From contig NMRA01000716.1 of assembly GCA_002633005.1 (NCBI GenBank), positions 110,596-174,595 of the forward strand: a stretch of 64,000 nt of DNA, in the 5' to 3' direction. This document shows, piece by piece, positions 1 to 64,000 of the stretch. This stretch comes from Phoronis australis. Its lineage: Eukaryota; Animalia; Phoronida. The stretch's first letter is position 1. Every line of letters begins with the position of its first letter. The notes beneath the pieces are model-generated. The model saw only the letters and a program-made list of their open reading frames with translations. It was not told where the DNA came from and ran no database searches. The translations under genes were made by a program, and so were the position numbers.

Positions 1-214
1 CCATCAAGAAAATGCACGATGGCATCAAAATCGACAAATAAAAAATCGGCTATAGAGTGAGGAATACCTTTATACATGATAACTGAATTGTTTAGTTTAC
101 AGCAGAATAACCAGTTACTAGGAAATTTTAGCGAGTATGACAGCTTGGTGATTGCTGCTCAAGCGCCCGTCATTTGGCCACTCGTGCATAGTGCAGGATT
201 GTTGTAATCTGTAC

Positions 215-301
215 CTCTATTCCTGTCCAAAACTTGTCACTGGACACCCACTGCTGCGGCAATCCTGTTTTATTGTAGTGCGCCAGTATTGTGCAATGAA
301 C
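215..301 (-). CDS. Exon of VWDE-like (von Willebrand factor D and EGF domain-containing-like) gene; gene continues off the left edge
   Basis: ttccag|...|gtacag, 87 bp, phase 0-0, encodes VHCTILAHYNKTGLPQQWVSSDKFWTGIE, matching the VWDE-type 'xCxVxA...SxxFxAGIK' segment; in phase with the 1246-1556 exon. Confidence 0.7.
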
Positions 302-1245
302 CTGGAACGATCACACGTCATATGACGTCACATCACTAGCAATTACGCATGGCATGAGAGATGATAAAAAACTCGAATGGTAAGTTTTGCAACTCCCTAT
401 ATTATATCCGTTAGACCACCGACGAATGTTTCTTGAACCACTGGAGCGTCTTTGCGTGATTATAATAACGGCCACTCTTTCCATCCCATCATTTCATCAG
501 TCTAGAACAAAGAGAGGGATTCACCTACATGTATACGACACAGCACTGAAACAGGTAACTTTCATTAAATACAGAACTTCATGCAGTTTCGTTTTCAATG
601 GGAATTCTTAAACTATGAAGTTCAATGTTGTTCAGTTGTGGCCGCCATTCTGTTTAATGAGCATCATTATCCAAGTTGGTTTGTTGTGTCCTTTCATACA
701 GCTTTAAATAATTCAGACGACGTCGAAAATCGACAAGACTGCGATTAAATATTCATTTATTTTTAACCAGAAACCATTTGAATTATGGCTAAACAAGGAC
801 AAAATCTCGATAAATGCTGCTTCACCCACGTTATCTAACTTGTGACAACTTATTTTGCAAGACTATTGCATAAATACACGATTAGCGGCTGGGCGCAATA
901 CTGTCACAATAAACTCCGACAAAACGCTATTTTATAGCGCCAAAGGTTCAACCACGTTGTTAATAAATTCTGGTGTGATGTCAAAGTTTGGCCTAGCTTG
1001 ATTTGAAAACCATTTTATATCTCGGGAAAATATTTTTACCAAGATCACACGATTCGTTATACACGTTTCCCTTTGACGATAACACGTTCCAGAAGGAAAA
1101 GCATTGAACGCGCTCAATCTTTAAAGTTCGGTTATATTGTAAATGTTTGCTGCAAGATAGAAATTAACTTCCGACAACTGAAAATACAATATGTTTTAAG
1201 TATATATTCATCTGGACTGTAATCGTTGTTGAATGGGCCACTTAC

Positions 1246-1556
1246 AAAAAACGGCAGATGAACCTTCGACTCTTTTTGGGATACCCACTGGTATTCGTGG
1301 AAGATTGAGACGTTTTCGTTATGTTGAAGTTTTTCAATGTCCATCAATTTTCCATTAATAAACCAATGTACGTCGAAAAACAACGAATCTGCGGAGTTAT
1401 TAGTGGGAATGGTGCATCGAAACTGAATCTCTTTCTTCCTTTTGCGCGTAAGGGAATATCTGGTTATGTTCTCTCTTCTGTCTTTTATAGGTGGATAAGT
1501 GGTTGGTCTTGTACCCACGTGCGCTGTTATCATTGGAAATTCGTCATAAACTATAC
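1246..1556 (-). CDS. Exon of VWDE-like gene (Ig-like VWDE N-terminal domain)
   Basis: ttccag acceptor and gtaagt donor, 311 bp, phase 1-0; encodes ...EIQFRCTIPTNNSADSLFFDVHWFING...LPFF. Confidence 0.7.
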
Positions 1557-3540
1557 CTGGAATGTAATAGAAAGTGCGTGATTATAACGAGTCAAGAACA
1601 CGGTGTAAACATCACTGGAGTTCTATTTGATTATAAGTTTCACAGGTGTTTACCTGTAGGACAAAATAAATGTACATGCATCCTAATGCAACGTTGACAT
1701 GCCGTTCTATCAAAGAGGAATACGAAAGCATGCACGTTCGCCAGGCATTTCACGTATTCTATGTTGTACGGTCAAAAACGAGATGATAGGTTTACCTTTC
1801 CACCCCGAAATTTCTTCACTTCCGTGCTGTGATTCGCGGATAGGCTCCAGTTATCCATTATGGTTGCACTTGATTGGTCAGAATATCAGCCTTGTTAAAG
1901 TTAATGTTACGCTAACATATCACAGGACGCTTTTATGAACGCTCATAAAATGATTCACTTACGAACGCGATGCGCGCTCGAGGCTTCTGTTTGATTATCA
2001 GCCAGCAAATTCGATGATTAATGGGATTTTGATAAACACATGACACAGAATGCGCTAGTGGACAGTTACTGCTTTACAATCCATAGTTGAAAAAACGGCA
2101 CTTTGAATGTACGAAACGGAGGCTGTGACGTTAACACTGTGTCTTACAGATATGATACGAATAGCATGCATTGGGGTTAGAGAACTCCAAAGAACACTGA
2201 TATCGTAAATTGTTCATAAGACATACGCTGCTATTAAAATCAGTCCACGAAATATACAAGACGCAGTACTGCAAATTAAACACTTTGCGTGTTGTGCATA
2301 CAAGATCATACAACATACAAAACCAGACGCACATTTAAGGGAGGGTTTCGTCAAGGGGGCCATGCCCCTAAAATTCTCCCAGATTTCATTTGGCATTTCG
2401 AGGGTGCGAATATCTGACGGGCACAATCCTGGATAATTCTGCCCTGGCCCCCCTAGCTCAAAATCCTGGAGACGCCCCTGAAAACGCAAACAATGGTCAC
2501 AGATTATGCCAGTAAACCGCAATAACGTAATTTGTTCACAACCACACACTGAAGTTGAAAGAAATAGTTCATGGAATAACTGAGACGGAATATGAATGTT
2601 TAACGTTCTGGCTGCATAACCTACAGGAAACAAGGCTTGGTCATCGAGCGCACCTGTGAACATGTATACCATAACATGTTCACAAGCCATAGCTAAGCAA
2701 ACAGTTACTTGAATACAAGAGACGCAATATGCAAGTTTAACATTATGTCTTGTAAATTTAATACTGTGTCTCGTGGATACAAGATTTTACAACGTATTCA
2801 ATCAAGCATGCCTTGAGCATAAAGTAATAGACATGTATATTGTCTTCAGATTTTACCACTATCAACCAATTAAACTTCTAGGCATTCTATCATTTGTGAT
2901 ACCGTGACGTGTTCACAAGAAATAGTTGAAAAAACAATCCTTTGGATGTACGAGACAGTCTGCGGGAACGTGATCGTACAACGTACAAAACTCATGCATA
3001 CTACCATGCCAAATGACGTCATATGGATGTCGCAAGGTAGTGTTTAATTTGCTAGATCAATGCGACAGGCGCAAGCACGTCGCATGGTTACTGTCTGCGG
3101 GACGCTTCCATTGTTTTCATTTGGTACGTCTTAACAATACTTGTCGCATGGATACCGCACCTTGGGCGCATATCAGCCCGTTACCAAGAAATACTTGCCA
3201 TTATCTTTAGTATAAGAAAGAAAAACAACCTGAACAAGGGCTACGGCTGTATATCGGTATCTATGCGACAACCTTGCGACCAAGTTTCGTGAGACCTTAA
3301 GTACGACAGTGAACAGCGATATTTCCGAGCCTGTTTCAGAAACTTCAACACCCACTGTGCTTGGTTGACTTGCCGGCTCCGCAGTGTCAACCGGCTAAGA
3401 CATTTGAATGGTACATGTATCTAAGCAGAACGTCAAAAGCAGCCATCGTGTACTTCAAGAGTAAAGATGCGGTTACAAGGCCAGCGACAACTTTCTAGCT
3501 AAAATCGACCTGCAAAAGACGATCGGGTCATTTCGCTTAC

Positions 3541-3663
3541 CTCGACACATTTTGCCATCGCCCGTATATCCTTCTCGACACGAACAGGTGTAGCTGCCTA
3601 GAGTATTCACACAATTTGCAGCGCGATGGCAGTCGTGAATACCAATAACACATTCGTCGTTTT
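3541..3663 (-). CDS. Calcium-binding EGF domain exon (same gene as the VWDE-like exons)
   Basis: 123 bp phase 1-1 exon, tttcag/gtaagc; NDECVIGIHDCHRAANCVNTLGSYTCSCREGYTGDGKMC has the six-Cys EGF_CA pattern. Confidence 0.9.
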
Positions 3664-4274
3664 CTGAAACGTCGTTTGAAATTACCGTATTATGAAATCT
3701 ACTGGATTTCACAACACATTTGTAGCCACTTACGTTGTACAAATACAATTACAGCACTGGTTTTACAAACGAAGAAGTTTTCTGCACAAGAAGATCTCAT
3801 TACATTCCCAATTTTCTTTACATTCCCTTCCTACATATTCAGGTGTCAAAAACGGAGACCACTGCAAAACACAAATTATGGTCAGAGTAACACTTGTACA
3901 AGCATATGGACACTTGGTGACATCGGATCAAAACAGTCCTGATATTTATTGCTCATGCGTATTAACTTGTCGGAAGTCGACTGCAAGTCATTGTCGACTC
4001 AAAGGGGGAACAGTTTGAAGACTTTCAAAATATGTACCTAAAGACTGAGGTGACTAGTGGTAGTATAACTTTAACGGCATGCACTGTCTTTTGAATTCAA
4101 CTCCAAGATTATAATACTCAACGTACTGTAGATCACAACCTGGATATTTCCTTATTGAAACATGTTTGTTCTCGTACGGTGTGTCAGGTTTGGGATTTAG
4201 GATATATTATGAATGTCTTCGATTGACGCTGCGACATTTACCAAAAAGTCGAATGTGGCAGTATTTATAATTAC

Positions 4275-4397
4275 CTGTACACCAATCGCCGTTGCCTTGG
4301 TAACCACTTTTACACGTGCACTTAAAACTGCCCGGTGTGTTTACACAGACTGCATTATGTGGGCATTTAGCTTCTCCGTTTGTACACTCGTCCAAAT
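4275..4397 (-). CDS. Calcium-binding EGF domain exon
   Basis: 123 bp phase 1-1 exon, tttcag/gtaatt; LDECTNGEAKCPHNAVCVNTPGSFKCTCKSGYQGNGDWC. Confidence 0.9.
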
Positions 4398-5115
4398 CTG
4401 AAAACATGATACACATAATTGTGTACTAAATCAGACAGTGGGAGTGTGACTTGGACTCAGTGAACGTCAAGTGGTTTGAAGTGATTAAGATTTTTCAGAA
4501 TTACTCTTTTTATGCTGTTTTTGTAAACTAAGCAAATTTCGGCAAATCAAAAATAAAATCTATTGAAATAACTGTTTTCAATATATTAGACTATAAACAA
4601 TTCCGTTCATCATATTTCTGTTGCAAAATTTCTGCCAGGCATGCAAGTTTTTAGCTCATTAACACAACAACTCGGTAAATATTCACTGAGTGGCATTTTA
4701 AGTGTCTTATTTCCCACTACTGTATCCGTCCCCAAAATTCTTGTAACCATGGCAGCACCTTTGCATCGAACTTGTCATGTATGCTCTGTGGTACGTGGTC
4801 CTTAGAACAAATTAAATAATTATAATTTACCAACTGCGACCATGGGTGACTATGAAAACATTTATTTCGCGGCTCCTTTGGGTGACTGGTATCCCACAAT
4901 CCTCCATTTGTGCGTATGTCTCACGATATCAGTGATCAGATGAATTGACCTATCGCTAAGATTTTAATTGACGGTATAACTGACCAATCAGAAAGCAGCA
5001 TTTTTGACAAACCTTCCTATCCGTTTCTAAGCCGCCATTTTCCCTGACAAACAACACGTTGTCGGGTAAAGCTTATTTTGCTATATTCTGTACCTCAAGA
5101 AATTCTGCCCTAAAA

Positions 5116-5940
5116 ATGGTGAAACGGTGTTGCTATGGTGTGTGTAATTCCGACAGTCGTTATGCAGCTCGAGTATGGAACTCCCCTAGCGTCTCCTTCT
5201 GACGGGTCTTTTCTGACACGTTACGAGTCATCGAAGCGCGTCAGAGTTCACTCGAAATGTACTTCCCAGGTGTGTCAATTTACCGCCCCATTAGTGTGCG
5301 ACCAATAAGACGTTGTCGTTTGGTCGGCGATGACGTGTGCTCCGATGTCAGTCACTTTACGCGCCAACTGACCTGACTTCTGACTATTCTAAAACGACAT
5401 CAGGTCTCTCACTTTTCATTAGACCTTTGTGGAGTGTAACACCATGTAAAAGTACAACGGTGGCTTCTGCGTTAGAGTAACATGTACCGTCATTAATGTT
5501 ATAAACCAAAGACTGTTTATCAAAATAAACGAAGGCAATGCTGTCAGTGACGAGTTCTGGATGACTTGTGACATTGGATGATTTTCACAGTGTTGCCAAC
5601 AGTTCTTGAGTCCTTAAAGGGAGTTCTATTTGCTTGATCAGTGAAGATAAAATTATAGTCTTGCTCAGTCGAGACAGGCTATTGTTTAGTTTGTATTTTT
5701 ATGGGAGGCAGTGCTGGCCATTATTTATACTTTTTCTTTTTGTCAAACGTCCACACGTGTTCGACAGCATCAGTGACGCGTCAGCGTGTTGGAAAAGACC
5801 CGTCACAAGGAGACGCTAGTGGCGTTCCATACTCGAGAAGAATATCCCGTCACTTTTGGGTATTGCCTAAGCCGAAAAACGTTGTCAACTGTGCAAACGA
5901 TAGACCAAACTGTGTAGACGACCACACGAGCAGGTGAACT
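5116..5940 (+). pseudogene. Decayed THAP-domain transposon gene, interrupted by a MITE
   Basis: MVKRCCYGVCNSDSRY at 5116; after the insert ...LPKPK... and, frameshifted, CKR*TKLCRRPHEQVN (THAP C2CH pattern with the conserved Trp turned to stop). Confidence 0.6.
5168..5837. mobile_element. MITE with about 65-bp imperfect terminal inverted repeats
   Basis: ctcgagtatggaactcccctagcgtctccttctgacgggtctttt (5168) is the near reverse complement of aaaagacccgtcacaaggagacgctagtggcgttccatactcgag (ends 5837). Confidence 0.8.
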
Positions 5941-8926
5941 TGGCAATGTTGCTTGATTACTGGAAGGTTGTTCCAAGATACAAACTTTTCTCTTTGGTGG
6001 CTATAATATAGGCCTATTTGATTTTGACACCGGAGTTTCACTCGTCAGATTGCCCTTGTCTCGGCATTTCTGGTTAAACTTAACTTCATGAAATGAAAAT
6101 ACAAAAAATGTGAAGTTCATTAGAAGGTAGGCCTAATTAAATGTCCTAATGGTGCAATTATGGCCAATTCCGTGCATTAATTTGACTTGGACACAGCCCA
6201 GACCTATCGGAGCTAACTGGTTGCTTAGGACAAGATGAGTGCGTACCTGAGCTGTGACCTGATTTTTTAATCAAAATATTTCGCTCGAAGATAGGAAAAG
6301 CATGAACAGTGTTATCGACTCGATCTACTTTAATCGGGGAAGCCCATCTTGTGACCTACTTTCATTTGGCGGAATTTAGCAGACGGTAGAATAAAAATAT
6401 GGCTGAATCTTCAATGGTTGTGCTGAAAATATCCTGAAATCTATGACATCCTACAGATGATTACGACTTGAAAATACATACACAGCTTTACATGAACAAG
6501 TTTCATAAGTGGTCTTGTCATTTGTCAAATGAAGGTGAACTGTCAGAGGTTCTTCGGATTTTTGCTGGCTCCGAAATTCTTTTCTGTTGATAGAACTGAT
6601 AGCAAAGAGGACAAAATAATGATGAATTCGCATATCTGGAAAAGGCCTCATGGGAGGATCCGTATTGTATACCTTATATACGGTTCCATCTCATTCAGTA
6701 TATTAGAAACGCTACTTAATAAAGAGAATACAACTCAATGACTAGTCACGAAAAATGCTAATTTTGTACTATACATGTACATCATTTCACATTGGCTTGT
6801 CACGTTTCCAACTGGCAACTTCAGTGCGTAAATTTATGGCCATTCGCTGTGCATGAACATGTTGCATGAGGACGATATTGTTTCAAACCAGTGTTTACCT
6901 GCGCCTGGTGCATCGACTCCAGCCCCATGTACCACACTTAGTCGTGTACGAAGTACTAGAAGATGCGGTGTAGACTCGCCGAAAGTAATACGTGCAGACA
7001 GAGCCACGAGGCCTACAAAACAGTAAATGTCAAAAGGAACCAAGCCATTCGTTCACATCATTATAGAAATTATTAAAACCAGCGCCGCTAAAAGGTTCAA
7101 TAAATTTAGCGGACCACTTTTTACTTTTGTTATTGAATACGGTTTTACTCAAATCCCACTTGCGTTTACTTGGCAACATTTTCCTCAGCGCTGAAGTTTT
7201 AATTAAGGGGCTTCGACAAAGTTTGCCATCAATAGCAAATTAGTTGTTACTTTATGGAACAATTGATTAATATTTTGATGCCAAAGAAAATATTACTTAT
7301 TTTGAAACGTGCGATTTTGCTTTTTCTACCAAAGCCTTTAAGTAATAGCACGTGGGAACAGGCGTTCAACACAAACGTAGGCAAATTGTAATAAAATTGT
7401 AAATTCGAACTTTTTAATAAAGACATTTTTTTCAATATTCACGCCAGAAAAATTAATTTCACAATCCCACTAACGTAACATGATCACCTTCTTATGAAAT
7501 GTGATCGCCATCGTGAAATTGTTTCACTTTCATGTATGACGCTGTTTTGGCTAAAGCAGGCCAAAAACTGTTTAGGTGAGTCGCAGTTTTTTCATTCTTA
7601 GCGACAAAGACACGGAGCATATAAGACATATTAACACTGTAACCTTTTGTGAAAATTCAGAACGTTTTATTACCTCAAAATCCTAAAAAAACGTATTTCT
7701 ACGGAGGTTAAAGAAAATCAGTAAATCAGGACATTTAATTGAACCATTTAAAACATAAAACTGACATCTGGGAACAAAATCCGTCCCTTTACAAAAAGAT
7801 AAATATCATTAATTTAATTCGAGTTGGCTTTTCAAAAGACATGGCATGTAGATTTCACATATTACCATAGGTGCGTCTGTTTAGGCGACTGTAACTAAAA
7901 ACTAAAAACTTGAAAGTTCGCGCTTGGTGCACTGTTCACTGTCACCACACTGTTCATTTTGCACCGCGAACTACTTTAGCACACATTTGGACAAAATCTT
8001 TTGTTTAGTCACTGCACTAACTGACATACTACGAGCTGCAGAAACGCAGCGCCATTACTAACCCTCGTAGTGCTTTACTGGTGCAGAGACACGACAACAA
8101 GAGGACTGTTGCCAGAATTACGTCCATACTGAAGAGCGGCAACACTAGTTCTGCCTGATCCCATTATCTGTTTTAAACATCCACGGGGAACTTTAAGCAA
8201 ACACAGATAAAAAGATATCATGACAACCACTCAGCGTAAAATAAGAACTTGATTCTTTGATCGCTCCTGACAACAATCTTACGCAGACGTTTACGTTATT
8301 ACGGAACTGTCGTTCTCTAAGTAAACTTCTCAAAACAATAAGTGTTTGCCTATTTATTGTTCTTAATTTCCAAAAATATGGAAAAGTGAGCGCCATTCGT
8401 AAATGCGTTTTTTCAGGCAGACGTTCCTATCGCTTCGATGTATGTCTCAAAGAAATGTGTGTTATGGTGAGAGAACTTGATTTGAAAAACACCAGTTAGC
8501 AAAGACAGTCGCAAATCATAACAAATGTTTCACGTTGGTTCACAGAAATCCAGAAAAAATCACTTTAGTTTGAGCTGCTTTTCGGTACCTAGCAACATGA
8601 GCACGGTAATCACGAAATTAATGTGATAGTTAACAAAACTTCGAAAACAATTGTTGAACACTTTTACATGCATGTTCGCTTACAATTAACGGCGTTGAAT
8701 CAGAATTTATTTTGAGAAGAAAATCGTTTTTCGTTGTCACATAGTGCTGATGTATTTACAAATTTACGTTGTGCCTTTTGACAGTATCATTACGTGGCTA
8801 AATGCACATGCACTGCTACATCAATTGGAAGTATGTTTGTGTTTGTTTCATTGTTGCATAGTTTGTGGGATCCTTCGTAGTGGTTGTTTAGGACTTTTTA
8901 TACGTTGGCTAACCAACGCTATTACA

Positions 8927-10515
8927 ATGGCGACGCACCATAGGGTGCTGGTGGGGCTATAGCCCCATCTTATTTCAGTGCTGCGCCGCTCATGCATTAT
9001 TGAAAAATGTGTTGACGTGAATAACTCAAATTAAACGGGAGGACATTTTTTTAAGAACCGTTGCTTGGATTGCAACTGCCACCTTTGGGGAGGCAGCTGT
9101 TGCACTGCGTCTGAAGATTGATACGTTTATTGTGCGTGCTAATTTTTAAAATGGATATCTGATAACCTAGTGAGATCTATTTTATTTGTACTGTATAAAC
9201 GCAAGATTAGGCATGCATTAAACAGCCTCATAACCTGGTGTAATCGCAAATACTTGCGATAATTGCAGTTTGGCCACGCCTATCACAGGTATTGTTGCTA
9301 AGTATTATACGCTCATGTCAAAAATGGCAAAAACTCGCTTGCTTAATACCGCAAAAGATTCTGTACAATGCATTTTGATCATACTTTGAAGAATTCGTTA
9401 CCCTTGGAGCTACTCCATCGTATTGAAAATCTGGAAGAAAATTGAGCTGAATACAACGATACGTCCGCCATACCTAATTCTTTATTCCATTAACACCTTA
9501 CGCCAGCCCATTAGCACACCAAACGATTATAAACCCGCCGCCCAGCACAAAAACAACTTCTGGTTTAGATCTATTGCAGTTATGAAATCGATCTCAAAGT
9601 GCTCCTTAGTCTAACTGGACGTAGCTCTTGGTCTTGGAGGTTGACGTCACACGCGCCACGTGTCATTTTATTCACCGAGTACGATGGTCTCGGGCATAAC
9701 TAACAGTAATTTTTACAAGACATTAATTACGTCTGATCTCCTTCTTACGGAATGTTCACGATGCCCTATCGGTTTTAAAGAAACCGACTCGTGGACCAAT
9801 TGCCCCCTGGTGACTGCGGGTCGACAAACTTTGCAAAATAGCCGTAAAGCAGTCCCTGTTTTACGACATTGATTATTTTATAAAACATTTGAGCACAGTC
9901 ATTTAATTGAAACCACATATTATTTACTTTGAAAAATGTCGATTTTGAGTTGCAATTCTGTTGTTATGGCGTCAAATAATAACGCGACAATGATGTCACA
10001 CGGAACGTGAGAGTAGTTAAACACAAGTGTGGACGTTAGATTTATGTTACTTAAAACGTCAAAATTAAAACTATTGAACAATAAAATTCTCCTAGGAATA
10101 CCCACATCAAATTTACGTAATTTCCTCAATTCCAACAACATAACACAATGCCAATAAATTTTACTTTCTGATAATTACGCCACTGGTCCATCTAACAAGG
10201 CATAACATATCAGTAATTACGTACATGATCAACTAGTGAAAAGGCAGCCCCAACGTAATCTTGAAATCGACGCGCGTTTGTGAGAGTCAAATTGCGCATT
10301 GTTATGTGACACTATTTGAGCTAAAATACTACAAAACTTGGTCCGTGAACCCATGGAATTTGAAAGGTTCTCTACAGTTGCGGTCTATATAGTGACAGGC
10401 AGTTTCTCTAAAAGCCAAGTATCAAACGTACATTAATGTGGTAACGTGGGCGGCGCTGCACTGAAAAATGTGGGGGGCTAAAGCCCCCTCAGCCCCCCTG
10501 TGGTGCATCGCCTAT
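8927..10515. repeat. Pair of about 65-bp GC-rich inverted repeats (one non-autonomous element or two mini-MITE copies)
   Basis: atggcgacgcaccatagggtgctggtggggctatagcccc...gcgccgctcat at about 8927 vs the reverse complement of 10446-10515. Confidence 0.5.
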
Positions 10516-11862
10516 AGACCATGTGCAACGTAACAGTGAAAAATTGGGGTGCTATAGCCCTCCCCCCCCCCAGCCCCCAGCCCCGTATAGTGCGCCGCCC
10601 ATGGGTAATGACACATATTCCATTAATATCACTAACTGAAGATCAAAACTCGCTGCTCTGTGATTTTGATGGCGGTGTGTAAACTACAGTGTAAATATTC
10701 ACATTGCGCGAAACGAGAGTTTTACATACCTGTAATCGCAGACCTACATGTATCGACATCATTTTGTGTCTTAGTCGAATTCGGAAAATCACCGAATATT
10801 CTTGTATATTTCCGTGACCCATATTCTCTATGTGCCCACCATCTTGTCATTGAAAGCGTACTAAACCATCTGAGCAAAAACGTTATTTTGTTAGGTTGGT
10901 TTGGGTTAACATTTGAATTCGTATTATATGTGTTTATTGTCCAAATGTTTAACTACTTGCACGTTGAAATAGTGAAGGTGTCATATTTTCCTCAGCCAAC
11001 ATTAAGTCCCCTGACTCATTGCAAAGGTACGGCAAATTTCAGTTAAAACACTCGTTCTGGTACTAAGGTAGAGGAAAGCAATTTCTAGATCTCCAAAAGT
11101 ATTTTTTCGTCGCCTTGGAGCAAAACAGTGCACGTCTCAGTGAATGGGGTACTTTAGGAAACTAATCTGTGAGGTATCAGTCAGATACAGATCGTCTGGC
11201 AATCGAGACTCGCGGACGGGAACAAACCATGGGAGTAGTGGTCACTCTTAGTGTTCTCGTTGAAAGCTCGAACATTATCTAAATGTCTTTGGCACCAACT
11301 TTTAACTTCATTTTTTCAATTTAGTAAAACGTGCGCGGCTATGTACACAAGAATTTCACTAGGTATACCACGTGTTGGCTTTTAGATAAAAGGTTTCAAC
11401 ACCCTCATAACTCTTCAAATAACTTGTAACAAGGTCTTTATGTAGTCATGTTTTATATGTTGTCAACAAATCACTGTGTAAACATTTGGATGTGCCTTGT
11501 ATTTATTTTATTGTAAAGAACAGGATTCCTAATTATCAAGTTTGGTGCAGTAAGGAAGTAATAAACAATAGCTTCTTTTCTCATAAGCTTCAACGTTTTG
11601 CTTTATCATCAGGTGTGGCTTTGAGAAGAGCTCTATAGCAGCAAAAATATCATCATCAGTAAAATTTATTAACCCTTAATTGCCATGATAAGCTCGTAAT
11701 AACACGTTTTATCAGCACGCACCCCCTATTACCAAAACTGCCGCTAAGGAGAATATACAAGCATATAAGCCACCAATTTTGTTTTAGAGTTGTTCGTCGT
11801 CGCAATTTCCGTGCGCGTTGAGTTCTTTTGTAACACCAAAGCAAATTTGATTGCCAGCTCCT

Positions 11863-12582
11863 TGTCAGAATATAGTCTGACATTATTATTAGTTGTATTG
11901 TTTTGTTTTGTTATTCAGTTTGATTTGCATGACCCCTGAGTTAAGTACAATGATGATGTAATTTGTTTACTACAGCATAGTGTGGAACTTTCTAGAAGTC
12001 TGTAGCATGACAGTGATTGATGAAGTCTGGAATATTCTAGAGACTAGTACATGTTTGTAGAAAGATTGGGTAGGTTCCAGAAAGTTCTGGTATGTGCTTG
12101 AATTGATGAAAAGTTCTAGAACAATGCATTAGGCTATAAATACACAAGCACGGGTTTGTGTTGGGCAGATAAGATTAGATCGAGTTGAGTTAAAGATTAA
12201 GTCAGTTGAGTCCAAGAAGATCAAGTCGAGAGATCAAGTGAGTTCAAGTAAGTTAATCAGGAGAACTACAGTTGAGTTGCAGAATCAGCAGTTACAGCGA
12301 TAGTCAATAGAGAGCCAGCTATAGAGACAGCAGGTTATTGAATTGAGTGTAACAGTTGCTGGAAGTATCTCAGAAGTTCAATACAAGTCAAGGCTTCGCA
12401 GCACTGGCTGGAGCATAAACAGACATTACGTCGGACGTTTTGTTTGAGTAGGCTTGTGAACGTACGGTCGGGATTAATAAAGGATTAACTCGAACCAGAC
12501 TTCAGTCAATCTTCACACCGAAAGCTATTAGCACCGGTCTGTAACAACCTGCGCCCACCCACACACGGGGAAAAACGTGACA
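11863..12582 (+). mobile_element. Solo LTR of an LTR retrotransposon
   Basis: 720 bp, termini TGTCA...TGACA, flanked on both sides by CTCCT (11858-11862 and 12583-12587); TATA-like ctataaata near 12134 and AATAAA near 12476. Confidence 0.85.
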
Positions 12583-13430
12583 CTCCTCATATAATGCATG
12601 CTAAAGGTAGTCATGTTGCGTTCTGCCTGTTCATTAGAAATTGCCAAAGCATCACAAAAACTTCATGTTCAAATGGAATAGTTGGTTTAATTGATTATGC
12701 ACAGGTCTGTGAACATTTTAGCAGTCGACAAGCAATAACAACAAGACAGAGCGACTACATGTACAAGCGTATACGGAAATACACCCGAAAAGTCACCTTC
12801 TCAGCTGAAGCGACATCCGCTAAAGGCAACATTTGAATGCAAAACAATTCATCACAGATCATGATTACTGGTTTAAAAAAATGTGCAGGCGGCCTGATGC
12901 CTTTTGCGCTACATCAGGCGTGCTTAGGCTGCATAAGGCCGGGCCCATTACATTGATCACTTGATTACGATTTATGGGGACCCGGTTTCCTCATGGGTAA
13001 AGTCCTCCAATCTGCTTGTTTATTTCAGAAAGACCACTACTGGTGTTACTGTAACATCAATTTCTGGCTCCTTCTACTGGGAACTGATAACTGTCGCACG
13101 TGTCAGCGAAAATTTCGTCGTCTTCTGTAACCACGAGTAATATAGTTTAAATCTGACATATTCGAGTCTATTCAAGAAAGGGTTCTTGGCTTTAAACTAG
13201 ACAACCACTGCCAATCGAAGACGGGCTTAGAAACCCAGCCACACTGTGAGCCATCTTTGTTTTTTGAAAGTCTTGTAAGCCCGTGTAAAGTGTAAGGTTT
13301 TGTCTGAGTATGCTATATATACAATGTATGCTGTAGAAAGTATGACCTGGATGGCAAACAAAAGAAATTCTTAATCAATTTACTCGCAATAAGCTCACTA
13401 GCTCCAAGTCAAAAGTTCACTGACTCGAGC

Positions 13431-13583
13431 CAGTGGCTTATTTAAGGGGGGTAAGGGGGCCTTGGCCTCCCTAAAAAATTCCCAGATTCCATTTGGCAGT
13501 TCGGGGGTGCAAATGTCTGACGGGCAAAATTCTGGCTAATACTCTGCCCTGCCCCCCAACTCAAAATCCTGGATCCGCCCCTG
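13431..13583. mobile_element. Short hAT-like MITE (related copy at about 2335-2480)
   Basis: CAGTGG...GGATCCGCCCCTG termini, flanked by CGAGC on both sides; internal sequence similar to 2335-2480. Confidence 0.7.
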
Positions 13584-14836
13584 CGAGCTGCTCTGAAATC
13601 AACACCATTGGGAGCTTTACGGAGTCAGCATCTATTCAACTACACAGGGTTCAGATCCTGATGCAAAGTTGACAGGATAAAACTTTGTAGACACCGATTT
13701 GCTTCGCAGCTTTGTTGAAAGGTTCAAATGCCCTAACTGTTCTATTGAGAACTTTGGAAATTCAGAGATGAAGAAGCTTCGGCGATCAAATTTGAATGCC
13801 TTGAAATGGACTGTGATTTTTCTTTTTTTTTAACTCAAAGGAAGGACTGATGGCAATAACATGTTGTTGGATGTGAATAGGCGATTGGCAAAAGCAAACT
13901 CAAGGACATGGATTTTTGGTGGAGGAAAGGCAACCAAGAGAATTGGTGGGGGCATAACTTAACCAAAAATTAACATAAAAAAGCCAGGCCCTATGGAGCC
14001 ACGATCAGAAAAAATTGAGAACGTCGAGGGAATGTATCGCTACATTTGGGTTACTTTAACATCGACACAATCTTTCGATGACTTTTCGCGGGGAAAATAA
14101 TCTCTTGCTTAAGTGGCTTTGATTTTCAATTGTCAGGGACAGTATATTTTCAAACCTCACAAAAACAAACTTACAATATATACGTCTGTTGTCTAAATAT
14201 AAATATCTCGTCACGGTTTGAGGCGCGGGAGAAGTGTAGTGGATTTTTGTCAATGAGTTGAATGTCGGCGATGGGAAACTATTGGTGTGTTAATAACATG
14301 ACGCAGTATTTTTTAATCTCTTTGTCACAGGAATTTCCCTCTTTCAGGGCCGGGTAGCTAATTACTGTTTTCATCTTACCCCGCGGAGCACAGATGTCCG
14401 ACTGCGCAGCGTGGCAGGCCAGGCGGTCCGGTTCCGCCAGCTAGCAGTGTATACGAATATTTCTGGCTAAGTGGGAGTTATTCATTTTACTTTAAACTCG
14501 TTAATACTTATATTGTACCATTTGGCACTATAGCTAGTTTTCTACCTGAAAAAATTTCCCCACCAAATGGTATTCTCTTGGCAGTCAGCCGCCCGGCCGT
14601 AGCGAAGTCACGTCTAATTTTTTTCCATATTAATTTTACGCTAGTTTAACTGTCAGGATACTCTAACTGTATAGCAATTTTATTCAATAATTTGATGTTG
14701 CATGTTCGTTGCTCTTTTTATACTGTTTCTTTACCAGAGTTAGTTAAACCCCGCAGTAAAACACTCTGTCAATTATTTTATACGCGTTTGCAGGCTAGTG
14801 AACAGACACTGCTCCAGTCGCACACCCGACGTACTA

Positions 14837-15020
14837 AGCCTGGCGTGCGTTCAGTAGACGCTAGGACCTACGCTAGGACCTAGCTAAAACCTACGCTAGG
14901 ACCTAGCTAAAACCTAGTCAAAGTCACGTGCTCTCATTTAAAATGCACCGCAATATCTCACGTAATCTCGCGAAGTCTTGCTTTTTAGCGAGGTCCTAGC
15001 GTTACTGAACGGGAGGCAGG
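14837..15020. mobile_element. Small MITE with inverted ends and internal gctaggaccta tandem units
   Basis: cctggcgtgcgttcagtagacgctaggacct ... aggtcctagcgttactgaacgggaggcagg. Confidence 0.55.
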
Positions 15021-16161
15021 GTTCCTGAATGAATTGTACTTCCGTTTTCGCGCTTAGTTCAAAAACGTGTGCTTCTAGGATTTTAAATGTTTAGTTATGA
15101 CATCTGGGTATTGAACAATAGCTGATCTTGCCAAAATAGATGGTAAATATGTCGACTACGAATATGTTGCAGGATGTAACGCTACAACCAGTCATCGCCG
15201 TGCAGCGCGTGTTAACGAAATGATGACACGTACCAACCAGGAGGATTTTGGACTGTTATAAGTGTCAATAACTTAGGCACTTATTTATCTTGAACTATTC
15301 TGTGTTGTACCATGTTATTTAGAAGCATGGGTGAGAGATCTGAAGCCACTTTACATAGTTTGCAGTCTTATATTCTTTTGCGATTTTCTCAGAATAGCAT
15401 TTTCAGCATACTTAAAACGTCATAACTCACCAAGTAGCTGAGAGCTTGACAAAATTCAAAGACAACAAAAATAATGTGTTGCTTATTTTGACGTGTGTTT
15501 AATGACAAATAATGACTTAATTATCTGAACCAGCTGTCTACTGTATATCAGAACAAGCGGAAAACAGTAAAAACAGATTGGGCTACCCTCACTGTAAATA
15601 TTACAGTAATAAATAAATAAATAAAATCCCTAGACTCTCAATCCTCCGAAAATGCTGAACAAACTCCAGTCCCGATGGCCAGATTCCATAGTGTCGCCTT
15701 TAATTCCAGCTACGAATTCCTGCGGCCATGGATTGTGGTCTCAGGACTGGAGTTTGATCACTGGGTAGAGCATTTTTGATGTGTGCGTAGGGGAGAAAAT
15801 GTTTTTTTTTTATCGTGGATTTGATGTCTGGTGGTCGGACTGGAAATTTGGTGATCGCACCTAAAATTTGGAGGTGGTCTTGGAGTTACATTGACCCATT
15901 GAAAAGGAATGAATTAATACAAAGACAAATACTGAGTCATTTATGAAAAAATACCAGAAATCCTTCTTCTCTGACGATCGAAAACAAACGAAATTATAAG
16001 CCCAACTTTCGGCTTACAGACAAATCGGCGCAACCGAAATACCAGAAGTAACGTCACCTTGTAATGTGGATGTTGGCTTTGGTAAAGTACGACTAGAGAT
16101 GACAAGACACTAAGGAGGTGATTGTCAATTAACGGGAGCTGAAGTGTTGATAGTGAGTTAC

Positions 16162-17303
16162 CTTCAAATCCAATATAGCGCTGGAAGGAAATAAGTCCGT
16201 CTGCTCAGTGTTTCCTTCTTTGATAATGGATGGCGCTGGTTGATTTACGACTACATATGAATTGACAGTCATGTCTCGTGAAAATTGATCCGCGTCAGTG
16301 AAGATTGGTAACCACAAGTCCTTGTCAAACTCAGGAAAACGTGCTTTTCATTAATCAAAACGTTTCATTCATTATGTCAATTTACATTGAGAACCACTAA
16401 ACACTTGCCATATAGTGAGCCTATCTTAAGTCGCGAACGCCTTTTCGTCCAGTCACTGGCGTTAACTTGCAACTCATAACCTTTCGAGAGTTTATGGTGC
16501 CAACCAAAAGTATACATATAAATAAAGCAACTCGTGATCTTTTGGGGTCTGAAATGTGAATTCTCTATATATACCTTTGTCAGTGATAAGACTATAAATG
16601 TAATCAATTTCAAAGTAAACTTCTTCATGACTTAAGTAAATCCTTGATAGTTAATCCAATAACAAGACAGTGAAGTAAGTCAGATTACAACACTGGGATT
16701 TTCTGTACACCTAATTAACCAAAAAATGTGTAGTCTACGTATTCCGCAAACCTGGGGCTTTAAAAGCTGAATAGTGGACAACTGAATGGTGATATCAACA
16801 GCTATGAACCGCATTGTAATCAGCGAGATTTTTCGATTCAACTAAGTGATTTTATCTCCAGTCGTATTTTACAGAGAACAAGGGACGTTGGTCTACTCAT
16901 CAGAATCATGTGCGTCACTGTCACACTTACCCTTTAAGTCCACAGTGGCTTCTCCTGGAGTGGACATCGCCACAGAAAGTCTGACCGGCTGCACAGTTTC
17001 CGCCCTCACCCTTGATGTTACGGATACCTGAACTTTACGTTGAGAGAGTGAACGATTGTTGAAAGTCCAAATACCAGCTTCTGCTGTCCCAGGAGTGACA
17101 ACCGCAAGGTTTTTAGACGCGTCGTTGTACAAAAATTGCTGACGTGTTCAGCATAGAAACATCGGGTGTGACGATAGAAGCGATGAACCCTCGGGAAGAA
17201 TTCCATGTAACATACACAGCAGTGTTTGAGCTAATATCGCCGCAATATTAAAAGTTACGTTTATGGACGCATAGCCTTTCAGTGTAACAAGTTCGTCCAT
17301 AAC
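16162..17303 (-). pseudogene. CLCA-like (calcium-activated chloride channel regulator) pseudogene fragment
   Basis: Exon 17303-16931 reads ...NTAVYVTWNSS...TPGTAEAGIWTF...VSVTSRVRAETVQPVRL (CLCA beta-sheet region) with two frameshifts; exon about 16331-16162 FSRDMTVNSYVV...DLFPSSAILDLK has lost its AG acceptor (cctg). Confidence 0.65.
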
Positions 17304-17604
17304 CTAGGACAAAGCAGAACAGGTGAATATTTTTCGGTTGTTTTTACATTTGCTTTAATCTTGTAAATTAATTTCACAAACTAAAATGAATTCTTTCAAA
17401 ACCTTCTTCATGTTGTATTTCGTGGAGTTCTGATATACAGCACAACGCTATTTTTACAAAGAATCATGATTGTACACTTATTTGTTATGTATTTATGCTA
17501 TTGATACCATATGTCATCCAATGTATGAACAGTATGTAACAATCACCTTCTCCTATTTTCTTCTCAATTGTTATTTTTATGTATTTTAGTGCATTGATAG
17601 ACTG

Positions 17605-17770
17605 TAAAATGTAACAATTTCGTAAAATGTAACAACTGTTACATTTTACGTCATTGTTACATTTACGTTGCTAAGCCTCTCCTAAAATGTAACAAGTTGT
17701 TACATTTTACGTAGTTGTTACATTTCACGTCGAAGCACATGCGAGAAGTGTACCATTGTTACATTTTACG
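17605..17770. repeat. Direct and inverted tgtaacaa / ttgttacattttacg repeat cluster
   Basis: Multiple copies visible in both orientations; resembles transposon subterminal repeats. Confidence 0.55.
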
Positions 17771-18099
17771 AAACCCATGTCATATTGCAAAGAAAATGAC
17801 GAAAAATACGAACAAGTGGTATCCGACACGGCCGGGGGCCTACTGGAGTATTTTTAGACGAGGAGAGCGGCCCGTAAAATTTGAATACCTACCCGTTTAG
17901 AGAGTGAACTCGAACAAAAAAGTGACCCATTTAGAGACTAATTTGTGTAAAATTCACATGTTTGTACAGTTTTGTTCCAGAAAATCAGAAAAGGCACCCT
18001 TTTAGATAGTATTTGTCGAAAATGACTCTATTTTGGAGAGTTTTTTGCCCTGAAAAAACACCCTGGGGGCTGACACTGCATCAATTTGGCTACCCATTA

Positions 18100-18207
18100 T
18101 CATTTTTATTAATATTACATTACTATCACTACTATTACTACCATTACTACCATTACTGCTATTTCTACTATTGCCACTATCACTACTATTACCCGTTTTC
18201 ATTGTCG

Positions 18208-18263
<56 letters not shown>

Positions 18264-18272
18264 GTTATTGTA
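18100..18272. repeat. (TAC)n/(TAT)n microsatellite
   Basis: Direct reading; explains the poly-Ile and poly-Leu spurious ORFs. Confidence 0.95.
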
Positions 18273-19413
18273 TTAATTTTCTGAGTACACAGTGCAATAT
18301 ACACAATACATGGTTAAGAAAGTGCTTATACATCATGGTCCTTAAAGATTTTAAAATCATCTCATTTATGGTTCAATATTTTCACCAGGCTTCCCATAGT
18401 GGACAATGAGTGCTGTTTAAAGAGATTTTAAATGGATTCCTACATGTTCAGCCCTAATGGCCTACCATGGTGCCAAAATGACTATTTTTATATCTAAAAT
18501 ACATGTATTGATGAAAAACATCAAAATACGGTGTCATAGCATAACCCAGTCGTTACTTAAGCAGGCCGTTTACAACACAGTAGCCCCATCACGACCCCAT
18601 TTAGCGCCAAAAAACTTGAGATGGCGCTTGCACCAGCTGAAGTCTATGACATCTTCGACACAACGAATTTCGATTTCACCGAGTCACCATCATATCGGAA
18701 TCAGCGACGACTGGTCCTTTAATTTAGAGCAAAATACGTGGAAAATCAAGGAAACACATTGATTCTTCATTTCGTATCAATTAATATTCAAACTGATCAA
18801 GATAGCGACATCATCAGTATTGAAATATCCAGTGGCGCACAGGTGGCTAAAAATAGACGAATCCTAAGTGTCCCCGTAAGTTGAATGAACGACGAAAATA
18901 TGTCAAAATTTGACGTTGTCCTATTTATTTCGCAAACTACTGTGTTCTGAGTATTAGCTTGATATAACTAGATGATAGGTCTGATCGAAATGATTTTTGC
19001 CTTTCAACGTTTTTCACAATGGGCCTATGACGAACAGGTAGATATTCTCTCGCCCGGCGTGTGATTCAAGGAACCATTCATGACAAGCAGTGCTCAAAAC
19101 TTTATTTTCTCATGTTTAGCTGTACGAAAAAAGGCCCATCATTCCAAAACCATCTTCCTCGAATTGCTTCTGACAGTGACAGGATTTTACTTCCGATGAC
19201 ACAAAGAACACCAACCTAAGAGAAAAACAAGCGTCATATAGAAGACTGGCCGTCCGTTACAAAATTTGATCATTCCCAGTTAGTTGTAAGCCTTCTGTCA
19301 GTTTCAACTGAATATTCAAATCAACACTATCATTGAACGGACAGTGTATTGTACAGTGTGATAGGTTTAACAATTATAGTTTTATTCTAGATTGTTTTCA
19401 CAATTTCATTAAG

Positions 19414-20733
19414 GAGCTGATGCGAACGTCGAGGAAGACGGGTATTTGGGATATTCTACCAACTTCACTGGAAATGAAAGATACAGCGTCAGGGTAAAAG
19501 CTTCATTTTTACCAAACATAACAAAAATCGAAACGTCGTCTGGTGCAAACCGGCCCATAGATACCCATAAGTCTAGTAAGTCATTTTTCAATCGTATCAA
19601 TTGACGAAGATTTGTTTCGTGCGCTTACGGAAAATTAGCGCTTCATTTTGGCATGTTTATAAAATATATCTAACCAAGTTAATTTTGAAAACGTTTGACG
19701 GAGGTTTAAGCATATAGGACCTTCATTGTTGTTCTAATAACTATCGACGACATCGATTCTCTCAACATGCAGTCCATTTTGGTGTCTGAGAAACACGAAC
19801 AGTAATACTTTGCAGTCATCTTTATTATTACTAACCATACTAATGCGCTTTATTTTTATGTATACTCTAGGTTCGCACCATAAACTTTCGAAAGGTTATT
19901 AGTCGCGATAGCGAATGTTTAGTGGTTTTCAGTGTAAATTAACATATTGAATGAAAAGTATTGATTAATGAAAAGCATTTTTTCCAGAGTTTGAAAAGGA
20001 CTTGTGGCTACCAACCTTCAATGACGCGGATCAATTTTCACGAGACATGACTGCCAATTCATTTGTAGTCGTAAAGCAACCAGCGCCAACCACTAGCAAA
20101 GAAGGAAACTCAGAGCAGACGGACTTACTTCCTCCCAGCGCCATGTTGGATTTGAAGGTAACTCACTATCAACACTTCAGCTCCCGCTATTGGACAATCT
20201 CCTCCTTCGTGTCTTCTCATCTCTAGTCGAAGTTCACCAAAGCCAACACCCACATTACACGGTGACGTTGCTTCTGGTATTTCTGTTTCATACGTTTGTA
20301 GTTTGAAGTAGATCACAGGTACCTGAATACTATAACTAAATCGCTTGTTCAAGGACAACAGGCTCTTTTGAGTCATCCCACCGTTTTATTAAGTACTTCT
20401 TTAACAAAGAGTAACATGTTTGTTTTCACCCCTCGCCACCATAACAACCATCACCTTCGTCTCACTACTATCAAAGATGATTGTTTTACTTTGGTAACTC
20501 AGAGTGATCAAAACGTCGCCATGTTAGCCAAACCTCTGTACCAGTGATAGTTAGGTATCATACGTGCACGATTTATCCTGATTGCAGTCATTTTGACAAC
20601 TTGTACTATGATGCCCACGAAACACTAGTGACTAAATGTGCTACCACATTCCAGATGAATGAAGTTTCCAACTCAAAGGCTTCGGTATCGTTACAATGGA
20701 CGGCACTAGGAGACGACTTAGATCAAGGAAATG
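19414..20733 (+). pseudogene. CLCA-like gene fragment (three exons: about 19414-19493, 19988-20157, 20655-20733)
   Basis: GADANVEEDGYLGYSTNFTGNERYSVR; FSRDMTANSFVV...DLLPPSAMLDLK; VSLQWTALGDDLDQGN match CLCA motifs GADxxKxDGxYSxYF...GRYSVKV and DxxPPxxIxDL...LxWTAPGDDxDxG; canonical splice sites, but no upstream or downstream exons found. Confidence 0.7.
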
Positions 20734-21505
20734 GTAAGTTTTCAGTTGATAATCTATTAAAGAGTAACAAGACAACGTTGTGTTGCACTTATCCAACTGA
20801 TATGATACATTACGTGCATCAAATGGGCGCACATTTTAATTTGTCAATGAAAAAGTCGTTTTTCATCAGCCATTATATTTGAACCTCTCTGGGTTTAAGT
20901 TGCTTGCAGAGGGGTCAAAAGATGTACTTGATTGACTTTGTCGGTTCCGCCGTTTAAACCGACTAAGACATCTGATTGGTGTGTAATTAGGAAGTCCACA
21001 TCGAGAACCAATCAGAGGCCTCAGCTGGCGGAACTGGCGGAGTGCAGCCGATTGTATTCTTGAAAATACTAGCTAACTTGTGAATTCGTTTTTTTTTGGG
21101 AACATATATGAGTGATGTTAAAACCATTCTTCTTTGTCTTCAAGATAATTATAGGTCTACTGAAGTTAGAGCGAAAGCAAATACGTTCTATCGCAGGTTT
21201 TACGACAGGTCGTACATATTGCTAAGACAGCCTCTGTTACGAACGCAGTAATGTGTAAGAGCTTTCACCGCGCTTGATCTTTTGACTGTCTTGATCAATT
21301 GCTTCTAAGTTCTTGGGGATCGTCTTATTGAAGGTTGTATGCCCTTTCTTAACTTACATGGTCGCACGTGTGATTTCAACGTAAGTCAAATTTGTATAGA
21401 GTTCACTAACGTGGCTTGCAAATGCAATTTTTAAGTCTAATTATGAAAAGTTATCAAATTATCGTTACTTACGAGTTGACGCTCGTTAGTGTGAAGAATG
21501 CAGCG

Positions 21506-21760
21506 TTACCCGTCCACCCAACGTACAAAGCAGCGAAGGGTTACCGATTGTGTGGCAAGCATTTCCTGCCGTCTGAGTACTAGAAAGATACATCTATTTA
21601 CGCCGAATTCATGAAGTTCCCTGCGAAATAACGCCCTGCATTTGCACCAAGAAGCCTCACCACGTCCGTTCTCAGTCTCTGCCTCATTCCTCTCAACAGC
21701 TGCCTGTGATTGGACGTACTCTGCTTCATTATACTCGGGCTCAAACATATACCCACTCAC
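21506..21760 (-). mobile_element. Decayed P2X7-C-terminus-like (KolobokP-type accessory protein) transposon fragment
   Basis: YMFEPEY...SWCKC and LRCFVRWVDG resemble the YxFEP...WCxCxxC...YRxFVxWV motif; truncated. Confidence 0.4.
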
Positions 21761-22728
21761 TTGACAGTCCGTGAAAAACGTCCTTGTCACCACTCTTATG
21801 ACGTCACTCACGTCACTTCTGTCACTGTGACTGGGTCGCCGACTCCAGCCTTTTTCAGGCTACTACAAAGTAAACAATCATTAAATCCAACGTAACTGAG
21901 TTCTCTATCAACCTGGCTTGTCGTAGAATGCTCGTCGATGGGAAGTGGTGACGACAATTTTAGAAAAACAGCACGAAAACAAAAGTTGTACAGATCCTCA
22001 ATGTAAATTCAAACAGAACCAAACTGGCGGGAAATAATTGTCATACAAAACGTCACTTCCGGGGTAGAGGACGAGTAATTAATTAAATGACAAAAAGCTA
22101 TAATTAAGTGAAAAATATTTCTGGGATAATCAACGAAACTTGATTTTGCTATAAATGACATGAAAAAAGGTTGCCTTCGCTTTGAATATTGGGAAACATC
22201 TCAATATTAATAAAAGCGCTTTGGTAACTGGCATAGACAATATTAGCACTGCTGTAGTTTAGTATACACTGCTAACAGTCTGCTGTGACCCCGATGACCC
22301 AGTCACCCGACTCTGAAGACAGTGTTCCAGAGGTTCCAACTAATGGTGATGACTGATGTTATTCGAATCGTTGGAGCGTCCAGTACCGATCTACTAATTT
22401 ACTTCTCTGGCTGTTTCGTCAGAGTAAATATTTTCGCAGCCACGTGTATTTTTAGTTCGTTCGTATCGCAAGCGAAAGGCCCGTGGTGACATTATAAAGA
22501 GAGAAACAACAAAGGGAGAGTAGCTGCAAGACGGCGTATTCAATACTTTACTATATATAAAGTAAAAAACTACAAACTTGCAACACATCCTCTGTTTCCG
22601 TGGTTATCATCCTTAATTACTTTAGTTGGGGTCGATTCTAAAATCACCCGAGTCTCCAAAGCCAAAGGTTTAAAAGTAAAAGATAATTTTGAAAGTTAAA
22701 TTTGAAGCCTAAAGTCAAGTAACGTTTA

Positions 22729-22870
22729 GACTCTCACCGAATACCCGATAGAATCCGAAGCTTACAGTTAAAGTTAAGTCGAGACTCTTACCGGATAGAA
22801 AATAGACCCGAAACCTATAGTTAAAATAAAGTGAGACTCTCACCGGATACATACTAGACCCGATAGAATC
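22729..22870 (+). repeat. About 52-bp tandem repeat, roughly 2.7 copies
   Basis: Recurring gagactctcaccg...atag...cccga...agttaaa units. Confidence 0.7.
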
Positions 22871-23035
22871 CTGTTTCACTGCCAAAGAATCCCGTTTTTC
22901 TATACAATTCTTTATTGGGAATATTTCAAATGCGCTAATTTAGGGGTCCAAAGTTTTAGGCAAGAATAACCAATAAGAATTTAAAATCAAATTTCGTGAA
23001 GTGACAAATATGGGATTTAGTTAATACACACTCCT

Positions 23036-24045
23036 CAGTGGCGGATCTAGGATATCACAAGGGGGGGGCCAACATTTTGTCCGGCTGGAAACATTTGCGC
23101 AAACTGAACCACGATTGTAGATGCGCATAGCACCGAATGGGGGCAAACCCCCCTCCCGCCCAGGAAATTTTTCTGTTTTTACCTCTAAAAATCAAGCATT
23201 TGCCTTGATTCCTGAAGTATTATCCAAGAAAAAAGGCGAAAAAAAAAACACGGAGAACGTGTCAAACAGGAATAAAATGCAAGTGTCAAAGACTCGAACT
23301 CACGACCTAGAGGGTTGAGCGCGCGTACGTTACCACTACACCACCGCGATTTAACTACGACTCCTATACTAAAAGACTTACTTGTTTATGGGCCACAGCG
23401 TTTGCGCGCGTAACCTACTTCTTTTTGTAATGCTTATTATACGTTTTATATTTTGTGCCATCAATTCTTAACAAATTTGTCGTATTTGAAATAGTCTTCA
23501 AATGCCCAAAAGACCAAATCCATTTTTGTGTTGGCAATAATGACGGGATTGCTTTGGAAATCGTCTTAAGTTGAGGTTTGACAGAGAGAGAATTAATGAG
23601 TTTCTGAATGATTCACTAAGGCTTCGATTAAAATTCACATCTTACCAACAGCTTCTGTTTTTTCATCGTCACTCAGGTTCCATTTTCTTTAAAAATAAAG
23701 TAAATTTTCTCCATTGCACAGTGGAGCAGACGACGGCAACGGGGTCGTAGTGCGCAGCGCCACTGCCGGTCGCCTGGGATATCGCGGGAGAGCTTATACT
23801 TAGCCATAGTTCAGTTACGAATGCGCCGTGTTCCGAATTTGACACTTGAAATTGGATCTGAGCCCCCCCCCCCTCCCCAAACACTGAAACTGCGCACATT
23901 TAAATATTTTTTCATCCACATAATTTAATTACCGGGGCAAATTAATAAACTCAACGTTTCCCTACGCTCTTGCTGTTTTATTTTTTTTTGCGCCAGCCAA
24001 GAGAGCGGGGGGCGGGCGCTCTGCCCCCCCCTAAATCCGCCTATG
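23036..24045 (+). mobile_element. Non-autonomous hAT-like DNA element (copy 1) carrying a tRNA-like segment
   Basis: CAGTGGCGGATCTAGG...CTAAATCCGCCTATG termini; highly similar to 43014-43865. Confidence 0.8.
23291..23349 (-). repeat. tRNA-derived (SINE-head-like) segment inside the hAT-like element; second copy at about 43277-43334
   Basis: Minus strand reads gcggtggtgtagtggt (A box) ... gagttcgagtc (B box); no clean acceptor or anticodon stems. Confidence 0.6.
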
Positions 24046-25663
24046 GTGACACAGGACTAACCAGCCCGTAATTTCATGCAAGTGTCTGAAACTATCTTTG
24101 AATATATGCGGCATTTATGATTTGAGCATTTTACTTCGACAAAACAGCTCGCAACCGCATGCAGTTACCGTTCGCCAGTGTCTGGTCTCGATCGGCACCG
24201 GGTCCCGATACACTGCGGTCCCGAGTCTAGCAAAATAATTTCTGACAAAATTTATTCGCCACATTTCTTCAGCAAATTCGATAAAGTTGTCCGTATTTTG
24301 ATTTTATTAAAATTAAGGCGCGCTGTCGATCATTTTATCCCCGTTTGCAAGCTGGTAACAGGCACTCGTCCATCCACACTGACAGCGTTTTCTTAGCGGC
24401 TAGCCTGGTTTCCCGAATGAATTGTACTTCCAGGTTCGCGGCAAGTTCAAAATGGCGGTGGTTCTTCGGCTGCGAATCGTGAGTGGCGCGTTCATTTAAT
24501 CTTTTTTCGAGTACGTATTGTGTATTAGTTATGGGGTAGGTACTTCTTGGATCCTTATAACATCCTCTAACCATGTAATAAGGGTTAACAACGCGTGCGA
24601 CCACGTCTTTAAGAGGACTTTCGTACTCCTCAGATAACTTACATTTACATCCGGGATGTACTTGAGCTAACACAAGCTGATGACTCATAAATCATGTCCG
24701 TGGCCTGCGTGTTGACGTTTTTCTGGTTCATATGGACTTTGACCTTTCGGTTTAACAAAACTTGATAAGAGTGTTTCAGCACTATAACTTGGCTATCACA
24801 TCGAAGATTGTCGTGGTGAAACATAAGCTATCTTTTGACTTATGATTGCCTCAGGCAGCATTGTGCGACAAGTTTTTAGAGCTCATGTGCATCTGAAATG
24901 AATAGGTCTACGCTAAGCCTCGCTGTCAGTGGAAACCTTTAAAAGCGTTCCAGGTAAGACCGCCTTCGGAAGTCATATTGGTTGACGCGCGCTCTAAATT
25001 TATTTCGAAGTCGTACATTAGATGAAGCGTTCTTGAGAGAGGTCACCATTTCTTCGCCTTTTTCACACACAGAACCAACTTGAAGGGAAATCAAAACACT
25101 TCTTCATGACGACATATTTAACCAAGCTTGTCTAAAATTCTTTTACAAATTCAAGCATAACAATTTTTCCAATTCCATCAGTCACCAAGAAAGTTTCCTA
25201 GAATATGCAGTCATTAACCTGTCGAAAACTGCCCACCTACATCAGAAAAAGCCGTGAAAATTCATTGATCTTCATAATACCGAATCTAAAAAACAACTGT
25301 ATACTTCCGAGATATGTATTAAGAGACAAAATCGACACGCACAGTTTACATGGGCTCTCCTTGTACTAAAAATCACATATTAAGCACTTACAGCTCTCAG
25401 TGTAAGGTTTTACATGTACATTGTTGTGAATTTTCTAATTGAAGTAGGACTAACCGTGATCACCTGCCTGACATCTACATCTTAGTCATATGCTTTTCCA
25501 ACCGTGCGGTTTCCCTTGTTTCCCTTGCACCCTAGTCTCCGTGTTTTATTCTTAGCAGAATATAATAATTACATTTTAAATAAACTTGCATTGTATCTTA
25601 TTCCATTGCGCTTATTTCTATTGTTATTTATATTGTTCTTCTATTTAACTTAATGATGTATTA

Positions 25664-25666
<3 letters not shown>

Positions 25667-25731
<65 letters not shown>

Positions 25732-25794
25732 NNNNNNNNNNNNNNNNNNNNNNCTCCCTCCCTCCCTCCCTCTCTCCCTCCCTCTCTCTCTCTC
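25667..25794. repeat. (CT)n microsatellite containing an assembly gap
   Basis: Direct reading. Confidence 0.95.
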
Positions 25795-28169
25795 GTAGGG
25801 CATTGCGCATGAGGAACCTATCAAGTGACATAATAGCAAGTTCTCGACTATTTGCTCACTAATCGTGCACGTATTTGCACTGGTTGCTTTACATAACCAA
25901 TTACTGTATGTCAAGAATAAGTCTTTCCTTGTTATAAGTCACCTTCCATATAGGCTCTATATGATATAGCTATAACTCGAAACCGTGAGCTTTTGCAGAT
26001 CTGTCAAAGATACTTTATTCAATCATGCTTAATCAGGTCACAAAGTCAGAGGTTACTCAAAATAGCATCTGTGTGTTTACACTGGGTACTATGGAGAACC
26101 GCTTATCTCAACAGAATGATGCTTTACTCCACGACTAGCGTTGCCTCGGAAGTTGTTTGTGGCATTGGAATACTGTTTTGAAAACGATTGTTAAAAACGC
26201 AGAATCACACAAACCATGCTGCAATACAGCCTGTGGCTATGAGCCAAAAGTTAAAGTAGAAAAAATTGATCCAAACCGCGTATCTTACTCGACTGAATGG
26301 CTTAATAAAAGACTGCCATACAGAAAACTGCCAGCTGAGTTAAAAGAAAAAATACACTCCCCTGGGTTTATCAACGGAAAATCCCGGTAATAAAGAGTTC
26401 TTCAAAACTGAAACCATCATTAGTGAAAGAAAAAATAAATGTTTTGCTCTACTTCAGCGTGACGTTTCACTTCCGTCCGAAGACTGCCCTCGTAGCTAAA
26501 TTTCATTGGTGAAAGCCACTGTCAAATTTTCACCACAGCAATTGACAATTATTCAAATAAATGATCATATAATTTAAACGCAGTTCCGAAAACAACTCCA
26601 TCAAGAAAACACCAAACACGCTTTCTTTAAAATTTTGATTATCCTTCAGTGCTATCTTGCTGTTTCTGTCACTCATCACTTTCACTTTCGTATAGTGCTT
26701 CCTGGAATTATTAGTCATCACTATTAGTCATGAAACTTGGTGTATCTCTTCCATAGTTTTAACAACTACACTGTCACTTTTTGCCCGAGCATGTGTGGGC
26801 GCAGGTTGTCACTGACCGGGTGATAATAGCTTGTCGCGGGACTCTTGATAAATTACTTTTAGGGCGGCCAACAGAAAATTACGTTTTCGCTTGTTGGAAG
26901 ATCAAAACAAATGTCGTTGCAAATATACCAGTACAATTTTGTTTTGATTGCACTTTAGCAGTTTGTTACAAAAGCCTATTCACGTTTGTAATTAATCATA
27001 TGCAATCCTACCAAAACATGTACTTTTAGGTTTGCCCATTGCTCACTTATTATGACATGAATGTGAAATTTTGTTGTTGCGCTTTCATCAAACGCCAGAA
27101 AAACAAAAACTGAACAAAAATCAACATTTTTCAAACTAAATAATCTGTCACATGAAACAAGAAACCATATTCAGACGCTTTATAACTTAGTCAATGACGC
27201 AAAACTACAACCGATTTACATCAAATCGAAACCTTACAATTTCCCTTTGTCGGGTAATGTCGTGCTATAACTCGATCTCAACTGTAACAATGCTGCCGCC
27301 CAAACTACTTTTATTCATTGTTCTGGAGCTTTAGCCACCCCCTCCGCACTTTTTTCATGGTACCTCACGAGTTTTTTGCGACAGTTTTCGCGAGGTTGCG
27401 TTAGCAATAGGCCGTAGTCGATTCGACTCCAGAAACCTTAGAAAATCACTTCCGTGGCTACTTTTTGGGAGCAAGATAATTTTGGTGTTTGTAAGGTCAT
27501 TAAGTACTATAATTAAAGAATTTAAAAAGTTCCCAAGGTTTGACTTGCACGTTTTCGAGAAATTTGACCTCAAAAATCTGACTTTTTGCAAAATTTGACA
27601 CAGAAAACCAATCTTCAAAAACCAACAATACTAGACAAAAACTGAATGATAATTTGATTGGGTTTTATTCATTTGAAGTTACCGGACAGGAAAAGTGATA
27701 AATATTATGACATTAGGTGAAAAATTGTTCAAAAAGAGAAAAAGAAAAAATTAGTAGCGCCTCCTGTTGGCCAGAAAACATACTACTAGATTCTGAACTC
27801 CTACCAAAAGAACAATACTGTTAACCATTTGGAACTTGATAAAGATTTGATATCACAACCTACATATATACAACATACATGTACAATTCCAACGCTTCTG
27901 CAAGGAATTCACTGTCGTTACTTTTATTAATTGTCACAATTAGTTATCATTATCCACTTTGCAGTTCATTGTCAACTGTCACAGGAAATGATACCCCTAC
28001 AGCCCCGACAGTCACCAGCATGATAAAATGTTGTCGATATTTTCCATTAGGTTAAAAATTCAAAGTTCTTTAACCACATAGCATACACTTATTTTTTTCG
28101 TCATCCACTCCATCATCCTTTATATCATCTTTATTGTCATCAAAAGTTGTTTTTTGACTGAGACACCGT

Positions 28170-28400
28170 GTTCACACAGTCTATACAGTCACAAAACTTA
28201 GAACATGGCATGCCCGACTTCAAACAAGAGTACATTTTTACTACAACCACTTCTTTTACACTTTTCTGGGGCTAAAGGCAGAGCCATCCAGTGGAGCTTC
28301 AGACTACCCCGCTCCAAAAGCCACCCATTACCAACTGGAGATGGTGCACTGACATGCTGCTGCAAGGCTCGTTTGTGAATGGCACCCTGGCTGGTAGCTT
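28170..28400 (-). mobile_element. Academ-like transposase C-terminal fossil (Cys-rich tail)
   Basis: APSPVGNGWLLERGSLKLHWMALPLAPE...CKRSGCSK followed by frameshifted Cys-rich CSCLKSGMPCSKFCDC. Confidence 0.55.
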
Positions 28401-28591
28401 GCTCTTTTGGCAAGTAACAGCAAAAAATCATGATTAGGATGCAGAGATGATTCCATCATAGATTTCAACTTGAATATGTGGTAGCGTGCTTTGATGAGTC
28501 GCATACAAACGGTTCAGTGTCTTCCATGAGTTGACCAGGAAACAAAAATTTTGAGCCCAACATTAATGACAAAAATAAAGCAATTACGAGC

Positions 28592-29361
28592 CGGGTAATT
28601 ATTTACATTATGACGACATTGACTTACACATGTGATTTCGGTATTGTTCAATTCCTTGCAACGTTATCGTTCTAAAAATACAACGATTTTTTCCTAACCT
28701 GCTCCCTTAGTATTTTATCGTGAAATTTCTGCTCGCACTATTTCCCGGTACTCGGTAGTAACACCGGGCCATGTTGGAATGGAAGGAGTCACCTGGCGGT
28801 CAAAAACTGAACTAATCTACCGACTTCTGGATTGTCGCTTTTCATAGGTTCAAATTGACCGAGACCCGTCTATCCCCTGCCTGAGTTACGGTCCCAAGGG
28901 TTCGAATTCGATCCTATGGTGACCCTGGTACACATCTGCTAGCAAGAATCCACGAAAAAGCAGAGGTTGTTTTTGAGGTCCAACTTGGTGAAAAGGGTTT
29001 CACTTCAAACAATGGTCAAATGGTCACAATTATAAAAAATTTGGAAAAGGTGAAATGCCGCTACATGTTTCTCCATATTATGTCGGGAAAACTTTAGCGG
29101 GAATTTCGCGCGGGCAAACACCATTCAGAATCGAGGATGCTGTTTCATTCATTAACAACAGGTGTCGCTGTAATCTTGAGTTGAGCTAACATGGCGGTGT
29201 CAATCGGGAAATAGTGCGAACCGAAATTCGACGATAAAATACGGAGGTAACGCGGTAGGGGATACATTCATATATTTTTGGAAAGATAACGATGAAAGGA
29301 ATCGAACGATACCAAAATCATATGTGTACGTCAATGTCGTCATATTGTAAATAATTACCCG
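28592..29361. mobile_element. MITE with about 155-bp diverged terminal inverted repeats
   Basis: cgggtaattatttacattatgacgacattgac...tcgcactatttcccg (28592-28747) vs cgggaaatagtgcga...gtcaatgtcgtcatattgtaaataattacccg (29205-29361). Confidence 0.8.
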
Positions 29362-29479
29362 AAGCTTGTCGTATGGCCTGCGGACGCTGAGAAATGTTAG
29401 TCCTTACCATAGATATCTGCATTTTGCCCTGTGTGGCCGAACACCCGACCAAACAACAACCGACCATGATTAGCAGACG

Positions 29480-29720
29480 ACGTAATTGCCGGAAATAAAC
29501 CGTGCTAAATCTTCCAGGTGTCGCTAGTGACGTCACAGCTTCTGCGAAAAATCACGGATTTCTTTGAAAATATGCGGAGTTAGCGGTCAATGTACAATGA
29601 TCTATGATTTGGCGCTCCTCGAAGATGACTTGGATTTACTGGTCGTGCACGTATTGCATATAATCCATGAAAACATCCAACCCAAACATTCGAATAGATT
29701 TTCTGTCTCTGAGAGACGAG
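29480..29720 (+). promoter_or_regulatory. Candidate promoter and non-coding first exon of the central gene
   Basis: ETS-like CCGGAAAT near 29489, CRE palindrome TGACGTCA at 29528-29535, gtaagt donor at 29720, tttcag acceptor at 29880 just upstream of the ATG. Confidence 0.4.
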
Positions 29721-29923
29721 TAAGTCGAGGTTTTATTAATCTCTGTTTTGAGTACACTTTCATCCATTGGTGTTTATCACACAGATTTATTCATGACCAG
29801 TATAACATTATCGAAAGTCATGACAGTAAGCTGTACTAGGTAAACTGTTTAAAGAAAGTCTTGTTTGATTTTGATTTCAGTTAAGTGTGGTCCAATCAGT
29901 TGCTGTTGAGGCAAAATTTCAAA

Positions 29924-32900
29924 ATGAGTGATCCGACTAAAGAGGGTGCTGCTGAAGAATCATACCTACAACGTCGAAGACGTATGGGCCCTGCAGCAAG
30001 CGAACAGGAACCTCTCTTGGTGGGTGAAACGTGTGTGGCATTTGTAATCGTTTGGGTGCTTTGCGCACGTGTGTGTGAGTTAATTCACATCCGCTGCACT
30101 GTGCAAGTGATAATAATGTATGTCTGATATTTTTACGATCGGGAATATCTTAGTGATCATTCTCGCAGAGGATCTAGTTCTAAGAATTACTTGGGGAGGT
30201 ATCCAGAAGCTTTATGTTGCATTTTTGTTAGCTTGTTCATTTGTTGTTTTTCTTGAATTTCAGTTGATGTCTAAGTCCACTATTACGTTACTCCTGTGAT
30301 ACATACAAATTGGACACAAATGATTGCGTGCAAATTGCGGTTTCTTTTTCATCAAGAATTCAGTTTAACGGTGTGATGTTTTGCACTGACCCTTTATGAA
30401 ATGAAGTGTTATAATTATAAGAATGTACACTGTAGTTAGAGTATATATATGCATGTGTTACACAGTCTCCTTGAACACATTGCATTAGGCCTATAAGCAA
30501 ACGATCCCACCCAATGTCAACCTGGCCTGGAACTGAAAATATCCTCTGGCACATTATATCACTTCTTAACCATTAACTCACTCTTGCCAATGTCAACTTT
30601 GACCTATTGTCACCTTTGACCCATTATTTCTATGTATTTTGACCTATCATGTCACTTTGCTTCCTCTTCACAGAATGACATGGTGAATACGTGGGTTCTT
30701 GGCCTATTATGTCACTTTTCACCCACTATGTTAATCCTGACCCATTGTGATACTACTTTGGACGTATTAGGACAGCATCGACATCATGGGTCGGGGGTCT
30801 TGACCCATTGTGTCAGTTTCACCCATCATGTCACTTTTTATTCATTGATGCTTTGTAGACTCACTGTTGGTCAGTATTTTGCATAATATGTCGAAGGTTT
30901 CGAATCTGGATCTGAGTTATTATCTGTCTGTGACCATATTATGCCAATTTTGATCCATTAATTCACTTTTGTTCCATTATGCTAATATTGGAATAATGGA
31001 TGGGGCTGATTGAATATAACTCTGTCCAGACCCACGGCTGACCAGATTTGGTATACTCGATGTCCTTCCTCGGGGCAGACGCATGGGAGTGGTTGTTCTC
31101 GGGTGCCCAGGTATTACGTTCGCCATTGCGAGCACCCGCAAGCAGACAATGTGAATTCGTAGCCTAATTCTAGATTACTCTGCAGGAAAAATAGAAATTA
31201 AACTCACCAACGTTTCGAAGATTATGCATGCTAAGTGTCGTGACATGTGAAAGCCCCGAAAACTTCTGCCGTTTTGTGCTAATGAATCAATAATGTTCTA
31301 TTGAGTCAAAAGTCACAAAATGGGTCAAAGTTGATGTAAGAGGTCGAGGGTGCCGACCTGTTAGGTCAAAATTGACGTCATGGCTCGAAATCGCCGTTAC
31401 AGATAAAAAGTGACATCCACACTTCCGACCCGTGATCACGGATCACAAAATGTATTAATCCAATAGTGGAATAAATGTGGAGAATTAGCCTAATAGGTCA
31501 ATAGCCACGACCCATTACTTGAATTTTTACATGAGTTGTCAAAGATGTCATGATATGTCAAGAATTACCGAACCATAATACCAGTTTGTCAAAATTGGAC
31601 AAAAGTGACAACTTCCATTAAGCCTTTTTCAGAAAATTATGTCAATTTGTGAAGTGATTGCTTTTCTGTTAGCAGCTGTTTCATGGTAAATAACTTAAAT
31701 ATGATTCCTCGAAACTTTCTGCCAATGGCTATTGAGTGTTTGTAAATAACGAGTAATTTTATAAAGCTGCATTTCTCACATCAACCCCGTGCTCAACTTG
31801 CGTTTCTAACTCAGTCAAGGGACGTGGTTGTCTATTTTAACCAGCATGTACAAGTACCAAATGCCGTTTCAGGGACATTGCAGCTAATTTTGGTAACATC
31901 AAAAATGACTGCTAATAACCATTAAGATGGCGATCTCCTCATTGCAAATTGCTTAGCCACTATACTAAATTTCTTGTTTATTCCCCTTCGTTCTCGGTCA
32001 TGAGGGAGGACAACCCTAATGGTGAACTCAGCCTCCGCTCAGCCGTCATGAAAGGGAATCCCAGGTCATTTGTCCGAAAACATTTGACTTTTGCTCATGT
32101 ATTCGTCTTATTTTCAGTTTCCTGGAATGTTTCGTGGGAGTGGAGCACGTAAAGCTATTGGCAATGACGTATCAAGTAAGTAATTGAATGAAGTTATACA
32201 AAACGAAGTTCATAGGTTTCGACCAGTGGAAAGAGATCATGTCTCCGAATATCTCAAAACCACGCATAGTGCACGTGAATGAAAGTGGCACATACACAAA
32301 ACACGTACAAGAAATAGAACACAAGCTTTGCTTTAGGGCTAGTAATCGGCAATCTCAAGACAGCATTCACATAACTGAATAGATTGTAAATGTTTGATTT
32401 TTGTTACACTGTAGTCTCATAAAGAAATCTCTTTGTCCAAACTACGTACAAATTTGCAGTTATTCCATATGACCTAATGGTTGAGAGGTGCTCTTTTGTT
32501 TGTCTTCTTACTTTGTTCGTTGCACTGCCGGATTAAGCAATTATGAGGCCTGTAATTAAGTCGCAGCGTAAGGCCCCCACCAGAAATATTTTTACAACAA
32601 TTTTCTAATACCAAAAGCAAAATAGGTATAATTTTCACTTCTGAGAAGGAAAGCAATGGAGACGGCTTCTACACGATGAGGCAGACAGTGTGTCCACTGG
32701 CCAACGCTAGCCGTTGCGATCGAATTGGACGATTTCAGGATAATTCACACCCCGATAATCAGAGGCTCCGGTGTGCAAGTTATGATATCAATAAATAAGT
32801 AGAGACTCCCTTTTCAAATGCATACATTTTAAGTTTTGCAAATTTTCCGCTCTGTATTTTAACAAAACCCAAATTCAAGAATGGTTAGAATATCAAGCAG

Positions 32901-35900
32901 TGCCTGAAAAAGCACCATTTCAGCGAGAAACTGGTTGCAAAAAAGTCCCTTCTGAACGGCATGTCCGTCTTACACTTCCTATGGTAGTATCCCCCAAGAT
33001 AGAGACATATTTGTGTACAGCCGACACGGTAAAGCGAATTCTGCATGTCTCCTGAGTGCTCGGTACTTAAGTCAAGGTTTTAGATAGAGTGCCAGCACAA
33101 TAGACGACTCCAGCGTGGTCGACGTCCATTGCTACACATATATGTAAATTACTAGTTGAAGATACTCTTTCCTTTACTCACATCAATTTAGAACACAGAT
33201 GAGTTTCGTCAGTCGAAAGTTTGAAAATATTTGGAGTTCGTGTTGAACAAGCGTTATTTTTGTTAATTTTCAGCTGAACTAACTTGTTTCTTACTCCGTT
33301 TTATAGATTTTTTGTCTTTAAGTGGAAAGAGCATCTTTAAATTTATTCATGGACACCATCGGCTTTTCGGTCTATCAATGCAATTTTAGGAATATTTTGG
33401 ACGGTTTGACTTGTTGAACTTATTAGCTTGGAACAGAGCTATAAAGCAACAAAAGCCGCCGTCGTTTTTTGTGACTTTATTAAAAATCGCCAATTCTCGC
33501 CGTTTTCTGCCAGATATTTGCTGAAATCAGTGATTGCGATTACAATGTTCGGCCATCTGTTATGTGTGACTCAGATTCACAAGTAGAGCCCTGAGCTGCG
33601 ACCATGGGGGTTCTGGGTAATCAGTCTCATTTCAGAAATCACTTTTCTCGCCGATAATGTTCTTTGAAGTCAATAAATAATACTGATTAACTTCATAACT
33701 TTTGTAAATACGTTTTCTTAGCCTTTCAACTTCATAAGAACTTGCTGCTAGCCTAAATATTTGAAAATGTTTTGCGCATGTCCATAGCCTTATTGAATTA
33801 GAAATGATTTCATTTGATTTCCAATCGAAACATATTTACATGTAACAATAAAGACCAGTTCCTCATTTTTGATTGAAAGACATTATAGTTAAAATTACAT
33901 CCATTATTTGATATCCAACAGAACAAGACTTTATTTCTAACCTGATGGGTATTCAAGCAAAGCATCGCTGAATCATGATTTCAGGAAACACGGAACGTGG
34001 AGAAACTTGTACGGTCGCTGCAACCACTTCTGAACCTCTTAACGCAACACGAGAGGAGCATTTAGAAAGAGTTACTGATGGCGGTGAAACTGAAAAATCT
34101 GGCGATGAAGACGTTCTTTACGTTAGGGTCCCACGTGAGCAGCAAAGACCACCTAGCCAAGAGAGCGATAGCCTCGTGTCAGTTGGCAGATCGACGAGTG
34201 AATATATGGATAAATCAGGTAGTTCAACATTTTGGAGTGGGGAAAAGAAATACTGCCATTACAATATACTGTCGAGCTACCGGGGATTTGGAGTAGGCCT
34301 ATACCTTCATTGGCATAATCCATTATATACTGGAGCACAGAATGATGAATAAATTATTAAAGTATTAATAAAGGTAGAATGGAAAATTTCAATAGATTGT
34401 TGAGTTCAATAATGTGTAAAAGATTAGACCCGGGCCCTGAAGTTACCTCTACTGGGAGTTGAGTCCTATTTTAGCAAATTCAGAATTGACGTTAATATAT
34501 AGACTTCCACCGTAGAAGCTAAATAGTGAATGGTTACCTATGAATTGTTCCCTAAATAACGACAATGTGCAGATGAGCTCTTGCGGCAGGCCTTTGGGGC
34601 TTGAAGAGCGTGCACAAAGCCGTGACTGTCCTGTTACCATTCGGAATGTGCACATAAATTTGAATTAAAGCAGATGGGGCGTGTACACAAACCTGAACTA
34701 GAACAGGTACAACATGCAGATACAATTGAACAAGAACAAGCAGAGCCTGCCCAAAAGCAAGGAAAGCGTGAGTAAGCTACTTAGCCTGAGAGGTAGACGG
34801 CGTTTCAGCTTCCCATTGAGTTAAAACGACACCTAAGTCGGATGTGGCTTCAAACTATACACAGTCAGTCTAGTCAACCCAACGTGACGAAACATGACAA
34901 AAAAGTTGTCGACACAGATAGCTTCCTGGCCGATTTGAGAAGCTTTCCACATGTTAGAATTGGAACAAATATGGGTGGGCTGCGGACATCGAGTCCCTTG
35001 TCTACAAGCAGGGGCCTTTATAGGTTCAACTATGATCAACTAAAGGCGGCGCTTTTGTTGAGGTATGGACTGGCAGAAGACGGGTTCAGACGAAAGTTTA
35101 AAGAATCCATGTCAGAAAAGGGTGAGAAGGTGTTCCAGTTCGGGGCATGACAGAAGTGGTTCTTTGACCTATGAGCCCAAATGGTGGAAGTTGACGTGAC
35201 GTACATGATGAACTGCTTTGCTGATCCGTGAGCAATATCTGAACGCGTACCATCCGTGTTCTGGAAGATCGGAATCCTAACACTTTTGTCCACATGTCAG
35301 CGCTTTCACGGGTGCTCACTGTAATCTACTAGTACAACGGGCAAGGAGTTTTGGTTCAGGTAATCTAGACACTTGAATTGTCTAATATAATGGAGCGAGT
35401 GACAAAGGCTCCGAAACCATGTGTGACTAGAACTGGGGGTTAAATAGAGTTTTAACTGCGACAACAACGGTCATGAAGCCAAGTACTGTGAAGTAAAAGA
35501 AAACCAGTCTTAAACTTCTCTCGAGAAGTACAGTTGCTTACCTCGCAACAATAATGGGTTAAGAAGTGAGACGCCTACAAGGTAGGACTGTGTGAGGGTA
35601 CGGTACCGACGAGCAGTTGAGTAGAGCAACGTTTCGTTGATGGTCATTTCAGGTAGATTGATGGGACATCAAAACCAGTAGAGACATGGGCCTGTGATAG
35701 GCACAGTTCGCCACCACTGTCTAGAAATAGCTCACACATGTATCAAGTACTATGAGCCTATGTGTGAAAGCCTCATGCGGTGATACTAGCGTGAAAACGA
35801 TTATTCTCAGAAGCTAAGGTCTATAGATTTTTTAATATACATTACCGGATCTGTTTTCTTCGTAGAGACATCAAATAGATTCATATAACGACACCTTCTT

Positions 35901-38900
35901 GTCAGGGCTTAGCGTCCTCTGGATAATATCTTGGCATAGTGTGCTGGCAAAGTTACATCTACCTGTCAAGGGCTTGGCGTCCCCTAGATAGTACTTGGCG
36001 TTCCGTGCTCGCGAAATCGCTTGTGGTCAGCTTTTGCAATTCCACTGCAAGACTATACCGAATCACTTATATGAACTTCGACTCACTAGAGGCACATTAA
36101 CCATAGAATGAATTGTTTGAAGCTCTGGGCCCGGGTAGCCAAGGTGCCAGCTTAAAAAATGAAATCCCAACATCAAGAATGGGACTACGTACACTGTACG
36201 TGACTTGTTATTTTTGACGTAACAAAATGTCAAGAAATCAACAGAATAAACTAATGATACTTCAGAACAAATTATTGTCATCGTTTATCACAAACTTTTC
36301 ACGTTGTTTTTAGCTGTCCAATTCGAGTATGGTAATTATGGTGAGTCTTTCATTTGGCCAACCTCTGAAAATGATGATGAAGTCGGCAGCATCAACAGAG
36401 TAGATCACAAGCTGACGATTACGTATGTATTGAAGTTCTTAAACAGACTAACATGCCTTGTCATGGTTTCTAAGTTCACTTTTACATTTTTGAAAAGCGC
36501 TGCAGTGTTTGCCTGACTCAGGTACGAGTTTGCGTTTTATCTTGAATGATTCGCCTTAGTGTCTTAACTGGGGAAAGCGCGACTTATAGTCACGGTTACC
36601 TGTTGCATACTCAGACAACGGTACCCACATTGTGATGCTTTGTCCATAGTTATAGAGGAAAGGGAAAGGGTCATATTAAAACCAAACTCAGATAATTTGT
36701 AAATAGAACTTTTTTGATATGCATGTTTGTACTATTAATGTTTAGTAATGTGCAGTGTGGAATTCCATGTAAGCTGGCTTGTTGTTATTCTAGGGGCGAT
36801 CCACGAATGAATTCGATTCAGAAAGACCGTAACTTTTGGAGTAATTTATTAAAGGCGATACCTGATGAACTGAAGAGACTACTACGGGTGAAAAACAGAA
36901 TAGTGTGGTATCCGCGTTTATCAATAGATGTCGCTGTTTGTAGACCCGGAAGTCGGCGACCATATTGCATTCTATGACGCTGCATGTGAACGTTATCATC
37001 AGCTTGTATATTTTCACACATAAAACCCACCTAACACAATTGCAAAAACACGTAAAGCAACAGATCGTCTGATGATCCCTCTGTAAGCTTAACGTTACAG
37101 TCTGCGCTCTTCATTTTGGCCCAGTCACAGGAACAAAACTTTCATGTCCAATCTAAGACTGTTTATTGTTTTACAAATGACCGCTTAACAAACACCAAGT
37201 CGTAAGCGACTTTAAGGCGATATTATTTTAATCCGGATCCTGAAACGTGGCAACCGTAATTGATGCAATGTTCAAACGACACCCAGCAGCTTTAACATGA
37301 AGAACCAGTTATGTCATAAAACCGGAGCAAGACAAATGCCTTTTAAATTTGTTGATAAATCTATTTTGGTCAACTTTAGATGGGGACACCAGTTTGTAAT
37401 GTGTGGTTGAAACAATCAACCCAGAGTATTGCGAATGCCTTGCACAACTTACTTATACATTATGGCCTTGGCAAGGGGGTTTGTGTTCACTGCGGCTTCT
37501 TAAAATTTATTCAATGCCACCTGCAATGTTTTTAAACATTTGTCAACTCATTTTTTTCTGGAAATGCATGGCTTATTGTGATTTGATTGATTTGAAGTCT
37601 TATGACGTCAGTACTAGTATAGACAAATCAGGTTTGGGATCAGAACAGCAATCTAGGTATTGCTGAAGTTACAAATCTCTAACGGTATTTCTTAGCACAA
37701 CAATCGACCAGTCTTACGCATGGTAACTTTAAACGTTCGCTTGGGACCCATCATAACAACTTTAAAATGCGGTTTCGTTATGAGCATATGTATTTGATTA
37801 CGATGTAGCTAGGTGAATTCCAGATCTCTTACTAAGCGCATGCAAAAGGGCATGATTTTATTCACTAACATTTGAGAATGACATTCCCGTCACTGCATTT
37901 ATATTTACTTTTTAGTCCCAGACTGAAAATCATTTGGGTGTTGAAGCTTGCGAGAATAAGGACCTTGCTACTGCTCAAGAACATTTTCGCAAAGCTATTC
38001 AGCTAAATCCGAGCTGCATCGATTTTCATGCCAATGAAGCAGGTAGGTTGGAGATGTTGCCGATGGTGTTAACTGGGGTCTGACTCAATTCTTAAACCAG
38101 AAATTTGGTCACAAGCTAGCTTCCACTTCTCAGAGGCTGTTCAAGTGAGATTTAACAATTTTTTAACAGAGATACTCGTGTGGACAGCGTAAGACCAAAT
38201 GTCTGACTTAAAGTTTTATGTTACTTCATGAAACCGACCACTGGACATGTAGCCTGTCTGTAAATAATTATTTAATGGTGCCTGACTACAGGTACAAATC
38301 AAATGGAGCACAATTTGGCCTAAATTGTTTAGCCAAAACGTTACGTCTACAGTTTTGATGACCACTTACGCAAACTACAGTCCGGTACCGGCACTTCCAG
38401 TGAACTCAGAAAGACAGGTCACGACTGAATTCAGCACTGAGATTGGAAATTCTGTATTAACATTCTTTTCAGAAATTTAGGTGGGTTACAGCTGCAATGT
38501 TAACATCGAGTGGAAAATTTAGAGTTAACAGTTCTCACAACATGATTTTGTCATTAATTTTGGAAACGCTCACAAAGTAGTCTGCAATGTGTATTCCCGT
38601 GTACCCAGCATCCCTCTGTCGTTTGTAGTCCGTCCGTCATTACTTCTGTTGGTCTTTGATAAATCTCGAGCACCGCATAAGGTTGGGTTTGAGGAAAGAA
38701 CATCATATTACAGGAATTAGTGATCAGACATTATGAAACTTTCGCATACCATGCTTTGTGTACTGTTCTCCAAAATGTTGTTAGGTATGTTTTCAAAATG
38801 TTCAACTTTTACTTGAGGGGCTATCGACATGGGGTTTTTATGATCTTTTTGAAAACACTTCAGGTTTCATATAATGAAAACAAAAGGATTACTCATAAAA

Positions 38901-41900
38901 AGAGCAGCGTTTTTGAGATTTTCTCATGAACGTTTATGTCAAGCAAAATTTCGTAGTGTCATTTAGTATCCTGTTTGCTATGAGTGTACTTTGTAGGAAG
39001 ACATGGTCACATGACTCAAATATTGCAGATTGGTAAAAAGTCTCAAATCAAAGCCTACAGGCCCTTTTACTTTGACTAACTGTGTATGCAGCCTTTTAAG
39101 CATGGCCCTGAATAACGTTTTAAACGCCGTAGCATCCCCTATTGGTCGTTTTAGTGTTAAACAAAATATCCCTTGTTCCTCGAATATTATCAAAACATTC
39201 ATACATTCCGATTGATCGATATTAAGGAATCCAGAAGAGTGCTGCTCCAAATCCCTGTGTGGCTTGTGCGTCCATTAACTTTGTAAACCAAGGCTAGAGT
39301 GTATAGGTTCTTACTTTCATTTTGTCAGACTTAATGTGACCAAGAGCGGATATTCTTGGGCAAAGTGCACGGACATTTGTAATCGATCGGGCACCAAAGC
39401 AATGCCAAGTGGTCATTGATGTTTTTGATAACTGGACTTTATTTCTGTTGCTTACTTTACTCGTAAATTTAGCCAATAATGTCGATTTTCTAAAGGTTTT
39501 CCTAGGACGCGGTTTCCCAGACAACTGTTGCAGTGATTCGTCACTTGCCTCAGTCGCCTGTGGCAACCTGATGCTTTTAGGAGAGCAAACCAATACAAAA
39601 TACAAAATGTAGAATGACAATATAACCTTGAAAAGTTTATTTTATTAAGGGTACTGACACGCAATCACGATTTGCGCAACCTGATGTAGTATTTACTTCC
39701 TAATTTGCCCAAATGCATTTTTGTTACAATTTTCAAACCAAATTCGCATTTAACTCCCCATAAGGGAACGTCCCTCTACTGTAGAATTTGTAAAGGTTTT
39801 CCATTGTGACATTTTCACAACACACATTCACTGATGACTTTCTACATAAAGTTTGTGAAATGCAAGACAAAAATTCGGCTTTTGGTTATTCGTAAGCATA
39901 TTTAGACTTCTCACTTTTGGCTGAAGTCAAAAGACAAAAGTCAACAGTAAGTTTGAGAAACGGACACTGATTGACAATGACATATTTTAGCCTGAATTTC
40001 TGGAATCTGGAGGTCTACCACATTTGGATTCTTGATTGCACTCTAAGGCCGGGACAGTTTTGAATTTGTGATTTGGTGGAGATAAATGGAAAAATTTGTT
40101 TTAATTTTGACATATGGATTTTTTCTGGTGGACATACCAAGGTGAAAACTGAAATTTCAAAATCTGAACCTCACACCACGGCTTCAGGGAGCCATGCAGA
40201 TCACCACTAAAACGAATAAATTGTCGATTATCCTGTTACAACGTCTGACCCAAAGTAATTTCCCATGTAGAAATGTTCCGAGTTAGAACTAAGATGGCGC
40301 ACTCTACTGGACTACTGCAGTACGGTGATGTCACACTTTCTGTCCCTAATGGGCTATTTGTCTTTTTGAGAAACCTAAAACCTTGTGTTGATTAGTCAAA
40401 GATTGGCACGTATTCACCAAAACGATTCTTGCGTGGTCTTGTCTTCAGCTTAGTCTGTTTGATGTCAGAAACTTTTCCGATATTAGTGCACGGAAACGAC
40501 TGTAAGAGAGGGGAGTTGTTGGTATAAAATTTGATTTCATTACGAGTTGTATGAACATAAACGTATGTAAAGTTCGGAAAAGTCCGTGTCAGCCTGTGTA
40601 TACCTTTAAATCAATTAGTTAGTCACAAATTAAACCCAGTATTGTAATGCGGTGTCTGCTTTGCTTTCAGCCCTTTACGTGGAAAGGGGAAATTATGAGG
40701 AATGCATCAGGACTTGTGAGAAGGCTCTTAGATTGGGCAGTGACAACAAAGACGATTACAAAGCAATAGCCAAGTACGTACTGAGGTTTTGTGTTGTCAC
40801 ATATAGTATCAAAGCTGTTATCACGTTTTTTTTTTAATTTTGACAAAGCACAAAACCTATATTTCGGTAGCGGAGGTGATTCTGCATTTCATGTGGAAGG
40901 ATTCGTTCAGTGTCCAGTAGTGTTGTTATCAGCAGAGGTACAGTTGGGATTGGCCTACACGCGGGATTGCCGCTGATGATCATTACGGCTTGCCCACTTC
41001 TGTTGGTTCACAGTTAAGAGGCCTGACGCCACTGTTGAGGCTGCAGATGCAGTGTTTTGACATGTGTGATATATGATTCCACCTATACAAAGCACTTGAG
41101 CATTGCATGATTTACGAACTTAGGCACGAAATAATTTTCAGGATTTAGCAGTAACTAGAGGACTTATGGAATCATTACAGAATCATTGGTCTAACTTAAT
41201 GGCTTTGCAATATTTCCAGACTCCATAGGCACATGGCAGATGCGTACGAAAGACAAGGTGATCTCGACAGTGCGTTGTTAAGTATGAAGAAGTCGTTAAC
41301 AATACGCATGACTCCGTATGCTGTCTATCAGGTGCTGGAGGTAAAGTCTTAGCATAATAAACTTAAGTTAATAAACTGATGATTTATCCAGGTCCATGCA
41401 TATAGTCAAATTGTAAGTAGGTCAACTAGAGGTACCTTAATAAAACGTAACTGGAGCTTTAACGCTGGGTCATGAAGTGCAAAATATGATTACAGAGTCA
41501 ATGTAAACCATAATATTCTTGACCACAGAAGAATGGACATTTATCTTGAATTCATACCAAAGTAGAACGGAAAATGCTAAAAATTATTTCGAATTCGATT
41601 AGATCCTGACCAATGAACTTAGACATTCGTGCTAAGTTAACATTACAGGTATTTGCTCAAATGGGAATAATTACTTTCAATCATTTTGGTAAATTTTACT
41701 GACTTTGAAATTACTTTTGAACCTGTAGTTCTTCAGACCGGAAGAGTGGCCCTCTGAGCATTGTTGTGACTGTTCCTGGCCTTGTGCGCCTCGATAACAG
41801 CGGTCAGGTGCCAATGCAATCTTGTATTTAATAAAATGACAATGTGCAATGCAGTCACAGGTGTTTGGAGTAAAAAGTGTACGGCGAGTCTATAAATTGC

Positions 41901-44900
41901 AATTTTTGAAATCTCACTTATCCATAATCAATCAATAACGGATACGATCTTTACTTAATCAGTATTTTTAGACAATATGAAAAAAATGCAGAAAGAAGTT
42001 ATCCAACAACGAATGTCATATCATTTTTAACGAACTCTGCACCAGAGAAACGCTAATGCCGAGTTATATTGAATGAAACAACATCCATTTAAAGAAATGG
42101 ATAAGCTTTAGAATACAACCACTGTATATCTCCTCAAGCTCAATAAAAGAGAGACTTAGTGGCAAACAATAAACTTCCGCGACTATGTTTACGCTATAGA
42201 TTGAAAAGATGAAGAAGGAAAAGGAACGACCAGCTCACGTTAAGCAAGAATCACCACTTGAAGAGAAATGCAAGGAAGAGGAACGTCTCACAAATGGTAA
42301 TGTGATCTTGGAACGCTAAAGGAGAATGACTCTTGGTCATTTACTTTGGTCATAAGTTATTGGAATGTCCACTTTGAAAAATTAAGAACTTTCATCAACT
42401 TCCTACCTCGTTTCGTTCATTTTCACGAACGTACAAAACACTATCGGACAGGCTTAGCCTAACATTCAGAACCACAGTGCAAACTCAGTAATTTATTGAT
42501 ATGATCTTGTTACCGTCTCTGAACTGTGACAGTCGGAGTCACCACGAAAATGTGAATGTTGGAGGGCTTACATGTAGCTCAATCCAAGAATTTGTCAATT
42601 TACATGGAGAAGATTGGTGTCTGGCATGTGCAGTTGGATCTCCTCAATCCCTTGAAGGAACTTGATGACATTTGGCATAAGTTTTTTTATGGATCTGGCA
42701 TAGTGATGTTGCTTATTTTCCCCTCCGCTACGCCCGCCTTCTCATAGTATGGAAGTTCATGGAAATGAGCAGAAGTGTTCCTATTTTGGATATCGAATCG
42801 AATCTACCACTGATGAGCGCTCTGGTGACATATTTAGGTTTTCCCATTTCGCCGAATGTTTTGCCGTCCCTAACTTCTGTCGCGCCCTAATCCGCATGAC
42901 AGCGTTCTGTCGTTCAGCAAATTTTCCAGACGTGAGAGGTTAGGAACGAGCGATAACATCTGGCTCCTTTGTTAACTGCCCCGGACAGTCTACATGTATT
43001 GTCCCGTATGACACAGTGGCAGATCTAGGATATCATAAGGGGGGGGGCCCCAACATTTTGTCAGGCGGTAAGCATTTGCGCAAACCACGATTGTAGATGC
43101 GCATAGCAGCGAATGGGGGGAGGTCTGGAGGGGGGATCTCCTCCCGCCCAGGAAATTTTTCTGTTTTTTTCTCCAAAACTCAAGCATTTTCCTTGGTTCC
43201 TGAGGTATTATCCGAGAAAAGCAGGCAAAAAAAAAGAGGGAGAAGGAATCATACAGGAAGACCTGCAAGTACCAGAGACTCGAACTCACGACCTGACGGA
43301 TAGAGCGTGCGTGCTTTACCACTACACCACCACGACTTAGCTAATAACTCTTTAACAAGAGACCTACTTGTTTATGGTCCACAGCGTTTGCGCGCGAAAC
43401 CTACTTCTTTTTGTAATGCTTATTACACGTTTTATATTTTGTGCAATCGGTTCTTAACAAATTTGATGTATTTAAAATAGTCTTGAAATGCCCAAAAGAC
43501 CAAATCCGTTTTTCGTGTTGGCAATTATGACGGGATTGCTTTGGAAATCGTCTTAAGTTAAGGTTTGAGAAAGAGAGAATTATGAGTTTCTGAGTGATTC
43601 ACTGAGGCTTCGATTAAAATTCACATCTTACCAGCAGCTTCTGTTTTTTCATCGTCACTCAGGTTCCATTTTCTTTAAAAAATGAAGTAAATTTTCTTCA
43701 TTGCACAGTGAAGCAGACGACGGAAACAGAGTCGTAGTGCGCAGCGCCACTGCCGGTCGCCTGGGATATCGCGGGAGAGCCTATACTTAGCCATAGCTCC
43801 GTTACGAATGCGCCGTGTTCCGAATTTNGGCAGCCAAGGCCCCCCCCCCCCTAAATCCGCCTATGTGACAACAAGCAGGCCAATTATCTACCCGGCTTCA
43901 CTGGGGTTACTGAAACCTGGCAGTAGTAGAGCGATTTTAGTGATTCAAAAACTAAACATGATCAGCATTTGACAAGGAATTCACAAATGCTATTGGTTTA
44001 TGCTCAAATATGTTATAAATTAACTTTCATTTTTATCAGCCCAGCCCAGTCCGGGCTAGATAGGTCTACGATCTGATAGGAGATTAGAGCAATTATCGAA
44101 TAACAGAGAGCGGGAACTTCCAACCATAAATGCTAGAGTGGAGTTAATCAGTCGTGTAAGATATTGGCTACAGGGGTAAACTTCCCAACTTGTTGGGAGC
44201 AACAGGAAAACGCCATAATTGAACTTCTGTGGCGCCATCTTCAGGAATGCTAATACAGTGGTGATGCTTTATAACCTCAAAGCCTCTCTAAGAATTCCAA
44301 ATTGAAAACTAAACAGGGTGAAACGCAGATTTAAGACAAGGTAGCCTCGAAGGTATGGTAGTACTCAAAAAATCAATTCAAAAACACAAGGTTGTCAATC
44401 ACTTGAATTGTTTATGCTTTCATGACATTCATTATAGTTCGGTAGCAGCCCTTCGTTAACACAGGCTTTGTGGAAAACACGACTAAACTTTTTGTTTGAA
44501 AGCTTGATACTGAGTCGCTCGTAATGTCGAAACATTCTCCTTTCCTCGGGTGTGCAACTATGAAGTTGACCTAAAACACCAAGAGACATAACAAACAAAC
44601 AAATTAAAACACAAGCTATATTTCGAGACAGCATGTCTCGTCATCAAGCAATAAGTACATGAAATGAATGTTGGATTCAAGCAAGGTCTGAAGGGACAAC
44701 AGTTCACCATGCACAATTTACAAGTTAAGATATCATCGACATAGCGGACATAGATAGGAATTTTGGCAATTTGGCAATATGCTGAGCGACCCGTTTTTCA
44801 ACTTCTGACGTGTAAAATTCTGACAACGTTGGGCCTAAGAGGGAACCCATATTGACGCCGTCTTTTGTAAAAACAACTTGCTATTAAAATGCCGATAGGG

Positions 44901-47900
44901 GACTTGAGGTGTACAGATAGTGAATAAAATGCGCGTAACCTAGGTTGTGAGATACAGTGTATCAGTTGGTTTTAACAAGAGCAACGCAGAGCGTTGAAAT
45001 GCGCCCACAATTGCACCGTATATGGTATCCTTCTGGGTTTGTTTATTGGTACCATAAAGTGGCCAGTAGAGGGCATATATGTAGTATGTTGTACTTTGCA
45101 AAATGGAAAGGCATGGTCATTGTCTCCTCAATAGGCTAGGTTTCAAAATGTGAGTGATCTTCATAATACAAGTGCATCCTATGCATCAGTTGCTTAAAGC
45201 ACACAGAAACATAGAATTAAAAACAAATTTACCAACATACGAGATTAGCACAGCATTAAAATGCCAGAAACAAATTTCTACTTGGAAATTTTCCTTCATA
45301 GTCACGAAGTAACACAAAGTATACACCTGAAGACCTATGAAAATACAGAGGTCAATGTGAAATATTTAAATTGCCACTAGAGGCATACCGGTAGTCAGAA
45401 TCATCCTAAAGTCGTCATCGTCCGTTGTCNNNNNNNNNNNNNNNNNNNNNNNNNNNNNNNNNNNNNNNNNNNNNNNNNNNNNNNNNNNNNNNNNNNNNNN
45501 NNNNNNNNNNNNNNNNNNNNNNNNNNNNNNNNNNNNNNNNNNNNNNNNNNNNNNNNNNNNNNNNNNNNNNNNNNNNNNNNNNNNNNNNNNNNNNNNNNNN
45601 NNNNNNNNNNNNNNNNNNNNNNNNNNNNNNNNNNNNNNNNNNNNNNNNNNNNNNNNNNNNNNNNNNNNNNNNNNNNNNNNNNNNNNNNNNNNNNNNNNNN
45701 NNNNNNNNNNNNNNNNNNNNNNNNNNNNNNNNNNNNNNNNNNNNNNNNNNNNNNNNNNNNNNNNNNNNNNNNNNNNNNNNNNNNNNNNNNNNNNNNNNNN
45801 NNNNNNNNNNNNNNNNNNNNNNNNNNNNNNNNNNNNNNNNNNNNNNNNNNNNNNNNNNNNNNNNNNNNNNNNNNNNNNNNNNNNNNNNNNNNNNNNNNNN
45901 NNNNNNNNNGTGGCGCAAACTATGTCGAATCCATCTGAAAACGGGAGGATAGCGTCATCTCACTAATAAGTGCCTACATACCAAATTTCATGAAAATCCG
46001 TTCAGGACTTTTGAAGATACAAAGGTAAGCGTAAAAAACTAAAATTGCCACTAGGGGGCACACCGGTAGTCGGATCAGTCCGAAAGTTCGCACATGCCGC
46101 CCCATTCATGAATGGAACATATGTGCCAAATTTCATGAACATACGTGAAAGGGTTTTGGAGATAGAGCAGCGGACGCCAGATGCCGGACGGACGCCGCCC
46201 GTACGGACGGACGGACGGAGATGACGGCATAATGCGTCCACATATAAATATGTGGGCGCATAAAAATGAGTGCGTATACATTCATTCTACTTATTGCCTG
46301 ATGATGAGACCTGTAGTCACGAAATATAGCTAGTGTTTCAATTTGTTTGTTTGTTTGTTTGTTTGTTTGTTATGTCTTCCGTTGTGTTACTACATAGTTG
46401 CACACCCGAAGAAAGGTGATTGATTCGACATTACAAGCGGCTCATTATCAAGTTTTCAAACAAACAGTTTAGTTGTGTTTTCAACGAAGTTTCATGATAT
46501 TTATACACAGATGGCGTTGCCAATGCGGCCAGCCTGGGAAAAGATGACGAGCATCCGCGAACACCACATTACTCTCAGTTTAAGTGTCGACTTGACAGTT
46601 TCAAGAAGTGGCCCTTGTCAAAGTATCAAAGCGACTTCAATTTGGCAAAAGCAGGCTTCTATTTCATTGGTGAGCTGAGACTATCCCTGTGTTTGCTTTA
46701 AATGTTGTGTGAAAACTAAATCCTATGAATATCTTTATCAGACCTGTTACTTCTGAAGTGTTCTACGTTTCGTTATCAACACTGCATGGTAGAAGGTAGA
46801 CTTTGGGAGACATGATGTTAGTCTTGTTTTCATGATGCACCATTCGCAGTTGGCAGGTGGGCAACTCTAGACAGTCAGAAAACCTTAATTCTTTCTGCTC
46901 GATTACTCTTGATTGTACTTTAAATCGACAGCGTTAAGATAATCAGTAGCCTGAACATTTAAGACATTTGATTTCATTTTTCGCCCTTTTGTGAACGGAA
47001 ATGGTACCAGTGCTAACAGTGTGTCCTGTATACTCCCTGAAGCCCCCAAGTTCGATTCACAATCATAATAGCGTTATGAGACCGATTATGTGACGGAAAA
47101 TTGTCTTAATCAAGGGCTGCCTTCATGGACAGAACGCAGGTTTATAGGCACTTGAAATATGTCTTTCACTCTCCCTGTAGGTAAAGCTGACCTCGTCAAA
47201 TGTTTCTTCTGCGATGGCTGCCTCTCAAACTGGGAGCCAAAGGATGACCCAATCATAGAGCACGCTCGCTGGTTCCCACAATGCGGCTACGTCCGCCAGA
47301 GGATGGGCAACGATTTCATACTTGTTGTCACAGAGTATTTTGCACAGCTTAATTTGGTAAGTTCAGAAAGCATGAAGTTGTATCTGATTTTAAGTTGGTA
47401 ACATTGATTTGCCTGGCAGAAGGTACAAGAAACAGCTTGGAAACCGAAAGAGCACATATCATTGTACCAGAATGTGTTTGCTGTGTTGTTTCTTCCCATA
47501 TTCGAAGGTGGTTGCTGATTTACAAAACCGTCTCACTGCAATTGTTTTGTCTTGCTTATCTGCAGTTCCCATTCGGAAATAATGTAGCAAGCAGCGTCTA
47601 TCTAACATAATTTGAACTTTGTCTTTTAAATTCAAAGCTGGATGTTTATTATTATTCAGCGTGCCCGAAATGTTCTCCGAGGGCGACCTTTTCGCCCACT
47701 TCGTCAAATGAAGGGTTTGTTCAAGCCCTCCGACTACCCTCCCCCCCTTCTGAGTGCGCGCATGTATGCGGCCCAGGAGCAGAGTCTGAATTTCAAGTCC
47801 AGGGCCCCGTTCCAAGAAAAATGACTTAGCTAAGACAGATCTTAACTTTCAGTTAATTTTAAAAGAAGACTTATATTTGTCTCAAGATCATTTCAAAAAG

Positions 47901-50900
47901 AGATCTCTTAAAAGTTGGACTTAAATTTTGACTATCTTAGCAGATGTAGAAGTTTCAAAGTTCGGAATTTGAGACAAATCTTAGATTTAAGTAAAAATGA
48001 ACTTAAGTCAGTTTTTTGTTAGGGGCCCTTGGCTTGTACTGACATGTCAGTACATTTGTGGACACGCTGTGTTTTATTCGAGCAGGAAAGTGCATCGGTT
48101 GTTTGTCAAGACAATTGTGCCAATCCAACCAGTGATCATCATGCAGAAAGCTACCAGAATAGTGAAGCTACAGACAAAACCATTATCGTTGACAAGTGCG
48201 ACTCTACCGAACTGACAGCCGGTGGTTTGAAGTTGGTGACAGATGCAGCAGATAAAGGTGTTCACAGGGATACTATTAAAGGTGAACGTTATTTTTATAG
48301 ACATTCAAAAAGTTCGACTTTTGCGTAATTTTCTAATTATCATTGCCTTCAGTGGGTCATTGTTTGCAAGTTTTGCGAAATTTAAATCTTCTAAAAAAAT
48401 TTCGCAGTCCATTGTTAATAAAAACAACAATTTATTTAAATCGACTTGACATGTTTCGGCGTTTACTAACACACCATCTTCAGAAGTAAAAACAATGGCC
48501 ACTATGCGGACCCAACAACAAGTAATGGTACACAGACACAGTCAGTTACAGGGTAGCAGACGGAAACAGACTAGACCAATGAGCAATTTTAATTAGATCA
48601 TTGACTAGACTAACGATGACAACCTGTGGTGTGCCAGTAGCCTATTGAGAGTGTGCTTGTACCAATTGATGTGTAGAACCTCACGAATTTTAAGCTCCTT
48701 TGTTGTTTCTGCTTGGTCTGTGATAGCAGATTAGTCATTGAAAGAGCATTGCTCATTGCAAAGATTGGCGCTCTGCAGACGAGTTTTAATATGTGAACTT
48801 CTGTCAGAATTTAGATGTTCCCTGGTCCAGGTTTTCAAGTGGCGAGCAATTTCGCCTATATAACTGGAGCCACACCCAGCACAGATAAATTTGTACATTA
48901 CGCAATCCCTATAGCAGGAACAACCTTTGACCAGTTTACTCATTGTGTCTGCCTGGTTCTTACTGCATCGATGTCTAGTGATCTATATTTTAATGAGCTC
49001 AAAGAGAAAGACATGCCCAAAGACCTTTATAGTCGCACAATTCGTTGAGGGAGTCGCAATTGTCCCTTCTACAGAAGATAGTCGACTGCCAGTCTAAGGT
49101 TTTCCCGCCTTTCCTGAGACCGCTAGAATTGGAGAGATGTGATCCCCACAACATAAAGCTTTAACTAGGAATGTCCGACTGAAATGTTCATAATTAGTGA
49201 TATACGTGTACCTGGGCATGGACTTATACATAATCGTCATCAGTTAGTATATTTTTAAAATGTGCCCAAAAGACAGTAGTTAAAAACAGACTAAATAAAG
49301 TATAGTTTTTCTAGTAAAAGGTGTTAAGAGCATTTGTCATTGAATAAAACCTGTTTATATTTTGTTTCGAAAGGATATTTAATGGTAATGTAACTAAGAC
49401 TGGATAATTATAAATGTACAAGGCACAAGTTTCTTTATTCAACATTAGCACTAAATCGCGAGTATAAATAATACCTCCAAGGTTCATTGCTTATGCCGAC
49501 ATAATTTATAAAACTAACGTTTATATGTCTGAAATTCATTTTACAGTACAAAGGTTAAAATAAATTAGTGGTTAGGCGCAATAACGTCACGTTCAACTCT
49601 TGCTAAATTTCCACAAAACGCTCATTGCTATAAAAGTTCGACTAATCTGCCAAATATTTCTGGCAACAAGTGTGCCATAGTTTGGTGGAGTCTAACAGAA
49701 TCGTGTCAAAATATGAACTGATAATTTGAACACCACTGTATCTGTGGAACGTAGCTTGGCAAATGAATAACCCTTTCAGTAAAGCAGCGCTCAACAGGTA
49801 TTATCTTGCCTCAAGTTAATCGCACACTACAGTTAAACCAACAATGGTGGAATGTTGCAGTAGCGCCATGCAGTACCTTTCACTACAACCTTTACCAAGT
49901 AATTGACAACAGAGAATCTATGAGTACTTTATATCTCTTCCCACTTCACGAAGAGCTAACAATGCAGGTGCTACATTGTAGATGGAATGGTTACGTTGGA
50001 AAAGGCCAGACTGCAAAACTTGGACTCTTCCTCCGCTGATTTGATGGCTGGTGAGTTCGAATCATCAATGGAATACCAAATTGAAGCTAAAGCTGTTGAT
50101 GAACATGTTAACCAACGCACTGAACAAGGTAAACATAACTTTCAATCAGTTCACTGTTCCTTTAAATCCAACCGTCGTATTTTGAAATGCTAGAGTGCCT
50201 TGAAAAGAGCAGTGTATATCCGTGCATATGTGTTTGGGTGTGAGCGTCTGTGTGCATGGGCTTGTATAACTTTCTCAAACGTGTCCAAAATCATTTCAGA
50301 TAAAAACTCGGAACAGCTGGATGAGGAGGAGGAGAGACTGGCAAAGGAACTGCAGCAACTCATTGAAAGAGAAGGCGGATCAAAGTCTGGAGGGTCCCTT
50401 CTTAAAAAAATGGGTGACGTTTACAAGATGCGGGGTTCATTAACAGAATGTGTACAGCATTTTGTTATTGCATCGTCATTATACAATGCGGCACTAATGA
50501 GATGCGATAACCCAGAAATGATTGCAAGACTTGAAACATCGCTGAGAGAAAATGAAATAGCCTTCTTTGACATGCTATCAGTTCCGATCAGCAAAATACC
50601 AATGAACTTCAAACTTGAAATGAAACAGAAATTGCAAACCATCAGACAATATGTTTCTTTGAAGACGGGGGAAACGTTGAGAAAGTTTACGCAAGAGTTT
50701 AGTTTAGAAGATCAAGAAAATGAGAGAACAGAATTAGAAATGATTTTTGTTCAGGAAACCAGAGGTATTTTTATGGATTTGCAAGCCAAAATGAAATCCT
50801 TCCATAAGGAACTCCTTTCAAAGTGTAAGGAGATTTTAGGACCACCACCCCAGGAATACACTGCAATAGCCATGGGATCTTTAGCAAGGGGCGATACAAC

Positions 50901-53661
50901 GCCATATTCAGACTTAGAATGGGCGATTTTGGTGCAAGATGACTGCAGAGATGTCGAATACTTCAGAAACATGGTTCGGTTGATGCACTTATTCATTTTA
51001 AATGTCGGAGAAACATACCTTAGGACAATGAGCATCAAGTCGCTTAACAACTTGGATAAACCTGGCGGAAATTGGTTTGTTGATGACGTGGTAGCTCGCG
51101 GGATTGAATTTGATAGTGCTCTTCCTTTTGCTTGCAAAACGCCACTCGGTCGACCTGACAGACCCGGAAAACCAGGTTTAGAATTAATCAAGACCCCAGC
51201 AAACATGGCTAAATTATGCGAAGTTAACATGGCTGTAAAAGAGGGTTACATCATCGATCGGGTGTTGACGATTGTGACGAAACTTGATGGAAGTGATTCG
51301 CTTTTTGACAAGTTCAGATCACTGAAAGCACAGTACCAAGATGAAGAAGCTGCACGCAAGAAATATGCTCAAGACATGCGCAGTCTAGCGAAAGAGTTCT
51401 TCCCGGAACTTAGTTTTCATAGCGGGAAGAGAACTCGACATGACATAAAAAGAGAGATGTTCAGGTTGCCGTCTCTGTTCGTCACTCTATTTAAACCATT
51501 ATTTGGTCTATATAGTGACAACACCTGGAATATCATATGTGAGATGAGTTCCAAAGACATTCTGACAACAGAGGGCGGGCACAATTTACTTGTACTCATT
51601 TCCATAACAGCACTTTTAAGGCTGATGATGTATTCCACTAAATCAAGCCAAAATGAACAGTTTGTTTTGTTACAAACGCCAGTGCAAATGCGCCAGTCAG
51701 CAGAGGTTTTATTTGGATACAGTGGACTTCACAAATTAGTAATAAGATATTATTACTCACTACTGCCGTTAGTTGAGTATGTGAATGACACTCCACTATC
51801 AGCCATGCTTAATCGAAGGAAACTAGAACTCACATTTTTTGAAAAAAATTATCTATGTGCGGGTCTCATACAGTTCTACTGCCTTTGTTACGAAAGTGCC
51901 CGGGACAATTTTTTTGCTCAGATTGAATTGGTTTCCACAGAGAAGTCGCTTCCAAACCAGCATCACCCAGAAGACATAGTTGTTCAATACAAGGGCAGGG
52001 ACATTTTCTGTGACCACACAGAAAAGAAAGTATTAAGTTGCCTCTTAATGATTGGCAATACATACAAGGAAGAAGGACAGGCAAAAGACGCGTTAGAATA
52101 CTATTCGAAAGTACTACCTATCATGCGGAAGAACGAAAACGAGGCCTACAACATATTATCACATAAACCAAATTACTTTGAAAACCTTTCTTTCGTGTTA
52201 CAGGTAATTGGGGGACTACACTCTGAGTTGAACCAGCATGAGTTAGCCTTAAAATACCACCAAGAGTCTCTGCGTATGCACAAGAAGATATATGGCAAAC
52301 ATTCAGACCATGTGTGCATTGCGTCTAGTTTGTACCAAATTGGGACAGACCATAGTAAAATGAATCAGCATGAGTTAGCCCTCCAACATTTTGAAGAGTC
52401 GCTGAATATGAAGAAGAGAATTTATGATAAAGTTGACCATCCAGAGATAGCGGGAACACTGAATAACATAGGATGGCAGCACAGTGCTTTGGGCCAGCAC
52501 CAGACAGCTTTAGAATTTCACCAAGACGCCCTGAATATGTTCAAGAGGATCTATGGTAAAGTTGATCATCCAGTTATTACAACTTGTTTGAATAACATTG
52601 GGTTGGAACATGGGTATTTGAAGGAGCATACGTTAGCGTTACAGTATCTCCAAGACTCACTAAGTATGAAGAAGAGGATGTATGGTGAAGATGATGGCCC
52701 AGACATAGCAACGAGTTTGCATCGGATCGCAATGGAGCATTATGAGATTGGCCAGCACGAGTTAGCTTTACAATATCAACAAGACTCACTGAGTATGTGG
52801 AAGAGAGTTAGAGGCGATGTTGACCATCCACACATTGCAGGGGCTTTAAATGCGATTGCAAAGGTGCATAGTGCTCTTGGCCATCACGAGACAGCCTTAC
52901 AATGTTACAAGGACTCAGTAAGTATGAGTAAGAGGATTGATGGGGATGTGGACAGTATAACAATTGCAAGAATGTTGAAAGGCATTGCGATGGACCACTG
53001 TAAGCTGAGACAGAACCAGTTAGCTTTGATATATCTCTTAGACTCACTGGATATGATGAAGAGAATTTATGGTGAAATAGACCACCCTGACATTGGAATT
53101 GTCTTGAATCACATTGCGACCAATTATAGACTTTTGGGTGAGCTCAAATTTGCCTTGCGTTATTTTCAAGACTCAATGACTATGAATATGAGGATTTATG
53201 GTGAGGTCGACCATCCAACCACTGCAAGTGAGTTGAATAACATTGGGTTGCAATATTCTGAAATGGGCAATCATGAAATGGCTGTAAAATATTTGAATGG
53301 GGCACTGAACATGCGCAAGAGGATGCATGGTGACCAGAAAACTATTGATATTGCACTGGTCTTTAATAACTTAGGGTTTTCATACAACGCGTTGGGCCAG
53401 CATAAACTAGCCTTAGAAAACCACCAGGAGGCACTGGGAATGTTCAGGAGAGTTTATGGTGACGTTGATCACCCATGCATCACTCTTAGCTTGAATTGTA
53501 TTGGTAGAGAATATGCTATGATGGGCAAGCATGAGATAGCCTCCCGGTACTTCCAAGAAGCAATGGATATGTACAAAAGGGTTTATGGTGAGCATGCTGA
53601 TCAATTTGATGTAGGACATCTTTTGCTTATGAAGTTGCAACCACTCAGTGAAATGCCATGA
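29924..53661 (+). CDS. Multi-exon chimeric gene: HOP/STIP1-TPR2A + BIR + DUF294-like nucleotidyltransferase + about 12 TPR repeats (about 1640 aa)
   Basis: Modelled exons 29924-30023, 33985-34218, 36314-36426 (uncertain), 37916-38042, 40671-40773, 41220-41340, 42200-42296, 46511-46669, 47181-47356, 48086-48281, 49982-50128, 50300-53661; all have GT/AG sites and compatible phases and join without stops. Confidence 0.7.
30550..31620. repeat. Foldback-like intronic element with tgacccatt arrays on the left and aatgggtca/aggtca arrays on the right
   Basis: Repeated ttgacc(c/t)att motifs at 30590-30980, with the inverse orientation at 31300-31600. Confidence 0.45.
33985..34218 (+). CDS. Low-complexity acidic N-terminal exon of the central gene
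   Basis: tttcag/gtagtt, 234 bp phase 1-1, [14 protein letters not shown]...MDKS. Confidence 0.6.
34950..35490 (+). mobile_element. Gypsy-type gag fossil in intron
   Basis: [35 protein letters not shown] (Gypsy capsid-like) and a decayed zinc knuckle [14 protein letters not shown] near 35448-35490. Confidence 0.65.
37916..42296 (+). CDS. HOP/STIP1 TPR2A-derived module (four exons of 127, 103, 121 and 97 bp)
   Basis: [29 protein letters not shown]...[71 protein letters not shown]...[25 protein letters not shown] aligns colinearly with STIP1 TPR2A and the following linker. Confidence 0.85.
43014..43865 (+). mobile_element. Non-autonomous hAT-like DNA element (copy 2), intronic
   Basis: Same termini and body as 23036-24045; flanked by TGACA on both sides; single N at 43828. 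Confidence 0.8.
44395..44670 (-). mobile_element. Penelope-like element pseudo-LTR / ORF-start fragment (inverted partner at 46279-46495)
   Basis: [32 protein letters not shown] resembles a Penelope N-terminus; preceded by hammerhead-like ttgatgacgagac...gtctcgaaa. Confidence 0.55.
44974..46266. mobile_element. Helentron-associated HINE/DINE-like element spanning the 480-N gap
   Basis: aacaagag start, sub-terminal gcgcccac / gtgggcgca inverted pair, internal repeats (tgccactagagg..ccggtagtc; ccaaatttcatgaa), (acgg)n microsatellite and 3' hairpin ending taaaaa. Confidence 0.6.
46511..47356 (+). CDS. BIR (baculovirus IAP repeat) domain, two exons 46511-46669 and 47181-47356
   Basis: RLDSFKKWP...[10 protein letters not shown]|[37 protein letters not shown]: complete BIR consensus with CX2CX16HX6C zinc ligands. 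Confidence 0.95.
47800..48030. mobile_element. MITE with GGGCCCC termini (Tourist/Harbinger-like)
   Basis: agggccccgttccaagaaaaatgacttag ... cttaagtcagttttttgttaggggccct. Confidence 0.55.
48444..48487 (-). ncRNA. Minimal type I hammerhead ribozyme at the 3' end of a Penelope-like element
   Basis: ACTT-CTGAAGA-T-GGTGT-gttagtaa-ACGCC-GAAAC-AT-GTC-AAGT: stem I, catalytic core, stem II, palindromic stem III and GUC cleavage triplet. Confidence 0.75.
48640..48943 (-). mobile_element. Penelope-like GIY-YIG endonuclease fossil
   Basis: [30 protein letters not shown]...H...C, then [11 protein letters not shown]...LN; interrupted by a stop. Confidence 0.8.
50300..53661 (+). CDS. Terminal exon: DUF294/GlnD-like nucleotidyltransferase, helical domain and about 12 KLC/NPHP3-like TPR repeats
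   Basis: Open frame of more than 1100 codons; [26 protein letters not shown] (pol-beta hGS...DxE), [13 protein letters not shown]; 42-aa repeats HPxIAxxLNNIGxxHxxLGQHxxALxxxQDSLxMxKRIYG; tttcag acceptor at 50299. Confidence 0.9.
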
Positions 53662-53907
53662 AACGTCTTTCCTGAAAACATATTGCCCTCGATTACGTGA
53701 ACGTCGGCACTGCAAACCCGGTATCCCCTAGTGCAACGGCCTCAGATCTCTGTTGTTTATGATGTTTATTAGTGATATCAGGAAGAGATAACCAGCTGGT
53801 TATTGATATTGACAAAGACAACTCACCTGATACCAGGCGTTGGCTTTTAGCACACGACAAACTTATTTACCGTAAGATACTAGCCACACACTGCAACGTG
53901 AAATGAN

Positions 53908-54902
53908 GACTCAGTAAGTATGAGTAAGAGGATTGATGGGGATGTGGACAGTATAACAATTGCAAGAATGTTGAAAGGCATTGCGATGGAACACTGTAAG
54001 CTGAAACAGAACCAGTTAGCTTTGATATATCTCTTAGACTCACTGGATATGATGAAGAGAATTTATGGTGAAATAGACCACCCTGACATCGGAATTGTCT
54101 TGAATCACATTGCGACCAATTATAGACTTTTGGGTGAGCACAAATTTGCCTTACGCTATTTTCAAGACTCAATGACTATGAATGTGAGGATTTATGGTGA
54201 GGTCGACCATCCAACCACTGCAAGTGAGTTGAATAACATTGGGTTGCAATATTCTGAAATGGGCAATCATGAAATGGCTGTAAAATATTTGAATGGGGCA
54301 CTGAACATGCGCAAGAGGATGCATGGTGACCAGAAAACTATTGATATTGCACTGGTCTTTAATAACTTAGGGTTTTCATACAACGCGTTGGGCCAGCATA
54401 AACTAGCCTTAGAAAACCACCAGGAGGCACTGGGAATGTTCAGGAGAGTTTATGGTGACGTTGATCACCCATGCATCACTCTTAGCTTGAATTGTATTGG
54501 TAGAGAATATGCTATGATGGGCAAGCATGAGATAGCCTCCCGGTACTTCCAAGAAGCAATGGATATGTACAAAAGGGTTTATGGTGAGCATGCTGATCAA
54601 TTTGATGTAGGACATCTTTTGCTTATGAAGTTGCAACCACTCAGTGAAATGCCATGAAACGTCTTTCCTGAAAACATATTGCCCTCGATTACGTGAACGT
54701 CGGCACTGCAAACCCGGTATCCCCTAGTGCAACGGCCTCAGATCTCTGTTGTTTATGATGTTTATTAGTGATATCAGGAAGAGATAACCAGCTGGTTATT
54801 GATATTGACAAAGACAACTCACCTGATACCAGGCGTTGGCTTTTAGCACACGACAAACTTATTTACCGTAAGATACTAGCCACACACTGCAACGTGAAAT
54901 GA
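53908..54902 (+). repeat. Near-identical duplicate of 52912-53906 (probable unmerged haplotype overlap)
   Basis: 995-bp copies joined by a single N at 53907; seven substitutions, all in the first 280 bp. Confidence 0.85.
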
Positions 54903-57900
54903 ACGCTCTCGATCATCAATTGTGCCAGTAGATGGAAGGTGTTGCTTAATGCACCGAAGTTCTAGTCTCTATAATTCTGAAACGCAACTTCTACCAGCAT
55001 GCATTTTCAATTCAAAGAACCTCTTTCACGACAATAGGGTATTGGTGCCAAAACGTCACACTCGCAATGTAACATTTGATGTAAAAAACTGTGGTCGCTT
55101 TAAAGGATGCGAAACCCTGTTTTGGTAATTTAATCAATCCTCGTTCTGTCATCTGCTAATGCATCATTGGCGTCCCAATTGTATGACAAAAGCATGAGTC
55201 AACTAAAAACTCATACTCTCTGTTACAGATTAAAAATTCTGGTTCTTGGTTGGTGGTCTTTCCCTACAGTTATGTAACTCGCCCAACGCATAGGTTACGT
55301 TTGCCCGTTTTCAAATTTTGTTCCAAATTTTGGGGATTGTCGAGGATTACAGAACAGTGTTTTGTTTCAGATAACTGGATGTGAAAGTTGTTTTTATTAT
55401 CTGTCAATAGACCAAATCAGGACTTTGGTATCCTTTTAAGCTTGAGCATAAAGTTGGTGCCAATTATACAACGAAAAAATCGCCGAGCGTTTGCTGCACG
55501 GTTCGGGGGACGAAAGTTTTCTGATGAACTACCCTTCGCACTAAGGGAAATTCTGACCATAAGGCTTTCGGAAAAAGGTCCCTCCCTTGCCAACCATGCA
55601 ATAACGCAACATTGTAGTAAACCAGTGGACGCCTCCTTTCGTTACCTTTTGAATACACGAGCGTGAATTGTGCACTCTTCGTTGAGATTGTGAAACACGG
55701 GATTCGGGAAGTTCCTGAATGTGTGTTTTTTTTAAATTTTTGATGTTTTGAATACACGATGACAAGCCTTTGGTCTGCAGCATTATTTCGCCGGTGATAG
55801 ATTTAGCCGTGAATTGTCGATTACATTTGCAATTTTCAGTAACTTAGATTATTGATTGTCTGGCGAGCATGTAAAATTTCACTCTTAACGACTGAAATGC
55901 ATGCAAAAGACAATTTGTAATTAAAACCGTGATTGTCTGTGCATGATTATCATCTACTTCCGCATTCATAAGTGTATTGTTCCAGGGACCAGTGCATAAG
56001 CCACGCGTGTACTAGATTATTAATGCATGTGTACCCAGAACCGATACAACCCCAGTTACACTGTTGTGCTACACGTATTTTGTGAATTTGATTTTGGAAT
56101 TATCTTGAAAGAACTGTCGTGATAACCCATCGAAAGTTAAATAGGGTTTGTTTTTTCAAATGTATATTCAATTCAGTTAAACAATGCACATCGCTTTTTG
56201 TTATAGGCATCACAAGAACCACTTGCTTGTTTCAGTAGTTTAGATCCATAATATTTTTATTTTGTAGTATTTGCATTTGTGTAATTTTCAACAGCCATTT
56301 GAATGTCTTTGCATGTACATTGCAAGTTAATTTTCCCAAACAATGTATATTACTTCTTGTGTTTCCTGCTTGCTTAATTCCTAATCGTTATCACTGCATG
56401 ATGATAAACGCGTTATTCTGTGATTATGAAGGTGAGAGTTTGCAGTGTAGTTTATACTCCACTCCTTGCATCTGACGTGAGCTATTATTGTTCGAAAGTC
56501 TGGAATTCTAATATAGGCTTTTTATGCACCCACTTGTGTCTATGTAGGTGCATCATGTTTCGAAATATTGTGTGTCTTTCCATCGTGTCTTTTGGTCACT
56601 TACTGTAGCATTGTTCTGTTGAATGTGGAACATTGCTCCCAGGGTATGAACGAAACGGAATAAAGATAGTCAACAACGACAAGTGCCGTGTTATATTTTT
56701 GTGTATATTTTTGGACTTCATTTATATTTGTACGTACATTAATGACATACCTGTATGTTCTATTGGTGAATTGCAGAGAATACTAGACATGGTTATTTTT
56801 CTTCATTGAGCTTATTGAGCTTATTGATTAATGTATTTCTACTACAAATATGTAAATTGACATTTGGCCTGATGACAGTAAACCGTTTTAAGACTGCGCA
56901 CGGGTTTAAGCAAGTGAGCCACTAGGTCACGCCGACCGACATCCCAATTCACACTGGTAATGTTTTTACCCGGTAATGTGGAGATGAGTTTCAGACTCGG
57001 AACTTTTTACCTTAAAGATGAGTCAGATGCAAAGTAAGGTTAGACAATTATCAACGTAAGCCTTTGTGTACACAGTACTCGAGCTTAGAATACAATTGTA
57101 ATGGACATTCATACTGACTTCGCACAAAGTAGAACAGAAAATGCCAAAAATAATTTCAAGTTCAATCTCGAGCAAAAAGGTTAAACTCCTGGTCCAGAAG
57201 TATAAAATGGTATTTTTAATATGGCAAGTAAGGCGTTTTCAAGTTTACATTTTATAGACTATGTGGATAAGAATGAAGTATTTTAAAAACGTATTTGCAA
57301 CTGTTTAAAACACACCCATGATTCGTTCACGTGTCAATGGAGAACTGGACATGAAGTCATTCATTTTTTTCTTAAAAAGGTAACACAATTTATGCATGTG
57401 TTAAAATGATAAATTCTCGTCGTTAGTCAACTGGTATCAGTTACTGTCGAATTTCTAAGAAAATTATGAAGCTCCAAATTAAACCAGTACCTTTCTGCGC
57501 GTAAAAGGATATTATTCGCACGCGCACTGAGAATGGACTATTCTACGTGTATAATGGCAACTTTAGACAGAATGCTATACATGTCAACAACATTGCTCTA
57601 ACCACGGCAATTTTTGTACAAAAAACCAAAAAATTGCACTGATGAAAACGAGTTAAAATGCTGACTGTTCAAATGACAAATGCCCATTGCAATCTTGTAA
57701 ATCTCTCAGACTGTGTGTGCCGGTGAGGGACGAATGGCGAAGGAAATTTTCAGCTAATTGACGGAAATCTGAGACTATTTTGAGAAAACAGATTCCCGGC
57801 CAGTAGAAGTCAAAACAAAGGTTTCGAAATTCACTTTCGACTTTGGCAAAAAAGCGTAACAAGTACATGAAATACGTAGCATTTAGCCCTACAGCGTAGC

Positions 57901-58329
57901 ACTACAGAAACGGCAAAACGTTGTAAATTACATAAAAAAATATTGGTTGATATGTACATGTATGGATTATGGATGTTACGTCACGCGTGCGCATGGGCAG
58001 TGGGCTACAGCTACGCGTACATGTAGACAATGCTGTGTGCCAAAGGCCTGAACATTAAATTAATTTTTGATTTTTGTTCAGGTATGCCATTCGTTCTATG
58101 ACTTCGGAAACATCAGTGATACTAACATAATTCATAATTCACGGTTCGCTTCTTGAGTGGACAACCCTAATAATAGACTTTTATTCAAGGAGATAACAAC
58201 CACAAGAGGTGGCTTGGAGTCACTTAGTACTAGAAATTTGTGTGGAGTTCCTTATCCTATACCCTTGTAGTCTTAGATTGGATATAATTCAGTGCGCATA
58301 TTGAAATTAAGTGAGCTTACTAACTATAC

Positions 58330-58472
58330 GTAAATAAAACAACGAAAATGGATCACTGAAATTTTCGGATATGATAACATCCTTCGTCAACAGAAACAGA
58401 AATAAAGTAAAATCAAACACTATATGACAATTATATATAATTTCAGTGATCCATTTTTGTTGTTTTATTTAC
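58330..58472. repeat. Short inverted repeat (about 35-bp arms)
   Basis: taaataaaacaacgaaaatggatcactgaaatt ... aatttcagtgatccatttttgttgttttattta. Confidence 0.7.
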
Positions 58473-58859
58473 ATATATTCATTCTACTTTTCGAAACACT
58501 ATTGTATCCCTTAGAAGATCGGGATGGCCTCTTTTAGTTTCGGCTTTATTTTCTACGTGAGGTTACTGAAATACGTAAATGGAGATAAAGTTCGTGCGAT
58601 TACGTTTAAAGTGAGGCAAAGTCACAAGAAACAATGAAAAACGAATAACAAAAGACTAATGAAAATGTATAGAAACTTCTTGCAGCGCCGTCTCTGAAAA
58701 CATTGTTTTGGTCGATTTCTCAAAATGGTTCCTGAATACCAGCCAGTACGCGGTCCTCAACGACAAACGTTATCACCATAGACTGAAGGAGGTTATGTTA
58801 TTCGGTAAGATCTGGTTTGTGATTTCTGTTTGACCCGATTAGCGCAGCTTGGAATTTAC

Positions 58860-59165
58860 GAGATTTGTTGTAGATCTGACTGTTCAGTGTTCGCAATGAT
58901 ACAACGGCACCATCTTGGATTTCATGTGAATTTGACGGTTAAGTGTACGTTGCAGTCAGAAAACGACGCCATCTTTGATTTGTTGTTGATCCGACAGTTC
59001 AATGTACGCTAGTCATCCAGCATTCCTTCTTTGATTTCTTGTGGATCTGACAGTTCAATGTCTATCACAATCATGCACCATTTGTTGCTGATCTCACAGC
59101 AATGCATGTTACAATCACAAACGGCGCCATTTTTCATTTGCTGTTTATCTGACAGTTCAGTGTAT
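58860..59165 (+). repeat. Degenerate tandem repeat with atctgacagttcaatgt cores
   Basis: Cores at about 58873, 58989, 59045 and 59147, some preceded by gcgccatctttgatttg. Confidence 0.6.
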
Positions 59166-61028
59166 GTTACCATCAGGTAATGGGACAATCTTCGAGTGCA
59201 GTATTGCAGTTTCCTCCCTTTGTTGAACGTTTCGTCGCGATATTTGTCATACTCGGAGCTGTGATGTTCTTTCTTGATAATTAAGTAACTTGCGGGTATT
59301 TTTGATGTAAAATGCAACGCCAAGAAGGGCTTTTTATAAAATGTTATCAGAATATGTATTTTTTCATTCAGAAAAACACTTTGTTCTATGATGCATTCTT
59401 GAATAATCACAGCAAACAAAAAAGTATTTGTAAAACTTATTTATTTACATTGAGTGGAATAGCTAAACACCACAAATCTGCGACTTAAATCAGCTTACAT
59501 GCCGGACAATACATTTAACTCGTAAGACAAAACTGGGAACAAAACTTCGCTTTTTCAACTCCACCTTAACAACGCCACCTGTCCAACATTTCACTTAGTA
59601 CTATTTCCAATGCTCAATCTTTACTAGCAAAAGTCAACAAGCAGCAATGACAACTCGCCACATCACATGCTGTTGGTGAAAATCTCATTTTCAAAACATC
59701 AATTAACAAGCACATTGCACTATTTTAATTGTGCAGCAGACAAAAGGGTAATAGTCACTTACTCCAGTGGCCTGTGCATTTTGTAAATCCGTTTGAAATC
59801 TGTTATCCAGTCAGAAAAATTGGTTCACAACATGTGGGACCCCTGTGTCTATTATCGTAAATCTAACGAGAGTTTGCGTAACTACATGTACCTCACAGTA
59901 TACCCTGACCATGCAGCGCATTACAACTCACACGTGTCCAGCTTCAACACACATGAGCTTTGTGCAAGCCACTTGTACATGTTAATGAGAACACTTTCCG
60001 GATGCCAATCCAATGCGTGCAAGCTGAATGGTTGACTCTAGAGTAGCCTTAAAGAACTGCACAACAAAGAGGTGAACTACAATATAAAACTTAAGTAATT
60101 GGAACAAATACTATTTCCCGCCACAATGACAAATTTTATTTTAGCAAAAATGCTCCATTAGGGCCACAAAATCCTAATTACAGAATGACTTAGCCAACTT
60201 ACTAACTTTCGGTTAATTCTCCTACATTCTGGGTCATGAGGGAAAACTACTGTGATGATGAATTCAGCTGTCGTAATGGGGAATTGTGGGTCGCTTTGCC
60301 TGAATAGTTTTGACTTGCACTGTGCAGCCAGCATGTACATGCCAATCTCAGTGACATAGCTAGGAATGCTTTCGCCAGGGGGCGTAAGATGACATTTGCC
60401 CCTCTTCCCCACATACCCTGCATAAGTCACTGGTCTATGAACATGGCTCAGATTTCTGGTCTAAGACCTTACAGTAAAAAAAATTCAGAACACTTCCAGA
60501 AAGCATTGTCTACAGTACACTACTGGGGAGTAGTCATGGATCTTACACTATAGAACAGTTGAAACATGTCCAGTCTGCGAACACTCAATGCTGCTTTGAC
60601 TGCAAGACTTAGCCTACCAATTTAGATAAAAACGGATGGTTGAGGAGACTTCTAATGTGTGAACAATCGCAATGGTACAGCTGACTGTTATACACCAACT
60701 GTCTAAAACCATACAGAACAAGAGCTGAAATTTGTCCAGTACGAGACTGCTACATGTTGGTTCTGAACATAAGACTGTGGCTACCAATCTAGGATCTTGG
60801 AGAGCATGTGCTTGGAGAGACTTCCTCTAAGCGAACAATTACTGGCGGACAGTTGGCTGTAGACAAGATGTCTTGAAACGGACAATACAGAATAGTTGAA
60901 ATATGTTCAGTTGGTGACAACTTGCTACTGCATCAGAATAAACAACTCTTCCGCTACCGATCAAGGCAGTAAAGTGATTTCCAGTAGGTGAACAATTGCT
61001 GACGAGTTTTGAACTACAACCTGGTCAT

Positions 61029-63770
61029 CTAGGACCGTAGTGCACAGAAGTGCTGGAATACTTCCAGTATGTGAATGTCTATGTCACTGGTGAACAGCAA
61101 AGACTCCAAGGTGCTGATGTACTTGAACACTTGTTCATTGTGCTGCAAACAAAAGAAGAATATCATTATTTGTTCACATTCGTAAACGGATTTAACAATG
61201 ATTGCGAGTAGTTGTCGAAATTAATTACAGTTACCAACTTCAAACCTGAATCCATTTATTCTAAGCTTATTTGCAAATATCACTATTTTGATAAAAAAAT
61301 TTAAACAATGAAATTTAACAATGATTTCTCTAAGGTAAAAATTTTTAAGGCACACATGTCTACCAAAATGGCTGCCACAGCACGAAAAAAATGGACTTCA
61401 TTTCCTGTGAACTCAATGTTAAAGAATGCATATTCAAATAGGGATGTTTTGGCAATATCTTCAAATGATAAGACTCATTCTAGTAAAATGAACCATTTGT
61501 TTCATGTTTCTCCAAACCTTCACATATAACAATCAGGTCAACTAGACACTAAATTATGAAAATTTTAAATCTGTTTTGTGGTAAATGTTCAAAAATTGCA
61601 AGTTTTTATAGATTTGCAGTTTCAGAAATGAACTTAAAAATAGTCTCGAGTGTTAATTGAAGTCTCTTTCCACATTGGTAATAAACATGTCAGGCAAAGC
61701 AGTGTTAGCCCAAGTCCAGCGTTCTTAATTAGTAAGGGATACTGTGCACCAGCAATCTTCTTGAACAACACCTCTCAAAAGACTTCGGTAGATGTCAGGT
61801 TTTTCCTGTGTGGCCACCATGCATGGTCAAAGGGAGGAGCTGTACCAAAATGACTGACAAGCTACTGACCATTAAGAACACCTGCTGCAGCCTTTCAATG
61901 ACCCACTTGTACCAAGGTGTGTTATAGTCCCGCCCTTCAGTCTCACAACTGGCCAGGTGATTACTCAGGATGATGATGAACCGCTGGAAAATAAACCATC
62001 AGTGCTTGACTTGAACATAAGCTAAGTGACAAAATACCAATGGTTTTGAAATTTTAAAATAATGCTTGTCACAATAATACGTTTTAAATATACTTAGTTT
62101 TCACTAAAACTTCATAAACAATGGATTTGGCTACAAACTTATTCCAAATGGTGATCTTAAAACACCTAATGGAATGTTCTAATTCTTGAATGACTGGAGG
62201 TGCACCTACAAAATGGCCGCCACAGTAGCATGGCATCAAAGCCCTGGTAAAAAGTGCAAATACACGTCAGGCTGTAACTTACAAAACGTTCCTATTTTAG
62301 TGACGTTCTTAGAGTGGTGGAACTCTTTCTGTATTGCTCAAAACACATTACTGTATTAAACTTCAAAAGACTTTTGATTTCTTGGTTTATCCTGCCACCG
62401 GTGCACAATTTTTGAAAAGTCAATGCACAAACTGGGAAAAATGCCCGATGAGGAAACATTGCCATTTAGTAACTCACCTGGAAGACGATCAGAAAGAGGT
62501 TCTTCTGTTCACTTTGTGCCGTCTCCAGCCTATCTTCCATCCGTTCCAACAATTCAATAGAGGGCGTGTCCTCAGGGATCTCAGACTCCAGCCCATCCGC
62601 CATCTGGTGAGAAGCAGATTATACTAACAATACGAACCAACACTCAGAAAAATGGCCCAGAATTCCCTGTCATGATGGCTGGACCGAAGCTGAATTCATT
62701 ATCAGTGTAATCTTCACTCATGGCTGCCGAATGAAGGGGAATTACCAGGAAAGTTATTCAGGTGGCCAATCCATATTGTACTTTGAATTGTATTGATTTC
62801 CCTCAACAGTTACTACCACTCAGAATCAGCCACCGTGACAGGAAAATGGTATTTTGTCCAATTACTTTCGTCTTGTACTGTATGTATCTGATGAACACTA
62901 CTCAACTGCTGCACATATAGTAGATGATAGACATTCTCTCACCTCTGATCTCACGAAAAATTAAGCACAGGCACAATTCCTTGACAATTTTTTGCTAATT
63001 CTCTTTAATTGATTTACTACTAATTTCACAGACAATTTTTGCCACAACTTCAGTAGACTGAGAACGCCTCTGAGTCAACAATATTGCAAATGAATTCGTC
63101 TTTTTACAGATAACAAGAATAGATGAATGCATACCCCAGAGCACAAATCTGTGAGATACAAGCCCTTCTAATCCAGAAAACCATAAGAAAGCAATCATCT
63201 ACTCAGCAGGCTAGCAGCTGATTTTGGATTGATGTTGCTTGTGTATTCATACTATGATAAACTGAACACCGGAGAGCTTGAAATACTGCTGAAGTGACCT
63301 CTACAGGACACACACCTGTCTGCTGGCAATGTTTGCGATGGCTGCTATCCCACAATACTATATGAATACAACATTTTCACCATCCGTAAAGAGGTCAATG
63401 AGAAATGCTGAAGAGAAAGGCGCGTTTTACATGTAACAAACATGATGCAGCGGAGTTATAAAGAATGTCTATTTTTCACTTCCTACTGTACACCAGATGT
63501 TCCTGGTAACCTACACATTCGTGCTTTACCCACTCGCAGTGCAGTCGCAACAAACATCCAGAATAAAAAGCAAAATTAAACATCTATAAACAAACATACG
63601 CACTGCAAGTCGGTAGCCTAACCAAACGCGTTCACCCAAAGATGTCGCCACTGACCTTCCTTTCGGCAGCGTCCAGTTTGTCCCTGCCATCTTCTACCTC
63701 CGCCTGTAACTTGAGCACGTGCTTACTCATTTTCCTAATAGTCGAGTGCATGATCTCCCACACATAGAAA
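61029..63770 (-). CDS. NCBP1: Nuclear cap-binding protein subunit 1 (CBP80), last four exons: 63770-63656, 62603-62478, 61983-61870, 61142-61029
   Basis: [22 protein letters not shown]...; [14 protein letters not shown]|[17 protein letters not shown]...[17 protein letters not shown]|[37 protein letters not shown] matches the CBP80 C-terminus; canonical splice sites in phase. Confidence 0.95.
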
Positions 63771-64000
63771 CTGGAACAGGCGACGTACACAGATTGCAGA
63801 CAGGGGGCACTATCAATCAGCTCCACGGATAGTCTTATGATGCGCGCAAGTTTTCATAAAGCACGGATAGTTTCTACAGAGCACGGCAAAAACACGACCC
63901 GGAATTCCCAGTCCCGACTGGTCATTCAATTTGCATTCATCTGTCATGAGTCTGCCATGACCAGTCATTTTAGCTAATCATGGCCACGTCATGATGAGAA

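Follow-up and report, generated by a model that had tools for sequence, protein, structure and literature searches.

DrrA (SidM) modifies Rab1 at Tyr77, and GlnE modifies glutamine synthetase. NAIP combines its BIR domains with a domain that uses nucleotides and with a sensor made of repeats, and the co-chaperone HOP (STIP1) has the layout TPR1-DP1-TPR2A-TPR2B-DP2. In the portion of a 2025 review that was available, FICD and SelO are named as the eukaryotic AMPylases, GS-ATase and SidM are named as bacterial AMPylases of the nucleotidyltransferase fold, and G-X11-D-X-D is given as the SidM motif (PMC12409994). For Neochlamydia, the accessible part of one report describes the NEX2 family, consisting of an F-box, an optional OTU domain, DUF294 and TPRs, with a type III secretion signal demonstrated for the tested members (PMC4209131). 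This paper describes an expressed gene of Phoronis australis, which is a shuffled BIR- and HOP-bearing version of an unstudied animal DrrA/GlnE-like family.

The analysed window comprises 64,000 nt of assembly GCA_002633005.1 (contig NMRA01000716.1, positions 110,596-174,595, forward strand); all positions given here are counted within it, and all features lie on its plus strand. A first-pass annotation had predicted four modules, and all of them were present at the claimed positions, in the order HOP/STIP1 TPR2A-like part, BIR, DUF294-type nucleotidyltransferase (NTase) and TPR array. The core gene model (37922-53661) consists of 9 exons and 8 introns, all GT-AG, and the exons spliced in silico encode 1,493 residues with 0 stops. 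The open chimera of about 1640 residues proposed earlier holds for this stop-free core; its full length and the start codon at 29924 are putative, as the two upstream candidates (29924-30023 and 33985-34218) cannot be joined to 37922 directly. Three exons serve as linkers: a charged exon after TPR2A (42200-42296), with a phase-1 donor, an RNA joint to 46511 and no PDB match; an exon of no known domain (48086-48281), joined to 49982 and without a Pfam match; and a phase 1-1 exon (49982-50128), also without a Pfam match, for which the incoming joint was found in RNA and the outgoing joint to 50300 is presumed. The terminal exon (50300-53661), identified by its open frame and RNA depth, contains 1,119 codons and a TGA and codes for a helical hairpin, the DrrA/GlnE-like NTase with its helical bundle and the TPRs.

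Expression was followed in the RNA contigs X1 and in the raw runs X2, X3 and X4 of the species; the three runs belong to one study, and their reads show a divergence of a few percent relative to the window. Among the 15 joints listed of 96, two of the raw runs contained junctions of the expected orientation for seven of the eight core introns, and six of these seven were also present in an X1 contig. The joint 38042-40671 is covered by 16 and 17 reads. In X2/X3/X4, the joints 40773-41220 and 41340-42200 are covered by 14/11/0 and 26/14/0 reads, the joint within the BIR (46669-47181) by 14/7/2, and the joints 47356-48086 and 48281-49982 by 13/14/0 and 16/9/0. The transition from HOP to BIR (42296-46511) is documented by 25/13/0 reads and by an X1 contig. 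A misjoin at the N gap (45430-45909), which the first-pass annotation had named as one way in which its reading could fail, or at the single N at 43828, was ruled out, since RNA reads splice across both. The same holds for a lack of expression, as RNA reads cover the gene in X2 and X3. From the four junctions that had been singled out for checking, 42296-46511, 47356-48086 and 48281-49982 were recovered in reads, but the 15 listed joints, of 96, do not include 50128-50300. The depths of the HOP, BIR and NTase exons co-vary over X2, X3 and X4, with the large exon at 19-36x in X2 and X3 and at 0.5-3.4x in X4. The chimera is to a large extent real, and very likely a single expressed gene.

The N-terminal part of the core is formed by three exons that are colinear with residues 228-266, 268-300 and about 305-335 of human STIP1, the third weakly (E 0.78). 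Repeat 1 (37922-38042) is equivalent to human residues 227-266, was matched by phmmer to STIP1 7kw7_E (228-266) and carries an RNA joint; repeat 2 (40671-40773) is equivalent to residues 267-301 and was matched by phmmer to 1elr and 7kw7 (E 3.5e-6 and 2.2e-5); and for repeat 3 (41220-41340) the weak colinear match is to residues 106-136 of STIP1 9qqu. While the three exons correspond to human TPR2A (228-335), the TPR2A portion stands alone and its clamp has decayed. TPR1, TPR2B and the DP domains of HOP were not found in the gene, and RNA splices the TPR2A exons onward to the BIR exon. The dicarboxylate clamp of TPR2A is formed by K229, N233, N264, K301 and R305, as taken from a list of MEEVD contacts (PMC5480384). 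The corresponding residues here are N, V, N, K and H, so that 2 of 5 are kept. At other contacts, A267 is kept, Y248 is F, Q298 is A and N308 is D, which leaves 3 of the 9 listed contacts identical. Because the clamp is reduced to 2 of 5 residues, Hsp90 binding, which had been claimed for this part, appears unlikely on sequence grounds. The HOP piece would probably act as a passive helical spacer or as a re-purposed binding surface rather than as an Hsp90 dock.

The BIR is encoded by an N-terminal exon (46511-46669; Pfam BIR, E 3.7e-4; joint to 47181) and a C-terminal exon (47181-47356; Pfam BIR, E 6.7e-14; matches to BIRs of NAIP, cIAP and XIAP; joint to 48086), and the best PDB match of the latter exon is NAIP BIR2. 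All four zinc ligands are intact (C 47201, C 47210, H 47261 and C 47282), and the site fits the pattern C-x2-C-x6-W-x9-H-x6-C. The groove of type II BIRs is defined by E/Q76, H77, W/H80 and C84 (PMC8917759), and the sequence E-H-A-R-W-F-P-Q-C found here agrees with this definition, E-H-x-x-W-x-x-x-C. The domain announced as a complete BIR is therefore an intact type II domain, with Pfam matches in both exons and its zinc ligands kept. In this it resembles the IAPs (BIRC proteins), especially NAIP; it differs in being a single internal BIR, without a RING or NACHT match in the scanned exons, and the lack of a RING, noticed before, was borne out among the exons scanned with Pfam. A keyword search of the supplement of an IAP survey (2,843 IAPs) returned 0 rows with TPR or DUF294; the same supplement contains 1 row with a Mab-21 NTase, from the crinoid Anneissia (BIR and Mab-21-like). 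In a small, selected sample of 18 read differences evaluated at the codon level, from the 40 of 671 listed, amino-acid changes account for 4 of the 6 variant codons in the first BIR exon and for 1 of the 6 in the enzyme unit, the other 5 there being synonymous. The changing codons in the first BIR exon and the decay of the HOP part fit relaxed constraint.

The NTase unit (50419-51819) was identified by a structure model and by its motif. The 16-residue stretch claimed as a pol-beta NTase motif falls inside a DUF294 match (Pfam, E 2.6e-6); it is present and intact, and by its residues it looks active. The motif G-S-x10-D-L-E (50875-50919) reads as G-X11-D-x-E, which is the SidM pattern with E replacing the second D. 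The predicted catalytic residues start at G 50875 and S 50878, followed by D 50911 and E 50917, with D 51112 as a candidate third metal-binding carboxylate. In 33 sequences G, S, E and this third D (D271 in the numbering of the unit 50302-51933) are invariant, and D204 is conserved in at least 90%. The NTase model was obtained with a pLDDT of 84.8 and a pTM of 0.87. The VIA comparison to DrrA (6yx5_B) resulted in Z 24.7 with an rmsd of 3.9, 319/339 residues aligned and 14% identity, and that to the E. coli GlnE domains in Z 22.9 and 21.0 with 304-320 residues aligned, the N-terminal de-adenylylating domain of GlnE being the second-best match (Z 22.9). The best unrelated chain reached Z 8.9, and aminoglycoside NTases reached Z 7-8. 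By Foldseek, only 4 matches had E < 0.001, all of them DrrA and GlnE chains, and a profile of the unit aligned onto the catalytic motif of DrrA (E 0.047). On the model, a pol-beta core is combined with a helical (HEPN-like, DUF294_C) bundle, a family link made in the consulted section of PMC3710099. No cGAS or OAS chain was among the best 50 matches of Foldseek and VIA, which by itself excludes nothing. HEPN RNases carry the motif R-x4-6-H; neither the helical bundle encoded in the window nor that of the amphioxus rows contains it, and RNase-type HEPN activity was rejected.

Because the DrrA and GlnE matches lie far above those to unrelated folds and the motif is intact, the modelled enzyme likely works by AMPylating proteins and not as a synthase of the cGAS/OAS kind, and the analogy to OAS and cGAS drawn by the first-pass annotation found no support. 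Since the model matches both DrrA and the de-adenylylating domain of GlnE, the predicted reaction may be forward or reverse. With DrrA/SidM (6yx5, 3nku), the gene product shares the predicted fold and a G-X11-D-x-acid motif with similar flanks, but D-x-D there is D-x-E here, the gene is spliced and of animal origin, and in place of the Rab1 GEF and PI4P-binding domains that follow the ATase, a TPR array extends to the stop codon. With E. coli GlnE (1v4a, 3k7d; Pfam DUF294/DUF294_C) it shares the fold and the DUF294 match, but GlnE has a PII-regulated two-domain design, whereas here a single NTase unit is fused to the BIR and the TPRs. The array (approximately 52027-53592; Pfam TPR_10/TPR_12, E ~1e-73) contains 12 repeats by counted repeat starts, in agreement with the number suggested earlier, but with a period of about 43 rather than 42 residues.

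The NTase-TPR module belongs to a large family of 1,067 clusters, which is expanded in amphioxus and common to intracellular bacteria, as in Neochlamydia NEX2. The relatives match DUF294_C and SidM_N, and the motif pattern was found in 287 of the 291 retrieved, but a BIR in none of the 291. The combination regarded before as undescribed appears new in its BIR fusion, absent from these relatives and from the keywords of the 2,843-IAP survey, but not in its enzyme-TPR module. N-terminal adaptors are interchangeable within the family, with CARD and IRF in amphioxus and F-box and OTU in bacterial-type members. Stand-alone forms are common, because 29 of 147 relatives begin with a Met just ahead of the unit. 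Throughout the family, the enzyme is consistently accompanied by the TPR array. The nearest named relatives are amphioxus proteins (28-38% identity), which accounted for 25 of 32 matches in one search and for all 120 matches listed, of 196, in a second. These proteins show the same order of enzyme and TPRs, some with CARD or IRF in front, but none with a BIR. Their automatic name is 'Protein-PII uridylyltransferase N-terminal domain-containing protein'. Outside animals, nearly all named relatives come from host-associated-type bacteria. NEX2 shares the NTase-TPR core (P0027; E 3e-25, 27% identity), with DUF294 in mid-protein and C-terminal TPRs as here, and a variable N-terminal adaptor; it differs in being bacterial (chlamydial) and in having an N-terminal F-box in the majority of members, where the spliced gene described here has the HOP-like TPRs and the BIR. 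Trees of the family (38 rows in a quick version, then 20 rows in a careful one) have long branches and no root, and nothing is concluded from them about the direction of transfer. In the literature searched, no paper on an animal DUF294-TPR family or a BIR-DUF294 fusion was identified; a listing in the source data of PMC8195603 is possible. The gene likely originated by exon shuffling, in which the new exons were added to one large exon; the family to which this exon belongs is related to effectors that intracellular bacteria use.

On the preferred reading, the HOP and BIR exons of an expressed gene are spliced onward to a DrrA/GlnE-type enzyme with 12 TPRs that transfers NMP to proteins, a proposal for which the chances are evenly balanced. 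The protein would likely attach AMP, or another NMP, from NTP to target proteins, and by analogy to DrrA on Rab1 and GlnE on glutamine synthetase its product would rather probably be a nucleotidylated protein hydroxyl. The C-terminal TPR array could, about as readily as not, bind a ligand or substrate and gate the activity. More tentatively, the BIR might capture, as substrate or trigger, proteins that expose an IAP-binding motif at the N-terminus, for example Smac-like antagonists or caspases after processing.

The preferred reading depends on the last joint, 50128-50300. If exon 49982-50128 is read through, it stops at TAG 50191-50193, and the locus could then encode a short HOP-BIR protein ending there and a separate NTase-TPR gene. 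Such a division, with which the missing entry for this joint among the 15 of 96 listed, the break of the X1 contigs between about 50060 and 50414 and the existence of stand-alone relatives would agree, is nevertheless improbable. The intron is a canonical GT-AG intron in phase 1 on both sides, and the bin that contains it implies bin-level depths of 23.2x and 24.5x if spliced and of 15.5-16.4x if retained; with the BIR exons implied at 17-28x and the large exon measured at 19-36x, this agrees with splicing, as does the co-variation of depth over the three runs. Further, family homology begins no more than 10 codons into the large exon, and its first ATG lies 36 codons in (50410), so the conserved first helices precede any start, and this exon must be spliced to a donor further upstream. 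Taken together, depth, phase and homology make the joint very likely, and it is highly probable that this splice connects the BIR to the enzyme exon. Within a single gene, the NTase-TPR part might work as in its relatives, with the HOP and BIR exons as recently captured, transcribed passengers without a targeting role. The reduced clamp, the absence of a BIR from all 291 relatives, the excess of residue-changing variant codons in the first BIR exon (4/6 vs 1/6 in the enzyme, in the small, selected sample) and the frequency of stand-alone members speak for this; it is still rather unlikely, as the four zinc ligands and the type II groove are intact, the frame is kept through 8 introns and 1,493 codons, and relatives carry other signalling adaptors (CARD, IRF) at the same position.

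As to the reaction, the enzyme could run in reverse, as the N-terminal domain of GlnE does, and take off the AMP that bacterial effectors have placed on host proteins, or it could nucleotidylate a small molecule. The rank of the de-adenylylating GlnE domain among the fold matches and the host-associated type of almost all named non-animal relatives are consistent with the former, but the best match in both structure and sequence is the forward AMPylase DrrA, and the low Z-scores of aminoglycoside NTases argue against a small-molecule substrate, so that neither reaction has much probability. Still less probable, and very improbable on the whole, is a synthase of second messengers like cGAS or OAS that would be activated through sensing by the TPRs. 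It would belong to the same pol-beta superfamily, and both the BIR and Mab-21-like protein of Anneissia and the Mab-21 and TPR proteins described in oysters provide parallels, but the model contains the DrrA/GlnE helical bundle, with 300-320 aligned residues at Z 21-25, and the relatives match DUF294_C and SidM_N.

The expression of an animal gene in which a SidM/GlnE-like unit is intact, and the strong expansion of its family in amphioxus, suggest that a class of protein-modifying enzymes in animals has been overlooked. A protein AMPylase of this type would be a kind of animal enzyme without description in the literature searched. It is a rather doubtful extension of this that animals possess a third AMPylase class beyond FICD and SelO, namely DrrA/GlnE-fold immune switches of adaptor, enzyme and TPRs, shared with effectors of intracellular bacteria, with the BIR in this case aiming the enzyme at caspases or IAP antagonists; AMPylation, and not ubiquitination through a RING, would then control cell death. 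Through its BIR, this member narrows the candidate substrates to a few (caspases and antagonists that bear an IBM), so that the chemistry of the family becomes directly testable. It also offers a clear example, supported by RNA, of exon shuffling, by which parts of a co-chaperone with a housekeeping role, of an IAP and of an enzyme resembling effectors were likely combined into a new protein.

At the 5' end, a candidate first coding exon with ATG 29924 and a phase-1 donor (29924-30023) was identified from the sequence only. A candidate second exon of 78 codons (33985-34218), acidic and of low complexity, has an open frame with AG/GT ends and an implied depth of 27x/29x/4x in X2/X3/X4, if all bin coverage belongs to it. 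Its direct joining to 37922 was ruled out by a frameshift from phase 1 to phase 0 with 128 stops, and because of this phase mismatch the link to 37922 would require a further exon or a different donor. The exact 5' edge of exon 37922 is a prediction, the reads defining its 3' joint only. Trial models resulted in open frames of 1,612-1,633 residues. The candidate bridging exons 36314-36399 (1,633 residues) and 36746-36768 (1,612 residues) and a phase-0 donor at 34292 (1,629 residues) all found no support; at 36399 the depth of reads does not change, and an X1 contig continues past this position. Since reads also cover the region 36300-37900, where X3 reaches 28x, without a step in depth at 36399, additional isoforms may be produced.

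For the gene on the plus strand, nine core exons (37922-38042, 40671-40773, 41220-41340, 42200-42296, 46511-46669, 47181-47356, 48086-48281, 49982-50128 and 50300-53661) were joined by frame into 1,493 residues and a stop, all eight core introns being GT-AG. Four runs were aligned to 33900-53800 at 90% likeness: X1, a contig set presumed to represent RNA, and the raw RNA-seq runs X2, X3 and X4, all three of which derive from one study and were sampled at 18-19%. First mates of the raw runs map to the minus strand, as is expected for plus-strand RNA in most stranded libraries. Spliced reads were identified at 38042-40671 (16/17 reads), 40773-41220 (14/11/0 in X2/X3/X4), 41340-42200 (26/14/0) and 46669-47181 (14/7/2), and at three junctions which the first-pass annotation had proposed for an RNA check reads were found in X2 and X3: 42296-46511 (25/13/0), 47356-48086 (13/14/0) and 48281-49982 (16/9/0). 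The first of these, leading from the HOP-like exons to the BIR, is reported one base downstream in the reads (42297-46512, 4,214 bases skipped) with the frame unchanged, and is read as a GT-AG intron with a single base differing where the exon begins. Since this joint spans both assembly breaks, a misjoin at the N gap, which had been named as a refutation of the chimera, is excluded.

The splice 50128-50300, which fuses the BIR to the enzyme, is very probable. It was not found among the best 15 of 96 RNA joints listed. The bin containing this intron has an implied depth of 23.2x (X2) and 24.5x (X3) if spliced, near the depths of the BIR exons (17-28x) and of the large terminal exon 50300-53661 (19-36x); the same bin would give about 16x with the intron retained and about 41x with the large exon alone covered. 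X4 has low depth on the exons of all three parts (HOP repeat, BIR and enzyme), bin 41868-42531 excepted. The homology of relatives begins at most 10 codons into the large exon, the first in-frame ATG of which is located only at 50410. Counting against the joint, X1 contigs are interrupted near it, read-through of exon 49982-50128 would run into a stop at 50191, and stand-alone forms make up 29 of the 147 relatives taken from the E-graded search.

At the 5' end, two upstream candidate plus-strand exons, 29924-30023 and 33985-34218, have a mutual splice that is good on paper, and end in phase 1, while exon 37922 begins in phase 0. A straight joining of 33985-34218 to 37922 was ruled out, as 128 stops arise. 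Three trial bridges from these candidates to 37922 gave models of 1,612-1,633 aa. Of the about 1640 aa annotated originally, the open 1,493-residue core stands, and a full length of this order with the candidate upstream exons is plausible. The supposed intron region 36300-37900 is covered by three X1 contigs, and its same-strand RNA depth at listed sites reaches 11x in X2 and 28x in X3; near the gene's 5' end, it may represent a retained intron, a UTR or an exon used alternatively.

The BIR was identified by Pfam as a full domain, as the first reading had it, and is split across two exons. Its closest PDB matches are the BIRs of NAIP, ML-IAP, cIAP and XIAP. All four Zn ligands are present with the spacing given in PMC13159474, and the domain carries the type II residues defined in PMC8917759, where type II BIRs are described to bind caspases and antagonists bearing an IAP-binding motif (IBM). 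The HOP-like exons are colinear with human STIP1 228-266, 268-300 and, by a weak match (E 0.78), ~305-335. Compared to the TPR2A contacts listed in PMC5480384, N264, A267 and K301 are retained, and K229->N, N233->V, Y248->F, Q298->A, R305->H and N308->D are changed. Only two of five Hsp90-clamp residues are kept, and binding of the Hsp90 tail, which the first reading cited for HOP TPR2A, is therefore unlikely.

The enzyme unit (50419-51819) was identified as DUF294 (E 2.6e-6), with a weak SidM_N match (E 0.011; both Pfam). G192, S193, E206 and D271, numbered within the stretch 50302-51933, are invariant and D204 is nearly invariant in a 33-sequence alignment. For the AlphaFold model (pLDDT 84.8, pTM 0.87), Foldseek gave four matches at E < 0.001, each a chain of either DrrA or GlnE. 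In VIA, a re-examination of Foldseek's matches with 963 chains aligned, the predicted model matched DrrA 6yx5_B (Z 24.7, rmsd 3.9, 319 aligned), the GlnE N-terminal domain (Z 22.9, rmsd 3.8, 320 aligned) and the GlnE adenylylation domain (Z 21.0, rmsd 4.0, 304 aligned), the best unrelated chain reaching 8.9. A five-sequence profile, aligned independently, retrieved the DrrA catalytic motif at E 0.047, outranked by an apolipoprotein A-I coiled coil (E 0.044). PMC12409994 gives the SidM motif as G-X11-D-X-D, AMPylation of Rab1 Tyr77 by SidM, AMPylation and de-AMPylation as the functions of the two GlnE domains, and FICD and SelO as the eukaryotic AMPylases. Downstream of the enzyme, the predicted number of twelve TPRs was confirmed, with a period of ~43 rather than 42 residues.

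Relatives form 1,581, 1,067 and 307 clusters at E 0.001, 1e-10 and 1e-30, none exceeding 43% identity among the 150 listed. Branchiostoma accounts for 25 of 32 named matches, the others being Neochlamydia and Hydra, and for 120/120 listed in a profile search (best 120 of 196), the profile itself holding an amphioxus row. The catalytic pattern is present in 287 of 291 fetched proteins; the BIR occurs in none of these 291, and the HOP module matches only weakly, to their TPR arrays. Domain scans of 10 + 20 selected proteins showed varied N-termini: amphioxus members bear CARD or IRF, Neochlamydia an F-box, and other relatives CARD, OTU or EGF. In two amphioxus proteins with N-terminal CARD or IRF domains (P0019, P0021), a segment may resemble the TRADD-N domains of PMC8195603.

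When prokaryote genomes were scanned with a single pattern, 13 loci emerged: one Holosporaceae, one Rhabdochlamydiaceae, ten gammaproteobacterial on one 697-kb chromosome, and an Anaerolineae match of 28 residues. The ten (L003-L012, OZ257147.1, a MAG) all carry the NTase, L012 having NB-ARC and TPRs in its open frame, and are read as an NTase-STAND-TPR expansion within a tiny genome. According to PMC4209131, proteins of the Neochlamydia NEX2 family combine an F-box and an optional OTU with DUF294 and TPRs, and the members tested carry a type III secretion signal; DUF294 and TPRs are common to NEX2 and the window gene, whereas the F-box/OTU N-terminus is NEX2's. In a 20-row tree, unrooted, with long branches and most relatives left out, the window protein groups with six amphioxus and two other proteins, apart from seven bacterial rows, Hydra and three further rows (support 99/96). 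Common ancestry of the window enzyme and bacterial effector-like proteins is shown. The Hydra vulgaris NTase-TPR-ankyrin protein (P0028, 64-Mb contig) lies among bacterial-type rows (support 100/98), either a candidate separate transfer or symbiont sequence inside the assembly.

Across the family, enzyme and TPR array form the constant part and the N-terminal adaptor the variable one. In the proposed mechanism, the BIR exons are, with high confidence, fused to the enzyme exon; the enzyme would, on balance, be an AMPylase nucleotidylating a protein, the TPR array might with even chances select or gate, and the BIR could, more tentatively, recruit IBM-bearing proteins. The main rival treats the BIR and HOP exons as mere passengers; in its favour, variant codons alter the residue in 4/6 cases in the first BIR exon versus 1/6 in the enzyme unit (18 read differences tested, drawn from the 40 listed of 671).

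Enzyme fold and NTase-TPR core are already known in bacteria. Neither the animal enzyme-TPR family nor this BIR fusion is described in the literature as available, including portions of PMC3710099, PMC8195603 and PMC3482391, and a keyword search of main text and supplement of the PMC13159474 survey of 2,843 IAPs gave no TPR or DUF294 entry; the combination still appears undescribed, as claimed at first. Data 3 row 49 of that supplement lists crinoid Anneissia japonica XP_033106383.1, with BIR and Mab-21-like nucleotidyltransferase, an independent BIR-NTase fusion of an enzyme class unlike that of the window gene. The window gene has a real chance of representing a class of animal AMPylases that has so far gone unrecognised.

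The window is of eukaryotic type and contains introns, repeats and EGF exons, and four N runs (25732-25753, 43828, 45430-45909 and 53907). Its BIR, EGF and STIP1-like exons, together with the relatives in amphioxus, point to an animal host. Directly after the single N at 53907, segment 53908-54902 repeats 52912-53906 at 99.3% (988/995 bases), so that the final TPRs, the stop codon and the 3' flank occur twice; a contig join at which overlapping haplotypes were left uncollapsed is the probable cause, genuine tandem duplication being the alternative. Repeat sequence flanking the 480-N gap (44524-46515) has opposite-strand RNA depth of ~250-940x; these reads most likely stem from a dispersed element with copies elsewhere. 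Two copies of an 820-base dispersed repeat (23036-23840 and 43014-43827) are 87% identical, the latter ending at the single N 43828. Region 34700-35330, with low same-strand RNA depth, has broken open frames that resemble a Gypsy-type gag remnant; it had no match in Pfam. The coding-like segments 16032-16411 and 19908-20287, inverted and 89% identical, suggest two paralogous genes on opposite strands; they may resemble CLCA-like proteins, a likeness that neither Pfam nor PDB searches supported. On the minus strand, a neighbouring gene has exons for calcium-binding EGF domains at 3476-3748 and 4210-4425.
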